Made by a program: the position numbers and the translations under genes
The notes under the pieces: model-generated
What the model saw: only the letters and a program-made list of their open reading frames with translations
Databases searched by the model: none
What the model was told of the DNA's origin: nothing
In this document: positions 1 through 64,000 of the stretch, one piece after another
Numbering within the stretch: position 1 is the stretch's first letter
How the letters are laid out: each line of letters begins with the position of its first letter
Source: a virus
Taxonomy: Duplodnaviria; Heunggongvirae; Uroviricota; Caudoviricetes
Virus record (IMG/VR): IMGVR_UViG_3300027908_000001
Coordinates: 23,167-87,166 of that record
DNA length: 64,000 bases
Direction: 5' to 3' (one strand)

Positions 1-2208
1 CGTGTACCAGTTCCGACTTTTCCGGTCATACTCGGTCTCCACCTTGAAATCTCCGATGACAATGGAGCGGTTCTCGCGGTGCTTGAAAAAATCAATGGCC
101 ACTTGTTTGCGACCTTCTTTGTCGCTGGCGGCATCATAGCGAGTAATAGCGTCTTGCAAACCGTGTTGACTTGTGGATTGCCCGGTTCGGACGTGCGCCG
201 CTTCCAGTTCCGCGAACATCCCCATTTCCTTGTCCACGAACAACGGGAATCCGGCAATGCCCTTGGATGCCCGGTTGGTCACCCGATGCCATTCCCCGTC
301 GTCTTGGTACTTCCACCCTCGGAGTTGATAGAAGTCGCCGGTCGTGCTGCTCTTGACGCGCTCGTAGCGGGCCGAGAAGTCGCCCTCGGTGATTTCGACC
401 GGACCGGCGGTGAACTCGCCTTTGGCGTCGCGCGGGTGCTGCGCCTCATCAAACGATTTCTCAACTTCCTCGGATTTGGCAATCCGGGTCGGCCACTGGT
501 TGAACAGTTTGCCGAGACTGCTGACGTTGATGATTTGCCGCGTCTTGAAATCGATGGTGGTGCCGTCATTGAGTTTGGCAGTAAGCGTTGACCATCCCCA
601 GACGTTGCCGTCGCCGCGATGACCGACCGACACCACCTCTCGGCCCTTGGCTTCCTCCGTAATCTTGCCAGTCAATTTGTGCGCGTACTCAGCGAACGAT
701 TCATCAGCCAGCCGTTCAGCGTTCGCCGCGATGGTCTTGGCGCGCGCCGCCGGTTCTTCCTTGAACTTCATGGTGTTCGGGTCGGCCATGCTGCATGAAC
801 GGTTCACTGGTTCCAGCCAGTGCTGGGCTGACGTGCGGGCATCCGTCGCCTGCCGATACGCCGCCTTGCTCATTGAACCTCGGGGACGTGGCAAAGCCTT
901 GTCTAAATCCCAGTTGGCCGCCTTCATGTCCGTTTCGAGCTTGGTCACGTAACGGGTAATCTGGTCGTGCAGCGCGTCCCGAAGTTGATTGCGCACCGGC
1001 GCGATGGCGGTCTTGACTTTATCCTGTACCGCTCCGAACTCGGCATTGTCGGCCCGGTACTTATCCATACGCTTGGCATGTTCGGTGTCGGCCGCTTCCT
1101 GCTCGCGGAACTTGGAATAAACCGGCTGAAACTTCTTGGCGTATTCGTGTTCGTTTTGCTGTGCCGCGAAGTACGCGTCCCGTGCCGCTAAGAAAGCCTT
1201 CTGTTCCGGCGAATCGTTCGGAGTTGGTTTCGTATCCATCTCCGACATTTGCTTGTCGCGCGTCGCGATGGCGTCATATGCGGCGCTGGTGCGCTTGCGT
1301 TCGCCCTTGAGCCGTTCCATTTCGGCGGACATCGAGGCGAACTCGCCATGCTCATCCCGAGGATGTTTGGCCTCGAAGCTGGCGTCTTTTCCGATGCGGC
1401 TCACCGGCGGATTGCCTACAATGAATTCCTCGTAGCGGCCCGACAGACCGACGTTGACCGCCAAGATATTCTCGACCGGCACGTTCTTGGTTGTAATGAT
1501 GTTGCCAAACTCTGCCGCCTTCTCGCGGGTCGATGCCCAGTTGGTCGTCGGCTTTTCCTTCTGGACGCCGGTGGCGCGGAACAATGGCACGGTATCGCCG
1601 TAGTGCTGGCGCAACGCTTCGCGCGTGTCCTTGAACGTGTCGTAAAGCTGTTCAGGCGAAACCTTGCTGTTGTGGCCGAGCATGACTTCGTCCACGGCAG
1701 TGTTGGCATTGAACCAGACACCGATGACGGCGTCTACCAACGGCGTGTAAACCGCCTTGTTCTTGGTGAGGTCGTTGCGGGCGGTCAGGACGATGTCGGA
1801 TGGCAGCGTACTCTGGCGCTCGGCTGGCGACGGGATGCGTGACGGGTCCAGCGGCTTGGCGATGTCGAACCGGAGCGACCAGAGTTCGGTGGACAGCTTG
1901 CGGTATTCCTTGGCTTCGTCGGTGGTCAGCCCGCTGAGCTTGGCCAACTCCTCAGCGCGTGGTAGGAGTTCCTTGATGCGGGCAATCTTGGCCTCTCGGG
2001 TGTCGGCTACGGCGAATTCACCCCGACTATCTCGCGGGTGCTGCGCCTCATTCCAATCCGCTGCCTTCAGCACGGCCTCCGTGGCGCTGAGCCCGTCTAT
2101 CTCCTCGCAGATGGCCTGCAAGAATGCCTCGTCCTCTAGTTCCGGGAACAGGAATCTGTCGTCCGTCCCGCCGATGCGGCCAGTTTGGATGTCGGTGTCG
2201 AGGCTCAT
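1..2208 (-). CDS. Giant multidomain polyvalent-type protein, N-terminal ~736 aa (ORF runs off window edge; 3' end outside)
   Basis: ATG at 2208..2206 with in-frame TAA upstream at 2226..2224. Manual minus-strand translation gives MSLDTDIQTGRIGGTDDRFLFPELEDEAF...AQHPRDSRGEFAV...AKHPRDEHGEFAS... with no stop down to nt 1 (last codons ...SRNWYT). Absent from supplied ORF track because no in-window stop. Carries the same HPRDxxGEF motif as the three giant ORFs downstream. Confidence 0.6.
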   Translation of the reverse strand, partial: MSLDTDIQTGRIGGTDDRFLFPELEDEAFLQAICEEIDGLSATEAVLKAADWNEAQHPRDSRGEFAVADTREAKIARIKELLPRAEELAKLSGLTTDEAKEYRKLSTELWSLRFDIAKPLDPSRIPSPAERQSTLPSDIVLTARNDLTKNKAVYTPLVDAVIGVWFNANTAVDEVMLGHNSKVSPEQLYDTFKDTREALRQHYGDTVPLFRATGVQKEKPTTNWASTREKAAEFGNIITTKNVPVENILAVNVGLSGRYEEFIVGNPPVSRIGKDASFEAKHPRDEHGEFASMSAEMERLKGERKRTSAAYDAIATRDKQMSEMDTKPTPNDSPEQKAFLAARDAYFAAQQNEHEYAKKFQPVYSKFREQEAADTEHAKRMDKYRADNAEFGAVQDKVKTAIAPVRNQLRDALHDQITRYVTKLETDMKAANWDLDKALPRPRGSMSKAAYRQATDARTSAQHWLEPVNRSCSMADPNTMKFKEEPAARAKTIAANAERLADESFAEYAHKLTGKITEEAKGREVVSVGHRGDGNVWGWSTLTAKLNDGTTIDFKTRQIINVSSLGKLFNQWPTRIAKSEEVEKSFDEAQHPRDAKGEFTAGPVEITEGDFSARYERVKSSTTGDFYQLRGWKYQDDGEWHRVTNRASKGIAGFPLFVDKEMGMFAELEAAHVRTGQSTSQHGLQDAITRYDAASDKEGRKQVAIDFFKHRENRSIVIGDFKVETEYDRKSRNWYT

Positions 2209-2353
2209 GAATTTACCGGTGGCTTAATCCCCAAATCCTTGGCAATCATTTTGGCAAGCTCTTGCACCAGCCGCTTCTCGGTCTCGCTGAGTTTCGGCGC
2301 AATGTACTTGTCGTAACTCAGTTTCATAGCCGGAGAGATGACGTAAGTGTCGC

Positions 2354-2590
2354 TCATGGCTGCAAGAGATTCTGCCGGGACAATTTGAGCTTATGCTCGC
2401 CCGAAGCCGTCTTGATGGTTGCGGATTTCTGGTTCACTCGAATCACGTCATGCACCTTAACCTCGAACGCGACCTTGGTCAAGAAGTAACAGGGTATCCG
2501 CCCTCGGTCGCAGGCCGGTAGGTCGGTAATGAGTATCAAGCCGGTCGGGTGATGCTCTATCCGAGCGATATTGCACGATGTCTCACTCAT
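2354..2590 (-). CDS. hypothetical protein (78 aa)
   Basis: ORF track; same strand as flanking genes, sits between two giant genes. Confidence 0.3.
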   Translation of the reverse strand: MSETSCNIARIEHHPTGLILITDLPACDRGRIPCYFLTKVAFEVKVHDVIRVNQKSATIKTASGEHKLKLSRQNLLQP

Positions 2591-2742
2591 GACGGCGGAA
2601 TCCTTCGCTGGCGATGGCCCGACGCCGCGCCTCGAATACTTTGTCCACAGCCTTTTCCAGCCGCCGCCGATTGGCCGCGCGCTGCTTGGGTGTCAGTCGC
2701 TTGGCCCGGTTGCGCTTCTTGATGCCCTTCCAGTATTTAATA

Positions 2743-4305
2743 TCAGACTTGGGCATGCGCCGCCATCCTTTCGAGCTTGAGCTTCTGGTACGCCTGTCCA
2801 ATCTTCCACCCGAGACTGTCCGGGGAGAGGTCTTTGCGGGCTTCGTAGCCGCCGTTCGGGCCACGGAACAAAAGCACTTCGCGACCGAATTTCGGAAAGC
2901 TCGGTGTGGCGAACGTTGCGAATTCCCACGCGTGATGGATACCAGCCAGCCGTTGGTTGGATTCCTCGAACTCGGCATCGCCCATCCGCTCTATGGAGTG
3001 ATGCGCGTCCAGCATGGACTCGAACCAGCCGCGCACTTCCCTCTGGGCGTCTGGATTGGCGAAGTCGTAGCCGTTAAGAGGCCAAGCCAGACTACCGACC
3101 TTCGCATTCGCCTGTAACTCGATGTACTTCACGCCAATCTCCTGACAGAATTTCTCGGACTGGTTGTAAAAGTCCGTGCCGATGCCGGTTCCCTGCCAGC
3201 CCGGATGGATGTCCAGACTCATGTTGTGACAGGCCAGATTGCCTTCCCTATCCAGACCGAGCACGCGGTGGAAGCGTCCGACCTGTTCAGACGTGTTCCG
3301 ATTGTAGATGTCCCCTGCCACGACCAGCGCCGGTTGGTTGTCCATGATGTGCGGGATGAACTTGTCGATGCGGACGGCCAAGTCGGGATGGTGTGGCACG
3401 CTGAAACCGGTTTCAAACTCTTCCTTGGTCATCCCGGTCAACTGCGGCGGCATCTTCTGCGGCTCCACCGCTGCGGAGGCGCTGGCAAACTTGCCGTGCT
3501 CGCCGCGGGGATGCAGTTCCTCACGCCACTCGGCGGCCTTGGCCAAATCCTCGACCAGCGCCGCATCCGAGATGTCCACCGACTTGGAGATGGGGACGGA
3601 CACTGGCCGGACGGTGATGGCGGAAAGGCGCAGATGGACGTTCTTGCCGACTTCGTGTACCTTAACCACGTCACCGCATGGGGTGGTTTGGACGGAGTAG
3701 AACCGGCCCGGTCGGATGGCGGCGCGGTCGAGCGGAGCGCCCAGTTCCGATTTCTTTAGGATGACTTCGAGCACCACAAGGTCATCAAGTGATTTCTTGA
3801 CCGGCCCCGCAGCATCCGCATCGAACAGGATTACCTGCGGGGAGAACCGTTTGTCAGATAGGTCCAGCACGCCATCGTAGCCTTGCGCGCGCAGATAGCG
3901 CTGGCGGCGACCAAAGTAATTCTCGCCATCTTGCATATCGGCATTCTCCGCCACTTCATGCAATAGTTTCTTGCCATCCGCTGGCGACCGCACCAATCGC
4001 AAGCGAATATCATTCGGCAGCGTGTACTTCAAAACCTGCGTGTCTTTGCCGGTGCCACGGTTTTCCTTGGCCCATCTCAGGGCTTTGTCGCGCTCGCCTG
4101 TGAGGTAGAACTGACCGGAGAGGCCGCCGGTCTTCGCACCAAAGGCTTTTATCTTGCGCGCCGAAGCCGCCGTCGTGCCGTGATACAGCACCGTTCCGGC
4201 GTGATAGATAGCAGCGTCGCCGTCGATGTGGTAAATCGCCGAGCCAGAATTGGCGAACCGGCCGCGCTCGTCGTGGTTGGGATTCGATTTTTGAAGGTGC
4301 ATCAT
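2743..4305 (-). CDS. polyvalent-type multidomain protein (520 aa) with NPNHDERGRF and ELHPRGEHGKF motifs
   Basis: Long ORF; N-terminal NPNHDERGRFA motif and internal HPRGEHGKF motif shared with neighbouring giant proteins; YHGT...GxFY module paralogous to modules in 1126- and 1600-aa proteins. Confidence 0.55.
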   Translation of the reverse strand: MMHLQKSNPNHDERGRFANSGSAIYHIDGDAAIYHAGTVLYHGTTAASARKIKAFGAKTGGLSGQFYLTGERDKALRWAKENRGTGKDTQVLKYTLPNDIRLRLVRSPADGKKLLHEVAENADMQDGENYFGRRQRYLRAQGYDGVLDLSDKRFSPQVILFDADAAGPVKKSLDDLVVLEVILKKSELGAPLDRAAIRPGRFYSVQTTPCGDVVKVHEVGKNVHLRLSAITVRPVSVPISKSVDISDAALVEDLAKAAEWREELHPRGEHGKFASASAAVEPQKMPPQLTGMTKEEFETGFSVPHHPDLAVRIDKFIPHIMDNQPALVVAGDIYNRNTSEQVGRFHRVLGLDREGNLACHNMSLDIHPGWQGTGIGTDFYNQSEKFCQEIGVKYIELQANAKVGSLAWPLNGYDFANPDAQREVRGWFESMLDAHHSIERMGDAEFEESNQRLAGIHHAWEFATFATPSFPKFGREVLLFRGPNGGYEARKDLSPDSLGWKIGQAYQKLKLERMAAHAQV

Positions 4306-4343
4306 CCTACAATTCGCCTTGCCGGGTCACTGCCAAAAAGTTC

Positions 4344-4372
4344 TTGCCTCCGCAGTCCGCTGGCCGTATAGT
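4344..4372 (+). promoter_or_regulatory. candidate sigma-70 promoter TTGCCT-N17-TATAGT driving the plus-strand mini-gene
   Basis: TTGCCT at 4344..4349, 17-nt spacer, TATAGT at 4367..4372; located in the only sizeable intergenic gap (4306..4463) of this part of the genome. Confidence 0.35.
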
Positions 4373-4463
4373 GCCCGCGTGGACGGCACATAAGACCTCT
4401 CTATTGATTCTTCGATTACTGGCACGCATGAAGTGTGTCCGTGTTTGAATTCAAGGAGAGCCA

Positions 4464-4652
4464 ATGTCTTACTACGATAGTCCAGTCATTCTCTACCGCT
4501 GCGCGCGGTGCCGCCTCATGAAACCTTCCACCCAGTTCCAACCGTTCGTCGAACGAGGAACCACCATCCGGTCGGACTCCTGCGATGCCTGCCGACGGGA
4601 AATCGTGGCACTGCGGTCGAGGAAACGCGTTCATGACGTAACCTTGCGCTGA
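4464..4652 (+). CDS. small zinc-ribbon protein (62 aa), opposite strand to all neighbours
   Basis: ATG at 4464 preceded by AAGGAG (4453..4458); two CxxC pairs (CARC...CDAC); sits in intergenic gap between two minus-strand giant genes. Confidence 0.5.
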   Translation: MSYYDSPVILYRCARCRLMKPSTQFQPFVERGTTIRSDSCDACRREIVALRSRKRVHDVTLR

Positions 4653-5026
4653 CGGGCCAGACGCCGCGCCGCAGCCGGGGTAGAGGCCAGCGTGGCCGCC
4701 TTGCCGACAAGTTCGCGCGCTTCCATGACCTTGGCCACCTGAGAGGCTGGAATCGCGACATAGAACCGGACGGCCTGTTCACCGTCCATCTTGTTCAACC
4801 GCTCCTTGGATTTGCGGATTGGAGCGGGCAACGCTACATTCGGGTCTGGCCAGTCGGCGATGAAGGATTTTATGAGTTCGGAGTCCGGCGCGGGCTCGTC
4901 CTCAAAGAGGTTTGGCATCACGAACGGTCCGACATCCGGCAAGATGGCCGTTGCGTGGTCATCCCGACCCACGATACGCCAACCCTCGGGCACGGCTACG
5001 TCAGGCTTGAGTAGTATTGGCGTCAT
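4631..5026 (-). CDS. hypothetical protein (~131 aa; track ORF 4631..5170 trimmed to internal Met MTPILLKP)
   Basis: ORF track; start chosen to minimise overlap with the 1126-aa gene ending at 5001; protein-like composition. Confidence 0.3.
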   Translation of the reverse strand: MTPILLKPDVAVPEGWRIVGRDDHATAILPDVGPFVMPNLFEDEPAPDSELIKSFIADWPDPNVALPAPIRKSKERLNKMDGEQAVRFYVAIPASQVAKVMEARELVGKAATLASTPAAARRLARQRKVTS

Positions 5027-8000
5027 TGACGACTTTCTCCATGTACTCCAACAACGGCCAGTTCCGTTGATGGAAATCCTCGCGCTTGTAGTTCGGGGCT
5101 GTAACCGCGGCAAATGTTTCGGCGAACCCTTCCTTGGAATTATCGAAGCTATACGATGAAATGGTCTCATGCCGAATGTCGCTCAGGCTTCTCGCTGGCT
5201 TTTCCCCACCGGCGATATATTCCCGCTGCTGGCGCATCGCAACCTCGACCTCGGCGTCGTAGTCCTCCTTATACGGGGCGTACAATCCGCGCCATTCCTG
5301 CGCGCGAGCGATATCCGTGCTCTCAATCCCATCTTCGACATGATGGCCGTATTCGTGGTGCAGTATTCCTTCCAGAGAATCTCCGGGCACAGAACATTCT
5401 CCCGGCTTCACGTTAAATGGCTCGTCGGCGTTCACCTTGGAAATTTTACCACCCCAAAGTTGCGGCGTGTCATACACCACAATTCCGTTGCCGTGCATGT
5501 ACTCGGCTTGCGGCGTGTTCAGGTCCATAGGCTTGGAATCCGGTCGAGCCTGACTGAGTGATACGACCACCGGCACCTTTCCGTACTTCTCAAAGATACG
5601 CTGCATCGACGGGTCATTCCAGAATTTGTTGGCCGCCTTCTGAACGTCGTCATGAAACTGCGGGGTCACCTTGTCGGCCTCCGCGCCTGCGAACGTCTTG
5701 GACCAGCGACGCAGCACTCGGGTAAAGGCGGCCTTCTCTCCCGCCGAGAATCGAAGCGCCACATCGTCGGAATCGCCGGGCTTGACCATGCCCATTTTCT
5801 TGCGCCAAAGCGATACGGCCAGCATATTGGCGCGCTGGTCGTTTAACTCCTGAACCGTCATATCCTTGAGCTTGTCCAGCTTGGCCGCCTCAAGCTTCTG
5901 AAAGTGCGAGACGAACGCCCGCGCCGATTCCACCGAACCGGTTGGCACCACCCCGCTGACCGCGAACTCCCCCTTGGCATCCCGGGGGTGCTGCGCTGGG
6001 TCGAACGCCTTGCCGATGTCTGCTTCCTCGTGACTCCATGTGCCGCGATTGAAGGCCGACTTAATTTGGTGTGGCTCGAATGCCAGCCAAACGCTGTGAG
6101 TAGGGCCTCCCATTTTCCCGCCAGTGTCTTTGATGCCATCGTAACCAAATCTCTGCAGAATTGGCAGCGCATCCTTCGGGACCTGCGTGGCCCAGAACGT
6201 CTCCTTGCCGGTAGCCTCCTCTTCCTTGATGTCGCGCACCCAAGCCTTGAGCGGATATTCCTTCGTCCAATGCGTGTCGCTGATGACATCCTCGCTCGGC
6301 ATGCGTTTGCGCTTGACGGCGCTCTCCAAGACATCCATCAAATCTTTCGGAATCGGCTTGCCGCCGTCGAGCGGGTTCTTGATGCTAAGGTATAATGGGA
6401 ACACCGCCGGTTGCGACCAGTTGTACGCGTTCCATTTCAGGCCGATGTGGTCGAGTAGCTGCTCAAATGGACTCTTGTTCTGCCGCAGTGCGAACGGGCC
6501 TTCGCCTTCATCGGCATACGCAATGTTGTACCCCATTGACTCCATGACCTTAAAAATGGAGAATAGGTCTTTGGTGCCGCCGCGATAGAATGCTTGCCGT
6601 GAATCCTTGTCATAGTCCTTATTGTCGGCCACGTACTTGTCCAAGTCGAAGTGGACCCCGTCCTCTCGATTCAGGAACTCCTTGGCTTTCGCTGCCTGCT
6701 CCGGCGTCAGCGTGATTTGCCAGAGCTTCTTGTTGAACTCTCCGTTCTTACCGGCAATCCTATATTGGTCGCCGTTCTCGTAGGTTTCTTTCACGCCCAT
6801 TTTACCGGTCGCGTAATTGGAGGCAATGGCCGGGTCTTCGGTGGCGTAGAACGCGCCTGCGGTGGATTTGCGCGGGTTGAATCCTTTGCCGTAAAGCTGC
6901 GCATTGTTCTGACCGGAGTAGACGACCTTTGGCTGGCCTTTTTCATCCACGACTTTTGAACCAGCGAACCATGCTTTGAATGCTGGAGAAGAAGTGCCGC
7001 TCGTGAACTCCCCACCGCCTGCTGAGCCCTTCGGTACGCGCGGGTGAACGGCTTCATCGAAGGATTTGCGCATGTCATCCATCGCCTTGGCTACTTCCGC
7101 CGGTTCCTTGGTCACGTCTTTGCCATTGACGTGGGTGATGTGGATTCGTGAATCGTCGAAGATGACGTAGTTGTGGGTCTGCCGGTCCTTGGCTTTGTCG
7201 TAGTATGCCTTCGCATCGGCCTCGTGAATGAACTGCAAGGTGCCTTTCATTGAGTCATCCACTTCCCAAACGCTCGTCTTCGGGTCTTTGCGAGGTTCGT
7301 GGACACGACTGCCTTGGTCGAGGTACTTCAAACCCGGTATGCCGTTGGCTTTAAGCTCTTCGGAGGCGGCCTTGGGCGACCCTAACAGGTCGGAGAGTTC
7401 CGTGTAAAAAGTTGCCCCAGTCTTGTCGGACAGGTCGTACTCTTGAAATCGTCTCGATAGCTCACTGGCCTTATGGAAATCCGTTTCCTTGTTCACCACG
7501 TCATCTAGCACGTCCTTCACCGCCGACCGGATGCTGTCGTTCTGTTGGCTGAGCGGCCTGTCGTCATCCAATAATTCACCGGGCCTGACTGCCAACTTGA
7601 CCTGATACATATTGCCATGGCCCTGCGCGATTGCGCCTTTATCCACCGCGGCCAGTAGCGTATCGGCCTTGGCCTTCAATGCCTGCACGCCTTCGAGGTT
7701 TACTTCGAGGAACTCATTCGGCTTGTAGACCATGTCCTTGATGGCCTGAAATGTTTTTGCATGACCGTTCTGGCAGGTGCTGCTGTTGCCTTCATACTCC
7801 TTGGTGTCGGTCCAGTAGGTAATGCGCGCACCGTCGCTGGCCGTCCATTCTTGGCAGGGCACCGCTTTGCGCTCTGCGCCCCATCCATGCATGTACTCCA
7901 CGTCGACCGGCCCGGTCCACTTCCGCTCCCGGGCGTTCTTCACTTCGGCATCAACCTTGGCCTGATACTCGGACGCCCGCTGGTTGGCAACATCGACGGT

Positions 8001-8381
8001 GTTGGTCGCCCATTGCTTCAACTGATTCAGCGCGCGGGTCTGCGATGACTTGTTTGTAGAATTTAGCGCCACCTTGAGCTTGTTGTAGGCTGCATCGGTA
8101 ATCCCAAGGTCGTGCGCGTCGGCTCCGTCCACTAGAATAACATCGCCCAGCTTCTTGTAGCTCTCCGCAGTGGCTTGTTGGTCGGCGAAGTAGAGGCCGT
8201 ACCCGTATGCCTGCGCGCCTTCGCCTTCGCCGATATGGGATGAGGAAAACTCCGGTACTAGGTTCGGTGTGCCATGATACGCAACGATGCCGCCAGCGCC
8301 GTCCGATTCCGAGAACCGGCCTTTGTCGTCGTGGTGGACGTTAAACTTGGCGATGCGCCGCAATGTTGCGATGATGTTCAT
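5001..8381 (-). CDS. polyvalent-type giant protein (1126 aa) with C-terminal HExxH zinc-metallopeptidase motif
   Basis: ATG at 8381; motifs FNVHHDDKGRF (N-term), HPRVPKGSAGGGEF, HPRDAKGEFAV; HHEYGHH (HExxH) encoded at 5340..5360; TPEFKAWF...VVYSG...FYAT and SIKNPLD...GYDGI...QIKSAFN modules paralogous to modules in the 1600-aa protein. Confidence 0.65.
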   Translation of the reverse strand: MNIIATLRRIAKFNVHHDDKGRFSESDGAGGIVAYHGTPNLVPEFSSSHIGEGEGAQAYGYGLYFADQQATAESYKKLGDVILVDGADAHDLGITDAAYNKLKVALNSTNKSSQTRALNQLKQWATNTVDVANQRASEYQAKVDAEVKNARERKWTGPVDVEYMHGWGAERKAVPCQEWTASDGARITYWTDTKEYEGNSSTCQNGHAKTFQAIKDMVYKPNEFLEVNLEGVQALKAKADTLLAAVDKGAIAQGHGNMYQVKLAVRPGELLDDDRPLSQQNDSIRSAVKDVLDDVVNKETDFHKASELSRRFQEYDLSDKTGATFYTELSDLLGSPKAASEELKANGIPGLKYLDQGSRVHEPRKDPKTSVWEVDDSMKGTLQFIHEADAKAYYDKAKDRQTHNYVIFDDSRIHITHVNGKDVTKEPAEVAKAMDDMRKSFDEAVHPRVPKGSAGGGEFTSGTSSPAFKAWFAGSKVVDEKGQPKVVYSGQNNAQLYGKGFNPRKSTAGAFYATEDPAIASNYATGKMGVKETYENGDQYRIAGKNGEFNKKLWQITLTPEQAAKAKEFLNREDGVHFDLDKYVADNKDYDKDSRQAFYRGGTKDLFSIFKVMESMGYNIAYADEGEGPFALRQNKSPFEQLLDHIGLKWNAYNWSQPAVFPLYLSIKNPLDGGKPIPKDLMDVLESAVKRKRMPSEDVISDTHWTKEYPLKAWVRDIKEEEATGKETFWATQVPKDALPILQRFGYDGIKDTGGKMGGPTHSVWLAFEPHQIKSAFNRGTWSHEEADIGKAFDPAQHPRDAKGEFAVSGVVPTGSVESARAFVSHFQKLEAAKLDKLKDMTVQELNDQRANMLAVSLWRKKMGMVKPGDSDDVALRFSAGEKAAFTRVLRRWSKTFAGAEADKVTPQFHDDVQKAANKFWNDPSMQRIFEKYGKVPVVVSLSQARPDSKPMDLNTPQAEYMHGNGIVVYDTPQLWGGKISKVNADEPFNVKPGECSVPGDSLEGILHHEYGHHVEDGIESTDIARAQEWRGLYAPYKEDYDAEVEVAMRQQREYIAGGEKPARSLSDIRHETISSYSFDNSKEGFAETFAAVTAPNYKREDFHQRNWPLLEYMEKVVNDANTTQA

Positions 8382-11300
8382 GCTTCCTTGGTCAGCGGTA
8401 TCTCCGTATGCACTCCGGTCGGAGTGGAGAAATCAAGATGTGAAATGGGGATGGCCTTGCCTGCGAACCGGTCGTCTCCGACATACTTGTCCACGAACTC
8501 TGGTTTCAGATATGCAATCGTCATGTGGCCGATGTACTGGCCATCGAAATCGCTCTTGTACGGCAACCGTTTCAGGCGCTTGTTCATCCGGGTCAGCGCG
8601 CCGCCGTAGACCGGGACGTACAGCACGCGGTACTCCTTGCCTTCGCGTTGCGGGAACGATGCAGTCCGGCCGCACACGATGGTGAATGGCTCAAACTTGT
8701 CGGTGATGGCGCGAACGTCGGCAGGGTCTTGCGTATCCAGTCCGTAGAGCACCGTGGCGTGGATGTCTGTCTCGCGTCCGAAGTCCGGTCCGTAACTGTC
8801 GTCCGCGGCTGGCTCCGTGTAAAGCTCGCTGTCCGGTATCGACTTCCCGTACTCCAGAAACGGCTTGGCATCCTCGGGCTCGACCATGGCCATGACGCAG
8901 GACGCCGATAGCTTGGTGGCGTCGCGCTTGGCGAGCGGGGTCGTCAAGTCGGTGTCCTTTCCGTGTAGCCTGTCCCAGAGATAATCCAACTCGAAATAGT
9001 CGTAGGCCGCGTGGTGGCCGCGTGAGCCGCGCCGTACCGCTTGTGCCGTGGTCTCGCCCGGCAGGCCGTGCGTGATTTGAAGCTGCTTGTTTGTCGGGTC
9101 GGGCTTCGTGAAGTCGTAGCCGCGTTTCTCGATGTCCAGCGCGTGCTCGATTTCGTGCCGTATGGTGGACAGTTGGCGCTCCTTGACCTTGCCCTGCCAT
9201 GGCTCTGGACGTGGCAGCCCGATGACGAATTGCAGCGGCTTATTGGTGGCCTTGTCGTACTGGACGGAAATCTCGCCGTGCCGCGTGGACGTATCATGCC
9301 AAACGAACTTCGTAGGAGTCTGGATGCCAAACTTCTTCACATAGAATGCAACCGCCTTAGCCGGGTCGGTTGTGCCGGTTTCCTCGGCCACCAACTTGTG
9401 AATCAATTCCGTGGTGCGCTCGTTAATTGGGTCGTTATCGAACTGCGTCTTGGTCATACCCGCGACCTTTATCGCCGCCGCCTGTACCTCTGGGTCTTGA
9501 AACTTCGGCGCAAACTCTCCCCTGTCATCCCTCGGATGCTCGTCCTCTTCCCATGCCTTGCTGATGTCCGGGCTGTCGGCGTGCGGTGTCGGGTTGAATA
9601 CGGACTTGATTTGCGAAGGGTGGAACGCTATCCACGTGTCGCCGGAGTGGCCCGGCTGCACTTCGTTGCGGCTCGTGTTCTGGTAATGGATGCCGTCGTA
9701 GCCCAGCTTCACCAAGATGTCTTTGGCTTTCGCGGTGTGACGGTCGAGCAAGCCGATGCCGTAATCCTTTGCGAACTCATCCCATGACTCCCAGTTCCCG
9801 TACTTACCGCCGCTGTTGTGGAATCCTTTGCCGGACTGCAACGCGTCCCAGACTTCGCCGTAGTGCTGAATCTTCGCCGGGTCGGTGCTGTTATACGTCA
9901 CGGCCTTGATGAACAGGTTCTTGTCCGCCGGGAACACGACTTTCTCCACCGCGCGCGTGATGGCGTTCTGGTCGAACCCGGTATCTTCCGTGCCGACGTT
10001 CAGCGGGTGCTTGATGCTCAAGTAAACCGGGTACACCGCGCCACCGGGGATGAGCATCCGCACGCTGTAGTCCGGACCGAGCCGGTCGCGCATGCCCCAT
10101 GTGCTGCCGTGTTTGTTCACGTCGTAGGGCTCGACGGCGATGTCGTGGAGGTCTTTGTCTTGCTTGACCAATACCGGCAGACCGTCGTACTTGATTTCTC
10201 CATCCTTGCCCCGGTACCACGATTCGTCCGGATGATATTCGTTGACATGGAAATCTTGGGCGTAGGCGTACTCGCCTGCCGTAAACGCGTTCGGGACAGA
10301 TGGGTCGACGGCGAAGTGGGAGCCGACCTGCGTGTTGAAAAGTGATACGTTGTCCGTCGCGTCGGTCTTGAACTCGCTGAATGCCGCCCGGCTGCCGTGA
10401 TATACAACCAAGGGTTTCCCGTCCGGCGTCACGACCTTCGAGTCCCCGAACCATTGCTTGAATTCGGGCGTATTGGTCAAGTCACGCTTGACCTGCTGGC
10501 CCGGTTCCAAACTGTCGGAGCTTGTTGATATGTCCCGACCTTTCGCATCACCGGCTGCAAACCTTCCCCGCGCATCATGGTTGGGATTCGCCTTCCCCAC
10601 ATCTTCCGCCTCGCCGGTATCCAGCACTTCACCGCCGTCATCGCTCTGGGCGGCTGAGGCTTTTTCTTCGGCCAAGGTGGGCCAAGGATTTCTCGCCAAG
10701 TCTGGGTCTGTAAAGACATTTGTTGGCGGCTCCGTCTCAACCTCTTCATCCGGGCCAAGCTCGTATACGGCCTCCACGGCACAACGACAGTTCTTGACTA
10801 GGAAGCTCTCACACTGGTATAAATGGTACTGTGAAGCTTGGAAATCATACACATGGGTGCTCACCGAAAAATTCCTAATCTTGCTGATTTTGGCAGGCGC
10901 TATGAAGCTGGCGAACCTACCACAAAACTCGCTCGCGCGGCGGGTGTCACCAAGAGAACAATGAACATCCGTCTCCGAAGCATTGGAGTGCGAATCCGCA
11001 CCCCCAGTGAAGCGCAGCTTTTGAAGAATGTCCAATGGGGTCCGCGGAAGCGCCAAAGGATTACCGCTGCTGCTCACGCCGCCAATACCGGCAGAAAGCG
11101 AAGACACATTGAACTTGTCCATATTGCCCAAGGCCGAGAGCGCAACCAAACCCATATCTCCTATATTGAGGCTCCGCTTGCTGCCAGATTGCGGGATGCT
11201 GGCCTTGCGGTTACGCAACAAAAGGCGATTGACAAGTACAATATTGACATCGCTATTGAAGAACCGCGCATCGCCATAGAAATCTGTGGCGGCCAAGGTG

Positions 11301-13180
11301 CCATTTGGAATCGTTACCGCACCTTTTACAGCAAGCGCCTCAAATATATCCTCGACAGCGGTTGGGCCGTTGTAATGGTCTATACCATAGCCGCCCGCCA
11401 TCCCCTCACTGTCGGTTGTGACCAATACATATTCGCCCTCATTGAGCGACTTCGCCTGTCTGTAGCCGGTAGGCGTGAGTACCATGTGATTCGCGGTACA
11501 GGAAAGCCTACGCCCATTAGCAAGATGTATTTCAACCGCAGGCCCGACATAGAATACCTTGGATGCTGCGACGAGGTCTGGAATAATCGCCTTATTGCTT
11601 GGGAGGATGCAATTCGGATGGGCCGGAAACGCGTCTTGGATGTCTGAGATTGCCCAAACTCTTCCGTCGAAGCCATCGCAAATCGGGCATTCGTCAGGAG
11701 TACCAAGCCAGCGAGCCAAGGAAATTCCGTCATTTTGGTATGATGCCAATGCAGCCCGCACTTGTCCTCGCGCAAATTCGGTGCGGGCAATTCTGTCAGA
11801 CTCATACCCGGTCAAATCCTGAAATCGGTCATTGATAATTCCGCCCATTTCCTTGGTGGGAATACCGTCGCTCAATCCATCCACGAGCAAGTCCTTTATC
11901 GAGCTATCAATTCTCGAAAGCGTGCTCTCCGAAAACTTCATCGCATACTCTTGCAGCGCATCTTCCAGCGGCTCTTTGACGGCGGAGGCCAGCGTGTCCT
12001 CGTCTATCTCCAATTCATCGGCGGCGATGGCGATGCCGTCGTCCACCCCGGCCGATTGCGTAATCATCAGCGCGTCGGCCAGTTCGGCAATCGCATCTTC
12101 ACCGGCATCCGGGAAAGCGTCCTGCAGGATGGCTTCGATGTCGAACTCGAATTCTTCCGGGTCGGGTAGGTCATCGTCGTCGGGGTCGTCTTTGGCTATG
12201 CGCGTGAAGGTTTTCCAGACGCGGGCCAGTAGGGACTTGGTGATATCTTTCTCTTTGGGGTCGAACGTGCCGCGGTTGCCGATGGCGGATTTGACCTGCT
12301 CGGGGTCGAACGCCGCGTAGGTGGTAGCGAATCCACTCTTGCTATCCTCATAGAATATTGCGCCGTCGTATCCCAATTTCTTCAGCACACCAACAAATTC
12401 AGCGCCATCCTTGTCATCGAAAAACTCCCAGTAGTTGGAGGCGTTCCTGTAATAGGATGGATTCAGGCCAGCGCCCTTCAACTCATCAAGCGTGTCCTCA
12501 TCAAATCCATTGCGTAAATCCAGCGGGGACTTGATGTTCATGTAAACCGGCATGACGTTGGTGCCGGGTTCTTCAGGGTTAATATATTCCTGAGCGAACT
12601 TCGGATTCTCGGTCGCGAATATGGCACTGCGCTGAGTCTCGAAGTTACCAAAAAATCCGTAGTTATTGATGCTCTTCCTGCCGACTTCAAATGTGCTGAA
12701 ATCCCCCTTGGTTGCATGGAACAGTTCCAGTGGCTTGCCGTCTTTCATGACCACGGATACCGGCGGCAGACTCGGGTCGCGCTTGGACGACCATGCGTGC
12801 GGGTCTTGCCAGTCGCCGAACCAAGCTTTGAACTCTGGTGTTGTAGTCTGCGAAGCGAACTCACCGCCGCCGGTCGCGCCTTTCGGATTCCGTGGATGCT
12901 TGGATTCATCCCACGCCTTGGCAATCCGGCCGAGTAACGACTTCTTGACCGGCACCGGCGGATGCTTGGCGAGCGCTGCCAGTACGCGACCGCGCCACTT
13001 CGCGAACACTGCGGCGATGGCGGCCTTGCCAGCCTTTAGTCCGGGCTCATCTTCAAAATGCGGGGCGTCCTTGGCCTTGGAGATGCACGTCCGGCATCCA
13101 CACGCCGTCAGCGAGATGCGACATTCATGGACGGCGTCGAATAGTTCTTGGGCTTCGGCTTTGGAGAGTCGAACTGGCAC
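8378..13180 (-). CDS. polyvalent-type giant protein (1600 aa) containing a MuF/SPP1-gp7-like head-morphogenesis domain interrupted by an intein
   Basis: Track ORF with GTG start at 13180; MuF-like block RIARTEFARGQ...WLGTPDECPICDGFDGRVWAISDIQDAFPAHPN|C...N|CRCAVEAV; HPRNPKGATGGGEF, NPNHDARGRFA, EHPRDDRGEFA motifs; two copies of the TPEFK(A/Q)WFGD...(Y/F)H(G/A)(S/T) and (S/N)IK(H/S)PL...GYDG(A/I)...Q(I/V)KS(A/V) modules. Confidence 0.7.
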   Translation of the reverse strand: MPVRLSKAEAQELFDAVHECRISLTACGCRTCISKAKDAPHFEDEPGLKAGKAAIAAVFAKWRGRVLAALAKHPPVPVKKSLLGRIAKAWDESKHPRNPKGATGGGEFASQTTTPEFKAWFGDWQDPHAWSSKRDPSLPPVSVVMKDGKPLELFHATKGDFSTFEVGRKSINNYGFFGNFETQRSAIFATENPKFAQEYINPEEPGTNVMPVYMNIKSPLDLRNGFDEDTLDELKGAGLNPSYYRNASNYWEFFDDKDGAEFVGVLKKLGYDGAIFYEDSKSGFATTYAAFDPEQVKSAIGNRGTFDPKEKDITKSLLARVWKTFTRIAKDDPDDDDLPDPEEFEFDIEAILQDAFPDAGEDAIAELADALMITQSAGVDDGIAIAADELEIDEDTLASAVKEPLEDALQEYAMKFSESTLSRIDSSIKDLLVDGLSDGIPTKEMGGIINDRFQDLTGYESDRIARTEFARGQVRAALASYQNDGISLARWLGTPDECPICDGFDGRVWAISDIQDAFPAHPNCILPSNKAIIPDLVAASKVFYVGPAVEIHLANGRRLSCTANHMVLTPTGYRQAKSLNEGEYVLVTTDSEGMAGGYGIDHYNGPTAVEDIFEALAVKGAVTIPNGTLAATDFYGDARFFNSDVNIVLVNRLLLRNRKASIPQSGSKRSLNIGDMGLVALSALGNMDKFNVSSLSAGIGGVSSSGNPLALPRTPLDILQKLRFTGGADSHSNASETDVHCSLGDTRRASEFCGRFASFIAPAKISKIRNFSVSTHVYDFQASQYHLYQCESFLVKNCRCAVEAVYELGPDEEVETEPPTNVFTDPDLARNPWPTLAEEKASAAQSDDGGEVLDTGEAEDVGKANPNHDARGRFAAGDAKGRDISTSSDSLEPGQQVKRDLTNTPEFKQWFGDSKVVTPDGKPLVVYHGSRAAFSEFKTDATDNVSLFNTQVGSHFAVDPSVPNAFTAGEYAYAQDFHVNEYHPDESWYRGKDGEIKYDGLPVLVKQDKDLHDIAVEPYDVNKHGSTWGMRDRLGPDYSVRMLIPGGAVYPVYLSIKHPLNVGTEDTGFDQNAITRAVEKVVFPADKNLFIKAVTYNSTDPAKIQHYGEVWDALQSGKGFHNSGGKYGNWESWDEFAKDYGIGLLDRHTAKAKDILVKLGYDGIHYQNTSRNEVQPGHSGDTWIAFHPSQIKSVFNPTPHADSPDISKAWEEDEHPRDDRGEFAPKFQDPEVQAAAIKVAGMTKTQFDNDPINERTTELIHKLVAEETGTTDPAKAVAFYVKKFGIQTPTKFVWHDTSTRHGEISVQYDKATNKPLQFVIGLPRPEPWQGKVKERQLSTIRHEIEHALDIEKRGYDFTKPDPTNKQLQITHGLPGETTAQAVRRGSRGHHAAYDYFELDYLWDRLHGKDTDLTTPLAKRDATKLSASCVMAMVEPEDAKPFLEYGKSIPDSELYTEPAADDSYGPDFGRETDIHATVLYGLDTQDPADVRAITDKFEPFTIVCGRTASFPQREGKEYRVLYVPVYGGALTRMNKRLKRLPYKSDFDGQYIGHMTIAYLKPEFVDKYVGDDRFAGKAIPISHLDFSTPTGVHTEIPLTKEA
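10790..11611 (-). other. Hint-domain intein (274 aa) inserted in the MuF HPNCRC motif
   Basis: N-extein ends ...FPAHPN, intein begins C(11611..11609)ILPSNK..., block-B-like GRRLSCTANHMVLT, C-terminal block HVYDFQASQYHLYQCESFLVKN(10792..10790) followed by extein Cys (10789..10787) RCAVEAV; removal regenerates HPNCRC, the canonical MuF motif. Confidence 0.5.
10838..11647 (+). CDS. HTH + DUF559/Vsr-like PD-(D/E)xK endonuclease-domain protein, encoded antisense inside the intein
   Basis: Track ORF (TTG at 10838; first ATG at 10853); HTH-like TTKLARAAGVTKRTMNIRLRSIGV; DUF559-like block YNIDIAIEEPRIAIEICGGQGAIWNRYRTFYSKRLKYILDSGWAVVMVY (cf. family pattern D-x-a...vvEiDGgqH...D..R...L...GW.VlRf). 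Confidence 0.45.
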   Translation: MEIIHMGAHRKIPNLADFGRRYEAGEPTTKLARAAGVTKRTMNIRLRSIGVRIRTPSEAQLLKNVQWGPRKRQRITAAAHAANTGRKRRHIELVHIAQGRERNQTHISYIEAPLAARLRDAGLAVTQQKAIDKYNIDIAIEEPRIAIEICGGQGAIWNRYRTFYSKRLKYILDSGWAVVMVYTIAARHPLTVGCDQYIFALIERLRLSVAGRREYHVIRGTGKPTPISKMYFNRRPDIEYLGCCDEVWNNRLIAWEDAIRMGRKRVLDV

Positions 13181-13194
13181 TTGTGGCCTGCACT

Positions 13195-13860
13195 TTACGG
13201 CTCTTTGTGGTAGGAATCAATCTGTTCTTGGTCGGATTTGGAAACGCCGTTCAGGGACGCTTGGAATCGAGCGTCAAGGTCGTCCTTCATCTTTTGCGGC
13301 AAAGTCGAATAAGAGTCCTCAGTGTGCCCCTGCCGCGCCAAGAACGATGTCCTTGCGTCGTTACTATCGATGGGGGCCACGCCGCCGCGCCGCTCGCTGC
13401 CATGACCGCCTGCATCTTTGGCCTTACCCAAAAACTCGCTGGCCGTCTTGCGCACCGGCGACGGTTTGTCAATGACCTCGGCCCACTTCGATTGCCAGTC
13501 ATCGAACGACTTACGGACCCGGCCTGATATGCCGAGACACTTGGTTGCGGTGCTGTGGAGCGTTGAACCCAACTGGAAACCCGCGTCGGATTTCAGGAAC
13601 TCGACGGCCTTGGATTCGGTAATGCCACTCTTAATGAGACTTGACACTACCAAATCATCGTAACGCGCGTCCCTGACGGCCTTGAAGAACCCTCCACCGG
13701 CTTCGGCACGTAGGCGCTTGGCGAGGTTCTGGGATTCAAAGTGACGGTGGACGGGCGTCGGCAGCCTAGGCGCGGGCGCACCCGACACCTTGGCGACCGG
13801 CTCGAACGTCGTCTTGAGGTTGTCAAAAGATTTGAATATGCCGCTGAATTTCCCGCTCAT
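13195..13860 (-). CDS. hypothetical virion-associated protein (221 aa) with KAKDAGGHGSERRG motif
   Basis: Track ORF, ATG at 13860, TAA at 13195..13197; shares KAKDAxGHGSxxRG motif with 14451..17699 and 19745..20458. Confidence 0.45.
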   Translation of the reverse strand: MSGKFSGIFKSFDNLKTTFEPVAKVSGAPAPRLPTPVHRHFESQNLAKRLRAEAGGGFFKAVRDARYDDLVVSSLIKSGITESKAVEFLKSDAGFQLGSTLHSTATKCLGISGRVRKSFDDWQSKWAEVIDKPSPVRKTASEFLGKAKDAGGHGSERRGGVAPIDSNDARTSFLARQGHTEDSYSTLPQKMKDDLDARFQASLNGVSKSDQEQIDSYHKEP

Positions 13861-13862
13861 AG

Positions 13863-14141
13863 TTATTTCCTTGTCAAATCAAACGGCAATAGTACCGTGT
13901 CGGCTATAGCGCTGAACGGCATGTCCAGCAGGATTATCGGCGTTAGAAAAATCCTGTCAGCGGTATCCTCGCCATTGTGCGGCGACCATGTGTCGTGAAC
14001 GAATTCCGCGTCCAGCCTCACGCCCGCATAAACGCCGGTCTGGTATGGAGCTTTGCCGGAATCGTCCGTCAGGTCGGTGTGAGCCAAGAACGTGCCGCAG
14101 CCGGTCATGGCCAGCAGCAATATGGAAACCAACACCCTCAT
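13863..14141 (-). CDS. putative lipoprotein (~92 aa; track ORF 13863..14342 trimmed to Met MRVLVSILLLAMTGC)
   Basis: Signal peptide plus lipobox-like AMTGC; start trimmed to minimise overlap with upstream gene. Confidence 0.35.
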   Translation of the reverse strand: MRVLVSILLLAMTGCGTFLAHTDLTDDSGKAPYQTGVYAGVRLDAEFVHDTWSPHNGEDTADRIFLTPIILLDMPFSAIADTVLLPFDLTRK

Positions 14142-14449
14142 TTGCGTTTCTTCCACGCGGGCTGCTCGGCTTGCGGTTCGGAATGCCCGACCGTTACATT
14201 CTCTTCGTTGGATGTTTGGTCGCCTCCCCAGACGCGATATGTATGCGTGCCTTCGGATACCGTGGAGTCCACGAAACTGCTCTTGACCGAGGACAACACG
14301 AAGCTGTTGGCGTTCCCGGCAGTCGTGGCCACGTTGCGCCAAACGTTGCCGACCTTCTCATCGATATGCCAGCCCGATGGCGTGAAGTCGGCCTTCCAGT
14401 TCAGCGCTACCTGACCGGGTTGCGTGGATGCCGCTGTGAGTGTTATCAT
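14138..14449 (-). CDS. small Ig/FN3-like beta-sandwich protein (~104 aa; trimmed from track ORF 14138..14596)
   Basis: MITLTAASTQPGQVALNWKADF...SFVLSSVKSS...THTYRVWGGDQ pattern resembles FN3/Ig-like; ATG abuts stop of 1082-aa gene. Confidence 0.3.
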   Translation of the reverse strand: MITLTAASTQPGQVALNWKADFTPSGWHIDEKVGNVWRNVATTAGNANSFVLSSVKSSFVDSTVSEGTHTYRVWGGDQTSNEENVTVGHSEPQAEQPAWKKRK

Positions 14450-14450
14450 G

Positions 14451-17400
14451 TTAGACTTGGCCGCCGGATTTGACGATGTTCTGCATGCGACCGAGTAGGC
14501 CAGCCGGTTTTTGGCCTGACTTGGATACCGAATTATCCGGGCCGGTCTCGTGGGCATAATAAACCCCTTTGTCGGTAGAAACCATTGCCATGCCAAGCCT
14601 GTTATTTTCGTGGCCGATTACGGTTGCTGGTCCGGAGTAGCTATCATGGTCGTTTACACTCACTTTGGTGCCGACAGGATATTTATTCCGTAATGCGTCC
14701 AGAGCACTAGCGGCTCGCGCACGCCTTTCCGAGCCATGTCCACCCGCATCCTTGGCCTTCGCAAACGCCGCAATGACAGCCATCGGGTCCGAATCATCGA
14801 CCGGTCCGGTCGTCTCGTTGTCCAGATTATCCCCGGCTTCCCATCCGCAGGCCGAGCATACAAACACTCCGCCTACGCCGTTGTCCGTGTGGTCCATCGT
14901 GCCGCCGCAGTTCGGGCATACGACCTTGTCGGCTTGGCCGGTCGATACGTTGACCGCACCGGTGTTGCCGGAGAAGGTCTTGGCCAGTTCGAGCGCCTTC
15001 TCCACTTCGTGCGAGTCGTCGGCCTTTTCAACGAATGCTGAAATGGCATCGGAATCTGAAACTGTCTTACCGACGTGCTGCGCTATGCTACCGGCAATGC
15101 GTTTGGCGGAATCTTCGGAGTATCCCTTGGCCTGCATGTACTTCACCGCGTTGTCGAACCGTTCGCCGGTCCCGGCTTCACCTTTGAAGTGGCCGCCTTC
15201 CGTGTACTTCGATTCGGCGTCGTCGGACTTAACAACCACTGCATCCTTCGCCTTCGCCACGTGCGCCGCGCTCGTTAATTCCAGTGCCTTGCCGATGGCG
15301 ACTGGCTTGCCGCTCCGGCTCTTGTACAGGTCGAAATCGAAATCATCCGTGTCATCCCAGTCCGCGCTCTGGCCCAATTGCGCGCAGATGTCCTTGGCTT
15401 CGTAGGGGTCCATGGACTGGTCGGTAACGAGGCTGCTCATGCAGTCGTCCATGCTGGAGAATTCGCTGGCGTCGGCGTCCTTGCGAACCACGACCGGCTT
15501 TGACGCCTTGGTCAGGCCGACTAATGCGCCCATGAATTTCAGTGTCTTGCCGATGACCCGTTGCCCCGCCGTCTCGTGCGTGGGCGTGACGGCTTCCATT
15601 TCCTGCTTGGTGCGTTCCATAATTTCTTGATTCCTCTCCGCTTCGGTCGGGCGCTGGTCTACCTTGATGACAATTCTTTCGGATTGAAGTTTTTTGATTG
15701 CCCGGTTTATCGTGGCGATGTCTTTGGGCACGCTCATGCCGCTATCCCGTAGACCCTCAAGCGCCTTTATTTGTGCATCGGTTCCGGGTGCTCTATTTGC
15801 CGCCCAAGTAATGGCGGTGCCGACTGTCATACGGCTTTGCTTTTCTTCCTCGGATTCTTCCCCGCGCTTATTCGACCCGTGCCCAAGAGCATCCTTAGCC
15901 TTGCTCACGTCATCGTCATCCACGCTGTCCATATCGTAGGCTTCGTCGTTGCTCTCTCCGCAGGCCGGACAGACTGCCGCGCCGCCGCTGACCTTCGCGT
16001 CGGACATCGATGCGCCGCAGTTCTTGCACTTCCATGCCTTCTGGACCGGGGCAGTCGGAGCCGCCGGTTGCGTGGCCTTCCCACCTCCGCCGCCGGACGT
16101 ATCGCCCGTGTCGTCATCCCATTCTTCCATGTCGGAGGTCTTGCCGCAGGAGCCGCACTTCAGCGCGTCGCCTTGGAATTGCACTTTGTCCGGCATCTGG
16201 CCGCACGCCGGGCAGTTCGATATGGATTTACCAATTTGCACGTCACCCATGGTAACGCGGCTGCCATCGGACTTGTGAATCACGACTGCCACCACGATAC
16301 CATCGGCATTCGCCACCTCGGTTCGCATTGCCTTCTCCACGCTCTTGTCCGCGCCCGGCCAGCGACCAAGGTACTTTTTGTGAAGGGCAGCACATAAAGC
16401 GTTCGGGTCAGATACGCCACTCATCGGCGCTATTTCTTTGACGCAATAGTTGAAAAATCCTCCATCATCCTCGCGCTCTTGGGCCGTCTTGTGCTCGCCG
16501 TCGGCCTTCTTGATGCCGCGCTCGGCGTTATACATGGCCTCGCCCTTCTGGTGCGCGGTCTGGAATTCGTCGCTCTCCAGTTCGTTACTCGCCATGTGAT
16601 GCTGAATCGCCGCCTCTTTGATTGCCGGTGCCGCCCACGCCCGCTGAGCCTCCATAGCCTTGTAGTGGTCGTTGTTGACGCTTTGAACCCTGTCCAAGTA
16701 CCCGTTCCAATCCAGTTTGCCTGCCTCGGCGTCACGGTGGATACGGCCCATACTGTAATGCATGGCTGCTTCGGCTGAGTTGAAGTTGGCATGATGCGGG
16801 TCGTTGTTGGCGCGCGCTGCGAGCGCCGCCTGACCATAAGCCTTGCCTGCATCCTCGTTCGACCGGGCCGCTGCCGCATGCGCGCCGCGGTCGTCGAATC
16901 GTGGGCTGAGCGCTCGCGAGGTATCTTCGGTGGCAATGTTACCACGCGTAACCGCCAAAGCTGATAGCGCTTCGGACTTCTCGCCGAGCCGGTCGCCACG
17001 CTTATTGCTGCCATGGCCCTTGGCATCCTTCTCTTTAGAAACCTGCACGATGGCCTTGGCCAGCGCCGTGTCCTCATCCGTGACCCGGATTTTCAGCAGC
17101 TTCATGTTGTGCTTTTCCATCCGGTCGGCGCAGCTTGGGCAAATCTTCGCGATGATGGCTATCGGGACTCTCAGGACAATGCCTTCAGTAGCCCTAGCTT
17201 TGTTCACCGCGTCTTGAAGAAGAACAGCACGTGCGTGTTCATCCAAGTTCTTGAAAATATCGTCATCATCCCACAAGGCATCCTGACCGAGCTTGTCGCA
17301 AATGTCGGACGCTTCACCGTAATCGTGGCCGTTGTCCTGAATCATCGTGGTCATACATTGCTCGCGGTTCTCGAAGTCAGTGGGCTCGGCACCGTCGCTG

Positions 17401-17699
17401 TCCTCGTCCCAAATGTCTTTGCGGAGCAGCGACTTTTCCAGCATCTCCACCGTCGGCTCAATCAAGGCACCAGCCTTGGTGACGTTGGCCGCGTCCTGTA
17501 GTCCAAACACCTTCGAGGCGATGGTGCCTGCCTCATCGGGCGTGTACCCGAAACTGACGAGGTAATTCTTGCAGCCGTCGAACCCGGACTTGAACGTACC
17601 GTCCGGGTTCAGGAACTTCGCGCGCGCGCCTTCCAGCGACACCTTCGCAATCTTCTGCTCATCCGACAATATGAGGTTCTTGAACATGACCAATTCCAA
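14451..17699 (-). CDS. large zinc-ribbon-rich structural/internal protein (1082 aa)
   Basis: Track ORF (TTG at 17699; first ATG at 17687); four CxxC...CxxC zinc-ribbon pairs (CPSCADR, CPACGQ...CGSCGK, CKNCGAS...CPACGES, CPNCGGT...CSACGWE); three KAKDAxGHGSxxRG motifs; internal repeat (EQCMTTMIQDNGHDYGEASDICDKLGQDALWDDDD / MDDCMSSLVTDQSMDPYEAKDICAQLGQSADWDDTDD). Confidence 0.6.
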   Translation of the reverse strand: MELVMFKNLILSDEQKIAKVSLEGARAKFLNPDGTFKSGFDGCKNYLVSFGYTPDEAGTIASKVFGLQDAANVTKAGALIEPTVEMLEKSLLRKDIWDEDSDGAEPTDFENREQCMTTMIQDNGHDYGEASDICDKLGQDALWDDDDIFKNLDEHARAVLLQDAVNKARATEGIVLRVPIAIIAKICPSCADRMEKHNMKLLKIRVTDEDTALAKAIVQVSKEKDAKGHGSNKRGDRLGEKSEALSALAVTRGNIATEDTSRALSPRFDDRGAHAAAARSNEDAGKAYGQAALAARANNDPHHANFNSAEAAMHYSMGRIHRDAEAGKLDWNGYLDRVQSVNNDHYKAMEAQRAWAAPAIKEAAIQHHMASNELESDEFQTAHQKGEAMYNAERGIKKADGEHKTAQEREDDGGFFNYCVKEIAPMSGVSDPNALCAALHKKYLGRWPGADKSVEKAMRTEVANADGIVVAVVIHKSDGSRVTMGDVQIGKSISNCPACGQMPDKVQFQGDALKCGSCGKTSDMEEWDDDTGDTSGGGGGKATQPAAPTAPVQKAWKCKNCGASMSDAKVSGGAAVCPACGESNDEAYDMDSVDDDDVSKAKDALGHGSNKRGEESEEEKQSRMTVGTAITWAANRAPGTDAQIKALEGLRDSGMSVPKDIATINRAIKKLQSERIVIKVDQRPTEAERNQEIMERTKQEMEAVTPTHETAGQRVIGKTLKFMGALVGLTKASKPVVVRKDADASEFSSMDDCMSSLVTDQSMDPYEAKDICAQLGQSADWDDTDDFDFDLYKSRSGKPVAIGKALELTSAAHVAKAKDAVVVKSDDAESKYTEGGHFKGEAGTGERFDNAVKYMQAKGYSEDSAKRIAGSIAQHVGKTVSDSDAISAFVEKADDSHEVEKALELAKTFSGNTGAVNVSTGQADKVVCPNCGGTMDHTDNGVGGVFVCSACGWEAGDNLDNETTGPVDDSDPMAVIAAFAKAKDAGGHGSERRARAASALDALRNKYPVGTKVSVNDHDSYSGPATVIGHENNRLGMAMVSTDKGVYYAHETGPDNSVSKSGQKPAGLLGRMQNIVKSGGQV

Positions 17700-17792
17700 T
17701 TACCGCAACAACAGAATTACCACGACGATGACCAGCAATAGACCGGCCCCACCGCCGACATAAAACGCACTCGCTAATAGAGGTGCAAACAT
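17700..17792 (-). CDS. possible 30-aa hydrophobic peptide MFAPLLASAFYVGGGAGLLLVIVVVILLLR (below track length cutoff)
   Basis: Manual translation; ATG 17792..17790, TAA 17702..17700 abutting start of 1082-aa gene; single TM-like segment. Confidence 0.2.
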   Translation of the reverse strand: MFAPLLASAFYVGGGAGLLLVIVVVILLLR

Positions 17793-17807
17793 TGTATTCC
17801 GTTTCGT

Positions 17808-18392
17808 TTACTTGTTGACCGATTCGTGAACCGCTACCGGCACCGGCGATTGTGCGGCGACCGGCCTGAAAACTATACCTAATATCAATCCGATAATAGT
17901 GCAGACAACGCCCACTCCAGCAATCATGTAAGCGACTGTTGCGGATATACCTTCTCCTCGCCCCTTGGTAAGCGTGCGAGAATCTTTCAGGTCGGCAATT
18001 GAGTCCAGTGAAGCCTTGTTGTTCTGCTCGATGCGCGCCGTAAGATTGGCCTCGACGGCATCGATTTTTTCTTCCATCGACTTATGCTGGACGGTATATT
18101 CATTGCGAGGCAAAAATGTGGATGTCTGGTCCGACAACTGCGCCCGAAACTCATTCACTGCATCGAACCTTTTTTCAGTAGCGGTATCGGCCTTGGCGAT
18201 GGCCTTTTCGGCGTTGGCGAAAGCCTGTTCGCTTAGTGATTTCTGTGCGGTCAACGCCAATTCCACGGATTTGGTGGATTGAACGGAGCGCTCTTCGTAT
18301 CGGCGGTCGCGTTCGTCCATAAGTCTTTCAAAGCCATCGATTCTGGCAATCAAAACCCCTGTGGACATTTCCGAATTTTCTTTCTCGCTCAT
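17808..18392 (-). CDS. coiled-coil protein with C-terminal transmembrane anchor (194 aa)
   Basis: Track ORF; long heptad-like region then hydrophobic tail VAYMIAGVGVVCTIIGLILGIVF. Confidence 0.4.
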   Translation of the reverse strand: MSEKENSEMSTGVLIARIDGFERLMDERDRRYEERSVQSTKSVELALTAQKSLSEQAFANAEKAIAKADTATEKRFDAVNEFRAQLSDQTSTFLPRNEYTVQHKSMEEKIDAVEANLTARIEQNNKASLDSIADLKDSRTLTKGRGEGISATVAYMIAGVGVVCTIIGLILGIVFRPVAAQSPVPVAVHESVNK

Positions 18393-18394
18393 TT

Positions 18395-18874
18395 CTAAGC
18401 CTTAACCTCGGAAGGACCGGGCAAAAGAACTGGACCATCTGCTTTGCGAATCTTGTGCGCAGCAAAAATTTCGTTGAGGTGCGCTACATCCAGCGGCTTC
18501 ATGAGTAGCCCGAAATATCCAACCTTGGCGGCCTTGTTCAGGCATTCGCTATCCGGGCTGTCGGCGATTAGTATCACCGGCACGCCAGCCAGTTTCACCT
18601 TTAGGAATCGAAGCGTCTCGACAATATCTATATCGGTCACGTTCAAGTCCAGAAACAACAGGCTTATTAGCCTATCCCGACCAGCCGATGTTTCAGTGTC
18701 AATTATTGTCCTGAACATCTCCCCCGTTGTGGCCGATAGGACGTTACAGCCATATTGATTCAAGACATTGGCTATCAGGACCAGCGTTTCTGTTTCGCTC
18801 TCGACCACTAGCACTCGCGGTGTCTTATTCATCGCAATAACGGCTTCATCCACGAATTCAAGCACTCGGTTCAT
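18395..18874 (-). CDS. standalone response-regulator receiver (REC/CheY-like) domain protein (~159 aa; track ORF 18395..19009 trimmed to Met MNRVLEF)
   Basis: PRVLVVESE...LNQYGCNVLSATTGEMF...ISLLFLDLNVTDIDIVETLRFLK...VPVILIADSPDSECLNKAAKVGYFGLLMKPL: acidic pocket, phospho-acceptor Asp in LFLDLN, conserved T/K positions; no output domain. Confidence 0.5.
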   Translation of the reverse strand: MNRVLEFVDEAVIAMNKTPRVLVVESETETLVLIANVLNQYGCNVLSATTGEMFRTIIDTETSAGRDRLISLLFLDLNVTDIDIVETLRFLKVKLAGVPVILIADSPDSECLNKAAKVGYFGLLMKPLDVAHLNEIFAAHKIRKADGPVLLPGPSEVKA

Positions 18875-18881
18875 AGAGGCG

Positions 18882-19250
18882 TCACCGATGGAGAAATCCT
18901 CCCGCCAATATCGCCAGTATTGCCGCCATGATAACACCTCCGGCCCATGCCGCAACGGCCCATCCTCCTGTAAAGAAAGTCCGTTGCCGTTTGAACTCTT
19001 CCACGTCATTGCTCATCGCAAACTGCTCGGCCAATGAGCGGCGCGCCTCGTGGTTCAGACGTATCACCACCTGAATGAACCAGTCCTGTTTCTGTCCGGC
19101 AATGTCCACGGCCTGAATCATGTACCGCTCGGATTCTGTGGCCGATGCCAGCAAGTGTTTGGGCACACGACAATCGAAGCGCGGCGTTTGCGTTATCTCC
19201 GGCAGCCGCGCGTCCAGTTCGTTCCGTTGGTCCTGTGTCAGCTCACCCAT
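18882..19250 (-). CDS. tail-anchored membrane protein (122 aa)
   Basis: Track ORF; C-terminal WAVAAWAGGVIMAAILAILAGGFL hydrophobic segment. Confidence 0.35.
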   Translation of the reverse strand: MGELTQDQRNELDARLPEITQTPRFDCRVPKHLLASATESERYMIQAVDIAGQKQDWFIQVVIRLNHEARRSLAEQFAMSNDVEEFKRQRTFFTGGWAVAAWAGGVIMAAILAILAGGFLHR

Positions 19251-19280
19251 GTCGATGTCCCCGTTATCGTTTGTGAATTG

Positions 19281-19562
19281 TTAATGATGACTGGCCGTGA
19301 CTGGCACCAGTTCGGGCTTGTCCTCAAACGTTCGGCGTAAAAACTGCCACCATTTCGGACGGGTCCAACCTTTGGCCTTGGCCTTCTCGATAAGCTCGGC
19401 CCTTGCTGATGCCTCACTCACACATCCGGACACCTCCGCCAATTCCCAAATACCATCCCGGGAGTTCCACCATTGCAATCTGGCGCTATACGCCGTGAGC
19501 AATGGTGCCACCACCGCTGCCGGATGTAGTTTGGTTTTTACAGGATGCCGATGGTGTACCAT
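19281..19562 (-). CDS. hypothetical protein (93 aa)
   Basis: Track ORF, same strand, tight spacing. Confidence 0.25.
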   Translation of the reverse strand: MVHHRHPVKTKLHPAAVVAPLLTAYSARLQWWNSRDGIWELAEVSGCVSEASARAELIEKAKAKGWTRPKWWQFLRRTFEDKPELVPVTASHH

Positions 19563-19744
19563 TTTACTTGCCTTCGCCGCTCTGTCCGTGCGAAATCCCT
19601 AGATTAACCCCGCCCTGACCCGCATTGAAATGCAGACCGATACCGCAAATCCAGCAGAGCGCCACGACGACGATTACCGCGAGGATGATTTGTACGATTC
19701 TGTTCTGGAATATGTTATGCCACATAATGCTCGATACCTTTCGT

Positions 19745-20458
19745 TTACCGCTTTTTTCGACCGTGACCGAACTCGAACCCGCGGTTCAGCGCCTTGCCGA
19801 TGTCGTCGGAGGCATTATCGGAAATTGTGCTCATGGCATACTGGCGCTCGCCCGGTGCCATCTTGGACCATTGCTCTTGGGCGTCAGCTTGGGCCATCTT
19901 GGAATCCACCATGCGGCCTGCCTTGGCGTGGGCCTTGGCTTCCTGCATTTTGGATACGTAGGCATCGGACCGCGCCGACTTGCTGCCCGGCACTTTCTGG
20001 TTGCCGTGGAACCAGCCTTTGCCAGCCTTGCCGATGCGCTCACCGATGGTGCCTAGCATGCGGAGGTTCGGTGAGAATGTTTTTCCAATCTTTCCACCGG
20101 CATTGCGAACATCGGCGTTGGCCTGCGCCGCTTCCTTGCTGGCGAATACCTGACCGGTAGAACCATCCTCGTGCTTTACCGTATGACGTTCGTCGTCAGG
20201 GTCGTCGGTGAGCTTTGATGGACTCCATGGGCCTTTCTCGCCGCGCGCTTCCTTGGCTGCGTCATCCTGTCGGCTGTCATAGTGCCAGTGGTCGGAGCCG
20301 CCGGACTCGGACGATGCTGTCATGCCTCGTTTTTCACTCCCGTGTCCCTTGGCATCCTTCGCCTTCGCTACGGTAGATTGGTGGACCTGCTGCAATACAG
20401 AGAGTTTTTGAAAGATGGTTGCCATAGGTAGTGCGCTCGTCGTTGTGTGCTCTACCAT
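19745..20458 (-). CDS. basic, low-complexity protein (237 aa) with AKAKDAKGHGSEKRG motif
   Basis: Track ORF; shares KAKDAxGHGSxxRG motif with two other window proteins; Lys/Ala/Gly-rich. Confidence 0.4.
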   Translation of the reverse strand: MVEHTTTSALPMATIFQKLSVLQQVHQSTVAKAKDAKGHGSEKRGMTASSESGGSDHWHYDSRQDDAAKEARGEKGPWSPSKLTDDPDDERHTVKHEDGSTGQVFASKEAAQANADVRNAGGKIGKTFSPNLRMLGTIGERIGKAGKGWFHGNQKVPGSKSARSDAYVSKMQEAKAHAKAGRMVDSKMAQADAQEQWSKMAPGERQYAMSTISDNASDDIGKALNRGFEFGHGRKKR

Positions 20459-20491
20459 TCGCCGAGAAGGGTCAACGCGGCGTGGACGGCG

Positions 20492-20959
20492 TTACTTGGA
20501 CTCTGGCCAGATGAGGACTTCCGGATGTTTCGGGTTGGTCCAACGGCATTGAAAGGTGCGGCGCACGTCCACTACCCGGACTTTTACGCCGAGGTCATCG
20601 AGGTGACCGGCAAGCGAATGACAGTCATTGACAGCAAGCTCGTATTTCCCGGACATCTCTGCGCGCTGCAGGCTCTTGCCGGTAGGACGGTAGGCGCTGA
20701 AGCTGGGATTACCCGACCAATATCGCAACCGCCTCTTGGCGCAGGCCAGACGGCGCTTGAAGTAGGCAATCTGGTCGGCTTTACTGGTTCCGGGCTTGAA
20801 GAACCCGCTCATCTCAACCCAAATCGGTCGAGTACATCGGGCGGAAGTATTCCACGCGCTATGTCGTGACCGACGTTGCTCAAGAACTGGCCGTAAACAC
20901 CACGGCTGCGGCGATGACATCGAGACACCCGAAGCGCCCATCGCCAGTCTTGTTGCCAT
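20492..20959 (-). CDS. hypothetical protein (155 aa)
   Basis: Track ORF. Confidence 0.3.
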   Translation of the reverse strand: MATRLAMGASGVSMSSPQPWCLRPVLEQRRSRHSAWNTSARCTRPIWVEMSGFFKPGTSKADQIAYFKRRLACAKRRLRYWSGNPSFSAYRPTGKSLQRAEMSGKYELAVNDCHSLAGHLDDLGVKVRVVDVRRTFQCRWTNPKHPEVLIWPESK

Positions 20960-20981
20960 GCAAGGAATTGACGTAGGTATT

Positions 20982-21350
20982 TCATGCCGGTTGCCTCGTC
21001 CTTGCCTTGAGCCACTCGATGAATGTCAAGCCACTGTCGGCATCCAGATAATCCCGGTATCGCTGCGCGCCCCGGCTCAGCTTCGGTGGTGGCGGACTCT
21101 GCATCCGCACTTCATCCATACCGTGGGTTGTCACGTTGAAAGCATGCATGCCGCCGTAGCAAGGTTTGGCTCCGTAATCGTTCATCAACCCGAGGGCGAC
21201 CAGCGCCTGACAATCGGCGAAGTCTTTGGATTCAGGTCCAGTAACGAAATGGTTGCGGTACTGATTACCCTGACCGTACTCGTCTACTCCCAGACCATGC
21301 TGGAGGATGTGGAGTTGGGATGGTGTGAGATTCAATAGGGCCTCCCGCAT
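20982..21350 (-). CDS. hypothetical protein (122 aa)
   Basis: Track ORF. Confidence 0.3.
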   Translation of the reverse strand: MREALLNLTPSQLHILQHGLGVDEYGQGNQYRNHFVTGPESKDFADCQALVALGLMNDYGAKPCYGGMHAFNVTTHGMDEVRMQSPPPPKLSRGAQRYRDYLDADSGLTFIEWLKARTRQPA

Positions 21351-21482
21351 GTTCTACAGGTCGCGTGACGTTTCCGTAAATACGACTCTATGCGCTGAAT
21401 CATTCGGTTACCACGATTCATTTCGCGCTCAATTTGGTCGGACAGTTCCCGAAGCCGCAGCGACAATGCCTTGTCAATCTCT

Positions 21483-21884
21483 TTAGTAAAGGTTCTCACT
21501 GTAAAGCCTCTTTTCGTCACCGCCGCATCTGCGTCGGATTTGACCGGCGGCCTTCGCGACTTCCAACGCTTCTTCGCGCGTCATGAATACCCCGCGCTGG
21601 TCGATGAATCCCTGCGTAGCTCCAATCCAGTCCACCGTGCCGCCGTTGAGCTTGACTTGGTCGCGCATTACGTCATCGAAGTGGCGAGCGCCGCATACTC
21701 GTAGTCCATCCGTTCGGCGCAATGCCGCACAGACCACGCGCCTATCCATCCCCGTCGTTTCCTTCCTTGCGCCCGCAGGCCAAGCTTCGATGATTGGGGC
21801 CGGACACTTACACAACGCCAAGTCGCTCTTGGTGTATTCCGGTGCATGCAATCCCCCGCATGTGTGGCAGATGTTGTAGCTCAT
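21483..21884 (-). CDS. hypothetical Cys-containing protein (133 aa)
   Basis: Track ORF; N-terminal CxxC...CKC. Confidence 0.3.
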   Translation of the reverse strand: MSYNICHTCGGLHAPEYTKSDLALCKCPAPIIEAWPAGARKETTGMDRRVVCAALRRTDGLRVCGARHFDDVMRDQVKLNGGTVDWIGATQGFIDQRGVFMTREEALEVAKAAGQIRRRCGGDEKRLYSENLY

Positions 21885-22129
21885 TCCATTTCTGGTCCAA
21901 TCAATTGGAGGGTAACTTTCGGCTCGTAATATTCACTCAACCAAAAATGATGACCACATGGTAAGTGAATGCTCACGTTTCTGTGACCAGTGGCAGACCG
22001 TTTAATCCTCACCACATCCCCCGCCTCCAATGTATAGCCAGTGCCGCAAAGCTGACAGGCGATGCCCTTGCCGACCCACGCCGCCGTCTGGTCGTTCTTC
22101 ACCATTTCCGTTTTCCTCGAATCTTCCAA
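21881..22129 (-). CDS. hypothetical protein (82 aa)
   Basis: Track ORF; start overlaps stop of upstream gene. Confidence 0.25.
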   Translation of the reverse strand: MEDSRKTEMVKNDQTAAWVGKGIACQLCGTGYTLEAGDVVRIKRSATGHRNVSIHLPCGHHFWLSEYYEPKVTLQLIGPEME

Positions 22130-22358
22130 GGATGAATCTGCTCGGATGGCGGCTCTTTCTTCTTGAGATAGTTGAACGTGACCGGGTTTGGCAGTAAATC
22201 CGAAAAGAGCAGTGGCTTGGGCTTGGGTTCTGCCTCAAGGATAACCAAAGCTCGCATCGTTTCCGATTCAAGCAGTATCCGGGCCAGTGCGTTGCGGTCG
22301 GTATGCCCGTCAACAACAATGACGGTGACATCCGGGGGCAATCTTGAAAAGTCGCCGG

Positions 22359-22619
22359 TCACCGACTGGCCCTCTTACCTATCTCCACTTCGGAACCCGT
22401 CCCGCCGAACGCCATAAACCACGCAAAAACGACCAGCACGGGATTGGTGTGCCAGTAAATCGTAGTGGCGATGATGGCCACAAGTAAGTGTGGGCAGAAA
22501 ATCCAGCCCAGCCAACTCCACAGGCCGAACGAGAGCGTTGTGAAAAATAGGAGCGTGACTCTCGGAAAGCACGCCATACCAAACAGGAAAAGCCAACCAT
22601 GATTTTGCCAGTAGTTCAT
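22359..22619 (-). CDS. small integral membrane protein (86 aa, 2-3 TM)
   Basis: Track ORF; WLFLFGMACFPRVTLLFFTTLSFGLWSWLGWIF...LLVAIIATTIYW...VLVVFAWFMAFGG. Confidence 0.35.
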   Translation of the reverse strand: MNYWQNHGWLFLFGMACFPRVTLLFFTTLSFGLWSWLGWIFCPHLLVAIIATTIYWHTNPVLVVFAWFMAFGGTGSEVEIGKRASR

Positions 22620-23041
22620 ATTCCGACCATACGCGATTCAAGTTAGGCCGTCAAGTGATTTCTATTGTGTCGCCTATTTGTATGACCTTATGGGCGAACC
22701 CGCGCATTACAAGTAACGGCTGGCGCTTGTTCCGGTGCGTCTCACACGGGACGCGGCAGACAAGATTCTTACATGGCATGCATTTCGCCATGAAATGCAG
22801 GGTCATCAGCTTGGTGCGTTTGTTGTAATGAAAAAAGAATCGCCTCATGACTTGATACCGACAATCTTGCCGATGCACCGACCGTGTTGCGTGAAGTGGA
22901 TTTCATCGGGCGGCATTTCCTCGTGGACGATGAACTTGAATCCGAGCAAATGAAATACCGCCTTGACCTTCTCGGCCTCGGCGTAGTTCGGTGCTTTAAC
23001 AGTAACGCCTCGCAATGGCCAGAAGGTTTTAGCGGGAACAC

Positions 23042-23938
23042 TCATGCCGTGATTTCTTCGTAAGCGCCAACCAGAACCTTGCTGTCCCAGAACATCCGTC
23101 CGCCGTTGGCAATGAGTTCGGGCTTCCAGTTACCCAAAATCGGTGAAATATGGGTTTCTCGGAATCGCTTCATATCTTCCGCCGCCTGCCTGCGCCCCTC
23201 TCGCGTCAATCCGCCTTCTTTCCTGTGCATGAGCGCATACTGCGTCGGCACTCCGTAATGGTCGAATCGGAAGCGTGGGTCGGTGACGAAAAAATTCGAT
23301 ATGCATCCCATGAGCCGCATCCCGAGGCGGGCGTCCTGAGCCCGGTAATCACTGAGTTCATGGTTGTGGCCACCTAACTCGCGTAACATTTTTCTCGGGG
23401 CCGCCCATATCGCCCCGTAAGCCAGCAACGGTGTCTTGGGCATCCGATACACTCCGGGCTCTGCAGGAAAATAGTCCAAGCGAGGGTCACGATGGAGCTT
23501 CACGCCGGTCTGTTCGTCGTAGAAATCGATTTGGCCCCACAACACTCTCTGCGGTGTTTCGGTAATGCGCTGCTCAATCACCAACTCGACCATGCCGGTG
23601 TCAGGAACTCCGTCTGCGTCCAGATGAATCAGGATGCTGCCAATCGCTTCCTTGAAAAGCACGTTCTCGGCCCAGCCCGGACCTCCGCCTTCGAGTGTCC
23701 TTGGTGTCAATCGACGGAACACGCTCGCTGAGAACGGCCAGTCATGCCCGAGCAATTCTTTCTTCAAAACCTCGACTGTGTCGTCCGTTGATGCATCGTC
23801 GACTACTAGGACTTCAAGCGGAGGGATGGTCTGGCAGGCGAGGGCCTCAAGTAGCTTGCCATCTCGCCAGTGTTCGGCGTCGTTAAAACTTGGTATGATT
23901 ACACTGACTGTCACGCCTTCCCCCGCATCTTGCCCCAT
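23042..23938 (-). CDS. glycosyltransferase family 2
   Basis: VSVIIPSFNDAE...LEALACQTIPPLEVLVVDDASTDDT: classic GT2 N-terminal signature. Confidence 0.6.
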   Translation of the reverse strand: MGQDAGEGVTVSVIIPSFNDAEHWRDGKLLEALACQTIPPLEVLVVDDASTDDTVEVLKKELLGHDWPFSASVFRRLTPRTLEGGGPGWAENVLFKEAIGSILIHLDADGVPDTGMVELVIEQRITETPQRVLWGQIDFYDEQTGVKLHRDPRLDYFPAEPGVYRMPKTPLLAYGAIWAAPRKMLRELGGHNHELSDYRAQDARLGMRLMGCISNFFVTDPRFRFDHYGVPTQYALMHRKEGGLTREGRRQAAEDMKRFRETHISPILGNWKPELIANGGRMFWDSKVLVGAYEEITA

Positions 23939-24137
23939 GGCGGGTCATCCACGACTCGTTGCAGTGAATCCATGTAATGGCCAGCCGCTAGGCCATCTAT
24001 CTCACCCCCGCACTTGGTACAAGCAATGTTGGCCCCGCCGTCCGCTGCCTCGAAGTTGTGCGGGAACTTGCAGTCACCGAGTCGGCGCTTGTTGGCATCG
24101 TCGTGTACGGCCTTGGCGGATTCACCGGCGAGCGCGC

Positions 24138-24512
24138 TCATGGTTCCACCGGCTTCGGCACCGGCCGATAATCTGCCATCTTGCGAAAGGCGATTTCTTT
24201 AGCCACGGCCACAGCCTCGCGCATCTGCTGAAACCAGCAGGGGTTAATATTGCCGAAGTTGGCGTTCCCATTGGTAAGCAGTTCTTTACTGGCTGGTTCC
24301 TGCCATGGAGGCATGTCAATCACAGCGGCCTGCAATTTTCCGGCGTCTCTCTTTGCACGCTCGATAGCGCGCTGGTATTCGTCCAGCTTATCGACAGCGG
24401 CGGCACCGAGCAGCATCCAGTCCTCGCTGTTGCCGAGTATGCCGTGACGGCGCAAGCCTTCGCGCACCTGTTCCTTGGTCACTTCAAAGCTCATTCTTCC
24501 ACCTCTCGCCAC
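24138..24512 (-). CDS. hypothetical protein (124 aa)
   Basis: Track ORF. Confidence 0.3.
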   Translation of the reverse strand: MARGGRMSFEVTKEQVREGLRRHGILGNSEDWMLLGAAAVDKLDEYQRAIERAKRDAGKLQAAVIDMPPWQEPASKELLTNGNANFGNINPCWFQQMREAVAVAKEIAFRKMADYRPVPKPVEP

Positions 24513-24832
24513 TTACAGTCGGCACCTTCGTCCGGGGAATGGTCATCAAAAATGTTTGGGTCTTTGGGTCGCCCAGCTTTCAGCCAAGCATTCATGTAGT
24601 CCCTGTGCCACTCGGCTTCCTGAATATCGCCATACATTTTTCCTTTGTGCCTGATTTTATCCACAATCAACCATCCCTTGCGAAGCTCCAGCGTGTACTT
24701 GCCGTCGTCACACTCAATAATCACGTAGTGCGAATTGTGGTTTCTGGTCGTTACAAGTGTAATTTGCAATGCCAACAAAATCCAAACGAACGTCATTAAA
24801 ATCCTGTGTGTCATGTTATGCCTCTCCGTCAA
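24491..24832 (-). CDS. N-terminally membrane-anchored hypothetical protein (113 aa)
   Basis: Track ORF; ILMTFVWILLALQITLVTT. Confidence 0.3.
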   Translation of the reverse strand: MTERHNMTHRILMTFVWILLALQITLVTTRNHNSHYVIIECDDGKYTLELRKGWLIVDKIRHKGKMYGDIQEAEWHRDYMNAWLKAGRPKDPNIFDDHSPDEGADCKWREVEE

Positions 24833-25139
24833 TCAGCTTCTTGGCCTTCTCTTGAATGTCCACAATCACCTCGCCCCGGTTCGGCTGGCAGTGGCCGATG
24901 GACCGGAGTTGGTTGGCGATGTTGTCCAGCCACACTCCGATTCGCCTGCGCTCGGTATTGACCGCCGCCTTCACTTCGTCTGGTATGATGTCCGGCGGAG
25001 CTACCTTTATACCGCCGCCCTTATTGCAGAAACACCGGCAGCGCGTTCCACCGTATACACCCGTCGGCGCTGGATGTCCTTTTTCGCAGCGGTCATGGTC
25101 GCCAAGCTCGCATCGCATGCATGTGTAGAGATAGACCAT
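24816..25139 (-). CDS. Cys-rich hypothetical protein (~107 aa; trimmed from 24816..25175)
   Basis: CMRCELGDHDRCEKGH...CRCFC; ATG overlaps TAA of upstream small gene (TAATG). Confidence 0.3.
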   Translation of the reverse strand: MVYLYTCMRCELGDHDRCEKGHPAPTGVYGGTRCRCFCNKGGGIKVAPPDIIPDEVKAAVNTERRRIGVWLDNIANQLRSIGHCQPNRGEVIVDIQEKAKKLIDGEA

Positions 25140-25318
25140 TAGTGTAACAGTAAAAAGGTTCCAAATCCGACACACGCCGCAACGATTGCCGTGACAAAAA
25201 TCGCGAATGCAAAAACCTTGGCGGCCCGAATGAACCCAAACCAGCCCGCGGTATAAATAAAAATTCCCAAGAACGGAATTCCAAGCAACAAGATGCCAGC
25301 GATGTGTTGCATCATCAT
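25139..25318 (-). CDS. small 2-TM membrane protein (59 aa; below track cutoff)
   Basis: Manual translation MMMQHIAGILLLGIPFLGIFIYTAGWFGFIRAAKVFAFAIFVTAIVAACVGFGTFLLLH; ATG overlaps TGA of upstream gene (ATGA). Confidence 0.3.
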   Translation of the reverse strand: MMMQHIAGILLLGIPFLGIFIYTAGWFGFIRAAKVFAFAIFVTAIVAACVGFGTFLLLH

Positions 25319-26025
25319 GGCTGCATCACCGAGGTAGTGACCTTGCCGCCCGGCCCGGCCGTTACATCGAGGTAAGGCGTCTTGGCCGGTGCGAGACTCG
25401 GCGTTGCAGGCGGTTGACCAAGTCCGGTTTCCAAGTCGAACATCACCGGCTCTTTCTCCAGCCTCTTATGTTCCTCCTGCGCATCGCATATCGGGCAGCC
25501 GTCATGATGGAAGTGGAAATCCTCTTGGTCGGGACAAATTATCACGGCGCACTCGCTGCATTCCGAATCCTTGCAGTGCGCCAAGAGATGGTCGAGTTTC
25601 CAGACCAGTTCTTGCACGACATCTTCCACCTTGGTGTACTTCTTTGAGCCTGAGAGCTTCACGGCTCGGTCTATCGCGGCCAAGGCAAAGTCACGTTGGC
25701 TGATTACCTTCGGCAGAGCGGTGACCAATGTGTCGCCGAGGCCGTTGCGCTGGCACATCTCGGTCAGGTGTTCGTAGAGGGCCTTGTATCTTGCCAAATC
25801 GTCGTTTACTCGGCTTTCCATTTCGGAAACTTTTCCAGTGAGAAACCGGTCGTTTTCAATCAATCTGACCAGTGCCGCCTGATGTTGAGCAAGCGGTTCA
25901 AGGAATAAACCGCTCTGAATCATGTTGGCCACTAGGTCAACGCTCAGCGTGATGCCTTCGCCCTGCTTCTGCACAATCTGGCGGGCGACCTTCAGGACTT
26001 CGGCGGATGGTTGTGTGTCGCTCAT
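25315..26025 (-). CDS. hypothetical protein with C-terminal Cys/His cluster (~236 aa; trimmed from 25315..26073)
   Basis: CKDSECSECAVIICPDQEDFHFHHDGCPIC; start at MSDTQPSAEV. Confidence 0.35.
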   Translation of the reverse strand: MSDTQPSAEVLKVARQIVQKQGEGITLSVDLVANMIQSGLFLEPLAQHQAALVRLIENDRFLTGKVSEMESRVNDDLARYKALYEHLTEMCQRNGLGDTLVTALPKVISQRDFALAAIDRAVKLSGSKKYTKVEDVVQELVWKLDHLLAHCKDSECSECAVIICPDQEDFHFHHDGCPICDAQEEHKRLEKEPVMFDLETGLGQPPATPSLAPAKTPYLDVTAGPGGKVTTSVMQP

Positions 26026-26026
26026 G

Positions 26027-26278
26027 TTATATTTCAAGGAGAAACGCAAATGGACGCACGGTTTTATAAGCATCGAGACGTTTTATTAAACCACGCACAC
26101 GTGCTGGTAATTTAAGTAAAGTGCGGCTAGTGTCTTTACCGTCCAAACGGATACTATCATTAAGGACCACTACTTTTTTATTGGTATGACGGGAAACGGC
26201 CTTGGCAACTGCACAATGCCATGGGTTTCCGATAATGCCAGTGCGAATGTCTCGCTGTGTTACTCTTATGGTTTTCAT
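26027..26278 (-). CDS. hypothetical protein (83 aa)
   Basis: Track ORF. Confidence 0.25.
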   Translation of the reverse strand: MKTIRVTQRDIRTGIIGNPWHCAVAKAVSRHTNKKVVVLNDSIRLDGKDTSRTLLKLPARVRGLIKRLDAYKTVRPFAFLLEI

Positions 26279-27234
26279 GGCATCAAATCTTCCGCTCGTA
26301 ATGGTTCGCGTTCGCCGATTTCCTTGGTATGCTGTATCAGCGCGGTAAACCTTCTCTCAAAATTCGCTCGTTCTGTCAAGAACGATTCTCTCGCGATTCT
26401 GCCAAGCTTGCCGCAATCGTCCTCGGACAGCCGCCAGCAGTTGTCCGCCGCGCCCATGACGGATACCGGGGATATGCTGTGTGTCGTCGCAAGCCCTTGC
26501 TTGGACTGATGTTCGGATGGAATGCGCAGACCGTTGGGACAGGCGGCGATTTCGTCGAATGGCGGATACTTGCCGCTTACGACCACCGCCCCGCAGCCTA
26601 TGGATTCCCAGATGGATTGGCCGTAGCCCTCGTATGCCGACGCCATGATGTGGAACTGAAACTCGTTCTTCATCCGCGCCAGCGTCGGCTTGTCGACAGA
26701 TTTTATGTAAGTTATGTTTGGCTCGTTGCCGGTGTAGTGCTCAGCGAGGATGGTCAGTGGATACGGCAGCGAGAACCTTCTCCATGCTTCGATGACTGCG
26801 AGGGAATTCTTAGCCTGAGACTGTCCTGCATTATGTAGGAAGGCGCGTTTCTTTTTGACGGCGGGGTCATAGAAATCCTGCGCGGTGAAGCCGGTGTAAT
26901 AGACCTGATGGGCTATGGGCTTAAAAATGCGTTCCGCATCGCGCGTCTTGGCCAGTACCATATCAATTTTGGATAACAGGTAGTTATTCGACGCGGAATG
27001 CCATTCTACATTTGGTAGGTATAGCCTTCTTTTGGCCCAGCGAATCATGGCCGGATTCAATACTTCCAAAAAAATAAGCATGTCCACTTCATGGCACGCA
27101 CTGCAATTGTCAAATTCCCATCCAAACACCTCGTGCCCCATTGGCTCAAGCAGGGCCTTGAGAATTAAAAAGTCAGCGAGCAGACCTTTGCCGCCGCGGA
27201 GGTTCGAGCTAATAGCGATTCTCACGCGCCCCAC
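26275..27234 (-). CDS. glycosyltransferase, GT-B fold (GT4-like)
   Basis: C-terminal EGYGQSIWESIGCGAVVVSG matches GT1/GT4 E(x7)E motif region. Confidence 0.55.
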   Translation of the reverse strand: MGRVRIAISSNLRGGKGLLADFLILKALLEPMGHEVFGWEFDNCSACHEVDMLIFLEVLNPAMIRWAKRRLYLPNVEWHSASNNYLLSKIDMVLAKTRDAERIFKPIAHQVYYTGFTAQDFYDPAVKKKRAFLHNAGQSQAKNSLAVIEAWRRFSLPYPLTILAEHYTGNEPNITYIKSVDKPTLARMKNEFQFHIMASAYEGYGQSIWESIGCGAVVVSGKYPPFDEIAACPNGLRIPSEHQSKQGLATTHSISPVSVMGAADNCWRLSEDDCGKLGRIARESFLTERANFERRFTALIQHTKEIGEREPLRAEDLMP

Positions 27235-27971
27235 TCCGGCAGCACAGGATTCTCCAACTCAAAGTAGCCATACCGCCGCGCCATTATCGCAGCCTGCTCC
27301 TTGATGTGGCTGGCCGGTATGTCGCTCCACTTGATGTCCTCTTTGCGTGCGCGGTGATTGGCTTGCGTGCCGAGCCGCGCGAACAGCGGGCGTACCTGCA
27401 TCTCGGTCCGTTCTTCGCCTAATGCCCACCGCAACATTTCCACCACTTCGATTGGACGAATATACCGTACACGCCAGCGAGCGTAGTTCGGGCTGTCGCC
27501 AACCGCTATTTCAATCATCCGATTCCAGAGCCACCAGTAGGCCAGCGCCCTCTCCACCTCCGTCGGCTGCTTGAATGCTTCCGGACAATGTTTCATGGCG
27601 AACGGCGCGAACGGTTCATAGGGTCGAAAAGGCGTCTTGAAGAACTCGATGCCGGTTGCCGACCGGATGTTGTGAAGCGGATGTCGGACCTGATGCAGGA
27701 TGGCGACATTGCGCGAGATGGTCTTCAAGAACGGTGCAGCGCACCACGAAGATTCAGCGCGCATGCTCGGTAGCGTCTCCCAGAAGGCCATGCCAACCGG
27801 CTTGTTTAAGAAAGGATGGAACACCTGCTCATGACCACAATGGATAGCCAGACCGTTGAGCATCTCAGATATGAACCGAGTGCCCGACCGCTGACAGCCG
27901 GTAATCAGCAACCGTCGCATTATTAGTCTCGCAGTGTGGCGGAAAGATACCCGGTGCACTTCTCGCGCCAT
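27222..27971 (-). CDS. sulfotransferase-family protein
   Basis: RLLITGCQRSGTRFISEML resembles 5'-PSB P-loop of sulfotransferases (hhhhGxxRSGTT). Confidence 0.4.
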   Translation of the reverse strand: MAREVHRVSFRHTARLIMRRLLITGCQRSGTRFISEMLNGLAIHCGHEQVFHPFLNKPVGMAFWETLPSMRAESSWCAAPFLKTISRNVAILHQVRHPLHNIRSATGIEFFKTPFRPYEPFAPFAMKHCPEAFKQPTEVERALAYWWLWNRMIEIAVGDSPNYARWRVRYIRPIEVVEMLRWALGEERTEMQVRPLFARLGTQANHRARKEDIKWSDIPASHIKEQAAIMARRYGYFELENPVLPEWGA

Positions 27972-28630
27972 GGCGACGCGTCCACGTTATGGGTCCGCGC
28001 CAGCCGTTCGGCAAACGCGGTGAACTCATCCTTGGTCACCGGATGATATTCCATGGCGATACGTTTGATGCGGCACAATATCTCGGGTGTCGTGTCGAAG
28101 ATTAGGTACTCACTCCATTCACAGTCGCACTTGAAAAAGTCGCACACGAAAATCTGGTTATCCTCAAACACGTCAGCGAGCGTCACGGTCTGGCAATCAG
28201 CGTAATCACCCTGCAATCCTTCATGACCGGTGGCCAACAATCGGCTGCTGCCGAAATTCCCCAGTATCTTGCCCATGCCGCGCTCGTTGCTGACGGCCTT
28301 GTTCCAGACCGTGATGTTGCCGTCCACTTCAAAGCCGTTGTCACGGATGTTGCGCAAGAACAACACCATGTTCTCCGGCTCCGGTTCGTAGGCAATCACC
28401 CGCGCGCTCGGGCACAGCTTGGCCGCGTACATGCTAAAGGCTCCGATATTTCCACCCACGTCAAGGATAACGCCGCCGTCCGATACCATGTCGGGCGAAA
28501 ACTTGTAAACCTGTTGGTCGAACACGTCGTCAATCACCCAGCGGTCGGACGTGTTCTCGCGAATGTGAAAGGTGAATCCCGAGCCCGGATGTTTGAAGGT
28601 TATGGTGTTCATAAAATCAAATCTGCACAA
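27923..28630 (-). CDS. FkbM-family methyltransferase
   Basis: GGVILDVGGNIGAFSMYAAKLCPSARVIAYEPEPENMVLFLRNI: FkbM signature. Confidence 0.5.
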   Translation of the reverse strand: MCRFDFMNTITFKHPGSGFTFHIRENTSDRWVIDDVFDQQVYKFSPDMVSDGGVILDVGGNIGAFSMYAAKLCPSARVIAYEPEPENMVLFLRNIRDNGFEVDGNITVWNKAVSNERGMGKILGNFGSSRLLATGHEGLQGDYADCQTVTLADVFEDNQIFVCDFFKCDCEWSEYLIFDTTPEILCRIKRIAMEYHPVTKDEFTAFAERLARTHNVDASPWREKCTGYLSATLRD

Positions 28631-28777
28631 CCCCCATTACAATGATTCCGAACGATTCCATGGCTGCTCTCATGCTGCTCATGTATTCATCGTCATTTTG
28701 TCGCTCGGAACGGCATCGGATGTCGTGCCTTTCCAACTCCTGCAATTCTGTGCGGCTTAGGTGTGACAGGTCGGGCA

Positions 28778-29326
28778 TCAAATTTCCTTGGTCGCGATGA
28801 CGTATCGCAGGTCGTGCATGAAGCTGAACCGCCGTCTCGCGCCGAATCGTTCGTTGAGTTTATCGACAGTAACTTCTTTCCATTCCTCGGTCACGTTGGG
28901 CGCGCCTCCGAACGCTTGGATGTCGTCCACTACGACAAGCTCGCTATACGGCCTCGACAGGATGAAATCAAGTTCCTTGAACAGCGGCAGGCCATCTTTC
29001 GGGCAATCGATGGGGTCAATGGGGTCATGCCACCAGTGAGCGTCCAGATAGAAGAAAGTCGGTAATGCTGGCGCAATCTTTGGGAGCAAGTCAGCCGAGT
29101 TGCCCTGATGCAGCTCAATGCACGGGTCAGGCGATGTTTCTCGGAATCTATCAATGTAAGCCTGACTGATTTCGATACTGTGAACCCGCTGGAACTCGTA
29201 CGAGGCCGCCGCGCGCCTGCAGGTGCCGCCCTGAAACAAGCCCGTCTCGATGAAGGTCTGGAACGGCTGCTCGAATCCGCAGAGGCGACGGAAGAAGTAG
29301 AATTCAGGGATTTGAATGCCGGGCAT
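28778..29326 (-). CDS. class I SAM-dependent methyltransferase (TylF/CmcI-like), ~182 aa (trimmed from 28778..29491)
   Basis: FIETGLFQGGTCRRAAASYEFQRVHSIEIS: glycine-rich SAM motif I; start trimmed to MPGIQIPEF to abut upstream gene. Confidence 0.4.
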   Translation of the reverse strand: MPGIQIPEFYFFRRLCGFEQPFQTFIETGLFQGGTCRRAAASYEFQRVHSIEISQAYIDRFRETSPDPCIELHQGNSADLLPKIAPALPTFFYLDAHWWHDPIDPIDCPKDGLPLFKELDFILSRPYSELVVVDDIQAFGGAPNVTEEWKEVTVDKLNERFGARRRFSFMHDLRYVIATKEI

Positions 29327-29327
29327 G

Positions 29328-30053
29328 TCACACCTTTCGATACAGCACGTGGTTTTCGTGGTCGATACCGAGCAGTTCGCCGCGGTATCCGCAGTGTTCC
29401 ATGAAGTGATTGAAGTTGGTGGAAGTGGCGTGGTAATCGCGGATGAGTAGTTCGGGATGCACGGAAATCCAAAGGAGCATTGGCTTGCCAAGATTCAGCA
29501 AATTTTTAGCTCCCTGCATGGCCAACAGTTCCGCGCCTTCGATGTCCATGGTAACGGCGTCGGGGAATATGCCGGTACGAGCGCACCAATCATCCAGTGT
29601 CGTCTGCGGTGTCTGGTCGGCGTGCGCGTGGATGTAGCGGCAATCGTATGGCGTGAAGATTTCACCGACAGAGCATCCCGGCCAGCCATCGGCCTTCATC
29701 TCGTTATCGAAGTTCAGGTTCGGCGGGTTCAGGTCGGTCTTGTCGCTCACCAACCCGGCGAAACAGGCTTTCGGCTTGGCGAGCCCGTTCGCTTCCCATG
29801 TCTGGCGGATGTTCGGCCAAACCAACGGCAGACCTTCAAATAGGCACATGTTCTCCGCGCCGACCAGCTTGGCGAATATGATGGATATATCCGCCTGTTC
29901 GCAACCCACATCAAGAAGCACCATGCCGGGCTTGAGATGTCGTTCCATCGACTCGAACCGCTGGACCTCCCACATCTGGCGCTCATCGAACGTGTCGGCC
30001 CGGTGGTCGGGCAATATAATTGTCCACTTCTTATTGATGGTCGTCGCTCTCAT
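29328..30053 (-). CDS. FkbM-family methyltransferase (second copy)
   Basis: GMVLLDVGCEQADISIIFAK...AVTMDIEGAELLAMQGA. Confidence 0.45.
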   Translation of the reverse strand: MRATTINKKWTIILPDHRADTFDERQMWEVQRFESMERHLKPGMVLLDVGCEQADISIIFAKLVGAENMCLFEGLPLVWPNIRQTWEANGLAKPKACFAGLVSDKTDLNPPNLNFDNEMKADGWPGCSVGEIFTPYDCRYIHAHADQTPQTTLDDWCARTGIFPDAVTMDIEGAELLAMQGAKNLLNLGKPMLLWISVHPELLIRDYHATSTNFNHFMEHCGYRGELLGIDHENHVLYRKV

Positions 30054-30853
30054 AATCGTATCCAGTGCGGCTCGTAAATGTCTGCGTTATGATTCCCTCG
30101 ACCCGGTGGCACCCAGCAGGCAGGGGCCACGACCGTCTTATTGCAATCGGGGTCGCCGAGCATCGCACCCCACGCTGAGAACGTCGAATTGGCTATGATT
30201 ATCGCGTCCATCCGGGACATCACTTGTATCGCCATGTAATCTCGGTCGTTCACGATGTCCGGTCGGCGCATGAACCCGAGGTTCTTGTTGCACCAGTCGA
30301 GGTCGTCACTGAACACCACGAACTCGGCATCTGGGAACTTCGCTGCGGCAGCTTCGTAGTAGCTCAGTGGCAGGTCCCAAAAGTAATCGGTCACGTAATC
30401 CGCCCGGCGCACGTGGACGGCGACCAGTTGTTTGCCGATATGCCGCCGTCGCAATTCTTCCACGCGCACGGCCACATCGGCCCGATACGTCTTGGTGAAC
30501 ACGTCGATGATTTCCCGCCGGTAATCGTTGAAGTACCGGCTGGAAGTGTAGAACCCGTAGAGCATCGTGTCGGTCGTGAACGCAGGCAGCGCCTCGAACT
30601 TTTTGTAGTTCTCCTCATGCCGCTTGAACGGTGCCGGGTCGGTAAACGTGCCGTAGGCTTTGAGGACCGGCTTGATGAAATGCCCGAACGCGGTGATGTC
30701 CTTGTAGTATTGGCATTCCTCTTGTGGCCAGCACGGCTCAAGTTTCTGCCGCCATGCCGTCGCCAGCACGCACGCTGTCTCGAACATCAGGTTACCGAGT
30801 CGCCCTTGGAAGTTGCAGGTGATTCGGCTCATGGTTTTCTCACGACCATCCAC
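30050..30853 (-). CDS. GT11-family alpha-1,2-fucosyltransferase
   Basis: HVRRADY (HxRRxD motif I of alpha-1,2-FucTs) at 30395..30415; GRLGNLMFE N-terminal motif typical of GT11. Confidence 0.6.
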   Translation of the reverse strand: MDGREKTMSRITCNFQGRLGNLMFETACVLATAWRQKLEPCWPQEECQYYKDITAFGHFIKPVLKAYGTFTDPAPFKRHEENYKKFEALPAFTTDTMLYGFYTSSRYFNDYRREIIDVFTKTYRADVAVRVEELRRRHIGKQLVAVHVRRADYVTDYFWDLPLSYYEAAAAKFPDAEFVVFSDDLDWCNKNLGFMRRPDIVNDRDYMAIQVMSRMDAIIIANSTFSAWGAMLGDPDCNKTVVAPACWVPPGRGNHNADIYEPHWIRL

Positions 30854-31437
30854 ACCCAGTTCTCGTAGGGATAATCTATGTTGGTTTCAGCGATGTTCAA
30901 TCCGGCCTCAGTAACCCATTGTCGCATTGTGTCAATCGGAATGGCCTGCGAGAGAAAGAACTGATAATCCCCGCGAACGAACTGGAATACGAATACACCG
31001 CCACTGACCAGCTTCCGGGCCATCTGTTGTAGATAGCCTTTCACGACCTCTGCCGGTAGATGCTGCATGACGGCCACTGAATACGCGGCATCCAGCGGGC
31101 AGTCCTCTGGCAGATGCACGCCGTCGCCCTTGACCAGTGTGAGATTCTCCGGCAAGAACGGCTTTCGCGCCAACTCCAGCATGGCCTCGGAAATGTCCAG
31201 CCCGATTACCTTCGCCTCCGGCCGAAGCGTTGCCATGGGAAACGCCATGCGACCGATACCGCATCCCAAATCGAGGATGGTGCCTTGATGTGGCATCCAG
31301 CGCAGGACGTATTGCATGGTCTTGCGGTCAAATTCCTCGTCCAACTTTGGTCCTCCAAATATGGCGTTGTGCAGCGCCGTGGTGTCCGACTTGGCGGCCG
31401 CGTCCCAGTGCTGGATTTCCTTGGTGATGTCCGTCAT
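30829..31437 (-). CDS. class I SAM-dependent methyltransferase (~202 aa; trimmed from 30829..31557)
   Basis: GTILDLGCGIGRMAFPMATLRPEAKVIGLDISEAMLELARK: motif I and post-I. Confidence 0.5.
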   Translation of the reverse strand: MTDITKEIQHWDAAAKSDTTALHNAIFGGPKLDEEFDRKTMQYVLRWMPHQGTILDLGCGIGRMAFPMATLRPEAKVIGLDISEAMLELARKPFLPENLTLVKGDGVHLPEDCPLDAAYSVAVMQHLPAEVVKGYLQQMARKLVSGGVFVFQFVRGDYQFFLSQAIPIDTMRQWVTEAGLNIAETNIDYPYENWVWMVVRKP

Positions 31438-31445
31438 GCTGTCCG

Positions 31446-32537
31446 CTACTTCTCTGACGGCAACGTGAACAGCAGGTTGGCTCCTGTACCCTCGACATTC
31501 GGGCGCTTGCCGTCCCACTTGGCAATCGTTTCCTGCGCAATCTGCAATTTCCGCCACGTGATGATTTCTGCCGTGATGGACTTCGCTAGGAGGTCGTTGG
31601 CCTTGGCTTCACCCTCGGCGCGGGCGACCTGTGACTGGGCCTCGCCTTCTGCGGTAGCGACTTTCTTCTTGGCCTCTGCCGAAGCTTGGCGCAATTCGTT
31701 CTCAACGCGGATGGCGTCCTGTGTCGCCTTAATCTTCGCGTTGATGGCGTCCACGACGTTCTGCGGCAGGCGCATCGCTCCGATGAAACCCAATTGCTCG
31801 ATATGGATTCCGAATTCTTCCACCTGCGCATTCACGCGCTTGGTGACTTCCTTGAGCAAGGCTTCTTTTCCAGCGCCGTAAATTTCTTCCACACCCATCG
31901 TTTGCGCGACTTCGTTGAACGCGTCGCGCGCCACGTTACGCAGAAAACCGTGCGTGAAGGCATCGATACTGTCGCTGCGGAACTTGACGTAGAACGCCGG
32001 TACTTTGTCTTGGTAGAGTTGGTAGCTCAGCGAAATGTCACCGGCGATTACCAGACCTTCTTTCGAGTTGAAGGTTATCTCCTCATTCTTGGGGCTGCCC
32101 TCGTCCTTACTGGCGCACCACGATGCGGTTTGAACGAAGCAAGGCCATTCATCAATGTTTTCCGTGAACGGGTTGTACCAGACCATGCCGGTGACTAACG
32201 GGTAATCTTCCACACCGCGATTCTTGCCGTACAGGTCGATGCGGATACCGGCATAACCGGGGCGGACTCGCGTGCAGCCGGTGCCTAGCAAGGTCAAGCC
32301 GACAAGCAGTACGACCACCGGGCCAATTGAGCTTGGCGGGAATAGTGCGCGACAGCCTTTCTTGATTACGTGTCCCAAAAATACGAGCCACGCAATCAGC
32401 GCGACAGTGATAATTGTCAAGCCGATGCCGACCTGCACATCGCTCGGGGCGCTGACCATGTCGACGGCTTTTCCGGCGAAAAATACACTGAGAAATATGG
32501 CGGCTACAAACAGACACAACTTCAACGCGAACTTCAT
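31446..32537 (-). CDS. SPFH/band-7 (HflK/C-like) membrane protein
   Basis: N-terminal TM then typical SPFH core (...VIAGDISLSYQ...) and Ala/Glu-rich coiled coil ...AEAKKKVATAEGEAQSQVARAEGEAKANDLLAKS. Confidence 0.55.
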   Translation of the reverse strand: MKFALKLCLFVAAIFLSVFFAGKAVDMVSAPSDVQVGIGLTIITVALIAWLVFLGHVIKKGCRALFPPSSIGPVVVLLVGLTLLGTGCTRVRPGYAGIRIDLYGKNRGVEDYPLVTGMVWYNPFTENIDEWPCFVQTASWCASKDEGSPKNEEITFNSKEGLVIAGDISLSYQLYQDKVPAFYVKFRSDSIDAFTHGFLRNVARDAFNEVAQTMGVEEIYGAGKEALLKEVTKRVNAQVEEFGIHIEQLGFIGAMRLPQNVVDAINAKIKATQDAIRVENELRQASAEAKKKVATAEGEAQSQVARAEGEAKANDLLAKSITAEIITWRKLQIAQETIAKWDGKRPNVEGTGANLLFTLPSEK

Positions 32538-32599
32538 TTTGTCTCTCCTTGGTTAGACTGACGGTACTACTGGCACAAATTCGAGATTGATTGCAAGAC

Positions 32600-33559
32600 T
32601 TATTTTACGGCACAGACTTTGGCCCAATCTTCTTCGATGCCCTTGACCAGACTCAGCTTGTAATCTGCCCACCATTGCAGGGCCTGCGCCGTCTTGAGTT
32701 TCAAGGCGTAAGGGTCACCGGCGAAGTAATCGAGCAACTTCGGCAATTCCTTGTGCCAATCGTCCACGCACGGGAACGGTTCTTGGCCGAATACGTGGAG
32801 CCAGTAATTACCCTTCTGACCCGGCGCGCGGCGGTTGCAAATCGGCAGACACCCGGCCTCCAGCGCCTCGTACATCCGCATCGTGTCGGCAGTCACTGGA
32901 CCGGACGGGCATATCGCTATCTTCGCGCGCGCCAGCAGTGCCAAATATTCCGGATACGGCAGACCTTGCCCGAACCCGTGACTGCACACCATCTTGCCAT
33001 CCCGACGGCGATTCAGTTCCTCGTAGCAGGCCGCCCGGTAGGAATGATTGATTTGACCAGAGTAGGCCCACAGTAGGTCTTTCGGACCCGGTCCTTGATG
33101 CTCTATCTTCGTGGCGTGGATGGCTCGCAATAGCTCGATGGTCTCGTTGCGCCAGCCGCTGACCATGGCACGGTGCGGCCGGGCAGGGAAATTGGTTGCG
33201 CCGAGGGCGTCCGGATTCTCAATCTGCCGCCACCACACGTCGCCGGGCCGGAGCAACGCGCTGGAATCCAGCAAGTGCCCCTCGTCGGCCATGTGACAGA
33301 TGATGGCTGGTCCGCGCCCCTCAAGCTGCTTGCGGAGGTCGTCGACGCGTGGCGCGAAGTAGCTACCGCAGATTACGATGACACACGGCTCGCCCTTCGG
33401 CACTTCCTCGCAGACTTTGAACTGTAGATACTGCAACGACGGCGATATAAGCCGTCCGCTGAGCAGGTGTTCGAGCAGTCCCTCGTCCCATATCCCTCGG
33501 ATGGGTTTGCCTTGGTCGTTTTTGAGCCAGCAGACGTTGACGGTATTGGAATTCATCAT
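32600..33559 (-). CDS. GT47/exostosin-like glycosyltransferase (paralogue A)
   Basis: AICPSGPVTADTMRMYEALEAGCLPI matches exostosin-family C-terminal motif (fCLaPsG...R.yEAl..GCiPVi). Confidence 0.45.
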   Translation of the reverse strand: MMNSNTVNVCWLKNDQGKPIRGIWDEGLLEHLLSGRLISPSLQYLQFKVCEEVPKGEPCVIVICGSYFAPRVDDLRKQLEGRGPAIICHMADEGHLLDSSALLRPGDVWWRQIENPDALGATNFPARPHRAMVSGWRNETIELLRAIHATKIEHQGPGPKDLLWAYSGQINHSYRAACYEELNRRRDGKMVCSHGFGQGLPYPEYLALLARAKIAICPSGPVTADTMRMYEALEAGCLPICNRRAPGQKGNYWLHVFGQEPFPCVDDWHKELPKLLDYFAGDPYALKLKTAQALQWWADYKLSLVKGIEEDWAKVCAVK

Positions 33560-33948
33560 TTCACCGACGTTCCCTCAACACCTCTCGCCATTCGGTCGCG
33601 CGTCCGCTTCTGCAACCACATCAGCGATTCCTCCAACTTGGTCAGTGCGAGCGCGTTCTCGCTACAGGCGAAAGCACCGGCCTGAAAACAGCGGAGACGG
33701 TCCATGACGATGGCTATCAAGGATTCGTTGGACAGACCGTTGGTGCCCGCTTCCTTGATTGGCCCTTTCTGGAATTTTATGTAGCACTCGTGGCCCCCTT
33801 GATGGCCCGCGCCGGGTGGGTCAACCACACAATCCGGCCACTCGACTTCGTACAGGTGATGCGCGCCGCCGTCGCCCGGCTCGTCGAGCACGCGGATTTC
33901 TAACGCCTCGTTCAGCCCGTTCAATTTGTGGTCAGTCAGTTCTCTCAT
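33556..33948 (-). CDS. hypothetical protein (130 aa)
   Basis: Track ORF. Confidence 0.3.
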   Translation of the reverse strand: MRELTDHKLNGLNEALEIRVLDEPGDGGAHHLYEVEWPDCVVDPPGAGHQGGHECYIKFQKGPIKEAGTNGLSNESLIAIVMDRLRCFQAGAFACSENALALTKLEESLMWLQKRTRDRMARGVEGTSVK

Positions 33949-33974
33949 CTAAGTCCTCTCATCGTTTAGTGTGT

Positions 33975-34319
33975 TTATAACGGCTGCTTTGCGCAGGCAT
34001 TATGGATTCGCTTCACCAGTTGCCCGAATACGGTTGCTTCGGTTTCTTCATCCACCGTTATCAGATGGCGTACCGAATAGAACAGGTGATACGCCTCGTG
34101 TGCGATGACTTCGGCAAGCTCGGAACCGCGCAAGTGCGAGTCGATGAATATTTTATGGACTGCGTCCGGTTTCACTTCGCCGTCCTGTTCGTGGGTTTTA
34201 TGCTGACCACGCACGGCCATTTCCTCGATAACGACTGTGACTTCTAGACGAAACCCGAGAGAGTCAGTGATGATTTTGTTGTCCATACTTTTCAAACCTT
34301 GATTTCGTCTCCCACCCAA
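33975..34319 (-). CDS. hypothetical protein with HEAYH (HExxH) motif (114 aa)
   Basis: Track ORF; VIAHEAYHLFYSV. Confidence 0.3.
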   Translation of the reverse strand: MGGRRNQGLKSMDNKIITDSLGFRLEVTVVIEEMAVRGQHKTHEQDGEVKPDAVHKIFIDSHLRGSELAEVIAHEAYHLFYSVRHLITVDEETEATVFGQLVKRIHNACAKQPL

Positions 34320-34543
34320 ATTTCATCCCAGCCCGGATACGTGTCCTTGCGGCTTTCACAGAATCGGTTGTAGTGCTCGCAGAGCGTGACCAGCCGGTGA
34401 GTGTTTCGCGGCATGCAGTAAGTGGTGAAATATTTCTCGCCCGCAATCAGCCGTTGACGGAACAATTCCCATTCCACGCCACTGGCAAATTCAGGGTCGT
34501 CAGTTCCAAACGGTACAACCAGACCATATTCAATGTCGCTCAC
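34292..34543 (-). CDS. hypothetical protein (83 aa)
   Basis: Track ORF. Confidence 0.25.
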   Translation of the reverse strand: MSDIEYGLVVPFGTDDPEFASGVEWELFRQRLIAGEKYFTTYCMPRNTHRLVTLCEHYNRFCESRKDTYPGWDEIWVGDEIKV

Positions 34544-34604
34544 AGCAGTAGAAATTCCCCCACCTCCTTGTGAGTGGATTCAGTAGCGGATTGGGCCGGT
34601 GGAG

Positions 34605-35261
34605 TCAAGACTTGGCTCGCTTTCTTCGTTGATATTCTCGTGCCCTGATGCGGACACACTGGACACAATTTCTGCCTTTGCCGTCTGGACGAATGTACGA
34701 ATTCCCCGGCGTCAGTGCGTGGCCTTGCGAACAATGCGTGTGCCGAAGTTCGGGATGAGGCCCAAACATCAATCCGCGTTCTACATTTATGGTGTGAGTT
34801 ACCGGCTCGTGGTGCCAAGGGTTGACACATGGAGGAAACCTGCAAAGATGGTCGAGCACAAGCTCATCGGGAATCTTGCCAATCAGCGCTTCATAAAACA
34901 CACGATGGGCATACAACTTTTTGCCGCCCTTCCTGATTTCTCCATAGCCCTTGCCGTTCTCTGAACCAGTCCAACTCCAACAACTATCGGGAAGCTCTAC
35001 AACTCTACCCATGTACCTGAACAGTGGATGCGACTCGTCCGCTCGCAAGCTGTCCAGAGAGATTTTGGCGGGCGGCCTTGTAGCGACAACCTCTTTGATT
35101 TTGGGATTAAAAAATCCCACCGTGTCGCCAAGCACCATCGGGCGATTCCTTGCGGAAATCACAACAGGTGCTTCGACAACATCGGCATTATGAATCTTCC
35201 AGTTAATCGTTCGGTTCCCCACCGCAGCGGCTTGTTTACCGGAGATTCTTCGAGGTGTCAA
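34605..35261 (-). CDS. HNH (HNH_3-type) homing-endonuclease-like protein
   Basis: GKGYGEIRKGGKKLYAHRVFYEALIGKIPDELVLDHLCRFPPCVNPWHHEPVTHTINVER. Confidence 0.55.
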   Translation of the reverse strand: MTPRRISGKQAAAVGNRTINWKIHNADVVEAPVVISARNRPMVLGDTVGFFNPKIKEVVATRPPAKISLDSLRADESHPLFRYMGRVVELPDSCWSWTGSENGKGYGEIRKGGKKLYAHRVFYEALIGKIPDELVLDHLCRFPPCVNPWHHEPVTHTINVERGLMFGPHPELRHTHCSQGHALTPGNSYIRPDGKGRNCVQCVRIRAREYQRRKRAKS

Positions 35262-35542
35262 GACTTGCCAACAGCCTCAATCCAGAACCCATCTTCCTTG
35301 TGACCGAACCGGTCCGTGAGCGTACCAGCCCGGCACCCCTTCACAATGAACGGCTGACCGGAAATGTAAATCGTGGCGTTGACGGCCATCCCAGCTTTCA
35401 CAAAGAACGTTGCCGTGAAATCGTTCTTGCCTTTCCGGTTCAACTTGGCCGCTACATCCAGACAGGAGGCCGCGATTAAGACCTTGTCCGCGGTTTGGAC
35501 GGTTGGCGCGTTGCTTCCGAGGATGATGCCGGATTCGCTCAT
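35258..35542 (-). CDS. hypothetical protein (94 aa)
   Basis: Track ORF; ATGA overlaps both neighbours. Confidence 0.3.
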   Translation of the reverse strand: MSESGIILGSNAPTVQTADKVLIAASCLDVAAKLNRKGKNDFTATFFVKAGMAVNATIYISGQPFIVKGCRAGTLTDRFGHKEDGFWIEAVGKS

Positions 35543-36618
35543 GTCAGCACCGGTAAAGTTCCGAACCAGTCCGCGTCCCAGTTACACCGCCATATCATTC
35601 GTCGCATCATCTCGGGAGAGTCTCCTTCTTGTTGATGGATAAATTTGTCTGGCGAGTGTTTCAATGGGGAAGGACTCAAACCCGTACCGAGTTTTCCTCG
35701 GTCACCATCTGCCAGACTCGAAATGTCATCTTCCAGCGCGTGAACCAGCGCTCGCTTCTGTCCAATCCACCACGCCATGGCCCTGTTCGTCTCCTGCTGC
35801 CGTTTCTCGGGCATGCCGCGAAAGATGTTGCCGAGCGTATTGAATTCTTCCCAACTGGTAACAACTGGAAACGGCGGCGGACCGCCGAGTAAATCAGCCC
35901 AGTAATCGTAGTTCGCTTCCTCGGACGGACAGCGGCGCTCGACTATAGGCAAACATCCGGCTTCCAGCGATTCCCATATTCGGAAGCAGTCGGCAGTATG
36001 CGTGCCGGACGGATTCGGTGCCAGATACGCGCACGTCATCATCTGCAAATATTCCTCAACCTTGTAACCCCGGCTGTAACCGGCTGTCCGGCTCAACAGT
36101 CCGCCGTCAGTGCGCCGTCCGAGCATCTCCACGCATGCCCGGCGCTGCGGGTGTTGCATTTGACCGATGAACGCCCATGGGAACCGGCGCGAGGCGTCCG
36201 GACAGGCTGGTGCGAGCTTGGCGAGTATCTCACGCGTGCCGCCGGGCCAGCCGATGCAGAATTTTCGGTCAACCCCGGCATGCTTATCGCCGTGGGGCAT
36301 CTGCAGCCAGATTTTGCGGTTCGGCCCGAGGAGCTTGCGCCACGGGAACCGGCCTTCCTCGTCCGCCGCCACGACGACCAAGGCCCATGATAGTTTATCC
36401 AGCGCGCGCGCTATCTCGTCAGCGTAAGCGCGCTGGACCCCACCCGAGACAATCACGACGGCCCCGTGCCCATCCATCTCGGGGTCGTTGTGGTCAAGGA
36501 TATGCCTGAAAGTTAGTGTTGTCGGCCAAAGCTGGCCCGAGAACGCGTGCTGCAACATCCCGTGGCAGCGGTCGCCGCGGTTGCCGAAACACCACACCAC
36601 TGGAATTGTGTCACTCAT
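35539..36618 (-). CDS. GT47/exostosin-like glycosyltransferase (paralogue B)
   Basis: CAYLAPNPSGTHTADCFRIWESLEAGCLPIV; N-terminal VVWCFGN / GAVVIVSGG blocks parallel paralogue A. Confidence 0.45.
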   Translation of the reverse strand: MSDTIPVVWCFGNRGDRCHGMLQHAFSGQLWPTTLTFRHILDHNDPEMDGHGAVVIVSGGVQRAYADEIARALDKLSWALVVVAADEEGRFPWRKLLGPNRKIWLQMPHGDKHAGVDRKFCIGWPGGTREILAKLAPACPDASRRFPWAFIGQMQHPQRRACVEMLGRRTDGGLLSRTAGYSRGYKVEEYLQMMTCAYLAPNPSGTHTADCFRIWESLEAGCLPIVERRCPSEEANYDYWADLLGGPPPFPVVTSWEEFNTLGNIFRGMPEKRQQETNRAMAWWIGQKRALVHALEDDISSLADGDRGKLGTGLSPSPLKHSPDKFIHQQEGDSPEMMRRMIWRCNWDADWFGTLPVLT

Positions 36619-36835
36619 GCTGGAATTTGAAAGTCTTTCTCACGGCTGGTTCGGCGTCCTCAAATCGTTTGTAATCCTCGTTCCACAACTGCACGTTGCC
36701 GCTCCGTCTCCACTGTCGCGCCTGCAGGATGTACCCGGCTCGCCTGACCGTACCAAGTAGAAACATAGGGTGTCGCACCGGCTGGAAGAAGTCCGGCGGC
36801 AACGGCGGCGTTTCCTTGGTTTTGACCCAACTCAT
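36611..36835 (-). CDS. hypothetical protein (74 aa) starting MSWVK
   Basis: Track ORF; ATGA overlap with upstream gene. Confidence 0.3.
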   Translation of the reverse strand: MSWVKTKETPPLPPDFFQPVRHPMFLLGTVRRAGYILQARQWRRSGNVQLWNEDYKRFEDAEPAVRKTFKFQHE

Positions 36836-37344
36836 GAGCAGTTGATATTCAATACAATCGAGGAATGCTCACGTTCAATCCCATGCCATGAGTGAGCGCT
36901 CTTGGTGAACAAGACTATTCCCCCTTGCCGATGCCCGAATGGCACATAGGGTGCAAGATGGTTTTCTATCATCCTATCCATCACCACGACGGGGAATCCA
37001 TAGGATTTAAGTGTGGTCGGTTCTGGCAGCCATACATCGCTCCCCATAGTGCAGCGCTGTGCCAGCTCTGTTCTGTAAGCCTTTTCCACATCAGCCGATG
37101 CATACAAAACGAATTCGGCTGGCTGGCGGCGTTTCATTTGCGGGACCATCACTATTGCTTCAAGGAAGCAGTTGTAATGAAATGGTCGGTGATTCCAATC
37201 AAGGATATACTGGCTTCTTTGGAGTCCGGAATTGTGCTGCTCCTTTGCGAGTGGAAATCCGCCAACACCAAAGAAGGATAAAGCACCAATTGCCGATGAT
37301 TTTAGGAAGTCGCGTCTATTCATGCGTGATTTTACCCAACTCAT
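36832..37344 (-). CDS. Tat-signal (twin-arginine) exported protein (170 aa)
   Basis: MSWVKSRMNRRDFLKSSAIGALSFFGVGGFPLA: RRDFLK twin-arginine motif, hydrophobic h-region, AxA-like site. Confidence 0.4.
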   Translation of the reverse strand: MSWVKSRMNRRDFLKSSAIGALSFFGVGGFPLAKEQHNSGLQRSQYILDWNHRPFHYNCFLEAIVMVPQMKRRQPAEFVLYASADVEKAYRTELAQRCTMGSDVWLPEPTTLKSYGFPVVVMDRMIENHLAPYVPFGHRQGGIVLFTKSAHSWHGIEREHSSIVLNINCS

Positions 37345-37425
37345 CCGGTTTGCTCAGTTCCCTTCCGCTCGGCCAGAAAATCGGGTCGGGACAGTAATCC
37401 CATTCGTCTGGGTCGAAGGCGTTCA

Positions 37426-37800
37426 TCAGGCTTCCAATAAAATTCCGAGGACTTGAGCATTGAGCAGCGCCTCGAAATGGGCATCGGTGATACGCTCAAA
37501 CTTCAAAGCGGGGCCGAATCCAAACGCCTTGTAATGCTTGACGGGAGGACATTCATAGAACTCATCTGAACGCGCAATGACAATCAGGCAATCTCGGGTC
37601 TTGTCGAATATGAGATTGACCACTTTCACTCGCTCGCAGAGCGCGGCCATGAGGTTCCTGCCTCCATCCCGAATGATTGTCTCCATGCTCACCGAGATGA
37701 TGCCAAGCGGCGGCTTGGGCGCTATTTTGCTATCTAGTATTTCGCTCATTACGCCTCCAGCGGGATGACGGACAGAATCATGGCTCTTTCTGGTACACAT
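37426..37800 (-). CDS. hypothetical protein (124 aa)
   Basis: Track ORF. Confidence 0.3.
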   Translation of the reverse strand: MCTRKSHDSVRHPAGGVMSEILDSKIAPKPPLGIISVSMETIIRDGGRNLMAALCERVKVVNLIFDKTRDCLIVIARSDEFYECPPVKHYKAFGFGPALKFERITDAHFEALLNAQVLGILLEA

Positions 37801-37957
37801 TTTCGGTCCGGATGATTGGTATTTATGTCAGCGCAGAAGGACTTCTTTACGGTCGCCAAAGTGGCCTCATCTAGCAGTCCCTCCGTCTCAAATACGGAAT
37901 TCCCTTTTGACACGCTGCCGTTTTCACAGAGAGCCTCAATTGCCGCCATGTACTTCT

Positions 37958-38299
37958 TCATTGTCCCTCCAGTAGTTTATTAAACACGGCAATCACATCG
38001 CCTACGTCGCGCGCGATGATGTAGATGCCGCCAGCCTTTTCATACTTCTCCCGCCAGACTTTCTGCTCATCGCGCATACTATCGTGCCCAGCCTTGACCT
38101 CAATACAGAAACTTTTCCCGTTAATCACACCGGAAATATCGGGCACGCCTTTCTGTCCATACCGTACCCATCGCGTCTTGCCCGGCGCAATCGTCATCTC
38201 TCCCGCGCCAGACGAGTTCGTCCAGACATGGCAACGCGGGCCGAGGTGCGCTAGATATTCGCGCACGGCATGACTCAGTCTCTGTGCGGGTTTGCCCAC
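37958..38299 (-). CDS. VRR-NUC domain nuclease
   Basis: GVPDISGVINGKSFCIEVKAGHDSMRDEQKVWREKYEKAGGIYIIAR: VRR-NUC core (D...EvK...Q..w). Confidence 0.5.
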   Translation of the reverse strand: MGKPAQRLSHAVREYLAHLGPRCHVWTNSSGAGEMTIAPGKTRWVRYGQKGVPDISGVINGKSFCIEVKAGHDSMRDEQKVWREKYEKAGGIYIIARDVGDVIAVFNKLLEGQ

Positions 38300-38801
38300 G
38301 CGCTAGATATACGCCCTGACTGCTCGGAAAGGTAGCGCCACTTGACAGGTCGTTGGTTTCCCATCCGGGATGCTCGGCCTTCAACTTCTCGATGACCTTC
38401 TGGAGCGCGCCCAGTCTTTCGATGCCATTGTCCTTGAGAGCGGCATTCAGGAATCCATCAGCAGCTTCTTTCAGGAACTCGGCCGCCGCGACCGCCTTGT
38501 CCATCTCGTCTCGCTGCCGGTAAAACGAGGCGACGGCGTCGTTGTAGTTGGTTTCACATTCGGTGGTTTCGGCAATCCAGAAGTCGCTGTTGGTTCTCCA
38601 CCATCCGGAACACTCCTTCCAGAACAATGCGTCCGTGCGCCAGTCATCGATGATGGCCATGTCCCGCTTATGGGCAGATTCCAACTCGGCGACGTGGTCG
38701 GTGAATTGTTTGCAGGGATAGTGCGTGCCCCATGCGGCTCCGAGCGCGAACACGCAGAGCAGTGTTACGAATAGCACAGCGAATAAATCAACGCGTTTCA
38801 T
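38121..38801 (-). CDS. signal-peptide/membrane-anchored hypothetical protein (trimmed from 38121..38849)
   Basis: MKRVDLFAVLFVTLLCVFALGAAWG; 3' third overlaps VRR-NUC gene in another frame, so true 3' end uncertain. Confidence 0.3.
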   Translation of the reverse strand: MKRVDLFAVLFVTLLCVFALGAAWGTHYPCKQFTDHVAELESAHKRDMAIIDDWRTDALFWKECSGWWRTNSDFWIAETTECETNYNDAVASFYRQRDEMDKAVAAAEFLKEAADGFLNAALKDNGIERLGALQKVIEKLKAEHPGWETNDLSSGATFPSSQGVYLARGQTRTETESCRARISSAPRPALPCLDELVWRGRDDDCAGQDAMGTVWTERRARYFRCD

Positions 38802-39430
38802 GCCTCGCCTTCCACCAGCTTCTTGTACCGTATAAGCTCGCGCTGACACCGCTCCAGTTCGACGCGTAATTCAACGACCGGTCTCTCGGGACATTGCTTG
38901 GCGTGCGCGATTAACTCCTGCTGGCCGGTTTCATCTTGGTCGGAGCAATCTACCTTGAATTCGCACCACGAACAGCGACCGACCCAGCGCACTGGCCGCT
39001 GGCAGACAGCCTTGAGGATTTCGATGCAGTCCACCTTGAGCATGCTGCGATTGAGCAGGTCGGCGATGTCCCGCCGGTCTTTCACCGCTCGCTCGAAGTC
39101 TTTGCGCATGACCTCGTGCAGCTTGAACCATTCCTCCGCAGTCCTTCCCTCATAGCGCTGGTCAACGTCCGGCACCGGCTCTGGCTGCTTGTAAATCTTC
39201 GGATTTGTCCCGCCGAGCGCCTGCCATTCGGCCCACCATTGATAGGCAGTCAGTCCTTTGTATTTTTGCCGAAGCTCCATCGCCTCTGTAATTGCCTTTC
39301 GTATGGCCTCCCGCGCAACACAACATTCCACCGGCGTCGATAGATTGACTTTGTCCACAATTCGTCCAGCCCATTTATCCGCTATGTCATCAATCAAACT
39401 CATGTCGTCCCCACTTTCTTGCTGAGCCAC
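38798..39430 (-). CDS. hypothetical protein (210 aa)
   Basis: Track ORF. Confidence 0.35.
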   Translation of the reverse strand: MAQQESGDDMSLIDDIADKWAGRIVDKVNLSTPVECCVAREAIRKAITEAMELRQKYKGLTAYQWWAEWQALGGTNPKIYKQPEPVPDVDQRYEGRTAEEWFKLHEVMRKDFERAVKDRRDIADLLNRSMLKVDCIEILKAVCQRPVRWVGRCSWCEFKVDCSDQDETGQQELIAHAKQCPERPVVELRVELERCQRELIRYKKLVEGEA

Positions 39431-39642
39431 CCGATTTCCGCTTCGAGTCGCTTCGTTAATTTCGACCGCGCCCGACCGGCATCATGCTCGCTGATTATCT
39501 GCCTGCGATACAGCCGCGTGACGGCGTCGGCGTCGGCCTGCGCTTCGTCGATGAGCGACATATCCAGTTTTACACCCAAAGAGGTAAGCTGGCTGCGTAT
39601 GCTCGCTGCGTATGGCCCGAATTCCAATTCCATATCGTCTCC

Positions 39643-40266
39643 TTAATCCAGTTTCCTCACGCTACCGGTCACGTCACTGTAACCGGATGCCTGTTTCGCC
39701 AGCGGTTCCGTGGGGCAATAAACTTTGTACTCGCCGCACATCGATGAGAACGCGTGGTCGACGCTGATGCACATGCTCCCGAGCCGCTTGAGCCACTCGG
39801 ACAGCATTTTTTCGCGGACAACGTAACAGTGAAGCCCCCAGAAATGCCGGGCGACAGCGACGTGAGGTGTCAGCGGTGTTGGGGCAAGACCGGACGGATA
39901 ATAGCCGAGCCACAACGCGTCCCAATTATCGGGCACCTCATTCATGAACCGTTTGAACCGCTCGAAGTAGTCCGGCTCGAACTTCACGTCATCTTCCAGA
40001 ATCAGGGTAAGCTCGCCCCTTTCGTGAGCCAGCCGTGCTTGCAGCGCCACGCGACCGTGAGACACCAGCGCCGCATACTCGGTCGGTTTGCCACGGAAAT
40101 ATTTCGGCATCTTCACATCATCTGGCGTCACGGCGGTGAAGAACCTCGGCTGCTTGAACGCCCAGTTACAGGCTTTCAGATTCTTGCGCAATGCCCGCCG
40201 CCGGTCAGCCCGTTTCTTGAGGCTGATGCAAACTACGTCGCCGAATATCTCGTTAGCGTTTGACAT
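39643..40266 (-). CDS. glycosyltransferase family 25 (LPS/LOS beta-1,4-galactosyltransferase-like)
   Basis: VVCISLKKRADRRRALRKNL...FFTAV: GT25 signature. Confidence 0.5.
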   Translation of the reverse strand: MSNANEIFGDVVCISLKKRADRRRALRKNLKACNWAFKQPRFFTAVTPDDVKMPKYFRGKPTEYAALVSHGRVALQARLAHERGELTLILEDDVKFEPDYFERFKRFMNEVPDNWDALWLGYYPSGLAPTPLTPHVAVARHFWGLHCYVVREKMLSEWLKRLGSMCISVDHAFSSMCGEYKVYCPTEPLAKQASGYSDVTGSVRKLD

Positions 40267-40966
40267 GTCGTTGATACTTTCCGAGCCAGATGCCGCACCG
40301 ATATTCCCACGGCATCAGGCTCATGTGAATCGTCAAGTCGCCCGGCTGCCAGCTACGCTTGAGGGGCGGTCCCTTGACCTCTTCCCAGACCGACCCGATT
40401 TCATTCTCCGTACACGCATGCACCCCCTTGTAGTTCAAGTTGTGCAAAATATTGTTGAGTTGCCGTTGCTCGCGTTTCTCCTCGATGCCTTCCCGCTCGG
40501 GATGGTCGCCGCCTTCGATGAGTTGCAAAATGCGCTCCAACGTTTCCATGGAGCGCCAGTCGTGACGGAACACCAGCAACCCGGCGCAGATGTATTTCTT
40601 GTGAGTCTTGCCTAGCTCACGCATACCGGCCAACCAGTGTTTATCGTCTACGAGGTCGCCGATGTCCCGCGTGAAATCCGTGAACGCAATATCAGCGTCC
40701 GCCCAGACCACCGTGTCGAATCCGCGGCGCAACAGTTCGCGGATGTACCAAACCTTGGAGTAGACCGGAGAAATTTCGGGCCAGTAGGCGCGCGGCTCGT
40801 AGATGAACGTGTAACCCCATCGACTGGCATAATCCGCCTTGTTCGCGCGCAGGGCGTAACAGTGATACGCGATGTCGGGCGTGTCCATCGTCAACAGGGC
40901 GCGGCGCTCGCGGCGATGTTTCAGCCTAAGAATGCCCGGCGAATGTTCTTTGTCTGTTTGCTTCAT
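40253..40966 (-). CDS. GT-A fold nucleotide-sugar glycosyltransferase (GT34/GT8-like)
   Basis: FDTVVWADADIAFTD DxD-type motif. Confidence 0.35.
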   Translation of the reverse strand: MKQTDKEHSPGILRLKHRRERRALLTMDTPDIAYHCYALRANKADYASRWGYTFIYEPRAYWPEISPVYSKVWYIRELLRRGFDTVVWADADIAFTDFTRDIGDLVDDKHWLAGMRELGKTHKKYICAGLLVFRHDWRSMETLERILQLIEGGDHPEREGIEEKREQRQLNNILHNLNYKGVHACTENEIGSVWEEVKGPPLKRSWQPGDLTIHMSLMPWEYRCGIWLGKYQRHVKR

Positions 40967-41391
40967 GCCTGTTGCGGCTCAATTAACCGATAGTGGTAAG
41001 AATTCGACTCACGGAATTCAATCCATGACCGCTCTACCCATTCGAGCCAAACCACCTGCCGACCGGGGCGCACCTCTGCTCCAATCGGCACAGGCTTCCA
41101 AGCGAACCATTTCTCCCATCGATGCGGGTCGGCCTGCGTTCTCTCAATCCATCTCATGCCGAATGCCTATTCATCGCCAGAGGATGACATATCTCCAAGT
41201 GTCCCCTGACCTTTTGCAGCGTCCATTGTTCGATGCGGTCCGGGTATTTCAGGAAAATGTTGGCCAAGGAATTTGGCCTCGACCGAATCCGCCAGCGCAA
41301 CACCCCGTCCGGCACGACCACCGGCAGGCTGGGAACGTCCGACCATATCGGCGACGGGACAGCGGGCCATTTGCCTATCGATACCGCCATA

Positions 41392-41730
41392 TCACTTCAA
41401 CGCATCCACGACCGCCTGAAACAGTTTATCCTTGACCTTCTGCGCCTCGGGTAGTTCGTCATACGGAACAAGACATGGGTGCTGCTTCAAGGCCGCGTCT
41501 TTGACCGGGCCATGTGTCCAGCCGTCGTTCACCTTCGCCAGCATCCACGCGACGTGTTGCGCGTGCGGGCCGACTTGGGGATTGTTGAGGCGGAATTGCA
41601 CGCCTTGAATGGCGCTCTCACGCTGCCACTGTTCGGCATTGCCCCAGTCCTTCTGGCTGTTGTCGCCCACGGTTTCACAATACGCTTTGTTCGCTTGATG
41701 AGTTATCTTGGCTATATCTTCAACGTTCAT
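41392..41730 (-). CDS. RyR-domain protein
   Basis: IAKITHQANKAYCE...WMLAKVNDGWTHGPVKDAALKQHPCLVPYDELPEAQKVKDKLFQAVVDAL matches RyR repeat consensus (iHe.W...GW.yG...d...K.hP.LvPy.eL.e..K..dr). Confidence 0.5.
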   Translation of the reverse strand: MNVEDIAKITHQANKAYCETVGDNSQKDWGNAEQWQRESAIQGVQFRLNNPQVGPHAQHVAWMLAKVNDGWTHGPVKDAALKQHPCLVPYDELPEAQKVKDKLFQAVVDALK

Positions 41731-41748
41731 GGTTCTCCTTGATTCAGG

Positions 41749-42729
41749 TTATTCTTTCAGTCTCTCGGCAATGGCGGGTTCGTAGCTGGCGACGGTCCGC
41801 AGAAGCTCGGTCATGCGGTTATCATACGTCGATACCGCCTTGGTGCGCTCATGACCGGCAATCTGGATTCGGCGGCGGTCAGATTCGTGGGCCGGGTCGA
41901 GGTAGTGGTCAATCAATTCTTTCAATCGGGCGTATTCTCCGAACCGGTAGTAGCGAATGTGCTCGCCATCGGTCCAGATGTCCTCCATGCCCTCGACGAA
42001 AGGATGAATCAGGAATCCTCCTCGCCCGGTCGTTTCTGGCACACGGTCGCTCCAATACCGGACCTGCTTGAATCCCACATTGCAACTGTCTCCGACCATG
42101 ACGCGGCAAGAAGCGTAGAGTTGATTCAGATTGTGTCCGCGCCATGAGTCTCCATTGGCCCCGAACAATCTGAACCTCGTCCCGTAGGTTTTTTCGAGCC
42201 ACGCTATGAGTTCTCCTCTTGGATGCTCGCGGTGATATCCCCGACTGCCGCAGAAAGCCACATCGGTTATGAGGTCTACCCTCGGTTCTGCCATGTAGCA
42301 TTCGCGCTTGAGAACGCCCGGCCTGAACCAAAAATGATTGATGCCCTTGGCCTTGAATATCTCATCATGGCCGCCATCCGCCGTCCAGCAGTACCTAGCA
42401 TGCCAAAAGGGGTCGAACCCCAATGTCTTTTCTCGCTCCAGACCTATGTAAGCGTCAAGATGCACAGTCACCGTCGGAATCCGAATCCGCGCCAGCATCT
42501 GGTAGCCGTCACAGCGCAGGAATCCCATGGTGCGGGTCCATAGGAACAGGTCGGCGTCACGGCAGGCTTCGAGGATTTGCGGTAGTTCGGCGGTTTGTTC
42601 GTGAACGCGGTTGACTCTGTGCCCAAGCGATTCGAGCGTCTCGGCAATGTGCGACTCAGTCGTGAACCGCTTCTCGGCCGGTAAATCCGGCTGATGATTC
42701 CCCAGATAGACTATCGATAATTTCCCCAC
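41749..42729 (-). CDS. CgeB-like (DUF3880 + Glyco_trans_1_2-type) putative glycosyltransferase
   Basis: Overall resemblance to CgeB-like proteins by eye; weak. Confidence 0.3.
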   Translation of the reverse strand: MGKLSIVYLGNHQPDLPAEKRFTTESHIAETLESLGHRVNRVHEQTAELPQILEACRDADLFLWTRTMGFLRCDGYQMLARIRIPTVTVHLDAYIGLEREKTLGFDPFWHARYCWTADGGHDEIFKAKGINHFWFRPGVLKRECYMAEPRVDLITDVAFCGSRGYHREHPRGELIAWLEKTYGTRFRLFGANGDSWRGHNLNQLYASCRVMVGDSCNVGFKQVRYWSDRVPETTGRGGFLIHPFVEGMEDIWTDGEHIRYYRFGEYARLKELIDHYLDPAHESDRRRIQIAGHERTKAVSTYDNRMTELLRTVASYEPAIAERLKE

Positions 42730-42937
42730 CGCACCGCCTCCTTGGTTCTATGTCGCCGGTCGTTTCTTGCGCCTCGACGCTTTCTTTTTTACCGTGAGCA
42801 TGTCGAGCAATTCACGGCGCTCGTCCGGCTCGGTTATGTATGCGGTCTCTCCACTGCGAAATCTCACGGTGCCATTCCGCCCCATGTGAATGATTTCCTT
42901 GAGATTGAAAGCTTGTTCGCCGATTCGTACCAGCATA

Positions 42938-43294
42938 TCACACTGCCTCTCTCCGTTGCCGCAACTTCCAGTTCACGACCCCGAGCAGTTCGTTCACCGT
43001 CATGTCAGCGCACCGGCGGCGCAGCAGTTCTTTGCGCGGCTCCTTCTTACCCGATGATGGCACTCCCATAAACTTCATGGTGACATCATAGTATGAATCG
43101 CCGTAGATTTCATAGTACTCAGGCCCGTGGTCGGAGCCTACTCGGCGTCCTCGGTGCTGTACCGATACCTCGGTGTTCGTCAGGACGGCATTGGACAATG
43201 AGAATCCCTGCGCCTCCTGCCCGAACACCAACTCGCCGTCGCCGAACAGTACCGAGCTATCAGGCGTCCACAACATCGGCGGCGACTTCGGCAA
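42938..43294 (-). CDS. hypothetical protein (118 aa)
   Basis: Track ORF. Confidence 0.3.
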   Translation of the reverse strand: MPKSPPMLWTPDSSVLFGDGELVFGQEAQGFSLSNAVLTNTEVSVQHRGRRVGSDHGPEYYEIYGDSYYDVTMKFMGVPSSGKKEPRKELLRRRCADMTVNELLGVVNWKLRQRREAV

Positions 43295-43580
43295 TGTCTT
43301 TGTCCCGTAGCGCTGTCAGTTGCGCTTTCATCTCGGCTAGTGTGCGCTCCGCGGCATCGATTTCACGAAGCCGTTCCTTCACGAATTCTTTGGCGAGCGA
43401 CTTCTTTTCGTCCTTGAGTTCGTCCGCTGCCTCCTGCATGATTTCATCTACTTTCACTGTGTCCTCCTTGGTTGACTGCGAAATTACGGGGGTTACTCTC
43501 CACCCCCAAAGTCGCGCTATTGTCACAGCGTTTGTGGCCTGATGTGGTTGCCGCTTCACCCTGCTTTGCCACCGGTGCAC
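43260..43580 (-). CDS. coiled-coil hypothetical protein (106 aa)
   Basis: Track ORF. Confidence 0.3.
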   Translation of the reverse strand: MHRWQSRVKRQPHQATNAVTIARLWGWRVTPVISQSTKEDTVKVDEIMQEAADELKDEKKSLAKEFVKERLREIDAAERTLAEMKAQLTALRDKDIAEVAADVVDA

Positions 43581-43729
43581 CGTTAGGTATCAGGGATATA
43601 TCAGGCGTCGTTGCGCGTCTGCGGTCGAGCCGCAATCTTAAAATTTCTATTGCCCACTCTCCTTGGTTGAGTGGCGTTGTACGGCATCCGTGAAAACTTG
43701 TCAACAGGTTTTCCGGGAAAATCTTTCGG

Positions 43730-43918
43730 TCAGTACGCCGACCAGTATTTCCGGGCCAGCCGGTCGAACACCAGCAATACCAAGAACGCAATCCATCCGA
43801 CGACGCCAAGCACCTTGTCGCGTTGGGCAATGTGCCGACCGCGTTTACCGGACACGACCATGCAGCATAGGGTGAACAGCAGTCCGACGAGCAGATAGAG
43901 TTCGGTGCCAATTATCAT
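43730..43918 (-). CDS. small 2-TM membrane protein (62 aa)
   Basis: LYLLVGLLFTLCCMVVS...VVGWIAFLVLLVF. Confidence 0.3.
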   Translation of the reverse strand: MIIGTELYLLVGLLFTLCCMVVSGKRGRHIAQRDKVLGVVGWIAFLVLLVFDRLARKYWSAY

Positions 43919-44334
43919 GTAGGCTTCTCCTGTAGTTTGGTGAGCAGCGCGCAGCGGCAGATGGCCAGCGGGGCGGTCGCGGATGCTGAAGGGTATTCCT
44001 CGTGCTCTCGGAGTTCGCAGCTTACCAGCGGTACATCAGTTCCGCCTACCGAATCAACAGTGACGAGCGTGGCGCGAAAGGCGTACCAGCCATCATCTGC
44101 CTTAACTACCGACATCCCGAGCGACACGACCAGCGGCCATGCGTCGGCGATATGCGTGCCCGGCGAGAACTGTCCTATGTGCTGCTTCGAGTGCCGCTTG
44201 CCGTCATCCCGGCTGTCCCAGTAGCGGCAGACCTCGCTGAAATGCGTGGCAATCAGGTAATTTAATTCTTCTGCATCCATCGCGGCGACCATATCAGCGG
44301 TCAGCGGCACCGATTTGGTGATGTGAATGGTCAT
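43915..44334 (-). CDS. hypothetical protein (139 aa)
   Basis: Track ORF; ATGA overlap. Confidence 0.3.
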   Translation of the reverse strand: MTIHITKSVPLTADMVAAMDAEELNYLIATHFSEVCRYWDSRDDGKRHSKQHIGQFSPGTHIADAWPLVVSLGMSVVKADDGWYAFRATLVTVDSVGGTDVPLVSCELREHEEYPSASATAPLAICRCALLTKLQEKPT

Positions 44335-44759
44335 GGCTCAAACTCCGCTTTGCTGACGGAAGGAATAAGAGGATTGGTGACGGCATTCGGACGAAAGGCG
44401 CGGTGTTTGGCGTAGAGTTTACGTCGACGTTTATTTCGGCGCTCTCGCTCTCCGCGCACCCAATCCGCCCGAGCTTTTACTGACAATCCATGGCTCATGT
44501 ATTCGGCTTCCTCAAGTTGGCCTCATCCCGGTCGTAGCTGGCGATGATGACGCGGCACTCCTCGACCGTGGCCCACGCGCGTTTCTTGTACGCTTCATGC
44601 ATCAGGTTCCGCGCCTTGGTTCGTCGTTCTTCAATCTGTTCTTTGATGTGGTCGTACTGCTCCTGCTCGGTCATGGGCTTTGGCTTCACGCGCGATTACC
44701 GCCCCATTTGTTTGCGGCCAGTATGATTAGAGCCGATACGACTATCCAGAATAATGCGG

Positions 44760-45152
44760 TCAACATGGTTTTACTCCTTGGGGCTGCGGGCTGGCTGACT
44801 GGGAGCGGCGGCGGAGCCAATCTGAAACCGAAGGCTTGTAGAATACGTCAGCAGCTTCTTCTGTTAGTTGCTCAATCATCTCCCGATGGACTTTCTCTAT
44901 AAGGGAGTCGAGAGAGGCGGCGGGGTTGGTTTGGTTTATGTATGCCTCTATCTTCTCGCAGGACTCTTTGTAAGAGATTACGGAAGGGTCGGCCACTATT
45001 TGCTTCAGTCCTTCAATCCACGCCCCCTGCTCTGATATAATTCGGTCTTTGTCGGCGCATTGTTGGCAATAGCTCATTCGTATTTCTCCTTGTGCAATCC
45101 ATGACCAATCTGTCTCTGTACTGGCTCGGTAAGAGCGCGGTGGACAGACCAT
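44760..45152 (-). CDS. hypothetical protein (130 aa)
   Basis: Track ORF. Confidence 0.3.
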   Translation of the reverse strand: MVCPPRSYRASTETDWSWIAQGEIRMSYCQQCADKDRIISEQGAWIEGLKQIVADPSVISYKESCEKIEAYINQTNPAASLDSLIEKVHREMIEQLTEEAADVFYKPSVSDWLRRRSQSASPQPQGVKPC

Positions 45153-45838
45153 CCCTTTTCCATGCGAGAGCGAATGGTGGAATTAGTAATTCCCATGATT
45201 TCTGCCCATTCTGGTCGGCTGCGAGTTACACCATCATGGGTCATAAATGTGGTGATGCGCCGGTTGCGTGCCTGTTCCTTCAGCGTGGCCCATTTGCAAT
45301 TCTCTGGTGAATACCCCTTGTTGTTGTCGATGCGCTCCAGAGTTAATCCATCGGGCTTTTTGCCCATGTCGGCAAGGAAGTTTACAAAGTCAGACCATCT
45401 TTCGCAGACCTTGATGCCCCTGCCACCATAATTCCGGTAGGATTTGTTTTTGGGGCACGTACACCGCTTAACCATCGACAGCCAAGCATGATATTCGGTC
45501 GTAGCCTTTCCGCCCGCAGTGGCTCCATGCCTTCTTGTATTCACCATCCTACGCTCTTTGAGAAAACATCCACAGGATAAAATATGGCCCGATTTTAAGT
45601 CTTGGCTCAAAACGACCTTGCGATTGCCGCATTCACAAACACATTCCCATGCTGACCTGCCAGATTTATTCGGGACAGCCTTGACAGGCGTAAGCCTTCC
45701 GTACTTATTCCCGAAGATTATTTCAACGCGCATCGCGGCTCCTGAACAATCCTCACCGCCGCTGCTTACAGAACCAGTGATGGCGAGTGAGTTTCCAAAA
45801 CTCTCGACGGCAAGGATTGATTGAGTTCGTGGCTTCAT
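45074..45838 (-). CDS. Zn-ribbon + HTH DNA-binding protein, homing-endonuclease-like N-terminal module
   Basis: KYGRLTPV...WECVCECGNRKVVLSQDLKSGHILSCGC module (also present twice in 59987..60910); C-terminal HTH-like. Confidence 0.35.
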   Translation of the reverse strand: MKPRTQSILAVESFGNSLAITGSVSSGGEDCSGAAMRVEIIFGNKYGRLTPVKAVPNKSGRSAWECVCECGNRKVVLSQDLKSGHILSCGCFLKERRMVNTRRHGATAGGKATTEYHAWLSMVKRCTCPKNKSYRNYGGRGIKVCERWSDFVNFLADMGKKPDGLTLERIDNNKGYSPENCKWATLKEQARNRRITTFMTHDGVTRSRPEWAEIMGITNSTIRSRMEKGWSVHRALTEPVQRQIGHGLHKEKYE

Positions 45839-45862
45839 ACCGATTCTGTAAGCGTGCCGATA

Positions 45863-46480
45863 CTACTTAACGGCCTTTCGCAACTCAAGATATTTCTCCA
45901 GAGTTCCCAGCGATGGAGGGCCATTGGAACACTCTGAGGCCAGATCGTCGGCTATCTCTAGCTGGCGCTGCAAGTCTTGGTTAGCGGATTGGAGGCGAAG
46001 GCGTTCTTGCTTTTCATTTTCAGCAACTTTGGCAACCCACTTTGTACGCTCCAATGCCTCGGCCTGCTGCTCGATGAAGGTGAGGAGGGTTTGAACCCGT
46101 TGTTCGTAAGGCGTCCTTTCGCTATTGGCGATGGATGGTCTCACAACTTTTAGCCATCGTATGACCTCCTTGATTTCCTCCGGCAGCACGGCCTTCCGGC
46201 TGGCCTGCATTTCGCGGAGGGCGTGGATGAGCAGTCCGTCGAGTGGGACGTATTTATGGTCACTATCGTGTCCGGCCCAGCGTTTGGCGCGTAGGCAGAA
46301 TTGCGGATTGTGGCCGCCTTCAAGATGGAAACATGGTGGGCCTTGATTCAGCACGACTTGTTGCCAGTCTGCTTTTTCTGCCGCTTCGATTATATCCTGC
46401 GGCAACTCCTTCAGGCTCTCGGAGGAGGGGTTAATTTGGCGCATCACGACTTTTTCCATTTCTCCATTGTCATCCGGCAT
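45863..46480 (-). CDS. hypothetical protein (205 aa)
   Basis: Track ORF. Confidence 0.35.
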   Translation of the reverse strand: MPDDNGEMEKVVMRQINPSSESLKELPQDIIEAAEKADWQQVVLNQGPPCFHLEGGHNPQFCLRAKRWAGHDSDHKYVPLDGLLIHALREMQASRKAVLPEEIKEVIRWLKVVRPSIANSERTPYEQRVQTLLTFIEQQAEALERTKWVAKVAENEKQERLRLQSANQDLQRQLEIADDLASECSNGPPSLGTLEKYLELRKAVK

Positions 46481-46513
46481 AGTAAAACCCCTGTATTGGG
46501 TGATTCTTGGTTG

Positions 46514-46705
46514 TCATTTGGCTCCTTCTTTCTCCTCAACCCGCAACCCCAGTGTCCTAAATAAGGCTTCAGCTCGTTGCGAGGCGTTGGCGATGAGTTG
46601 GGCATTTACGCGGCAAAAATCACATCTGCAACCTTTCACGTTTCCTGTTATTTGATTGGCTGTGTCCCATTGCCACTCCTGTATTGGACAATTCTCGGTT
46701 GTCAT
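46514..46705 (-). CDS. hypothetical small Cys protein (63 aa)
   Basis: Track ORF; abutting neighbours. Confidence 0.25.
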   Translation of the reverse strand: MTTENCPIQEWQWDTANQITGNVKGCRCDFCRVNAQLIANASQRAEALFRTLGLRVEEKEGAK

Positions 46706-46917
46706 TTGGCCCCTTCAAGAAGCATTGCGTCGGCATGAATAAAGGCCATTTCAGCAACCTTCCCAACCATCCACTGTTTTGAGATTACTTCTGGATTCGA
46801 TAATAGCCCCTGCATTGCATGGAGCGCGTACAACTCCCGCTTGGTCATGCCAACTCGTTCGCCGGTCTGACCAGTTTCAAGCAGCGGAAACGCTGGCTCT
46901 GATTTGTCTTTGCTCAT
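46702..46917 (-). CDS. hypothetical protein (71 aa)
   Basis: Track ORF. Confidence 0.25.
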   Translation of the reverse strand: MSKDKSEPAFPLLETGQTGERVGMTKRELYALHAMQGLLSNPEVISKQWMVGKVAEMAFIHADAMLLEGAK

Positions 46918-47237
46918 TTATCGTCCTCCCACAACCCCAGTGTCCTCAAGAAAATTCTTGCCCAATCTTCGACTGTCAGTTGGTGCATAAGTTTGTGTTG
47001 CCGAACGGACTCTCGTCCCATTTCGGTAGCGAACTTAATTTGACACTTGTCATTCTGCGCTAGGACGGCAGATTGCATCGCGTTAAGGTCGTGGGGATAG
47101 TCAGGACATTGGCTATATTCACGTCCTTTCTTTCGGAAGTGCTTAGGAAGGATATCGCCTTTTGGTTGTAAGCCGCCAACGCAGGGTTCGTACCCACAAA
47201 CCTCGGCTATGGCAACGCGTTGTTTTTCAGGTGTCAC
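46914..47237 (-). CDS. hypothetical protein (107 aa)
   Basis: Track ORF. Confidence 0.3.
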   Translation of the reverse strand: MTPEKQRVAIAEVCGYEPCVGGLQPKGDILPKHFRKKGREYSQCPDYPHDLNAMQSAVLAQNDKCQIKFATEMGRESVRQHKLMHQLTVEDWARIFLRTLGLWEDDK

Positions 47238-47697
47238 TTGGCTTCTCCTCCTTTTCGGGTGGGCTACGGCTGGCGAAATAATGAACCACTTGACCTATCA
47301 AAGTGGGATTTTGGCCGTGCAGTTCTTTCTCTTGCTTCAGCGAGACAAGTACCTTTTCAGCAGCCTCCAGTGACCGCTGGCACTCCGCAAGGGAGGCCAG
47401 TAATTCACCAATGAACTGAATGTACTCGCCGTTTCTGTCGGCTACCTGCTCAAAGGCCATGTACCAGTATTCAGCAGGACGGCCATCGACGCGGGTGTGC
47501 TTGGCGATGATTTGTTCCATCAACTCAACTCGTTCGACAAGTGCTCTCGGCCAACCCCAGCAGAAATGTTCAATCTCTTTAGCAGCGGCTTTCTCCCGCC
47601 CACTCGGCACCAAGGCTTTGGCTTGTGGGTTCATCCGCAGTTCACTCCAATCAAGATGCCCACCAGCAACATCGACAGCGCCAATATGGCGACACAA
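47227..47697 (-). CDS. hypothetical protein (156 aa)
   Basis: Track ORF. Confidence 0.3.
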   Translation of the reverse strand: MCRHIGAVDVAGGHLDWSELRMNPQAKALVPSGREKAAAKEIEHFCWGWPRALVERVELMEQIIAKHTRVDGRPAEYWYMAFEQVADRNGEYIQFIGELLASLAECQRSLEAAEKVLVSLKQEKELHGQNPTLIGQVVHYFASRSPPEKEEKPSDT

Positions 47698-47772
47698 CGC
47701 GTGTTGACCTTTATCGGGATTCCGGTCGGGTCGGTTTTCATGGTGTCAACCTAGCATGCTGCGCGATTCGAG

Positions 47773-48018
47773 TCAAGCCTTCTTTCGTCGTTTCGGACGC
47801 GGCTTGGTGGCCTTCTTCGCCGCCTTCCTGCGATTCATCGACCAGTTCACCTGCCCCTTAACTTCCTCGTTCGGCACGCACCAAATTTCCCGGCTCTCGT
47901 CCATCATCACGACCCAAAGCAAGCTGTGCTCTTGGCTGTAATCAATCACCAGTATCGCGTACCCGGTACCCTTGTTCGTCTCCAGCGGGATGGGCGGGTC
48001 GAGTTGAAGCAAACCCAT
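47773..48018 (-). CDS. hypothetical protein with basic C-tail (81 aa)
   Basis: Track ORF. Confidence 0.25.
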   Translation of the reverse strand: MGLLQLDPPIPLETNKGTGYAILVIDYSQEHSLLWVVMMDESREIWCVPNEEVKGQVNWSMNRRKAAKKATKPRPKRRKKA

Positions 48019-48019
48019 T

Positions 48020-48223
48020 CTATCTGCGCCGTTTCTTCCGCTCGGCCATCATCGCGTCGGCGAACTCGAAGGCGACCTTGGCCCACTTGCGCTTGTTGAC
48101 GCGAGTGCGGTCGCAGAGCGGATTGGAGGCGAGCATGCCATTTAGCGCTATGGCAGCAAAGTAGTCGTGTGTGACCGATTCGTGGAACTGGTCTTCCGTG
48201 AGGCGATTCTTGTTACGAGCCAC
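48020..48223 (-). CDS. hypothetical protein (67 aa)
   Basis: Track ORF. Confidence 0.25.
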   Translation of the reverse strand: MARNKNRLTEDQFHESVTHDYFAAIALNGMLASNPLCDRTRVNKRKWAKVAFEFADAMMAERKKRRR

Positions 48224-48610
48224 GCGGTCCCCCTGTCTGCAATATCGGCCTGCCGACGGTTAGCTCGTTTTCATTCACGTACTCGACAGCCTCGCGCAGC
48301 AGCCGGTCGCCGACCGCGCATAGTCCGAAGCAGTGCTGGGCACACCAAGCACACACGTCGAGGTGGTTGTGGAATTGGTCTGCGGGTGACACCGTGGCGC
48401 TCACGTTGTCTGAGCTATGCTCGGTACTTGGCATTCTTTTAGATGTTCCCCGGAAACCAGCCACGCCTTATCCGCGGCGGCATCCCTGTGAAAATCATAC
48501 GACCGGATGGAATTGGTTGCCAGTTTTGCGGCGTTGAGCGCGGCACGGAATCCGTCGTCGTATCCGGTCTTATATCCACTTCGGTATGCTGATTCTTTTG
48601 CGTCCATGAT

Positions 48611-48871
48611 TCAATCCTTTCGCAGCGTGTCCAGCAACACGTCGATTTCGTCACGGATGTCTTGGAGGCTGGATTTGGTTTCGGAACGTGATACGCTCTG
48701 GTCGCTGAAAACCTTGTTCACGGCGTCCTTGGCTTCCTTGCATAGGTCTTCGTGGTTACGGCTCATAAAACAATCGCGATGTCCTCCGATGTGAAGTGGC
48801 ATGGCCCGAGTTGGCACACTTTGCAGGTGCGCGGATAAGGCTGGCCGACCTGACGCAGGTAGTTCGAGCAA
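48611..48871 (-). CDS. hypothetical protein (86 aa)
   Basis: Track ORF. Confidence 0.25.
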   Translation of the reverse strand: MLELPASGRPALSAHLQSVPTRAMPLHIGGHRDCFMSRNHEDLCKEAKDAVNKVFSDQSVSRSETKSSLQDIRDEIDVLLDTLRKD

Positions 48872-49695
48872 TCCGGGTCAACCATACGCGGCCCGGGTTT
48901 GACCGGCTCGATTGTGAGCGCCTTGAGCTTGCCGACCTTGAGGATGGCGTCCTTGATGTAAGCCTCGTCGGCATCAAGACTGCTTCCTATTGTCATCGTC
49001 GGAACTTCGGACCAACGACCGAGCGAAACCATGGACTGATGCATAGCGTTAATGGCCATCATCACTGCCGCGAGCGCTTCGTGGACCTCTGGCGGCAGCG
49101 TTCGCCTGTATCTGTCCTCGGCCGATTCTTTGGTGATGGGAGGTACACTGGTGTCAATCGCTGGCACGCCAACAATTTCCGCTGCTGGCTTGTCCTTCTT
49201 GCAGATGGGGCAGCAGGTCCAGTGAACGTCCACAAAGATAAGCGCGAACTCTGGCGCGTTCTGAATCATCCAGCCCATGCCGCCGCCGTGACTGCGGCTG
49301 CCGATGAACTGCCAAGTGATGTGCTCGCACCAGACTGGTTTATTCGGCTCGCCAAGACCGGCCTGTATCCGTGACCGCTCACAACCTTTGTCAATCGCCG
49401 CATCAACTTCCTCTGGCGATGGAATTCTGGCTACAGTCTCGCAATGCTTGCTCATGGCTTCTATCGCTCCTTTCCTTGTGGCGAAGGCGTCGCGTATCAT
49501 GCGGGCCTCAGCTTGCAACGGTTGATAGCCGACCGGGCACAACTTGTCAAGAGCATTTAATCCTTCGATGGCCAACGCGAGCCCGCGGAGGATGGCGAAC
49601 TGCGGTTTAGGATGGACACGGGGCATCCGGTTCTTTCTCGACGGCCCAAGGTTCGGCCATAATCTGGCTTTGGAAATGCGGCGGCTGCTTCGCAA
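48763..49695 (-). CDS. hypothetical Cys-rich protein (310 aa)
   Basis: Track ORF; several CxxC pairs; function not recognised. Confidence 0.35.
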   Translation of the reverse strand: MRSSRRISKARLWPNLGPSRKNRMPRVHPKPQFAILRGLALAIEGLNALDKLCPVGYQPLQAEARMIRDAFATRKGAIEAMSKHCETVARIPSPEEVDAAIDKGCERSRIQAGLGEPNKPVWCEHITWQFIGSRSHGGGMGWMIQNAPEFALIFVDVHWTCCPICKKDKPAAEIVGVPAIDTSVPPITKESAEDRYRRTLPPEVHEALAAVMMAINAMHQSMVSLGRWSEVPTMTIGSSLDADEAYIKDAILKVGKLKALTIEPVKPGPRMVDPDCSNYLRQVGQPYPRTCKVCQLGPCHFTSEDIAIVL

Positions 49696-50281
49696 ACGGA
49701 TTGGCCAGTATGCTCTCCACCGTGCCCGCGGGCATGTCCTCCATCGTTTTGACGAACTCGCGCATCAGCCGGAAGGATTGCGGTATGAATTCGTCTGGCA
49801 CGTCCGTGGCTCGGTCCACGAACTGCTTGAGCATGGTCGCGCCCATCAGCGCTTGGTAGTGGGTTTTGAACATCAGTTCGTCGTGGGAATACACCGTGAA
49901 CACTTTGCCGTCTGGTCCAATAGTTTCCATTGGGCAGCATTGGGAGAACCGCTGAAGGAAATTATCCTCTGACGCAGTGTAACATCGGCGCGTGAGAATG
50001 GACCGACGCTTGTCCGGCGGCGTTCGGGCACCAAAGAGAGGGTGAATGCTGGTGACGTTGCCGGTGATGTTCAAGAGAATGTCCGTGCTCGGCCTTTGGA
50101 CTGAGCAAACGTTAATCAGGTGCTTGGAAGTGTTCGCGAGTCCGACTTCTCGGTAGGCGGAAATCGGTACGGCCAATATTACGTCGTGCGCTTCATTGAC
50201 GACCTCGAAATACACGGTGCTGGACAGCCACTCCCGCAGGAAGCTTCCGAACGCGCCGTTGCCGATGATTTGGATGTTCAT
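49607..50281 (-). CDS. NAD(P)-binding Rossmann-fold protein, prephenate/arogenate-dehydrogenase-like (trimmed to MNIQIIGNGAFG)
   Basis: MNIQIIGNGAFGSFL...HDVILAVPIS glycine-rich dinucleotide-binding motif. Confidence 0.35.
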   Translation of the reverse strand: MNIQIIGNGAFGSFLREWLSSTVYFEVVNEAHDVILAVPISAYREVGLANTSKHLINVCSVQRPSTDILLNITGNVTSIHPLFGARTPPDKRRSILTRRCYTASEDNFLQRFSQCCPMETIGPDGKVFTVYSHDELMFKTHYQALMGATMLKQFVDRATDVPDEFIPQSFRLMREFVKTMEDMPAGTVESILANPFAKQPPHFQSQIMAEPWAVEKEPDAPCPS

Positions 50282-50598
50282 GTGAAAAATGACAATACAT
50301 CGACTTCTGAATCGTAAAAAACCCCGCATCGAATCAGTTCGATTATTTGTTCCTCGGTGATGACTTCTGCCAGTTCGTTGACATCAATTGCGAGCCAAAA
50401 CTGGTCGTGTTCGGCTGCGCTGATGATGTCATCGCCGCCTTCCTTATGCGGCAAAATCTTATCAAGCACAATTAAGGCATGCAGGTCTTTACGCGATGCC
50501 AGCTTGTTCTGGATGATGGAGAATTTTCCGAACTCGTCATCATGCTTCCGCCAAAGCGCTTCCATTTCTTCTAGTGTCATGGCTGCACGACCTTCCAC
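50278..50598 (-). CDS. hypothetical protein (106 aa)
   Basis: Track ORF. Confidence 0.3.
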   Translation of the reverse strand: MEGRAAMTLEEMEALWRKHDDEFGKFSIIQNKLASRKDLHALIVLDKILPHKEGGDDIISAAEHDQFWLAIDVNELAEVITEEQIIELIRCGVFYDSEVDVLSFFT

Positions 50599-50888
50599 TT
50601 GGCGCGGCGTATCCGCTCATCACGCTCATCGTAATACTTCAATTCTTGGTAGTCCTTGACGGCTTCCGCCTTGTTGGTGCTCTCGCGCAGTACCTCGTAA
50701 ACAAATGTCGGGTAACCCTGCTTACCCTCCACGCGGTAGGTAACTTCGCCATTGCCCGCATCGCGCATAATGAGGCGATATCTCGGCTGCGTGGCGCAAA
50801 ACCAAATCGGGTAGGCAAACAAAAATAAAACGCCGATAGCTAACGAGGCGGTTAGCAGGACAGGAAAGAAGCTGAGTATTTTTTTCAT
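50577..50888 (-). CDS. membrane protein (trimmed to MKKILSFFPVLLTASLAIGVLFLFAYPIWF)
   Basis: N-terminal TM; ATGA overlap with upstream gene. Confidence 0.3.
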   Translation of the reverse strand: MKKILSFFPVLLTASLAIGVLFLFAYPIWFCATQPRYRLIMRDAGNGEVTYRVEGKQGYPTFVYEVLRESTNKAEAVKDYQELKYYDERDERIRRAKWKVVQP

Positions 50889-51391
50889 TGGTTCACCATG
50901 CTGAACGTTCCGTCGTGGCGGATGATGATATGACTGAAATCCTTTTGCAAGAGAATTGCGCCTTGGTCGTAGTGCCAGCCGCATGCCCGGAGTTGGTCGA
51001 GCACTCGGCCTTGCGTGCCCGGCACAACGCCCTCGGGCGGGATTCGCATGAGCCATGCCTTGGTGTATCCATCCGACACCATGCCGTCATCTTCTACCAC
51101 AGCGTACTCAGGGTCGGGACAACGTTTGGGGTGGGCGTCGATAGCGCAGATGGTAGCCTCGAATGCTGGCGGCATACCGGATTCTTGGCACTTGACCCAC
51201 ACGCGGTCACCGATGTGGTACTCGGCCTTTGGCACGACGATTTTGGATTCTGTTTTCATCGTCTCTCCAGCCAGACCCATGCTTGAATGAGCAGGTACGC
51301 GCCGACCGGGACACCGGCAAACAGCAGGAATGCGGCGAGCGATGGAAGTTCTGGATGTGTTGCGGTAACAGTCATGTCCTCGAAACCTCAA
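50885..51391 (-). CDS. hypothetical protein (168 aa)
   Basis: Track ORF. Confidence 0.3.
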   Translation of the reverse strand: MRFRGHDCYRNTSRTSIARRIPAVCRCPGRRVPAHSSMGLAGETMKTESKIVVPKAEYHIGDRVWVKCQESGMPPAFEATICAIDAHPKRCPDPEYAVVEDDGMVSDGYTKAWLMRIPPEGVVPGTQGRVLDQLRACGWHYDQGAILLQKDFSHIIIRHDGTFSMVNQ

Positions 51392-51913
51392 TTTCTCCGT
51401 TATGGATTAGTAGGCGATGCACTTCAACGCCACACCTTTCGGCCAAAGCCTTGCGAAAAATTTCAGCCCGACGGTCAGCTTCACTCACATCTCGCTCACT
51501 CTTTTTCTTCAATAGCTCGGCCTCGGCCAGCGCCGGGTGCGGAATGCACAGGTCGCCGCTCGCTTCGGATTCCATTTCAGCCGAATGCATCAGGCTCTTG
51601 GCGATTTCTTCCACCTTGTGCGGGGGCAGAGTGATGCCCGCTTCATCCAATGCGCAGCCTAGCGCCTCGGTCCAGTATTTAAGTCTGGCCACGGAGCATG
51701 CTCCCGTCAATACCGCAGTTCGTGAATCTCATTTCTGGCGTCCAGCGCGTGAAGTCTGGCATGCCTTTCCATTGCCGGTCATCCGCCTGCCGACCGCAAC
51801 ACGGGGTCGTGAACAAGGTGCAATCCGAGTAGCGATGAATCACCTTGGCCTCAGTCAGGTCGTATATCTCGCCGCAATGGGTGCAGACGACCGGTGAAAT
51901 CATGCCTTTTGTC

Positions 51914-52588
51914 TCAGTGGCCATTGGACTCCTTCGGACATGGTTCATCCCAGTAAGCCAGCGGAGAATGCCATTGCGGATACTTCTCGTCAAGCCACTT
52001 CTTGTGCGAATCCATCATGGCTTCCAATTCTTCACTAAGCCTCATGGCCTTCGCTCGGTCACCGCTCCAGTCCGGTCCCTGCACTCGCACTCTCCGATTG
52101 ACGATACCAAGCTCGTCTCGAACAAGGATGGTGTCCGTACCGCCTTTCTCCTTGGCGTACTCACGGCCCACGCTGAATCGGTTGTTCAAAGACACATGCG
52201 CCGACCGGTCGTAGAACGCCGCCTTATAGAAGATGGCACCGCGTTCACGTCCTTTGTCGTCCACAATCTTGCTCCACATGCTGTGGTCGGTGGGCACTTT
52301 CTTCCAGCCCGCCGGGAATTTCACGTTGACGAATAAATGTTCGCGCCCTTGATTCTGCGCCTTGACCCTGTCCATCTCGAACATGAACCCGAGCGACTCG
52401 AATTGTTTGCGCTGCTCCTCGGTGCTGGTGCCTTCGAGCGGCAACGTTTGCAGGGCAGCCTGCTCAAGTTGACCCGCCTTCTCTTGTGCTTCGATACCGC
52501 CGGGTGTCGAGGCTACGAGGAAGTTTGCTGCGTCTCCCTTGGCCAATGCGCCCAATGCTGCTGGTGTTATTCTCATTATGGTCTCCAT
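51914..52588 (-). CDS. hypothetical protein (224 aa)
   Basis: Track ORF. Confidence 0.3.
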   Translation of the reverse strand: METIMRITPAALGALAKGDAANFLVASTPGGIEAQEKAGQLEQAALQTLPLEGTSTEEQRKQFESLGFMFEMDRVKAQNQGREHLFVNVKFPAGWKKVPTDHSMWSKIVDDKGRERGAIFYKAAFYDRSAHVSLNNRFSVGREYAKEKGGTDTILVRDELGIVNRRVRVQGPDWSGDRAKAMRLSEELEAMMDSHKKWLDEKYPQWHSPLAYWDEPCPKESNGH

Positions 52589-52805
52589 CTCTTTTCTTTC
52601 ACCTTGCCAGACTTCAAATCCTTGATGAACAGCGCGGCTCGGGCCTGCGCTCGCTTCAGCGACTCGGCCTCATCATCCAACACAGAGAACCGGTACTGCC
52701 GCTGCCAGTCGCCTTGGTCATTGACCACAACAAAACTGCTGGTCTTGTTGCAGCCGCGACCGGCCTTCCCGCCCCGGTCGTCGGCGTATTGGATGCGGAA
52801 GGTGC

Positions 52806-53429
52806 TCATGATGTCGCCTTCTTTTCCGCCAAGCTGTACGACCAGACCCATTTCGGGAAGCCGGGCTGCCAGTTGGCTCCGAGACTGCAACGAAACCGCT
52901 CAAGGATACCACTGCGCTCAAGTTCGGCGAGGTCTTTCTGCGCCTGCTTGACCGGCATTGCGCCCCACACCTTGAATTCTCGCTTGTAGAACGGGAATTT
53001 CAGATGATAAGCATCTTGAAATGGCTGGTCGACCACGCTGGCCGATATTTCCCTTTTCAGGTAATCAAGGATGAATGCGTGTCGCTCGGCTGGATGAACC
53101 GGCTGGGCGTTCTCGACAGCCGCTGGTTCGCCCGCCGACTGCCATAATCGCATTCCGTCGAATGTCACTTCAAACGGTCCAAGCTCCTTCGATTTCTTTA
53201 CGAATCCCTTGCGAACTAATCCGTAGAAATCCGATATGTCGCCCTCGATACGGCACCAAAGCCTGTCAGAGCGCACAGGAGGCGAGAATAGGTATCGCTT
53301 CAGATTGAGTGCGCCACCATATTGCTTGCCGTCTTTCTCGCGGCAAATCCAGTTCAGAACATTCCACTCAGAACCGGTCAGGCTCGTGGGTGCTGTGAGT
53401 GTGGTTGTCATGACGTTACGTTCTGCCAA
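52806..53429 (-). CDS. hypothetical protein (207 aa)
   Basis: Track ORF. Confidence 0.3.
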   Translation of the reverse strand: MAERNVMTTTLTAPTSLTGSEWNVLNWICREKDGKQYGGALNLKRYLFSPPVRSDRLWCRIEGDISDFYGLVRKGFVKKSKELGPFEVTFDGMRLWQSAGEPAAVENAQPVHPAERHAFILDYLKREISASVVDQPFQDAYHLKFPFYKREFKVWGAMPVKQAQKDLAELERSGILERFRCSLGANWQPGFPKWVWSYSLAEKKATS

Positions 53430-53842
53430 TTCCCGTCCATGCTGATGGACGATAACGTTTTCTTGGCGGCATCACAATCTTCGACGGTTGCGTCCCGGTC
53501 TGACACGCAGATTATTTCGACCAAGTCTCGGAGGTTTCTTATGAGAGCGGGCGTGGCCTTCATGGCCTCGGAGACGATGTAACCCGATTGGGAATGGCCG
53601 CTACCTTTTACCTTTGACTCAGCGACCTTGATAAGACCGAGCGAAGAATCTCGCGTGGTTCGCATGGCTTCGCGTATGCCAGCATTAAACCGGCGACGGG
53701 CCAACAGGTCGCGTGCGTCTCTAATAGTGAACTGACGGCCCTTGTCGAGTTCTTGCTTCAGAATCACGGCCACTGCCGCACGGTCGGCCACGGTGTTTTT
53801 GACCAGATTGCGAACGCTGTAGGCTTTTGATGTTCCGCTCAT
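53408..53842 (-). CDS. hypothetical protein (144 aa)
   Basis: Track ORF. Confidence 0.3.
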   Translation of the reverse strand: MSGTSKAYSVRNLVKNTVADRAAVAVILKQELDKGRQFTIRDARDLLARRRFNAGIREAMRTTRDSSLGLIKVAESKVKGSGHSQSGYIVSEAMKATPALIRNLRDLVEIICVSDRDATVEDCDAAKKTLSSISMDGNWQNVTS

Positions 53843-54090
53843 GCCGACACACTAGCGCGAATCGCGTAAGGTGTCAACAAGTATTTTTGGCACAGGATTC
53901 AGGCTAGATATTCGGCAGGCCGAAGAATATCCAGAACCGCAGGAATTGCGTCCAAATCCAGTCTTTCGAGCGCAGCACGGCCTCCGTACACAGCCACAGC
54001 AGTATCAGTATCACCAGTACGATTACGCCGATGGTGTCGATGGCTGTGGTGCGCATGGCGACTAGATTTCCGGGGATGGCGCGTTGACGG

Positions 54091-54510
54091 CTATTTTCCA
54101 GCCGGTCGTTTGTCCAGTCCCTTTTCCGCCAAGATTGCTGCGAGGTCTTCAATATGCAGGCAATCGCAAATGCAAGCGCCTTGGTCGGTGGTGATGGGTG
54201 CGATAGACCCGTTGCAGTAGTCGTTGCCGGGCTGTGCGCTGTGAAGCACACCAAATGACACCACCAAGCCGGTGGTCAGCTTTCCATCTGCGCCATATAC
54301 ATCGCCGAGCTTCACGATTTTGTCACCGTTCTTTGCTTCTCTGCCGTTTCTGTAATGCATTATGAACACTCTCCTTCGACTCCGCTCATGTTGGGTTTCT
54401 CGGTGCCGAGCAACTGCGGTTGCAGCGGCTTGCCGAATGTCAAAATCTGCTGCCAAATCTTTCCGCCAAACAACACGGCGATTCGCTCGCGCCACGACAG
54501 CTTCCAGCAA
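54091..54510 (-). CDS. hypothetical protein (139 aa)
   Basis: Track ORF. Confidence 0.25.
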   Translation of the reverse strand: MLEAVVARANRRVVWRKDLAADFDIRQAAATAVARHRETQHERSRRRVFIMHYRNGREAKNGDKIVKLGDVYGADGKLTTGLVVSFGVLHSAQPGNDYCNGSIAPITTDQGACICDCLHIEDLAAILAEKGLDKRPAGK

Positions 54511-54786
54511 CAGGCGATGCGGCCTTGCGGGTCGTTCTCAAACCGATGGGCTGGCAGCGGCCGGTACTGCGGTTGATTCTCGGCATATACGGCGGTCTGC
54601 TCGGGGAATGTGGCGATGGTCATACGTCTCCGTGGTTGTGGTGTTGTATCGGAAGCAATTCGGTTTTCAGGCATCTGCGGCATTGTCGGTAGTGAATCCG
54701 CGCTACAAACCAATCTTCGCTGCGGTTTCGGTAATCGTGACCGCGCCAAAGGCATTTCAGGAATCCGGTGAAAACTTCCAGCATGA

Positions 54787-56340
54787 CTACTCCGACATCT
54801 TCGCTATACGGCGCTCCATGCGCTCCAGCGCCGCCGCCACGCGGTTTGTTTCCTCGTCAGCGGACTTCATCACTGCCGTGGGCCGTGGCGTGGCTCCGGG
54901 CGGTCTGAGGCTCTGCATGGTGTTCGACAGCCCAGCGCCCGGCACCGGCGCGTTCGGCGCGTTCGTCTCACCCGGCTTACCGGCTCCGGCGGCCGGTTTG
55001 ATAATCTCGTCGCCGCCTTCTTCGGATGGCAGCGGGTCGAGGCGCATGACCTTACGAATCTCGTTGCGCTTGAAACACTGGGTCTGCGCCATCTCGGTGG
55101 CAATCGTCGCGTTGGCCGTTTCCTCGGTCAGGTCCATCACTGGCAACTCAAACTCGTAGTCGGTTACGCCGAGGCATTGGAGCAACATGTTCATCGGATG
55201 CTCGACACGGCGTTGACGCGGCAACACGACTTCATCCCGGAACTGTTCGGCCTGTTCGGGTGATGTCTGGAACTTCGAGGTATCCAGCGATGCGACGCGG
55301 GACGGCGGCACGCGACGGCAGGCTAATATCTCGTCCCGGTTCATGTTCTTGTACAGCTTGAAGCTCATGTCCTTAACGTCCTCGGACATTTTCTCAAACC
55401 GGATGGCCTCGTCCACTTTGAGGTTGGACCCGTCCATGCCGATGATGAGCGGCTTGTGCCAGTCGCCTTTGCGGAGCTTCTGCTCAAAGAATTCTTCGAT
55501 GCGTCGCTTGGTCGGGGCAGATACCTGACCGCCGAATAGTATCGCCCATTTCGCAATCATGTTGGACTCAAACATGTCGAGGTTGTAATCGCGCGCGCGA
55601 AGGTCGGCCAGTATAGAGCCGATGGCCGCTAAGTGGTCCGGAATTCCGTAGTAGTAGGAAACCGGATTGGGCCGGTGGATGTGGATGATTTCGTTCAGGC
55701 TGAAATCTTTGTTGTCGGGACTGAATGGGAAAAAGAACGCCCGTTTGCCGCCGCGAATCTGCTCGTACTTGGAGCGGTCGAAATGGATTCGCATCGTGTC
55801 AGACGGGATGTAATAGATGTACTTTGGAACGCCCTCTTCACGCGCGACTTCGATGAAACCATTGCCGGTGTTTTCGTAATCTTGCTGGACGGACTTGAGC
55901 ACATCCTCAATCGGGAATCGCTCGCCGCAGGTGCGGACGAACGAGACGGCCAGTTCCTTTTGCGCTTCGTCACCATCCTGACCGTCGGCGTCCTCGGCTT
56001 CTTCAAGATGTTGGGCCAGCTTGACGCCGACCTCGTAGCCGATGACAGAATCTACGATGGCGTCAACTGCGGCTTTGTTCCAGACGTTCTGGTCGTAGAG
56101 CCCGCGCAGTTCACGGAAGTTGAATGGTGGAGAAACGTACTGCCAGCCGTGCTCCAAGGGTCGAACTTGTCGCGATACACCAGCGCCGCCTTCGCCCTGA
56201 TTGCGACCCATGACTTGTCCGCCAGCGAATGGAAAGTCTGTGGCGCTCATGCCGCTGGATTGTACCGACAACTCGGAAGGGCTGGATACGCCGGGAAGTT
56301 TGGCTTTGACTTTGGCTTTCGCCTTGGGGTTCTTAGGCAT
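54787..56340 (-). CDS. portal protein (putative)
   Basis: 517-aa ORF two genes downstream of terminase large subunit; size, position and acidic C-terminal region fit phage portal proteins; no exact motif verified. Confidence 0.5.
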   Translation of the reverse strand: MPKNPKAKAKVKAKLPGVSSPSELSVQSSGMSATDFPFAGGQVMGRNQGEGGAGVSRQVRPLEHGWQYVSPPFNFRELRGLYDQNVWNKAAVDAIVDSVIGYEVGVKLAQHLEEAEDADGQDGDEAQKELAVSFVRTCGERFPIEDVLKSVQQDYENTGNGFIEVAREEGVPKYIYYIPSDTMRIHFDRSKYEQIRGGKRAFFFPFSPDNKDFSLNEIIHIHRPNPVSYYYGIPDHLAAIGSILADLRARDYNLDMFESNMIAKWAILFGGQVSAPTKRRIEEFFEQKLRKGDWHKPLIIGMDGSNLKVDEAIRFEKMSEDVKDMSFKLYKNMNRDEILACRRVPPSRVASLDTSKFQTSPEQAEQFRDEVVLPRQRRVEHPMNMLLQCLGVTDYEFELPVMDLTEETANATIATEMAQTQCFKRNEIRKVMRLDPLPSEEGGDEIIKPAAGAGKPGETNAPNAPVPGAGLSNTMQSLRPPGATPRPTAVMKSADEETNRVAAALERMERRIAKMSE

Positions 56341-56395
56341 GATTGTCGCGTTCTACCATTCGCCGAAAGGGGTCAGGACGGTCGCCATGTCGCGC

Positions 56396-57151
56396 TCAGT
56401 TAAACCGCACGTGTTCGGCCAGCGCGGTCTGTTCCAGCGCCTCGGGTTCCATGCCCACGCTCATCGTGAAGTTTAGTCTTTCCGAACCCGACCTTGGTTC
56501 GACGTGCAACTCCATCTGGTTGCACAGTTTGACCTGCATCAACGGCGATGGGCCGATGAGTATCGGTCCGCCCATCACGCTCTTGTTTTCGGGGTCACTA
56601 TTGGGCATGGCATCCAGTGCGATGGCTTTCAGGCCGAACAAGTCTTTATGGTTATGCTCGTCTCTCCACAAATCCATGGCATGCGAGCCGTAGAAGATGG
56701 GGCCGTCGCTCGTTTTCACCAAAGCTTTGATGGCCGCCAGTGCAGCAGCCGGGTCGCCCCACCATCTGGCATCATATCGCCTTTCTTTCGGCACCTGCGC
56801 GATGATGCCGTCCTCCATCCCCAGCAATCCTTGTGGACCAGCTTTCTTGCCATTGATAAACAAATCCATCAGGTCAAATGCCGACCGTTCCGCGGCAATT
56901 TGCAGCAGTGTGTCCACGAATCCAGACTTGTCTATGTTTCGTTCGATGGTTTCATCGCTGATGGTAGTAAAACCATCCAGCTTTACCGGCTGGGGCTCAC
57001 TTACGACGGTTATTTTCCACGCCCTCAGTCCATCGAAGGATTGTTGGAGATGACGCGCGAACACCTGAACGGATTCTACGTTCATGTGCTCGAAGTCCGG
57101 CGCGATGCTGCGGATGTGCTCTTTGAATTTGGAGTGGGTGTCGCTGTTCAT
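56396..57151 (-). CDS. hypothetical protein (trimmed from 56396..57202)
   Basis: Track ORF between terminase and portal. Confidence 0.3.
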   Translation of the reverse strand: MNSDTHSKFKEHIRSIAPDFEHMNVESVQVFARHLQQSFDGLRAWKITVVSEPQPVKLDGFTTISDETIERNIDKSGFVDTLLQIAAERSAFDLMDLFINGKKAGPQGLLGMEDGIIAQVPKERRYDARWWGDPAAALAAIKALVKTSDGPIFYGSHAMDLWRDEHNHKDLFGLKAIALDAMPNSDPENKSVMGGPILIGPSPLMQVKLCNQMELHVEPRSGSERLNFTMSVGMEPEALEQTALAEHVRFN

Positions 57152-57152
57152 G

Positions 57153-57719
57153 TTACGCTTCCTCGTCTTGCAGTTGTTTCCGTGCGGCCTGTGCCTTGCC
57201 AATCCGGGCTTCGATACAATGGGCCGGTGGTGCCGCCTTCATCACCTTCATCGCATGCCAGCGGAGACGACGCACGTGATTGGGTTTGATTTTCATGGCC
57301 CGGCCTATCGCGCGGACGGGCATAGGCTTGGTGAGGCACATCGTCGCCAAGCACACCAGCTTCTCGCGGTCACTCAGTACGATTTGGCTCCCGAGATATT
57401 CTTTGACGCGCTGGAAGCTCTTGTTGTCGACCGTGTCCTTGCCGTTCATCAGCCGTTCTACTTCGCGGTGGTCGGTGTCGGTCCCGAATACGCGTCTGTC
57501 GAGTTCTTTCCAGTTGAACTCGGTCGCCGGTATCTCCGGGTCGTCGGCATGCAGTTCGTGAGTGTTGGATGGCCGGGTGTCGATAGCTTCCCGGCCTTGC
57601 AATAGCCGGATGACCTTCATCGGCACCAGCACGTATTCCTCATCGCCAATCTTCTCGCCGCCGTCTACGGAGCGAAGCTTGATGGGGTTGGATTTGGTGC
57701 CGCGTTTTGGTTCAGCCAT
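57153..57719 (-). CDS. basic DNA-binding-like protein (trimmed from 57153..57821)
   Basis: Lys/Arg-rich N-terminus, C-terminal HTH-like LVCLATMCLTKPMPVRAIGRAMKIKPNHVRRLRWHAMKVM. Confidence 0.3.
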   Translation of the reverse strand: MAEPKRGTKSNPIKLRSVDGGEKIGDEEYVLVPMKVIRLLQGREAIDTRPSNTHELHADDPEIPATEFNWKELDRRVFGTDTDHREVERLMNGKDTVDNKSFQRVKEYLGSQIVLSDREKLVCLATMCLTKPMPVRAIGRAMKIKPNHVRRLRWHAMKVMKAAPPAHCIEARIGKAQAARKQLQDEEA

Positions 57720-59247
57720 TCGCTTCTCTTTCTGCGGTAATCTGGTCCGCAATCTCTTGGGCCTTCTTGTAGTGGTCTTTGAGGAAATCTTCTCTGTTGA
57801 ATACAGGTTTTTCATCGTCACCGCCGCTTGGGGTGTTATACATATTTAACTCAACGTTCCTGCGTCCGGCACAACTCAACAGGAATGCGTCGGCCAAGTC
57901 TGGACTGGGAAGCCCGCGCTTCTTCATGACCTTCTTGGGTTCGAGTTGAATCCGGCCGTCACTGCGCGGGATGCGCTTTCTTCCCGTCAACTGGTTCTGC
58001 AAATCCGCCACGCTCAGGTAGCCCTCTTCGGGGTCGGGGTCGTTGGGGTCGGGCATCTGAATCAACCCGACCTCACCCGCCTGCAGCTTGAGGCGCGCTT
58101 CGTACCACACTTCGGCACCGGCGTCGTGGTAGGCAATGCCGTCAATCGGTGAGCCGCCGAAATTGAAGCGATTGAAGTGATACCCGAGTTCATCCAGTCT
58201 GTCGCATATCGCCCAGCCCATGCTGCCGTCATCGATGTTCACGCCTTCGGGCACTAGCCCGTATTTCTTGGCGTCATGCTGGAAGTAACGGATGATTCGA
58301 CCGGCGGATTCCATGGTGTTGGGCTCTTTCCACCGGCGCAATGCCATCTGGCGATTGCCGACGGTCAGACTGTAGGCGCACTCGTCACCGCCACCGGCCG
58401 CCAAGTCGATGCCCGCGCATGCGCCACGGCTCTTGTCCCATTCGGGTGGGTCCTCGACCATCTTCTGCACAAACGTCAGCGGAATGACCACCAGCGGGTC
58501 GTCGGCGGATGAGAACTCGCCCATGACCGTGGATAAATAGAATGGGGAAGTCTCACCGTATTTGCGCTTGAGCAGTTCTATCTGGGCGGGGTCAACATAG
58601 GGAGATTCACCCATCTTGATATGGATGGGGTGATAGAGGTCGGAGAATTTAGAGAAGCATTCGTAAAATGGACCCAATGGCGAACCCGGTGAACTAATGA
58701 CCAACTGCCGCACCCAATCGCCGGAAGTCAGCAACCGTTCGCTGGCGTCGAAGATGTTTTGCGGGACAATCTTGGCCTCGTCGATGATGACGAGAATTCG
58801 TTTCGCATGCCAGCCTTCAAATTTCTCAGGCTTGTTGGTCGAGAATCCGTACCCGTAACTACCCAGCTTGTTGAATCGTATCGCGGTTTGCAGGATATCG
58901 CCACCGAGCGGAACGAGCGACCGGGAATACATGCGGTTGACTTCGAGCCAGAGCGAGTATACCTGACGACCCGAGCCCGCGGTCGTGATGACCGTGCAAT
59001 CCTTGAACATCGAAGTGCCCCACAAAATCAACTCGGCGGCAGAAATCGACTTGCCGACACCGTTGGGCGCACGCACCACTGTCCGCTTATTCTTGACGAC
59101 GGACATCAGGATTTCATCCTGCTTGGGGAAGTTACCGGCTATCTGCATGCCTTTAGCATCGAACTTGGGCGCGTTGCCAAGCACTTCGCGAACGAACTTC
59201 GGCGGGTTGCCGGTGTAGGTGTCCAGACTGAAATTGACTTCACTCAT
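57712..59247 (-). CDS. terL: terminase large subunit
   Basis: Walker A VRAPNGVGKS; Walker B ILVIIDEAK; C-terminal nuclease-like acidic residues; 511 aa. Confidence 0.7.
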   Translation of the reverse strand: MSEVNFSLDTYTGNPPKFVREVLGNAPKFDAKGMQIAGNFPKQDEILMSVVKNKRTVVRAPNGVGKSISAAELILWGTSMFKDCTVITTAGSGRQVYSLWLEVNRMYSRSLVPLGGDILQTAIRFNKLGSYGYGFSTNKPEKFEGWHAKRILVIIDEAKIVPQNIFDASERLLTSGDWVRQLVISSPGSPLGPFYECFSKFSDLYHPIHIKMGESPYVDPAQIELLKRKYGETSPFYLSTVMGEFSSADDPLVVIPLTFVQKMVEDPPEWDKSRGACAGIDLAAGGGDECAYSLTVGNRQMALRRWKEPNTMESAGRIIRYFQHDAKKYGLVPEGVNIDDGSMGWAICDRLDELGYHFNRFNFGGSPIDGIAYHDAGAEVWYEARLKLQAGEVGLIQMPDPNDPDPEEGYLSVADLQNQLTGRKRIPRSDGRIQLEPKKVMKKRGLPSPDLADAFLLSCAGRRNVELNMYNTPSGGDDEKPVFNREDFLKDHYKKAQEIADQITAEREANG

Positions 59248-59815
59248 GCGGTGGAAGCTGCTTCAGGGCGTTGGATTCAGCATTCAACTGTTTCTGCTCG
59301 TGATGTTGCGCGATGAAATCTTCGATGGTCGTGGCCGTCTTGCCGGTTTCCTTCTTGTCTTGTTCCTGAGCGACACCCATTCCCAAGACCTTCATCCTCA
59401 TCTCACGGCACTTGGCGACTATAGCCAAGGCACGCATATCGCCTTCGTCGCGCTCGATTTGGGTGGCTGTGGCCGTCGAGGACGGTCCCATGACGCCGTC
59501 GCTCTTGGTCACGCTGGCGACTCGCTTTACCTTCCGACTGCGCTCGTAGGCATCCAGCGCGCGCTCCGTGTCCTCGTCAATCGCCTTGAGCATCGTGGCG
59601 ATGTGGGCTCGCATGTTGGCGCTGGCTTCGTTCTGCCAACCCGCAATGAGCGCCTGCATGTCCTCGGATACCGTGCCGATGCTGCAACCCATTTCCTTGG
59701 CGATACGGCGTACCGTCCAGCCCTTCTTGAGGTACATGTCCGAGACGCGGGCGCGGCGCTCGGCGATTTCAGCCTTCTGCGCTGCCCGGTAATGGCTGTG
59801 ACTGTTCAGTTCCAT
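59240..59815 (-). CDS. terminase small subunit-like HTH protein
   Basis: Immediately upstream of and overlapping terL; HTH LKKGWTVRRIAKEMGCSIGTVSEDM. Confidence 0.4.
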   Translation of the reverse strand: MELNSHSHYRAAQKAEIAERRARVSDMYLKKGWTVRRIAKEMGCSIGTVSEDMQALIAGWQNEASANMRAHIATMLKAIDEDTERALDAYERSRKVKRVASVTKSDGVMGPSSTATATQIERDEGDMRALAIVAKCREMRMKVLGMGVAQEQDKKETGKTATTIEDFIAQHHEQKQLNAESNALKQLPPHE

Positions 59816-59839
59816 AGTGTTCAGACAGTAAATTCAGTA

Positions 59840-59859
59840 ATTTCTGTCATTACAGAAAT
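59840..59859. promoter_or_regulatory. perfect 8-bp inverted repeat ATTTCTGT-CATT-ACAGAAAT in AT-rich intergenic region upstream of terminase genes
   Basis: Arms at 59840..59847 and 59852..59859; region 59816..59986 is markedly AT-rich relative to ~58% GC background. Confidence 0.3.
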
Positions 59860-59986
59860 ATATGAAATATAGGTAACTATTTGCAGGACAGGGTTCAAGG
59901 CTTAAAACTCGGGTGGATTTTTTGGGCGCTGATTCCGCACGGCAATAGATATACGCCCAGCGAGCGTCAGAAACAAGTGCCAGTTG

Positions 59987-60910
59987 TCAAGCTTGAATGG
60001 AAGACTCGGAAGAGCGGAGCAATTCAGGGGCATGTTTGGATAGATAATTCTTGCAAAACTCTATCATGTCCATAATGCGCTGACCGGGGGGATGAGAACT
60101 AGACCAAAGCTCAAGATTTTCAATTCGATTATCACTTCTGATTCCATTTTTGTGGTGCACCGTTTCTAGATTGCTAAGTTTCCTACCGAGAAGATTCTCC
60201 ATCACAAATCTGTGCTCTGCGATATGCCTTGCCCCCTCTGGGATGGAATCATCTCTAATCGTCAGGATGACATATCCCCGCCTGACCCATTTACCGCCCC
60301 TCCAGCTTTTGTTCTCCGGTCCCCTTTTTCGATGCAAGCACCCACAGGAAATTACCTTACCAGCGAAAACATAGTTCCATTGCAGAGACTTTACGTTACC
60401 GCATTCACATTCGCAAAAACACTTGAATGCTCCGTGTTTTGTGCGCCATTTATCCGGACCAAGAACAGTAAGTTTTCCGAATTTCTTACCCACATAAGCA
60501 AAAATACCTTCATCCCATCGGGATTTTGATGGCTCAATATTTACCGATTGGATTGGTGTCGCCTCTATCTCAGAATCTTTATCGCACCTACAACCGAACT
60601 CGACGCCCGTTTTAAGTTCTGCCAAAGTAACAATGGCAAAATCACCACAATCACATTTGCAAAGCCAATGGGATTCTTTTCCCCTCGTCGATGGTATCGG
60701 CAGGAGTGGAAGGAGTTGGCCGTACTTCTTTGGTGGGCTCTTGCTTCTTTGGTCTGCCACCAAGCTTGCCGTTTTCTCTGGCGGCGGCGCGTTGTTTTTC
60801 GGTGGCGGCTGCTCCGCCGAGACGGCCAAGGGCAACTGCTGCTGGGTTTTTTCGGTTTTTTCGCATATCATGTCACCCCATACTATATCCCCAGCGGTGG
60901 GGAAAATCAA
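59987..60910 (-). CDS. HNH endonuclease with duplicated Zn-ribbon N-terminal modules
   Basis: ARHIAEHRFVMENLLGRKLSNLETVHHKNGIRSDNRIENLELW (HNH_3); two copies of YG.L...W.C.C.CG...CGC module. Confidence 0.55.
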   Translation of the reverse strand: MIFPTAGDIVWGDMICEKTEKTQQQLPLAVSAEQPPPKNNAPPPEKTASLVADQRSKSPPKKYGQLLPLLPIPSTRGKESHWLCKCDCGDFAIVTLAELKTGVEFGCRCDKDSEIEATPIQSVNIEPSKSRWDEGIFAYVGKKFGKLTVLGPDKWRTKHGAFKCFCECECGNVKSLQWNYVFAGKVISCGCLHRKRGPENKSWRGGKWVRRGYVILTIRDDSIPEGARHIAEHRFVMENLLGRKLSNLETVHHKNGIRSDNRIENLELWSSSHPPGQRIMDMIEFCKNYLSKHAPELLRSSESSIQA

Positions 60911-61359
60911 GCGACAGTTTCATTTCTCCCCAGATACAACCGCAACACCGCATGGTCGTAGAACGGCAGGAACGGCTCGGGCTGGGCGGCGTCGATGAAC
61001 ACCGGCACCCCGGTTATCCAAATGGGCGTGCCGCCAGCGCGATAGCGTTCGACCTCTCGCACCTTCTCGCGGACCGCCGTTGCGTATTCCGGTCGGGCTA
61101 CAATGCCAATGAGGCAGCGGACCGGCGACTGAGTCTTGGCCAAGACCTCGGCGAATTCCTTCATAGTGAAGGAAGTGGCGGTAGTGTTCATTCGCGGTCT
61201 TTCTTCTCTCGCAGAATCTGTACGATGGCGCAGGTCGCACATCGTTTTCCCGGCCATTCTTCCCAACCATATTTGTTGCGCTCGATGTTTAGCTTTTTGC
61301 GGATTTTCCTTCCGCAAAATGTCTTGGTGGAAGATTGAAAGGCGTGGAATGGAGCGCAC
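60907..61359 (-). CDS. hypothetical protein (150 aa)
   Basis: Track ORF. Confidence 0.3.
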   Translation of the reverse strand: MRSIPRLSIFHQDILRKENPQKAKHRAQQIWLGRMAGKTMCDLRHRTDSAREERPRMNTTATSFTMKEFAEVLAKTQSPVRCLIGIVARPEYATAVREKVREVERYRAGGTPIWITGVPVFIDAAQPEPFLPFYDHAVLRLYLGRNETVA

Positions 61360-61407
61360 TCAAGCCTCACGGCATCGGCTCTAGCTTTTACGGATAGGCC
61401 GTGCATG

Positions 61408-61746
61408 TCAGGTGCTCCCCGGCGCGAAGTATATCTCCGCCCTTCGATGCGGCCCGCAAATCGTGTTGACGATGGCCTGCGCGAAACACTTTAGTCCACG
61501 GAACTCCTGCTCCATGTGGCCGACCCAGCCGTATTCCTCCAGCTTCACCAAGGCTGCCGCACAAACCTCCTCGACCGTATCGCCGTGGAACGTGCCGCGA
61601 AACTCATTCCCAGCTTTGTCCTTCACCGCGACCGGTATCATGAGCTTCTTGGTGGCGTGTGGACCGCTCTCCACTTTGAGTCCAAATTCATAGATGATGT
61701 CGAAGTATTTGGTTTTTAGGTCGTCGGGTATGTCGTGCATGGTCAA
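61408..61746 (-). CDS. hypothetical protein (112 aa)
   Basis: Track ORF. Confidence 0.3.
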   Translation of the reverse strand: MTMHDIPDDLKTKYFDIIYEFGLKVESGPHATKKLMIPVAVKDKAGNEFRGTFHGDTVEEVCAAALVKLEEYGWVGHMEQEFRGLKCFAQAIVNTICGPHRRAEIYFAPGST

Positions 61747-62042
61747 TCCAAGTGCTGCGCTATGACTTCCTGCAGCAGTTCCTTGTACTCGGGCACCGGC
61801 GGCACCTCAATATTGCACCAGAGCGCCTCTGGATATTCCGAAGGCGTCCTTTCGTATGGGCGACCGTGGTTGAGCATGATGTCCTGATAGATTCGGAGCG
61901 GGTCGGCCAGTGCTATGAACGTGTGATGATGGTCAGAATCCCGACCAACGAATACCACCACCACATTCCCGTCGGTCGGGCAACGCTTGAAGAAATACCA
62001 GCCGGTCGCGCCGGGTTTGGTCCGCCATGCGATAGTGCTCAT
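61743..62042 (-). CDS. hypothetical protein (99 aa)
   Basis: Track ORF. Confidence 0.3.
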   Translation of the reverse strand: MSTIAWRTKPGATGWYFFKRCPTDGNVVVVFVGRDSDHHHTFIALADPLRIYQDIMLNHGRPYERTPSEYPEALWCNIEVPPVPEYKELLQEVIAQHLD

Positions 62043-62043
62043 G

Positions 62044-62538
62044 TCAAATCATCTCGAACTCGTCCAGATTCACCGTGAACGTTTCACTGCCGGATTTGGA
62101 GTGACAAGTTGCCCAGTAAAAATTCGAGGACAGCGAAGCAGCGATTTCTCCAGTTTCTCCCGGAGTAGCTCGAACAATGTCTCTCTTTAATACACTGACA
62201 TCAACGATATTTTTGAGGAAACGTATGCGGGTCCCGACCGGCCATTGCAGCGCGCCAACACGTGCGGCGTAATTCATGAACTTTTTGACTTTGGCCGTCT
62301 TTTTCTGCTGAGCGTCCGGGTCTATCCAATCTTTCGGCAATACACCGGCGTCAGCCAACATGAACACAACCGCTATCAAATCATTGATTTCTTCCAATAG
62401 GCGGTCGCGATTCGTGGGGCCGGTCGGGTCCAGTACGTTGCGGTCGTCGATGCCGAACCGGTTTATCTTGGAGACCTGTTGCGCTATCTCCGCGCCTTCT
62501 TCTCCGAGGCAGGTTAAGAGATGTTCAGTAGGGTTCAT
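62044..62538 (-). CDS. MazG-like NTP pyrophosphohydrolase (tentative)
   Basis: N-terminal LLTCLGEEGAEIAQQVSKINRFG resembles MazG EExxE helix; weak. Confidence 0.3.
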   Translation of the reverse strand: MNPTEHLLTCLGEEGAEIAQQVSKINRFGIDDRNVLDPTGPTNRDRLLEEINDLIAVVFMLADAGVLPKDWIDPDAQQKKTAKVKKFMNYAARVGALQWPVGTRIRFLKNIVDVSVLKRDIVRATPGETGEIAASLSSNFYWATCHSKSGSETFTVNLDEFEMI

Positions 62539-63101
62539 GGAGTCTCCTTTTGCGGAAGCGGCTGCGGGGCCGGTCTTGGTGCGGGCGCTTCAACACGTGT
62601 AGCGTTCTCTGTTTCGCGTCTCCAGAAATACGCATACGGTGTGTGACTGCGGCCGTTGCTGGGACACTTCGTGCAGAAATAATCTCCGGCCTTGTTGGCA
62701 TCAAACTGTTCTTCGTTGAGCAACGAACTCGCCGATTGCAATACCTCTTGAAGTTTTCCTCCGCATTGAGGACAATTGGCTGCCGGGAATCTGGCACCTC
62801 TGAGTCTTAGCCCGCAATCCAGCGGCTCATGCCTGAACCGGTCGTCTACGCGCTTCTCTTCGGTTTCCAGTTCCAGCATCGCTTCTCCCAGCCGCTCCGC
62901 TTGGTCCCGGCAGAACTTCACCACGCCGTAAGTCGCTCCCTTCGGCAGTGTGGAACGGAAGTTCTCCGCAAAGTTTTCGTGACTGGCCTTGATGACTTTC
63001 AGTTTGTCGAGCGCGCTCATAGCAAATGCCCCAAGGGTTCCAATAGAATGACCTTCATAAGACCCACAGGATAACGGGATACGTGCCCAGCGCACAAGCA
63101 T
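62535..63101 (-). CDS. hypothetical Zn-ribbon protein (188 aa)
   Basis: NCPQCGG...CTKCP. Confidence 0.3.
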   Translation of the reverse strand: MLVRWARIPLSCGSYEGHSIGTLGAFAMSALDKLKVIKASHENFAENFRSTLPKGATYGVVKFCRDQAERLGEAMLELETEEKRVDDRFRHEPLDCGLRLRGARFPAANCPQCGGKLQEVLQSASSLLNEEQFDANKAGDYFCTKCPSNGRSHTPYAYFWRRETENATRVEAPAPRPAPQPLPQKETP

Positions 63102-63276
63102 TTACTGCGGCGTTTCCAGAATCCTATTCTGGTTGGATGCATCAGACAGTCTCCATCTTGCTCCAAAAGAATCTTACAGTGAATACAGCGCATGGCAGGC
63201 GTGGCATTCAAGCGCATAGCGCTGTCAGAATAGATATCACCAAAATTCTCCGCCGCCACACTGGTTTCCGTGTCAC

Positions 63277-63582
63277 TCATAACACATCGGCAACGCCGTC
63301 GCCTTCCATTGGTTTGCGATTCTTCAATTTTAACGGGTCTTTGTCTGAACCCCGGTTCAAGGCCGCCTGTATCTCTCCCTTGGTGGCGCGGTAGGACGGG
63401 CCGGGGATGCCGAAATTCTTGAAGAGTGTTTCCGCAAACACCGCGTGCCGCTGCCGACGCGTGAGCCCCTTGTCCGGTACTACCGTGAGCGTTCCAATCA
63501 AGGAATGCGTCATGGGCGAGCCTTCCCAGACCGTCAGCTTCCTGTGGCCGCGGCTGATGCGGTAGAGCTTGATGTTCTTCAT
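63277..63582 (-). CDS. hypothetical protein (101 aa)
   Basis: Track ORF. Confidence 0.3.
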   Translation of the reverse strand: MKNIKLYRISRGHRKLTVWEGSPMTHSLIGTLTVVPDKGLTRRQRHAVFAETLFKNFGIPGPSYRATKGEIQAALNRGSDKDPLKLKNRKPMEGDGVADVL

Positions 63583-63754
63583 ATCCTCAATCCTGTCACG
63601 CCGCGAAACAGCTTGTCAATGCTCTTGCGCAGTGGTGCTTGCTTGGAGTAAAAAGTGATTGTTCCACCGCTCACAACTGTTCGGGCAATGAGCAGAGCGA
63701 CTTTGAGGGAGTCTCGCTCCTTGTCTGTGAACGTAAAGGTATTGCCTCGGCGTT

Positions 63755-63958
63755 TCATGCACACACCTCGTCAATGACTCGTTGAATGTTATCGTGGCGG
63801 CTCACCGGCGTATTGCCGTTATGCCAGCCACCGCAGAAACAGCATTTGTAGCTGCGGAGAAATGGCAGGTGATGCTTGCGCTTGTGAATCTGCGCGCCCA
63901 CGAGTGTCTTGAACCTTATCTTGCCATCGCATTGCCTTCGTTTCTGGTGGCGCTTCAT
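63755..63958 (-). CDS. small zinc-binding protein (67 aa)
   Basis: KCCFCGGWH... Confidence 0.25.
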   Translation of the reverse strand: MKRHQKRRQCDGKIRFKTLVGAQIHKRKHHLPFLRSYKCCFCGGWHNGNTPVSRHDNIQRVIDEVCA

Positions 63959-64000
63959 AACGCCTTCATCTGCTTGTCAATCTCCGCCCGCTGCTTCTCC

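Follow-up and report, generated by a model that had tools for sequence, protein, structure and literature searches.

A virus-specific leader peptide on otherwise unrelated phage protein modules and its possible role in head cargo

Three genes in a 64,000-nt stretch (the window) of a tailed-phage genome from IMG/VR encode proteins that contain the motif KAKDAxGHGSxxRG. What is the function of a motif shared by proteins with so little else in common? Six-frame translation of the window gives five copies, spread over the three minus-strand genes and in the coding frame only. One is in a 221-aa protein (LGKAKDAGGHGSERRG, aa 144-159), three are in a 1082-aa protein (VSKEKDAKGHGSNKRG, aa 220-235; VSKAKDALGHGSNKRG, aa 598-613; FAKAKDAGGHGSERRA, aa 979-994), and one is in a 237-aa basic protein (VAKAKDAKGHGSEKRG, aa 30-45). 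The original prediction had located all five, and its sole discrepancy is the leading residue of the 221-aa copy, which was written as A, where the sequence has G. The features are collected in Table 1.

Table 1. Proteins and junctions of the window that bear the motif or related leaders. A slash marks the junction, directly after its Lys.
Feature	Position	Strand	Description
520-aa protein	2743..4305	minus	GxF-type leaders HLQK/SNPNHDERGRF (near N-terminus), HPRGEHGKF
1126-aa ART-PolyVal protein	5001..8381	minus	GxF-type leaders RIAK/FNVHHDDKGRF, DMRK/SFDEAVHPR, DIGK/AFDPAQHPRDAKGEF
1600-aa polyvalent protein	8378..13180	minus	ART-PolyVal, MuF, intein, 2H ligase-like
221-aa protein	13195..13860	minus	conserved N-module (aa 4-146), leader junction, variable 60-aa C-module
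Junction and leader copy 1	13384..13431	minus	L-G-K/A-KDAGGHGSERRG; 221-aa protein
1082-aa mosaic protein	14451..17699	minus	three leader junctions and zinc ribbons
Junction and leader copy 4	14718..14765	minus	F-A-K/A-KDAGGHGSERRA; 1082-aa protein
Degenerate junction	15240..15257	minus	V-A-K-A-K-D-A, without GHGS; aa 815-820, 1082-aa protein
Junction and leader copy 3	15861..15908	minus	V-S-K/A-KDALGHGSNKRG; 1082-aa protein
Junction and leader copy 2	16995..17042	minus	V-S-K/E-KDAKGHGSNKRG; 1082-aa protein
237-aa basic protein	19745..20458	minus	29-aa N-part, leader, conserved C-module
Junction and leader copy 5	20324..20371	minus	V-A-K/A-KDAKGHGSEKRG; 237-aa protein

A degenerate DNA pattern for KDAxGHGS matches the window five times, compared with 0.00 matches in 100 dinucleotide-preserving shuffles. 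Together with the restriction to the coding frame, this rules out chance or low complexity as the origin of the motif and agrees with the earlier view that it is too specific for chance. The codons of the five copies differ synonymously, with both serine codon families in use, and in a set of 164 distinct sites they vary at all of the invariant positions, again with both serine families represented, so conservation at the DNA level is also ruled out. In BLASTP comparisons among the 221-aa, 1082-aa, and 237-aa proteins, each alignment with E < 0.01 covers a motif site, and none is found away from these sites. The three proteins are thus otherwise unrelated, as had been claimed. They have no recognized effector domain, and only zinc ribbons are seen.

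The motif is widespread in phage sequences. The pattern X-K-D-A-x-G-H-G-S-x-x-[R/H]-G occurs in contigs from viruses and metagenomes, at no fewer than about 370 distinct sites. IMG/VR contains 77 loci with 215 leader sites in 168 distinct ORFs, and a metagenome scan gave at least 118 loci and at least 206 distinct leader sites. A search of metagenomes with inspection of the context had been proposed, and it shows that the motif is predominantly N-terminal, since 195 of the 206 sites (95%) among the metagenome matches listed lie 1-2 residues past the start codon. A Shine-Dalgarno-like sequence is present at 90/106 N-terminal leader starts, compared with 13% at random positions, and at 70/106 of these starts there is no alternative upstream start. 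By comparison, 185,579 bacterial and archaeal species genomes contain 41 pattern matches, of which only seven, in five loci, are N-terminal motif sites. Among the 164 distinct sites, the H and S of the motif are invariant, and R-G is frequent. A second short motif, AHxxG[VI], is present in 34/114 small leader proteins.

Known families and cultured phages do not account for this peptide. Pfam, PHROGs, and NCBIfam scans of about 60 motif proteins gave no family match over the leader, and blastn and tblastn searches of cultured phages with the region, the 221-aa protein, the consensus leader, and one array protein gave no match. A profile of five 44-aa motif segments gave only 9 marginal hits among 5.8 billion proteins, because 14 residues are too few for a significant match in so large a search space. 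These 9 hits are again small proteins with an N-terminal MKDA or MAKDA followed by GHGS. A PDB profile search gave chance matches only, the query being an HPR-type alignment and not the GHGS leader. No paper containing the motif strings was found, and the literature on processing of polyvalent proteins and on Lys-specific prohead proteases yielded nothing specific. The leader peptide is an undescribed, virus-specific sequence that starts hundreds of otherwise unrelated phage proteins.

In the window, the leader is found inside proteins, at the boundaries of modules. An orthologue of the 221-aa protein (436 aa, from locus L079) has 39% identity to it over aa 4-146 (E 3e-26), and the alignment stops at the junction; homology is absent from the module downstream. 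In place of the GHGS leader, this orthologue has LIAK/NNPYHATDGKF. The 237-aa protein shows the reverse arrangement, as its L079 orthologue (391 aa, with a ferritin-like N-module) has 39% identity over aa 28-235 (E 4e-44), the alignment begins only at the leader, and the motif is retained. For the 1082-aa protein, the site homologous to the copy 2 junction, the first of the three, is GRW-type in the relative P0012 and GTSEG..WETR-type in P0013 and P0014. The copy 3 leader and its downstream module are found again in P0011 and P0012 behind other upstream modules, and the copy 4 junction is kept in P0011 as IAKEKDAKGHGSNKRG. Cassettes of a leader and its module have thus been shuffled between the 1082-aa protein, P0011, and P0012. 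No relatives of the 221-aa and 1082-aa proteins were found in IMG/VR, and a single cassette of leader and module gave no match in a word-index search.

These comparisons show that, in the window and its relatives, modules have been fused into mosaic proteins in which the leader moves with the downstream module, and that the GHGS leader can be swapped for an HPR..GxF-type or GTSEG..WETR-type leader at the same junction. Loss of the motif in homologues had been named as evidence against a function. We found that the 237-aa orthologue keeps it, and that the orthologue of the 221-aa protein and one junction of the 1082-aa protein have a replacement. Replacement by another type of leader argues for interchangeable leaders, and not against function. 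The GxF motifs in the neighboring giant proteins are also similar to it, as predicted, since both types have the register hydrophobic-x-K/[A/S/E]-[K/W/F]-[D/E]-x-x-x-H-[G/P]-[S/R]-x-x-[R/K]-G. The 1600-aa polyvalent protein has HPR/GxF-type leaders in the GHGS register, and at about 13037-13084, near aa 34, it has SKAKDAPH, a degenerate form of the motif.

An AlphaFold2 model of the 1082-aa protein, obtained with three sequences, has a mean pLDDT of 37.5, which is too poor to assign linker status. In this unusably poor model, the motifs are in low-confidence coil beside better-predicted blocks.

Since module boundaries match the motif exactly and cassettes are shuffled between relatives, the motif might be a DNA recombination joint for cassette exchange, with no function as a peptide. 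However, synonymous codons are free at each invariant residue, including AGY and TCN for serine, and the peptide is kept across contigs of 37% and 65% GC. With this codon diversity, the exact DNA homology is too short for recombination, so this explanation is largely refuted, and we consider it very improbable.

Outside the window, the leader is most often found on small separate proteins. Stand-alone leader genes occur in arrays of up to 11, and the bodies that follow the leader are mostly unrelated; the 8 genes of one array (L048) fall into 8 BLAST clusters. Among the bodies are ART-PolyVal and Arr-type ADP-ribosyltransferases. In at least 8 loci, the arrays lie 1.3-4 kb upstream of terS-terL-portal and are co-oriented with these genes. 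By portal similarity, the nearest cultured relatives of the array phages are Pseudomonas phage NP1 and phage PhiJL001; the latter, with a portal about 45% identical, lacks the motif as well as the arrays. In the window, the units are fused, and the leader thereby becomes an internal junction. Early expression of the small leader genes, with an incidental position beside terS, could count against the reading of their products as cargo.

The residues immediately upstream of the leader suggest how it may be exposed. At 12/12 GHGS junctions of the window and its relatives, positions -4 to -2 are hydrophobic-x-K, compared with a background of 3.8%, and the residue after the Lys is A, E, S, or T in all 12. 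This is similar to the site of the HK97 head protease, which cleaves K103/S104 in the sequence F-N-K/S; that site fits the hydrophobic-x-K/small residue pattern of the 12 junctions checked. HPR-type sites follow a looser upstream rule, with K/R immediately before A-W-D-E in 27/77. In T4-like contigs, every leader listed has hydrophobic-x-E ending one residue before KDA, and the GHGS leader stands directly behind CTS-like peptides such as MKSFKELFE and MKSFLTYLKE. These endings match the gp21 cleavage rule, L/I-x-E (PMC9026906), and the end of the T4 CTS, MKTYQEFIAE (PMC8442874). Furthermore, internal GHGS copies of two loci (L068 and L028) are within head-maturation protease proteins, the modules of the 1082-aa protein are fused elsewhere to Peptidase_S78 or S78_2 prohead proteases, and proteins with an S78, S78_2, or DUF2213 protease also contain the motif or these modules. 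Neither a prohead protease nor a major capsid protein is among the ORFs scanned in the 64-kb window of the ~197-kb contig.

We hold it to be about an even bet, judging from sequence comparison, that KAKDAxGHGSxxRG represents, in the window, a phage-specific leader of cargo modules that is exposed by head-protease cleavage and retains the cargo in the head. A head-maturation protease would cut after the junction Lys, as the HK97 protease does at F-N-K/S, or, in T4-like contigs, after hydrophobic-x-E, a gp21 site, with the same leader following. In each context, the mature N-terminus would be X-KDAxGHGS. We suggest, more weakly, that the exposed leader could then be the shared feature through which unrelated kinds of cargo are recognized and kept in the procapsid. 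The leader might dock on the capsid interior, the scaffold, or the protease, with the cargo held until ejection into the host. The original prediction was that the motif targets proteins to the virion or marks a cleavage site for their incorporation, or that it is an epitope for a common partner. It is supported in part, since the MuF and ART neighbors, the prohead-protease fusions and copies, and the upstream residues favor a link with the head and with processing. The cleavage signal itself is to be placed differently, as the apparent determinants are directly upstream and the motif is the head of the downstream module.

Alternatively, the motif could stay uncleaved and, as a short linear motif of disordered termini and linkers, dock unrelated phage proteins on one non-capsid partner, either a host hub or a phage enzyme, with the fusions staying intact. 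Its position at termini or between modules is typical of docking motifs, and it is accompanied by AHxxG[VI] in the small proteins noted above. In addition, a CTS-like leader already precedes the motif in T4-like contigs and would give capsid targeting there with no need of the motif; the cultured relatives Melnitz and S-RIM4 have the CTS-like leader but not the motif. However, docking of intact proteins does not account for the invariant hydrophobic-x-K (hydrophobic-x-E in T4-like contigs) that ends just one residue before the leader, for the near-N-terminal placement of 95% of the metagenome matches listed, or for the association with MuF, prohead-protease, and portal genes. We regard this explanation as unlikely.

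Post-translational modification at the motif, such as Arg ADP-ribosylation by the co-encoded ART-PolyVal enzymes, or Ser/His phosphorylation, is a still less probable explanation. The abundance of ART-PolyVal domains beside motif proteins and among the small leader proteins would be in keeping with this, as would the invariant H and S and the frequent R-G, but the HPR..GxF and GTSEG..WETR leaders do not have the same candidate acceptor residues, and there is no ART gene among the annotated gene clusters of the T4-like loci.

Could the motif cleave itself? Known autoproteolytic sites include H-F/S and H-L/T, and by analogy, G-H-G-S, with His at -2 and Ser at +1, might be cleaved at H-G/S by an N-O acyl shift, with no protease involved. 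Among the metagenome matches listed, however, mostly just 7-8 residues precede this site, so there is no folded domain able to strain the H-G/S bond, and the HPR and GTSEG leaders do not have the H-x-S/T/C arrangement. With most copies having no upstream domain, and the interchangeable leaders no nucleophile, we think autoproteolysis highly unlikely.

How would a leader exposed by a head protease compare with known systems? The T4 CTS, MKTYQEFIAE (PMC8442874), is a short N-terminal peptide on unrelated, diversifying proteins of neighboring genes that sends them into the prohead core (PMC3012670, PMC8442874), and the prohead protease removes it at L/I-x-E (PMC9026906). The GHGS leader is similarly an N-terminal peptide common to unrelated products of neighboring genes, although it is internal in the window. 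KDAxGHGS is unrelated to MKTYQEFIAE in sequence, and whereas the CTS is a propeptide that is removed, the GHGS leader would stay on the product after the predicted cut. It also occurs outside T4-like contigs and as an internal junction, and packaging of the proteins that bear it is a prediction. In the giant phages phiKZ and SPN3US, many internal or ejected head proteins are cut by a gp21-like protease at a short Glu-ending motif. This resembles the processing proposed here, but the motif is a different one, and the cited portion of PMC9026906, from which these statements are taken, mentions no conserved leader on the product side.

In the HK97 capsid, the segment ELIKSWDGKQGTFG of the scaffolding (delta) domain, just upstream of the cut, forms a helix-turn-strand and docks on the capsid interior. 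It resembles the K-[AS]-W-D..G-x-F type of leader, a likeness with a single sequence that may be due to chance. Moreover, the HK97 docking segment is upstream of the cut and is degraded, whereas the GHGS leader is downstream of the predicted cut. Polyvalent proteins combine between 2 and 15 domains with effector or structural roles, including ART, MuF, and metallopeptidase domains, in one polypeptide. Iyer et al. 2017 (PMC5512222) proposed that they are packaged and processed and that they are delivered when the host is invaded. A term search of PMC5512222 for its mentions of motifs returned neither a linker nor an HPR motif. A polyvalent protein was detected in the virion proteome of phi24B and was proposed to be packaged inside the capsid. 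The 1600-aa and 1126-aa neighbors in the window are members of this group, and stand-alone leader proteins have ART-PolyVal bodies. The difference is that the same domains here also occur as arrays of single-domain leader genes.

A broader proposal, which we advance only tentatively, is that the GHGS, HPR..GxF, and GTSEG..WETR sequences are interchangeable, portable cargo tags of 13-20 residues in diverse tailed phages, which would load arbitrary proteins into the head by docking on the inner face of an HK97-fold capsid or on its scaffold or prohead protease. Docking might occur by strand addition, as for residues 86-97 of the HK97 delta domain. The arrays would then be fast-diversifying libraries of injected anti-defense effectors, and the polyproteins would be fused libraries that are cut by the head protease.

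If the leader does mark cargo that is packaged in the head and injected, a 9-residue pattern would flag hundreds of candidate effectors in uncultured phages, including ADP-ribosyltransferases and many bodies with no assigned function. This would bear directly on the question of which proteins a phage sends into the cell alongside its DNA. The giant polyvalent proteins and the arrays of small accessory genes would be the fused and unfused forms of one modular system, and a short portable tag, together with predicted protease sites, would be available for protein delivery by phage heads outside T4.

The motif KAKDAxGHGSxxRG, originally predicted to be shared by three proteins, is present in all three genes, and its five copies (here GHGS leaders, general form X-K-D-A-x-G-H-G-S-x-x-[R/H]-G) are where they were said to be. 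The spellings given for the copies were right but for one letter, since that of the 221-aa protein is GKAKDAGGHGSERRG, not AKAKDA.... Almost every gene in the window, a segment of a phage genome, is on the minus strand. A degenerate DNA pattern for K-D-A-x-G-H-G-S has 5 matches in the 64 kb, compared with 0 in 100 shuffles, and six-frame translation of the window confines the peptide to the coding frames of the three motif genes. Synonymous positions vary among the five copies. Wherever BLASTP aligns any of the three proteins with another at E < 0.01, the alignment runs across a motif site.

Positions of the window features discussed in the text
Feature	Position	Strand	Content
520-aa protein	2743-4305		HPR..GxF motifs
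Polyvalent protein	5001-8381		ART-PolyVal
Polyvalent protein, 1600 aa	8378-13180	minus	ART-PolyVal, MuF/SPP1 gp7, intein, 2H ligase-like domain
Intein of 1600-aa protein	10790-11563	minus	Pfam Intein_splicing, aa 540-797
269-aa ORF	10838-11647	plus	
221-aa protein	13195-13860	minus	one GHGS leader
1082-aa protein	14451-17699	minus	three GHGS leaders
194-aa protein	17808-18392		
204-aa protein	18395-19009	minus	receiver domain, Pfam Response_reg, E 4e-11
237-aa protein	19745-20458	minus	one GHGS leader
Portal	54787-56340		
Large terminase	57712-59247		

Polyvalent-class giant proteins adjoin the motif genes on the downstream side. The HPR..GxF motifs noted earlier in this region were found in both polyvalent proteins and in the 520-aa protein. 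Side-by-side comparison gives a register common to these and the GHGS leader, hydrophobic-x-K↓[A/S/E]1-[K/W/F]2-[D/E]3-x-x-x-H7-[G/P]8-[S/R]9-x-x-[R/K]12-G13, where the arrow marks the junction, and there is a shorter form, K↓x-N-P-x-H-D-x-[R/K]-G-[R/K]-F. Given the common register and the 16 junction-peptide sites counted between window positions 438 and 20344, the GHGS peptide is, by its sequence, one variant within a larger junction-peptide family.

The opposite-strand 269-aa ORF sits inside the intein-coding stretch of the 1600-aa MuF polyvalent protein. By eye it resembles an HTH plus Vsr/DUF559-type endonuclease, and a PDB sequence match was looked for and not found; such a predicted antisense homing-endonuclease arrangement in an intein would be unusual. 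An H-E-I-E-H (HExxH) stretch at about aa 1320 of the same protein, for which there is no supporting profile match, may be a candidate zincin-like metallopeptidase, an enzyme type suggested to carry out polyvalent-protein processing. The 204-aa receiver-domain protein is located between motif-bearing genes and is adjoined by the 194-aa protein, which by eye has a coiled-coil look and a C-terminal hydrophobic segment. The stretch separating the motif region from the head genes holds several predicted glycosyltransferases, and the window also has two HNH endonuclease genes (23042-42729; 45074-45838; 59987-60910 for these features together).

A single database entry, from a contig of about 197 kb, is identical to the 1082-aa protein, and P0011-P0014 are distant homologues. 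Synteny with the window is seen in L079, a related contig of 176 kb. Its 436-aa orthologue of the 221-aa protein aligns over aa 4-146 (39% identity, E 3e-26), and the alignment ends at the junction, LIAK↓NNPYHATDGKF in the orthologue versus LGK↓AKDAGGHGSERRG in the 221-aa protein, after which the C-modules are unrelated. For the 237-aa protein and its 391-aa L079 orthologue, the alignment begins no earlier than the leader (E 4e-44), and their N-modules are unlike, 29 aa in the former versus a ferritin-like domain in the latter. When the 1082-aa protein, P0011, and P0012 are aligned, the leader always moves with the downstream module, and the cassette 'GHGS leader + EEKQ..MT..INWAA..LEGLRDSGMSVPKDI' is found behind three different upstream modules. 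At the first 1082-aa junction, with a conserved module upstream, the window has VSK↓EKDAKGHGS, P0012 has VAK↓FNPEQERDEHGRW, P0013 has VSK↓SGTSEGVKLSWETRRG, and P0014 has VAK↓SGTSEGAHKGWETRHG. A third leader type, hydrophobic-x-K↓[A/S]-G-T-S-E-G-x-x-K-x-W-E-T-R-[R/H/K]-G, takes the GHGS leader's place at homologous junctions in P0011, P0012, P0013, P0014 (at least 4 copies), P0016, P0026, and L079 (10001-14773). These junction comparisons indicate that the leaders are interchangeable heads of mobile modules, and the fused proteins look like stand-alone genes in concatenated form.

A scan of IMG/VR with a back-translated pattern gave 77 loci, with 215 sites in 168 distinct ORFs by a slightly relaxed peptide pattern, in three contexts. 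About two thirds of the sites are 1-2 residues past the start codon (M-KDA.. or M-A-KDA..) of small proteins (median 128 aa), whose genes follow one another in arrays of as many as 11, on contigs with a GC content near 60%. A Shine-Dalgarno-like sequence is found at 90 of 106 of these starts, versus 13% at random positions, and 70 of the 106 have no alternative upstream start. About 40 sites are behind a 9-10-residue peptide, for example MKSFKELFE↓A or MKSFLTYLKE↓E, on contigs of about 40% GC that are T4-like Kyanoviridae by gene order and closest cultured relatives; the bodies here comprise a cytidylyltransferase-like protein and a DUF6267 protein in which a ligase-like KxDG motif can be made out by eye. 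The third context, internal sites like those in the window, accounts for just a few. Metagenome contigs, scanned independently, gave at least 118 loci; among the matches listed, 195 of 206 distinct sites are N-terminal, and single loci hold up to 7 sites. Bacterial and archaeal genomes, one for each of 185,579 species, gave 41 pattern matches. Since only 7 of these are N-terminal, in five loci of Alphaproteobacteria, Hyphomicrobiales, and Binataceae metagenome-assembled genomes, the peptide is essentially virus-specific. Codons are diverse at each invariant residue, both serine codon families included; thus, selection acts on the peptide.

By BLAST, the bodies inside one array are mostly unrelated (8 genes in 8 clusters in locus L048, 7 in 7 in L008), and 236 bodies from the IMG/VR and metagenome collections fall into 53 clusters. 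Only three of the 34 body representatives scanned match a Pfam family, two as ART-PolyVal and the third as an Arr-type ADP-ribosyltransferase. In one ART-PolyVal leader protein, the domain match starts at residue 31, placing the leader about 20 residues upstream, and by eye GxF-type leaders are similarly close upstream of ART domains in the window's giant proteins. The array lies 1.3-4 kb upstream of terS-terL-portal, co-oriented, in at least 8 loci, and in L014 a protein with a GRW-type leader at its start follows the portal. Of 114 leader proteins, 34 also contain another short motif, A-H-x-x-G-[V/I]-x-x-[V/I]-G, versus 1.4 expected from shuffles; its start falls at residues 10-16, immediately after the GHGS leader, in 22 of these 34 (small leader proteins of IMG/VR L008, L034, L048, and L063, for example).

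The motif genes have MuF-containing polyvalent proteins as neighbours, and a polyvalent protein was found in the phi24B virion proteome, where packaging within the capsid was proposed. The 1082-aa protein contains three small, helical, Cys-containing modules (aa 17-59, 385-473, 824-909; e.g. EGHFKGxxGTGERFxNCVKYMxxKGYSxxSAKRIC) to which no family is assigned. They reappear elsewhere joined to Peptidase_S78 or S78_2 prohead proteases (P0018, P0021, P0024, P0031), at prohead-protease C-termini, and as separate phage proteins of 65-180 aa. In L068 and L028, the internal GHGS copies are within head-maturation protease proteins (S78_2; DUF2213/phrog_12864). A portal-MuF fusion carries HPR-type leaders, and such leaders are also found after an S78 protease domain and ahead of ART domains.

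In the window and its relatives, 12 of 12 GHGS junctions have hydrophobic-x-K at -4 to -2 relative to K-D-A (background 3.8%), and the pattern returns at GxF and GTSEG junctions. In HK97, the model for Peptidase_S78 prohead proteases, a 103-residue scaffolding domain is removed at K103/S104; the cut site, T-F-N-K↓S-L-G-S, is hydrophobic-x-K↓S, and the scaffolding domain (L219 4028-4400) reads ..EELIKSWDGKQGTFGAKTFNK↓SLGS. T4 gp21 is described as cutting after L/I-x-E (PMC9026906), and the T4 capsid targeting sequence (CTS) is MKTYQEFIAE (PMC8442874). Every leader listed from the T4-like contigs has hydrophobic-x-E at -4 to -2 (LFE↓A, LKE↓E, FKE↓A, LTE↓K, IKE↓A, LLE↓A). The change from K in the window and its relatives to E in these contigs indicates that the residue before the identical downstream peptide shifts in step with the protease specificity that is known or expected for the lineage. 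M-A-KDA and M-KDA starts come under the ordinary methionine-removal rules at the start codon. The predicted cuts and start-codon processing would each leave exactly one residue ahead of K-D-A-x-G-H-G-S. Mainly because all routes converge on this one residue, we infer from sequence that the head protease would cut just upstream of the leader.

What is the function of the leader itself? It is probably more than a scissile site, because the cleavage determinants seem to be upstream of it. The T4-like contigs already have a CTS-like peptide ahead of the GHGS leader, and cultured T4-like relatives have a CTS-like leader without GHGS; thus, GHGS is not the sole possible route into the head. We favour a handle that would lie on the product side of the cut and serve in recognition or retention; this is the weakest step of the account. 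The HK97 delta-domain segment ELIKSWDGKQGTFG (the KSWD..GTF stretch), a helix-turn-strand that docks on the inner capsid surface by adding a strand to the P-domain sheet, resembles the K-[AS]-W-D..G-x-F (HPR/GxF) leaders, a single-sequence likeness that may offer a lead to the leader's role. In Melnitz (L078 4923-9586) and S-RIM4 (L123 2791-3939), cultured T4-like Kyanoviridae, adjacent genes start with the CTS-like MQGFKTFLSEA, MKKFSEIIEA, and MKKFSAFLSEA. They include a cytidylyltransferase, and the records annotate only hypothetical protein or cytidylyltransferase; the CTS-like starts suggest that these enzymes may be head-packaged cargo.

In the motif proteins scanned, the leader is overlapped by no model from Pfam, PHROGs, or NCBIfam, and the motif strings do not occur in the literature searched. 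A PDB search with the related HPR-type profile, rather than the GHGS leader, matched no chain, and the part of the polyvalent-protein paper of Iyer et al. 2017 (PMC5512222) covered by a term search has no mention of the linker or HPR motif. The best explanation, which we judge about equally likely to hold or to fail, is that the GHGS leader would serve as a cargo leader and protease junction in phage head proteins. Of its parts, head-cargo association is the most secure, cleavage comes next, and the docking role is the least secure. Although the leader is not a sequence member of the T4 CTS, such a system would work like the T4 CTS with its internal-protein loci, and like polyvalent proteins.

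Follow-up and report, generated by a model that had tools for sequence, protein, structure and literature searches.

A receiver-like gene lies between two genes for tail-anchored membrane proteins. The window analysed here is a 64-kb stretch of DNA whose phage origin is indicated by a portal gene (Pfam, E=8e-26), a weak TerL match, and genes for giant ART-PolyVal proteins. The three open reading frames that a first-pass annotation had placed in this region are all present on the minus strand (Table 1), and the C-terminal transmembrane (TM) segment it had proposed for each flanking protein was recovered as a hydrophobic stretch, at residues 98-116 in the upstream protein, hereafter the partner, and at residues 157-175 in the downstream 194-aa protein. 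Read along the minus strand, the partner stop codon lies 7 nt ahead of the start of the receiver (REC) gene, the gene for the 194-aa protein starts 2 nt past the REC stop, and 15 nt separate the latter gene from a 30-aa ORF. The REC gene, the 194-aa gene, and the 30-aa ORF have a GC content of about 0.50, compared to 0.57 for the partner.

Table 1 Genes of the receiver cluster in the window, listed in the direction of reading
Feature	Position	Strand	Length	Layout	Basis
Tail-anchored partner	18882..19250	(-)	122 aa	Conserved N-terminal segment, long helix 39-94, C-terminal TM ~97-120	Synteny, alignments, AF2, hydropathy
Stand-alone receiver, here pseudo-receiver (from sequence)	18395..18874	(-)	159 aa	Helix 2-15, (beta-alpha)5 REC core 20-139, family-specific C-terminal His140 motif	Pfam, AF2, Foldseek, family alignment, Spo0F residue mapping
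194-aa protein	17808..18392	(-)	194 aa	Charged, probably helical N-terminal part, TM 157-175, short tail	ORF, spacing, hydropathy
Single-TM ORF	17700..17792	(-)	30 aa		Sequence, hydropathy, gene calls on public contigs L001 and L002

The neighbours of the cluster are genes for head-internal and polyvalent proteins, not tail fibres. No histidine kinase or HPt protein was found within the 64-kb window: HisKA, HATPase_c, and Hpt domains were absent, a phmmer search with 50 large REC-containing proteins, the ones examined among them carrying these domains, matched the REC ORF alone, and a Pfam scan of the 81 other window ORFs returned no kinase family. With no cognate histidine kinase or HPt nearby, the genes do not amount to a complete phage-encoded two-component system. 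Nor is there a lysis cassette, as no recognisable endolysin, holin, or spanin was found among the ORFs of the 64-kb window; the sole lysis-type signal was a weak phrog_873 match (E=0.0035) within a 1126-aa polyvalent protein. Predicted promoters and terminators were no more frequent than in shuffled controls and thus give no hint that the genes are transcribed as an autonomous moron.

The 194-aa protein (17808..18392) shares the architecture of the partner. Its residues 21-143 are poor in Pro and Gly, but heptad periodicity in this part is weak, which leaves the coiled coil of the first-pass annotation putative. It has no homology to the partner (hhalign probability 0.4%) or to the proteins of phage PB15 and locus L016 described below, and comparisons with Pfam, PHROG, PDB, and the cultured phages of INPHARED gave no match, including to the XhlA model and phrog_937. 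INPHARED phages also gave no match to the region by blastn or to the REC and the 194-aa protein by tblastn.

Receiver fold and phosphorylation site

The product of 18395..18874 matched the Pfam Response_reg profile (PF00072) over residues 21-136 (E=2.4e-11; score 44.2 bits, cutoff 30.2), and its AF2 model (pLDDT 86) shows an N-terminal helix followed by a (beta-alpha)5 fold with five beta-alpha units. Foldseek against the PDB returned Sln1-R1, GacS-D1, Spo0F, and CheY at a probability of 1.0, with target-normalised TM-scores of 0.8-0.89 to Spo0F and Sln1; these four are its closest matches in both sequence and fold. The match above the curated threshold and the fold together place the protein in PF00072. 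An output domain is absent, in agreement with the single-domain phage receiver that the first-pass annotation had proposed. The ORF is uninterrupted, and 6 contigs from different samples carry it in identical form.

The window REC is a member of a family of its own kind, with about 44 cluster representatives that contain an N-terminal helix, a REC core, and a C-terminal HRI motif. One contig that carries the family, ERZ27255970 k141_5149174, is 197 kb long. Residues 1-143 align to P0002 and other members, the C-terminal EIFxxH(R/K)I motif is present with H140 conserved, and the score with the family HMM is 151 bits. It also retains 12 of the 14 positions that are conserved in at least 90% of the family, including D76, K126, P127, Y120, and H140. 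A related REC, P0026, has its own N-terminal TM and linker, and no partner gene lies upstream of it, which we count in favour of membrane anchoring as the role of the partner. In a word-indexed search of 5.8 billion proteins, the REC alone as query returned nothing beyond itself; the family surfaced in an exhaustive search of representatives, and the query for related loci was a 7-sequence sub-alignment of the family. High-scoring "relatives" of 240-280 aa were tandem REC-REC proteins and were set aside as uninformative. The nearest cellular RECs are found in MAGs of Verrucomicrobiota; this suggests that the gene was captured from a host and makes Verrucomicrobiota the predicted host group. 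In a GTDB scan, neither the partner nor a family-level REC was found in 55 bacterial loci.

Mapping onto Spo0F assigned the five site residues as E25, S26, D76, A104, and K126. D76 (LFLDLN), the putative phospho-acceptor, corresponds to Spo0F D54 at the end of beta3 and is Asp in 43/44 family members, and K126-P127 at the end of beta5 is invariant across the family. In the Mg2+-binding pair, E25 is acceptable at DD1, but S26 occupies DD2, which is Asp in 42/44 members. At the end of beta4, A104 takes the place of Spo0F T82, a position that is T or S in 43/44. Only Asp76 and Lys126-Pro127 are thus canonical. The E/D-D-D-T/S-K quintet is intact in 41/44 representatives, and the window copy is alone among the 44 in having two quintet substitutions. 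Two further substitutions, G84I and P80T, are also unique within the family, and the changes are grouped at the active site, not scattered. The first-pass annotation had described an acidic pocket with a phospho-acceptor Asp and T/K motifs; the Asp and Lys hold, whereas the pocket is incomplete (E25-S26) and the T motif is absent, and the conservation of the pocket that is evident in 41/44 homologues does not extend to the window protein itself.

Pseudo-receivers have been defined as receiver-like proteins without at least one of the five catalytic residues, and the position lost most often is DD2 (PMC12632262). Judged by its sequence, the product of 18395..18874 is a pseudo-receiver under this definition, with DD2 and T missing. 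Like the proteins described there, it matches the receiver profile yet lacks catalytic residues, DD2 included, but it stands alone with no attached output domain and is a degenerate outlier, recent and isolated, in a phage family that is otherwise canonical (41/44 intact). Because the metal-binding Asp and the Thr are missing, the phosphate sink originally suggested for this gene is improbable for the window copy, although the protein may act as a non-phosphorylatable decoy that binds kinases. The degenerate site could also reflect relaxed selection.

The single-domain regulators CheY, Spo0F, and DivK resemble the window REC in their (beta-alpha)5 fold, absence of an output domain, and conserved Asp and Lys-Pro, and they work through protein-protein contacts, as the window REC would. 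The window REC differs from them in having Ser at DD2 and Ala for Thr, and also in its additional helix at the N-terminus and its conserved His motif at the C-terminus. Moreover, it is encoded by a phage, has no cognate kinase, and is obligately paired with a tail-anchored protein.

The tail-anchored partner and analogous pairs

The AF2 model of the partner (pLDDT 77) consists of a long helix and then the TM, which is the one strong hydrophobic segment at its C-terminus. A homologue of this protein (99-124 aa, with a long helix and a C-terminal TM) is encoded directly upstream of the REC in 11/11 independent loci with readable upstream sequence, and 18882..19250 matches the upstream genes of L003, L005, L006, L007, L008, L010, L015, L027, L029, and L030. 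In most loci the two genes overlap by 4 nt (ATGA), while the proteins are just 16-47% identical. P23, Q53, and R70 are invariant in the alignments, and D56 is also a conserved motif residue. A partner HMM built without the sequences scored matched them at E=4e-27 to 4e-31, and a Mantel test of partner against REC distances gave a weak mirror-tree signal (r=0.34, p=0.044). By alignment and gene order, the REC and its partner are a conserved two-gene phage module, and because the two are always paired in related uncultured phages, the REC would not be a lone decoy. The coupling to membrane partners that was first suggested for both flanking proteins therefore finds strong support in synteny for the upstream one, but not for the 194-aa protein; in none of the 10 other family loci does a homologue of the latter adjoin the REC, and the downstream genes differ in every case.

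The partner family had no match among Pfam, PHROGs, PDB sequences, or PDB folds, and the partner did not match the Pfam model of XhlA or phrog_937 (PHROG at E<=0.01). A role as an HPt-like phosphodonor was ruled out, as the alignments contain no invariant His. A single family comprising the partner, the 194-aa protein, the 101-aa protein of PB15/XX1924, and the 103-aa protein of L016 was also rejected (hhalign about 1% or less). The L016 protein, which is tail-anchored, helical, and unrelated to the partner, is encoded directly downstream of a stand-alone REC.

Envelope proteins (TM, lipoprotein, or secreted) flank the family modules, and tail-fibre-like genes lie upstream of them (PHROG; 2.5e-14 in L010 and a weak 0.0057 in L007). 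Precomputed Pfam annotations contained no endolysin, holin, or spanin within about 10 kb of the modules in L003, L004, L007, L008, and L010, and a PHROG and Pfam scan of family-locus neighbours for lysis genes returned only tail-fibre matches and a weak holin-like match (L015, E=0.0024). An apparently duplicated 96+64 aa gene pair around the L003 module was discarded; the DNA is only 31% identical and the equal sizes are coincidental.

In the cultured Alteromonas phages PB15, A5, and V22, too, a gene for a small single-pass membrane protein lies ahead of a stand-alone REC, and these pairs are not homologous to the window pair. The "CheY-like" proteins V22 gp30 and A5 gp11 have been called class II AMGs (PMC7289586, PMC10579305). 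They are phage stand-alone RECs of about 147-149 aa whose function is likewise uncharacterised, and a 122-125 aa single-pass helical membrane protein is encoded directly ahead of each. Their location in the late region after the tail fibres is counted here as a further likeness to the window family. In contrast to that family, they belong to another REC subfamily, which lacks the N-terminal helix and the HRI motif, their quintet is canonical, and the upstream protein is non-homologous and anchored at its N-terminus. The Alteromonas RECs score only about 30 bits against the N-helix family profile (32.7 for A5 gp11), compared to at least 150 for family members. A5 gp11 is followed by an Rz-like spanin (2.9e-8), a 2-TM protein, and an annotated endolysin, while V22 gp30 adjoins a C92 amidase.

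In PB15, the order is a phrog_937 tail-anchored protein, REC, endolysin (1.6e-31), and holin (2.6e-40); in PB15 and A5 alike, the REC has PHROG-supported lysis genes around it. The pair shared by PB15 and XX1924 consists of a 101-aa helical protein with a C-terminal TM (phrog_937 "hemolysin") directly upstream of a stand-alone "response regulator", with the genes overlapping or adjacent as in the window family. Unlike the window module, it lies within a lysis cassette, flanked by a recognised endolysin and holin, and its tail-anchored protein shares no sequence homology with the window partner (hhalign probability 0.9%); the partner HMM and hhalign found no homology to any of the Alteromonas upstream proteins. 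XhlA, like the partner, is helical in its N-terminal part and ends in a TM, and phrog_937 is presumably linked to it. In the Bacillus prophage PBSX, XhlA is a membrane protein whose action involves the holin XhlB (PMC5589764). The partner would resemble it in being small, encoded by a phage, located at the cytoplasmic membrane, and involved in lysis. For the N4 pinholin, the name "Receiver domain" has been used in an unrelated sense (PMC12642591).

Possible roles of the module

We tentatively favour a reading in which the partner and the REC are a translationally coupled module that forms a membrane-tethered complex with a late envelope function, and that in the window phage acts independently of phosphorylation. 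Docking of the REC on the cytoplasmic helix of the partner would yield a "split" receiver that is tethered to the host membrane on its inner face. In family members with an intact quintet, phosphorylation would act as the switch, with the phosphoryl group coming from a histidine kinase, an HPt protein, or acetyl phosphate of the host; the donor is assigned to the host because no kinase is phage-encoded. In the window copy this switch appears to have degenerated (Ser26, Ala104, Ile84), presumably leaving constitutive partner binding or another form of regulation. The output would most likely be late and envelope-directed, with control of lysis timing as the leading candidate and superinfection exclusion as the alternative. 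Counting against this reading are the missing lysis genes in the window and near the family modules named above, the setting of the window module among head-internal and polyvalent protein genes, the merely analogous nature of the Alteromonas pairs, the weak mirror-tree signal, and the chance of relaxed selection at the degenerate site.

The absence of a phage kinase, which means that any phospho-chemistry needs host donors, would also suit interference with host two-component signalling, as the first-pass annotation had proposed. A REC concentrated at the membrane would then bind host histidine kinases, with canonical members acting as phosphoryl sinks, while the window copy, as a dominant-negative decoy that is not phosphorylatable, would block a regulon for stress or defence in the host. 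Retention of the quintet in most of the family is consistent with this role, as are the occurrence of the closest cellular RECs in Verrucomicrobiota MAGs and the fact that tethering would bring the REC beside membrane kinases. We consider it unlikely, however, since the window copy, without DD2 and T, would not be an efficient sink, and since strict coupling to a dedicated phage partner with conserved motifs of its own (P23, Q53, D56, R70) points to a phage-internal target and not to a host kinase.

The tight spacing of the genes (7 nt, 2 nt, and 15 nt) might instead reflect a three-protein membrane module specific to the window phage, in which the REC bridges the products of 18882..19250 and 17808..18392, perhaps together with the 30-aa peptide, to form a minimal unit for sensing or scaffolding. 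Each of the two flanking proteins has a tail anchor, the lower GC is common to the REC, the 194-aa gene, and the 30-aa ORF, and unrelated tail-anchored helical proteins adjoin stand-alone RECs elsewhere, downstream in L016 and upstream in PB15/XX1924. Such a unit is nevertheless rather improbable given that the 194-aa protein does not accompany the REC in the other family loci, lacks homology to the partner and to the PB15 and L016 proteins, and has no homologues in cultured phages. Still another reading, that the REC is a decaying passenger gene whose catalytic residues were lost once it no longer functioned in the window phage, would account for the two catalytic substitutions together with G84I and P80T, all without parallel in the family, and for a GC content below that of surrounding genes. 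It seems very improbable to us, because the ORF is intact and identical across samples, nearly all highly conserved family positions (12/14) are kept, the model of the fold is a confident one, the partner gene is likewise intact and lies close by, and the substitutions are concentrated at the active site.

Until now, phage genes for stand-alone CheY-like proteins have been classed simply as "auxiliary metabolic genes", and no mechanism has been put forward for them. To this we add that in one phage REC family the receiver always comes with a tail-anchored membrane protein dedicated to it, and that unrelated RECs of cultured Alteromonas phages have analogous membrane partners, those of PB15 and A5 within PHROG-supported lysis cassettes. 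Together these lead to the hypothesis that membrane-tethered receivers link host phospho-signalling to a late envelope event. In a broader and more speculative form, to which we assign a low probability, tailed phages would carry a hitherto unrecognised class of "split membrane-anchored receivers", each a stand-alone REC with a single-pass membrane partner of its own, that has arisen in at least 3 or 4 non-homologous versions. Such receivers would sense the phosphorylation or energy state of the host and thereby control a membrane event late in infection, for example the triggering of the holin or the inhibition of lysis; the window copy would then be a variant locked in a state that does not depend on phosphorylation. 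Because PB15, A5, and V22 are cultured, the hypothesis is open to genetic testing now, and the degenerate window copy would provide a natural "phospho-dead" control.

Conserved pairing of the receiver with a tail-anchored protein

Every gene in the region of the stand-alone receiver (REC) is encoded on the minus strand, and public contigs with the identical protein, one of them a 197-kb ENA contig, show the same gene calls. Genomic context was obtained at the loci of ten additional members of the family (L003/L004, L005, L006, L007, L008/L009, L010, L015 from IMG/VR, L027/L028, L029 and L030/L031). In all ten, the gene directly upstream of REC encodes a 99-124 aa homologue of the 122-aa partner, and in most loci the partner stop and REC start overlap as ATGA. 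Partner pairwise blastp E-values, in a small local database, ran from 1e-3 (the weakest, window versus L006) to 4e-24, and when the three most recently added sequences were left out of the partner HMM, its hits reached 4e-27 to 4e-31. The paired proteins are only 16-47% identical between loci, so their adjacency has been retained through deep divergence. Partner and REC distance matrices were weakly correlated (r=0.34, exact Mantel p=0.044).

In the partner alignment P23, Q53 and R70 are invariant and D56 is near-invariant, and every partner has a C-terminal hydrophobic segment. In the AF2 model (pLDDT 77), a short helix at the N-terminus leads into an extended, conserved segment, then one long helix (39-94) and a TM helix. 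No relative was found in Pfam, PHROG or PDB, and an index of 5.8 billion proteins yielded only 8 members.

A three-protein unit that includes the 194-aa protein is possible, but conservation does not back it: this protein is not conserved beside the module, downstream genes vary from locus to locus, and hhalign found no relation between it and the partner. GC content is ~50-51% across REC, the 194-aa gene and the 30-aa ORF (17700-18874), 57% in the partner and 56% on average in the window; the two halves of the cluster may have different histories. Near-downstream of the module, L003 and L010 encode signal-peptide secreted proteins of 123-128 aa that match each other (blastp 4e-16) in otherwise unlike loci.

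Features of the window and of comparison loci
Feature	Coordinates	Strand	Remarks
53-aa single-TM ORF	19564..19725	-	first in transcription order
93-aa ORF	19281..19562	-	second
122-aa ORF (partner)	18882..19250	-	third, directly before REC
159-aa REC gene	18395..18874	-	starts 7 nt past partner stop
194-aa ORF	17808..18392	-	starts 2 nt past REC stop
30-aa single-TM ORF	17700..17792	-	last
1126-aa protein	5001-8381	-	ART-PolyVal
1600-aa protein	8378-13180	-	ART-PolyVal
Repeated motif	13396-13419, 14730-14753, 15873-15896, 17007-17030, 20336-20359	-	five copies
SPFH/Band_7 (stomatin-like) protein	31446-32537	-	Pfam E=4e-26
Example glycan-region ORFs	41749-42729, 35539-36618, 23042-23938	-	
L003 secreted protein	10626-10997		
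L010 secreted protein	10456-10842		
Alteromonas phage A5 (L011, OP481051)	10251-12365		gp10 N-terminally anchored helical protein; gp11 REC; gp12 Rz-like spanin (phrog_4297, 2.9e-8); gp13 2-TM protein; gp14 annotated endolysin
Alteromonas phage V22			C92 amidase, ORF29, REC
PB15 (L013, KX982260)	3205-5146		4-TM protein, 101-aa protein, REC
XX1924 (L014)	1260-3237		4-TM protein, 101-aa protein, REC

Receiver fold, active site and family

The REC domain proposed in the first-pass annotation is borne out by three agreeing analyses. Pfam Response_reg matched residues 21-136 (E=2.4e-11, 44.2 bits, cutoff 30.2); the AF2 model, built from a 30-sequence family alignment (pLDDT 86), places an N-terminal helix (residues 2-15) ahead of five beta-alpha units; and Foldseek matched this model to Sln1-R1, GacS-D1, Spo0F and CheY with probability 1.0. 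The gene was also correctly described as lacking an output domain. The proposed acidic pocket and T motif did not hold, as alignment places Spo0F D10/D11/D54/T82/K104 at E25/S26/D76/A104/K126, with Ser at DD2, the acidic position that contacts metal directly (PMC12632262), and Ala at the Thr position. A receiver missing any one of five catalytic residues is defined as a pseudo-receiver (PMC12632262), and because DD2 and Thr are both lost, the window REC is by its aligned residues a pseudo-receiver under this definition.

A word-indexed protein search with REC returned only REC itself; an exhaustive search of cluster representatives returned many stand-alone proteins of 140-170 aa, aligned from residue 1 to ~143. 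They share an N-terminal amphipathic helix, a 'GC' motif at beta2, 'FLDLKLP..G', 'PVVIVTG', 'GY.GL.EKPL' and a C-terminal 'EIF..H(R/K)I'. Full-length matches to the family HMM came from 44 representatives, of which 41 carry the canonical E/D-D-D-T/S-K; the others are P0007 (DD2 is Cys), P0101 (Asn in place of the phospho-acceptor Asp) and the window protein, which alone has two quintet substitutions and alone has G84I and P80T in the beta3-alpha3 loop. It retains 12 of the 14 positions conserved in at least 90% of the family, so its losses are centred on the phosphorylation site, a pattern that argues for specific loss of the phospho-switch rather than general decay. In one 279-aa protein (P0039), an N-helix REC of the family type, HKI motif included, is fused at its C-terminal end to a region that by eye resembles PAS; the family REC therefore appears to exist as a two-domain protein too.

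Phage context and analogous pairs

By its gene content the window is phage. It encodes a portal (Pfam E=8e-26) with only ~29% identity to the portals of Streptomyces phages, two giant 'polyvalent' proteins of the ART-PolyVal type and numerous ORFans; TerL is weakly matched, and there was no nucleotide match among cultured phages. Both giant proteins carry ADP-ribosyltransferase domains, and the 1600-aa protein also has a minor-head region like SPP1 gp7, a C-terminus resembling a 2'-5' RNA ligase and a weak intein/Hint match. The motif (A/S)K(A/E)KDAxGHGSx(K/R)R occurs once in a 221-aa protein, three times in a 1082-aa Zn-ribbon protein and once in a 237-aa protein, all three encoded on the flanks of the REC cluster. 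A protease cleavage site is one possible role of the motif; another is a signal that targets head-internal or ejected proteins to the capsid. Glycosyltransferases are unusually many at ~23000-43000 on the minus strand (GT2, GT11, GT25, Glyco_trans_1_2, RXYLT1_C), alongside several methyltransferases (SAM/FkbM) and one weak match to a sulfotransferase, which suggests phage-encoded glycan synthesis or modification. One ORF matches the RyR domain (E=1.4e-11), and another has a weak Acb2/Tad1 hairpin match (E=7.7e-4) that would mean an anti-CBASS/anti-Thoeris sponge fold.

Fifty large REC-containing proteins, the Pfam-checked ones including HisKA, HATPase_c and Hpt hybrid kinases, were used as probes in a six-frame search of the window, and the REC ORF was the sole match. 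Pfam assigned 27 families to the 81 other window ORFs, none of them two-component. Because no kinase was found in the window, the phosphodonor of the family must be host-derived or a small molecule; the partner, which has no conserved His, is ruled out as a donor. A GTDB scan of 55 bacterial loci found neither the partner nor a family-level REC. The closest cellular RECs (90-98 bits, versus at least 150 for family members) come from Verrucomicrobiae and Chthoniobacterales MAGs, a weak hint at the host or the origin of the gene.

Family modules lie in late-gene regions among small TM proteins, lipoproteins and secreted proteins. The gene before the module has a clear tail-fibre PHROG match in L010 (2.5e-14) and a weak one in L007 (E=0.0057), as does the gene before REC in the related variant L016 (weak, 3.9e-5). 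In L016, an IMG/VR contig, the genes immediately after an N-helix REC encode a helical, tail-anchored protein of 103 aa and then a 2-TM protein. Stand-alone 'CheY-like' genes are annotated in Alteromonas phages V22 (gp30) and A5 (gp11) as class II AMGs of putative function that belong to a shared 'host recognition module' (PMC7289586, PMC10579305). V22 likewise encodes a stomatin-like protein as a class II AMG, and its co-occurrence with a CheY-like protein there and in the window may be coincidence.

In the cultured Alteromonas phages PB15, XX1924 and A5, the gene annotated as 'response regulator' or 'CheY-like' lies in or beside the lysis cassette, with a small single-pass membrane protein on one side and genes for endolysin, holin or spanin on the other. 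In PB15, an endolysin (phrog_894, 1.6e-31) and a holin (phrog_3427, 2.6e-40; Pfam GTA_holin_3TM, 3e-16) come after REC, whose start appears mis-annotated, as beta1 lies upstream of the annotated start codon. The 101-aa protein of PB15 and XX1924 is helical and tail-anchored and matches phrog_937 'hemolysin' (1.8e-16), which may be linked to XhlA. Cooperation of a small membrane protein with a holin has a precedent in PBSX XhlA (PMC5589764). The partners in the Alteromonas phages and L016 are not homologous to the window partner and their RECs belong to other subfamilies, so in phages a small single-pass helical membrane protein seems to have become paired with a stand-alone REC on several occasions.

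A proposed membrane-anchored receiver and its possible output

The module comprises two conserved genes, with a tail-anchored partner, no phage kinase, and a quintet intact in most members and degenerate in the window copy. REC would dock on the cytoplasmic helix of its partner, possibly via its own N-terminal helix, and the two would make up a split receiver anchored in the membrane. Host-derived phosphorylation would switch it in most phages; in the window phage this switch would be lost, leaving REC constitutive or driven by another input. We consider such a membrane complex reasonably likely. Membrane tethering as the point of the pairing is consistent with P0026, a related REC that has no partner gene upstream and supplies a TM and linker in cis at its own N-terminus. 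The phosphate sink suggested in the first-pass annotation is unlikely for the window copy, while REC may act as a kinase-binding decoy.

The output of the proposed membrane-anchored receiver probably falls late, at the envelope. Given where the PB15 and A5 pairs lie, control of lysis timing is the guess with most support; it stays tentative because endolysin, holin and spanin were not recognisable within the 64 kb of the window or within ~10 kb of five family modules. Neither the REC fold nor the carriage of CheY-like genes by phages is new. The window REC family and its obligate tail-anchored partner appear undescribed in the searched literature, as does the recurrence of analogous pairs, two of them within PHROG-supported lysis cassettes. 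That phages use split membrane receivers to gate lysis would be a long shot.

Follow-up and report, generated by a model that had tools for sequence, protein, structure and literature searches.

Genes of the region and their arrangement

The DNA analyzed here comes from an uncultivated soil phage with a genome of ~197 kb, in which a 20-kb run of glycan genes lies inside the head-assembly operon. The window, i.e., the whole stretch of 64,000 nucleotides that was analyzed, holds 38 ORFs between positions 23042 and 42729, every one on the minus strand. Neighboring ORFs overlap by 1–47 nt at 23 of the 37 junctions, mostly with ATGA-type overlaps of 4 nt, and only four gaps exceed 60 nt. The ~20-kb co-oriented, translationally coupled island between portal and MuF modules that had been predicted is thus present, and public gene calls for the source contig are concordant with its ORF layout. 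It is part of one co-oriented gene run that extends from the portal to the MuF head protein, and promoter-like or terminator-like sites are not in excess in the island region. The annotated features are as follows (GT, glycosyltransferase).

57712–59247 (−), terminase large subunit TerL: phrog_2 2.6e-29; tblastn 27–31% identity to annotated TerL genes
54787–56340 (−), portal protein, upstream boundary, head module: Pfam Phage_portal 8e-26, phrog_12 2.4e-35
41749–42729 (−), CgeB-like GT-B enzyme, first gene of the island and core member of the cassette described below: Pfam Glyco_trans_1_2 2.4e-16, phrog_28745 1.5e-48
41392–41730 (−), RyR-domain protein of 112 aa, passenger: precomputed Pfam PF02026 on the source contig
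40253–40966 (−), putative GT-A fold GT, GT34/GT8-like, weak: Pfam Glyco_transf_34 below cutoff (E 0.0034); DAD motif at residues 90–92
39643–40266 (−), GT25-family GT: Pfam 24.9 bits (cutoff 24), phrog_2835 glucosyltransferase 4.7e-8; EDD motif
36832–37344 (−), Tat signal peptide protein, NRRDFLK ahead of a hydrophobic stretch: Pfam TAT_signal 17.6 bits (cutoff 22.7), TIGR01409 15.6 bits (cutoff 16.7)
35539–36618 (−), GT47/GT114-like GT-B enzyme, paralog b: Pfam RXYLT1_C 25 bits (cutoff 27); blastp 1.6e-40 to paralog a
34605–35138 (−), HNH endonuclease between the two GT47-like paralogs: Pfam HNH_3 7.7e-6
33556–33948 (−), Acb2/Tad1-hairpin-like protein of 130 aa, possible anti-defence sponge, passenger: Pfam PF24729 20.1 bits (cutoff 27)
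32600–33559 (−), GT47/GT114-like GT-B enzyme, paralog a, marker of the conserved cassette: Pfam RXYLT1_C 30.3 bits (cutoff 27)
31446–32537 (−), SPFH/Band-7 membrane protein with N-terminal hydrophobic segments (hydropathy scan): Pfam Band_7 4.3e-26, phrog_200 2.5e-65
30829–31437 (−), class-I SAM methyltransferase (Methyltransf_25): Pfam 1.6e-18
30050–30832 (−), GT11 (alpha-1,2-fucosyltransferase family), short form of 260 aa: Pfam 9.2e-18, phrog_2644 4e-35
29328–30053 (−), FkbM-type methyltransferase, the cassette methyltransferase: Pfam 21.9 bits (cutoff 22.7), phrog_8156 1e-10
28778–29326 (−), fourth methyltransferase, class-I SAM, COMT/CmcI-like: family profile against PDB, Erm 8e-6, COMT 2.5e-5
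27923–28612 (−), FkbM-family methyltransferase: Pfam Methyltransf_21 1.2e-10
27222–27920 (−), PAPS-sulfotransferase-fold protein: Pfam Sulfotransfer_3 7.6e-4, N-terminal P-loop part only
26275–27225 (−), GT4-like (Glycos_transf_1) GT-B enzyme: Pfam 1.2e-3, below cutoff; phrog_2170 6e-7
23042–23938 (−), GT2, last gene of the island: Pfam 2.4e-14; DAD motif
8378–13180 (−), polyvalent head protein of 1600 aa, downstream boundary: ART-PolyVal, MuF, intein-like insert and 2'-5' RNA-ligase-like domain

Nearly all family calls of the original prediction survived profile or fold tests. At least eight glycosyltransferases had been claimed; seven are supported (GT2, GT4-like, GT11, GT25, CgeB-like and two GT47/GT114-like), and the GT-A enzyme stays weak, its best PDB sequence match being a xyloglucan xylosyltransferase at a non-significant E of 0.36. 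A hydropathy scan predicted no transmembrane segment in any of the island GTs. The CgeB-like enzyme has phmmer homologs in 66 viral loci, with 57% identity in L007 and L009 and 33–40% to a GT of nine Streptomyces phages. In L007 and L009, homologs of the GT4-like enzyme that are 44–46% identical match Glycos_transf_1 (PF00534), and paralog b of the GT47/GT114-like enzymes has phmmer homologs in 77 viral loci.

Paralog a gave an AF2 model with a pLDDT of 87.4. Foldseek against the PDB placed EXT1/EXT2 at rank 1 and mostly A075L of the chlorovirus PBCV-1 at ranks 2–12, and A075L was also the top match in a profile search of the PDB (E 0.02). The best viral structural relative is thus a capsid-glycan xylosyltransferase: A075L acts in the cytosol on the glycan of the PBCV-1 capsid protein (PMC11571054).

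All four methyltransferases that had been named (two FkbM-type, two class-I SAM) are supported by profile or homolog evidence. The enzyme at 27923–28612 matches the FkbM half of a GT47-like::FkbM fusion in locus L013 (9.8e-22). For the cassette methyltransferase at 29328–30053, phmmer found homologs in 50 viral loci, the best one in L019 (6.8e-58), which itself has an FkbM domain at 1.3e-14. The class-I enzyme at 30829–31437 has homologs in 23 viral loci and is fused to an FkbM domain in L019. Taken alone, the fourth enzyme (28778–29326) matches in Pfam only Methyltransf_35, below cutoff (E 0.0074); it has 2237 homologs at E up to 0.001, and among 40 of these, Methyltransf_24 occurs in 7 and Methyltransf_25 in 5.

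The sulfotransferase-like P-loop protein likewise held up. Its family has invariant TGCxRSGT and HQVRHPxxxxRS motifs, and a Foldseek search of the PDB with its AF2 model (pLDDT 80.5) returned PAP/PAPS-dependent sulfotransferase folds in 19 of the 20 top matches, led by TPST1, CurM-ST and tick TPST. A 53% identical paralog adjoins tail genes elsewhere in the same genome, among 1000-aa ORFs and ~7 kb upstream of a tailspike gene. The SPFH, Tat-signal and RyR-domain proteins were also confirmed by Band_7, by the NRRDFLK motif, a textbook consensus though under curated cutoffs, and by PF02026. Absent from the original prediction were the HNH endonuclease, the Acb2/Tad1-hairpin-like protein, whose PF24729 match is present unmarked in the precomputed Pfam listing, and about 18 small ORFs of unknown function.

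The island proteins recur on five to six contigs of 50–200 kb. Contigs from three assembly sources were inspected, and the three assemblers arrived at the same island arrangement in a circularly permuted genome of ~197.3 kb, with different break points in the contigs of 197,351 and 197,423 bp. The GC content of the island (0.554) resembles that of its flanks (0.567 and 0.548), and distant relatives preserve the order CgeB-like, GT47-like, GT4-like, polyvalent protein. A chimeric host origin, which the original prediction had named as a possible refutation, is hence unlikely. The island is a genuine phage-borne set of genes for glycan assembly and decoration.

A conserved cassette in the packaging and head operons of tailed phages

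The core genes are a phage-typical cassette that many unrelated tailed phages carry in their packaging/head operon. This core comprises the CgeB-like GT, FkbM and class-I methyltransferases, a GT47/GT114-like GT, a GT4-like GT and sometimes GT11. With paralog a as marker, at least 151 relatives were found in IMG/VR, compared with only 24 clusters in a word-indexed search of 5.8 billion proteins. Among the 74 loci analyzed, a CgeB-like GT was present in 65, a GT1-type GT in 61 and the cassette methyltransferase in 51. TerL or portal lay within 10 kb of the GT47-like gene in 50 of these loci (median 3.2 kb), in all 50 on the same strand. The cassette loci belong to several TerL/portal families, and their GC contents range from 31 to 72%.

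Within these genomes, the cassette occupies the TerL–portal interval or the interval between portal/major capsid protein (MCP) and tail genes; one 70-kb contig has the order MuF, CgeB-like, GT47-like, FkbM, GT11, MCP, tail tube. GT11 homologs with 46% identity lie within the cassette of two other phage contigs, and in both contexts inspected short forms of 255–269 aa were found. The MuF region of the 1600-aa polyvalent protein resembles the C-terminal half of portal–MuF fusion proteins in cassette-bearing phages (1.7e-11), and the HNH family of the island is also inserted in cassettes of other loci, L144 included. Full-length copies of the GT47-like gene are confined to phage-like contexts: the closest database homologs had one in 5 of 5 cases inspected, and those in bacterial genomes, e.g., Nocardia and Mycolicibacterium, lie in prophage-like settings. 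The word island, understood as an inserted region, is therefore misleading for the core, which habitually resides inside phage head/packaging modules. We propose that a compact cassette of CgeB-like, FkbM/class-I, GT47/GT114-like and GT4-like genes, with or without GT-A and GT11, underlies the 20-kb region, in which it has been expanded and interrupted.

The additional genes might also have been gathered in an accessory-gene hotspot, where only the conserved core shares one target and the extras (GT2, GT25, GT-A, sulfotransferase, SPFH, Tat, RyR, Acb2-like) serve unrelated ends such as anti-defence, membrane remodelling or a small-molecule glycoside. In agreement with this, GT2, GT25, GT-A and the sulfotransferase-like protein are without homologs in the cassette loci, and roughly half of the 38 ORFs, HNH, Acb2/Tad1-like, coiled-coil and Cys-rich proteins among them, lack any signature related to glycans. 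Moreover, the cassette of L013 is coupled with a radical-SAM/SPASM enzyme, and among the closest folds to the sulfotransferase-like protein are tyrosylprotein sulfotransferases and the ST domain of CurM, which have non-sugar acceptors. However, coupling is tight and orientation single across the region, and eight GTs with four methyltransferases per 20 kb represent an enrichment far above a random accessory assortment. We hence consider such a mixed function improbable.

Possible targets of the glycan

Two uses had been proposed, virion glycosylation and seroconversion of the host surface. The cassette recurs beside the packaging and head genes in at least 151 other phage contigs, which favors a sugar coat on the virion, and we tentatively prefer this as the best reading of the island, at a likelihood just short of even. 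The structural resemblance of the GT47-like enzyme to A075L, the paralog of the sulfotransferase-like gene near tail genes, the soluble GTs and the phage-like contexts of the homologs were also counted in its favor. The island would then be a late-expressed phage machine that builds an oligosaccharide in the host cytoplasm and decorates it on virion proteins, i.e., capsid and/or tail; gene position and analogy suggest a virion protein as acceptor. The island is without sugar-activation genes, and the soluble GT-A and GT-B enzymes would draw nucleotide sugars from host pools. The glycan would be extended and probably contain fucose through GT11, and the GT47/GT114-like enzymes may add a further sugar, in their structural relative A075L xylose. 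FkbM and class-I methyltransferases would O-methylate the sugars, and sulfate could be added by the PAPS-type sulfotransferase. All sugar identities are predicted from enzyme families, and the coat might serve in shielding, stability or adsorption.

Alternatively, the soluble GTs, methyltransferases and sulfotransferase could modify lipid-linked LPS, LOS, O-unit, CPS or EPS intermediates of the host at the inner membrane face. Host export would then bring a changed glycan to the cell surface, where it would prevent superinfection or keep progeny from adsorbing again to infected cells and debris. GT2, GT11 and GT25 are families typical of O-antigen and LOS synthesis, GT2 weakly matches phrog_841 'GtrB-like', and GT11 is 32% identical to the GT11 of cyanophage glycan clusters. 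The island also contains envelope-directed SPFH, Tat-signal and TM proteins, and peripheral GTs can do without dedicated export genes. The three GT families and the envelope-directed proteins count against virion glycosylation, as do published accounts that prefer host-surface remodelling for multi-GT clusters of jumbo phages and cyanophages (PMC7824862, section 3.4.10; PMC12801897). On the other hand, the island yielded no gene for a nucleotide-sugar epimerase/dehydratase, a nucleotidyltransferase or a sugar kinase, in which it differs from cyanophage clusters. Wzx, Wzy, ABC transporter, polyprenyl-phosphate GT, polytopic membrane GT and flippase are absent from it as well. In many small phages the core lies, co-oriented, within the late operons for head and packaging proteins, where superinfection exclusion would be poorly timed and placed, and the full-length GT47-like genes of bacteria do not lie in polysaccharide loci. 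Envelope remodelling thus appears unlikely, albeit still the strongest competitor. Classical gtrABC seroconversion is unsupported, since the island has neither a polytopic membrane GT nor a flippase.

DNA glycan hypermodification is a well-documented use of phage GT clusters that the original prediction had not considered. Here, the oligosaccharide would be assembled by the GTs on a phage base that is hydroxymethylated or activated in another way, so that restriction and CRISPR are evaded. Precedents are the mono- to trisaccharides that phage GT clusters place on 5hmC and, in jumbo phage YerA41, a thymidine adduct of ~1 kDa that resembles an oligosaccharide. Among the cassette loci, L011 has a C5 DNA methylase, ParB, TET/JBP and a TET-associated GT (TAGT) directly adjoining, L062 a C5-methylase beside the cassette, and L007 a dCMP deaminase ~8 kb away; ParB-like genes adjoin 9 of the 74 loci. 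In small phages, the position immediately upstream of TerL often holds DNA-modification genes, which speaks against virion glycosylation, and Pyle et al. described DNA-glycosylating clusters, with secondary GTs and epimerases, near terminase/structural genes. Inspection moreover covered only about half of the 197-kb genome. However, jackhmmer searches of about 84 viral loci found TET, and likewise a true TAGT domain, only in L011. In the phage itself, Pfam annotations of window positions 2743–64000 and ~36 kb more of the genome contain no TET/JBP, TAGT, thymidylate-synthase-like hydroxymethylase or DNA methylase. For the GT47-like fold, EXT1/2 and A075L are far better matches than T4 alpha- and beta-GT, as the T4 DNA glucosyltransferases appear only at ranks 31 and 48 of the Foldseek list, and several loci have the cassette between capsid and tail genes. 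To our knowledge, four sugar-type methyltransferases, a sulfotransferase and a fucosyltransferase have not been reported to act on DNA adducts, which we also count against a DNA target. Taken together, we assign this alternative a low probability.

Comparison with Corndog and cyanophages

Virion glycosylation finds its closest positional parallel in the mycobacteriophage Corndog, which has a methyltransferase and three GTs (gp35–38) between portal gp34 and MCP gp41, a position that the island cassette matches. [quoted passage not shown] As points against this reading of the island, the window holds no homolog of any Corndog GT, and the core CgeB-like, GT47-like and GT1-type enzymes have no detectable homology to gp35–37. 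Seven cassette loci carry an additional GT that is homologous to Corndog gp38 (hhalign probability 100%, E 1e-35 to 5e-47), and the HNH endonuclease of the island is a homolog of Corndog gp33 (1e-10).

Cyanophages offer a parallel in enzyme content. In INPHARED, 102 records contain GT11 homologs; with a single exception they belong to cyanophages or to uncultured phages of marine origin, and the literature also describes a cyanomyovirus that encodes 13 GTs (PMC12801897). The combination of a sulfotransferase with GT11 had been called rare in bacterial viruses; this is wrong, as cyanophages possess both, and ACG-2014f carries GT11, a methyltransferase and a galactose-3-O-sulfotransferase together in one cluster.

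Integrity and setting of the island

Nearly all genes of the window lie on the minus strand, and the glycan-enzyme island (23042-42729) sits among modules for packaging and head assembly:

57712-59247, minus strand, terminase large subunit (TerL), a clear call
54787-56340, minus strand, portal, a clear call
8378-13180, minus strand, 1600-aa polyvalent protein with ART-PolyVal and MuF domains, an intein-like insert and a 2'-5' RNA-ligase-like C-terminus
5001-8381, minus strand, second giant ART-PolyVal protein, following the 1600-aa polyvalent protein

The intein-like insert comprises residues 540-797 (Intein_splicing, 26 bits, below cutoff). An ORF that runs off the window start (1-2223, minus strand) and measures 773 aa on the source contig encodes a third consecutive giant "polyvalent" head protein, with repeated HPRDxxGEF motifs. 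Between the island and MuF we also found genes for a 1078-aa protein with several zinc-ribbon motifs (14451-17687), a stand-alone response-regulator receiver-domain protein (18395-18874) and a T4_Y16D-family protein (21483-21749), all on the minus strand.

The original prediction had named a chimeric assembly of host origin as one finding that would overturn it. Exact protein matches assign the window to a phage genome from a soil metagenome, and the same genes were present in contigs of 197,351 bp (ENA ERZ28653432 scaffold_8), 197,423 bp (ERZ923594 k127_1618362, run ERR1700722) and 197,437 bp (ERZ27255970), and in an 82.9-kb Logan contig. Break points of the first two contigs differ, and scaffold_8 starts inside the MuF gene and then runs on into the genes at the low-coordinate end of the window. 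From contig ends and lengths we therefore estimate a genome of ~197.3 kb, circularly permuted or terminally redundant in assembly. GC content of the island (0.554) is close to that of its flanks (0.567 and 0.548). A chimeric or host-derived island is rejected on the agreement of assemblies from three sources with differing contig breaks, on uniform GC content and on synteny in relatives; the gene run is phage-borne.

The phage is remote from cultured ones. Its TerL shares at most 31% identity with that of any cultured phage, and the island as megablast query had no match in INPHARED. Pattern scans of IMG/VR with a single protein, TerL or GT11, retrieved no relatives, and alignment was required to find them. 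A tRNA scan found none and hence gave no clue to the host; the stretches of genome read showed no integrase. The ~36 kb read beyond the window encode a DNA polymerase III beta clamp, a Clp_N protein, giant ORFs and a tailspike. These ~36 kb contain neither base-modification genes nor the nucleotide-sugar genes that the original prediction had proposed to seek elsewhere in the phage.

Enzymes encoded in the island

All 38 ORFs of the island lie on the minus strand; 23 of the 37 junctions are overlaps, and only four gaps exceed 60 nt. A promoter and terminator scan returned fewer sites than shuffled sequence and was uninformative. Pfam supports GT2, GT11, the CgeB-like Glyco_trans_1_2 protein, one RXYLT1_C/GT47-like protein, FkbM, a class-I methyltransferase and SPFH, with GT25 scoring just above the cutoff. 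Below the cutoff were the second GT47-like protein, the GT4-like protein, the second FkbM, the GT-A, the sulfotransferase and the Tat signal, and several of these gained support in other comparisons. The two GT47-like proteins (32600-33559 and 35539-36618) are paralogs (1.6e-40), and the GT4-like protein matches phrog_2170, while its 44-46% identical relatives match Glycos_transf_1. ORF 29328-30053 is homologous (6.8e-58) to a methyltransferase whose copy in L019, one of the loci read for comparison, has a clear FkbM domain fused to Methyltransf_25. The ORF at 28778-29326 (182 aa) falls in a large family; in the PDB, the profile of this family matches class-I methyltransferases of Erm and COMT type. 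Support for the GT-A (40253-40966) remained weak on re-testing, with nothing significant among PDB sequences by phmmer, and NCBIfam added no calls for the ten weakest ORFs.

Profile and fold comparisons thus leave the predicted inventory essentially intact: seven solid glycosyltransferases (GTs) and one weak one from at least six families, four methyltransferases and one protein with a sulfotransferase fold. Nearly all family calls stood; missing from the gene list were an HNH endonuclease, a protein with an Acb2/Tad1-like hairpin and numerous small ORFs. Pfam scans, including precomputed matches for 13-64 kb of the window, revealed no NAD-dependent epimerase/dehydratase, nucleotidyltransferase or sugar-kinase genes. 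The GTs have no predicted transmembrane segments, and the island encodes no lipid-carrier GT, flippase, polymerase or exporter, nor any multi-TM protein besides SPFH and a 59-aa peptide.

The Acb2/Tad1 hairpin-like domain lies inside the island in a 130-aa protein (33556-33948, minus strand) and could be a cyclic-nucleotide sponge acting against CBASS or Thoeris; it fell below the cutoff in our own Pfam scan and is unmarked among the precomputed matches. HNH endonuclease genes occur three times in the window (34605-35138, 45074-45838 and 59987-60910, all minus strand). The one inside the island, 34605-35138, is homologous to gp33 of mycobacteriophage Corndog, which sits between TerL and portal. 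Members of its family are also inserted within the GT cassette of seven comparison loci (L018, L027, L047, L048, L062, L082 and L144), a pattern suggestive of a mobile element with this cassette as its target.

In the product of 27222-27920, the motifs TGCxRSGT and HQVRHPxxxxRS are invariant across seven homologs; they correspond to the 5'-PSB and 3'-PB motifs of sulfotransferases. PAP/PAPS-dependent sulfotransferase folds made up 19 of the 20 top PDB matches of its AF2 model (pLDDT 80.5; TM 0.41-0.59), led by tyrosylprotein sulfotransferase-1, the CurM ST domain and a tick tyrosylprotein sulfotransferase; by phmmer, nothing significant appeared among PDB sequences. With its phosphosulfate loop, RxPxxxxxS motif and P-loop-like alpha/beta fold, the protein has the features of the PAPS-dependent sulfotransferase superfamily, and the corresponding activity is predicted. 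A 53% identical paralog is encoded in another part of the same genome (L143, 10001-10699; scaffold_8 ~96.4 kb), next to ORFs of 1000-1177 aa and a Malectin-like protein; a pectate-lyase-type tailspike gene follows ~7 kb downstream. Given the fold matches to tyrosylprotein sulfotransferases, direct sulfation of tail proteins is conceivable.

The GT47-like protein passes the RXYLT1_C Pfam cutoff. Its AF2 model (pLDDT 87.4) best matched human EXT1/2 in Foldseek (1.3e-5), followed by chlorovirus PBCV-1 A075L (5e-5). T4 AGT and BGT appeared at ranks 31 and 48, their E values (4e-3 to 1e-2) being typical of generic GT-B proteins. A075L came first in a profile search of PDB sequences with the GT47-like family, with a marginal E of 0.02. 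The sole close match in BFVD was a protein of an uncultured Caudovirales.

A recurrent cassette in head and packaging operons

The GT47-like enzyme served as marker for related loci. A word-indexed search of 5.8 billion proteins returned only 24 clusters, and an alignment-based scan identified relatives, 151 from IMG/VR and 44 from GTDB genomes. Full-length GTDB matches look prophage-like (Nocardia asiatica NBRC 100129, NZ_BAFS01000460.1; Mycolicibacterium moriokaense DSM 44221, QQBJ01000015.1, ~39-60 kb; Nocardia sp.); those covering the C-terminal half only (Rhodospirillaceae and others) are generic GT47-like domains. The marker has no PHROG, and two GT47-like proteins used as tblastn queries had no match in INPHARED, so the family is absent from cultured phages at that sensitivity. 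A CgeB-like GT with a methyltransferase occurs in nine Streptomyces phages, at the end of the structural/lysis operon; Yara, Dryad and Wentworth are Streptomyces phages with both genes.

All ORFs of these loci, 80 of them taken from IMG/VR, were clustered and gene-order maps drawn. A co-oriented gene set emerged, consisting of a CgeB-like GT, one or more methyltransferases, the GT47-like GT, a GT1-type GT and often a GT-A. Among the 74 IMG/VR loci with a GT47-like ORF, a CgeB-like GT was present in 65, a GT1-type GT in 61 and a methyltransferase in 51. A recognizable TerL or portal lay within 10 kb in 50 of the 74 (median 3.2 kb), in every case on the same strand. Three layouts were found: the cassette followed by an optional ParB, TerL, portal-MuF and protease-MCP; the cassette followed by TerL, a second CgeB-like GT, portal and fibre; and TerL, portal and MCP followed by the cassette and tail genes. 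They recur across unrelated TerL/portal families, and locus GC content ranges from 31 to 72%. In many of the small phages with a cassette, portal and MuF form one fusion of ~700 aa; in the window genome they are 41.6 kb apart, and the polyvalent protein resembles such fusions in its MuF region (1.7e-11 to their MuF half).

Every core family of the cassette is present in the window. By phmmer, homologs of 32600 and 35539 were found in 77 viral loci, of 41749 in 66, of 29328 and 30829 in 50 and 23, and of 26275 in eight. Elsewhere the genes form a compact arrangement of ~4-8 kb adjoining TerL or portal; in the window they occupy 16.5 kb, with other genes in between, at a distance of 12 kb from the portal. 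The island is hence an expanded, interrupted variant of a cassette that normally lies within the head/packaging operon. To judge by its homologs (46% identity) within the cassette of two other contigs, the window GT11 belongs with it as well. One, of 70 kb, has the order TerL, portal, MuF, CgeB-like, GT47-like, BubE, FkbM, GT11, MCP, tail terminator, tail tube. In the other, L144, the GT11 homolog adjoins an NDP-sugar dehydratase, a CgeB-like GT, the HNH family of the island, a GT47-like GT and FkbM.

Two distant phage contigs from other samples, L007 and L009, keep the order of the CgeB-like, GT47-like, GT2 and GT4-like genes and ART-PolyVal polyvalent proteins. Three of their GTs are 44-57% identical to those of the window, and only these and parts of the polyvalent proteins are detectable among window genes (tblastn, E 1e-4). 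L009 further carries (3127-7727) a TnpB (OrfB_IS605/Cas12f-like) gene directly upstream of the CgeB-like GT and, directly downstream of it within the cassette, a 772-aa protein with a faint match to N6_N4 DNA methylases. A third phage locus, L013 (2850-6813), encodes a 536-aa GT47-like::FkbM fusion, which connects this GT in function with the methylation of sugars; next come genes for a class-I methyltransferase and for a radical-SAM/SPASM enzyme, the latter hinting at a peptide substrate. A complete cassette with TerL and portal was also found on a 48-kb contig in an Asgard bin (L096; JABCTC010000026.1, Candidatus Heimdallarchaeota MAG), probably a mis-binned phage contig.

Possible targets and relation to known systems

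Virion proteins are a plausible though tentatively held target of the island. We favor them because the Corndog genes gp35-38 occupy the same kind of position between portal and major capsid protein (MCP), because gp38 is clearly homologous to an accessory GT of seven cassette loci, and because the GT47-like model resembles the capsid-glycan enzyme A075L, with the T4 DNA glucosyltransferases far down the same ranking. Lack of predicted membrane segments in the GTs and of any machinery for lipid-linked synthesis or export argues for the same target. Beyond enzyme families, position and solubility, the mechanism is something we infer.

A serious alternative, overlooked in the original prediction, is that the island hypermodifies DNA with glycans. 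Phage GT clusters place mono- to trisaccharides on 5hmC (Pyle et al.), and the YerA41 adduct reaches ~1 kDa. Like the island, DNA sugar-hypermodification clusters (TET/5mYOX or ThyS-like plus GT, Pyle et al., Iyer et al. 2013; T4 alpha/beta-GT) use envelope-derived phage GTs; they sometimes lie near terminase or structural genes and include secondary GTs and epimerases. A cassette locus on a ~38-kb phage contig, L011 (14067-16602; GCA_040961205.1 / Logan SRR25508611), bears on this reading. Its cassette includes two NDP-sugar epimerase/dehydratases and is followed directly by ParB_N, TET/JBP, TAGT and BubE, then by TerL and portal-MuF, with a C5 DNA methylase upstream; L011 may represent either complex DNA glycosylation or two systems side by side. 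TET, however, occurs in only one of ~84 cassette loci, L011 itself. At sequence level a TAGT domain was likewise confirmed there only: an earlier count of four loci, L042 among them, was discarded after L062 and L065 had been re-scanned, as their short proteins align with nothing but the non-TAGT portion of the protein from L011, and L062 has a C5-methylase only. Neither a base-activating enzyme nor a DNA-type GT was detected in the ~100 kb read of the ~197.3-kb genome. Pfam annotations of window 2743-64000 and ~36 kb more lack TET/5mYOX with C5-methylase and ThyS-like hydroxymethylase, and the island has no Pfam TAGT match.

Multi-GT clusters of jumbo phages and cyanophages are customarily interpreted as remodelling the glycans of the host envelope, and this interpretation would fit the GT11, GT25 and GT2 families as well as the SPFH, Tat and TM passenger genes. 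These clusters, like the island, gather many GT families in large genomes, such as the 15-gene cluster of P-SSM2 and the 13 GTs of S-SCSM2R (PMC7824862, PMC12801897). The window GT11 is 32% identical to a cyanophage homolog, and in cyanophage ACG-2014f a GT11 stands together with a methyltransferase and a sulfotransferase; with this and the published multi-GT clusters of big phages, the combination of sulfotransferase and GT11 loses the rarity first ascribed to it. Besides GT11, none of the island proteins matches the ACG-2014f cluster. Cyanophage clusters, however, contain nucleotide-sugar epimerases/dehydratases and aminotransferases amid auxiliary metabolic genes (hli, psbA, ferredoxin); the island has no sugar-activation genes and is sited in the head operon. 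The gtrABC/Oac O-antigen seroconversion modules of temperate phages are phage-encoded glycan modification as well, and GT2 weakly matches a "GtrB-like" PHROG (9e-4). The island nevertheless contains neither a GtrA-type flippase nor a polytopic GtrC-type transferase and, unlike these modules, lies in a late structural operon.

Returning to virion proteins as target, we consider it possible, though less likely than not, that a virion-glycosylation cassette typical of phages and so far uncharacterized is widespread in head/packaging operons (at least 151 IMG/VR contigs), with the island as its most elaborate example to date. Virion glycosylation would then be common among tailed phages, and this soil phage would display a fucosylated, multiply O-methylated, sulfated glycan that is chemically convergent with chlorovirus capsid glycans. 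To our knowledge, phage-encoded virion glycosylation has been demonstrated only in a few mycobacteriophages, and the original mycobacteriophage study reportedly found little evidence for it across the wider phage population. Recurrence of the cassette in head operons of at least 151 uncultivated contigs of very different GC content suggests a wider distribution. The cassette also occurs in prophage-like regions of Nocardia and Mycolicibacterium strains that can be cultured, so whether glycosylated virions are common can be tested directly. Glycan coats influence how antibodies recognize particles, how stable the particles are and possibly how they adsorb, and hence bear on phage therapy and phage ecology. 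A DNA target would instead imply an unusually complex hypermodification, and a host-envelope target a new class of superinfection barrier. Glyco-engineering could moreover draw on the island for predicted soluble GTs of compact size, sugar methyltransferases and a small sulfotransferase.

Two systems in which virion proteins are glycosylated by virus-encoded enzymes come closest. In PBCV-1, cytosolic GTs (A075L/GT114, A064R, A111/114R) glycosylate the major capsid protein. Its glycans carry O-methylated sugars. A075L is a GT114 xylosyltransferase that builds the core of the capsid-protein N-glycan on a fucose-containing acceptor, a trisaccharide in the crystal structure. Sequence similarity to the island is marginal, however, and chloroviruses have eukaryotic hosts and N-linked glycans. 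Corndog (cluster O), according to a passage in PMC11600133 that cites Freeman 2023, modifies its capsid and tail-tube proteins with a methyltransferase (MT) and three GTs, gp35-38, encoded between portal gp34 and MCP gp41. Both phages encode a methyltransferase and several tandem soluble GTs, co-oriented within the head-morphogenesis operon. The Corndog order is TerL, HNH, portal, MT, GT, GT, GT, MCP; that of the window is TerL, portal, island, MuF. Unlike the window, Corndog lacks the CgeB-like, GT47/GT114-like and GT4-like families, and the island, with its eight GTs, four methyltransferases and sulfotransferase, is ~7 times longer than the Corndog cassette and split by unrelated genes. Island proteins had no match to gp35-38 at E<1. 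Corndog gp38 is homologous to the accessory GT of seven cassette loci, including a Nocardia prophage (1e-35 to 5e-47; hhalign 100%), and gp37 gave weaker matches only. By hhalign, only this accessory family, GTA19, which is not in the window, equals gp38, and direct homology of the core cassette to gp35-37 is rejected on negative results. A jackhmmer association of gp37 and gp38 with clusters 2 and 0 was dismissed as profile drift in favor of non-iterated phmmer. Large multi-family GT clusters in big phages and virion glycosylation cassettes in mycobacteriophages are thus known already. New are the core set of CgeB-like, GT47/GT114-like, GT4-like and FkbM proteins, with a marker enzyme unmatched among cultured phages (INPHARED, PHROG), and the breadth and regularity with which this set occurs inside head operons.
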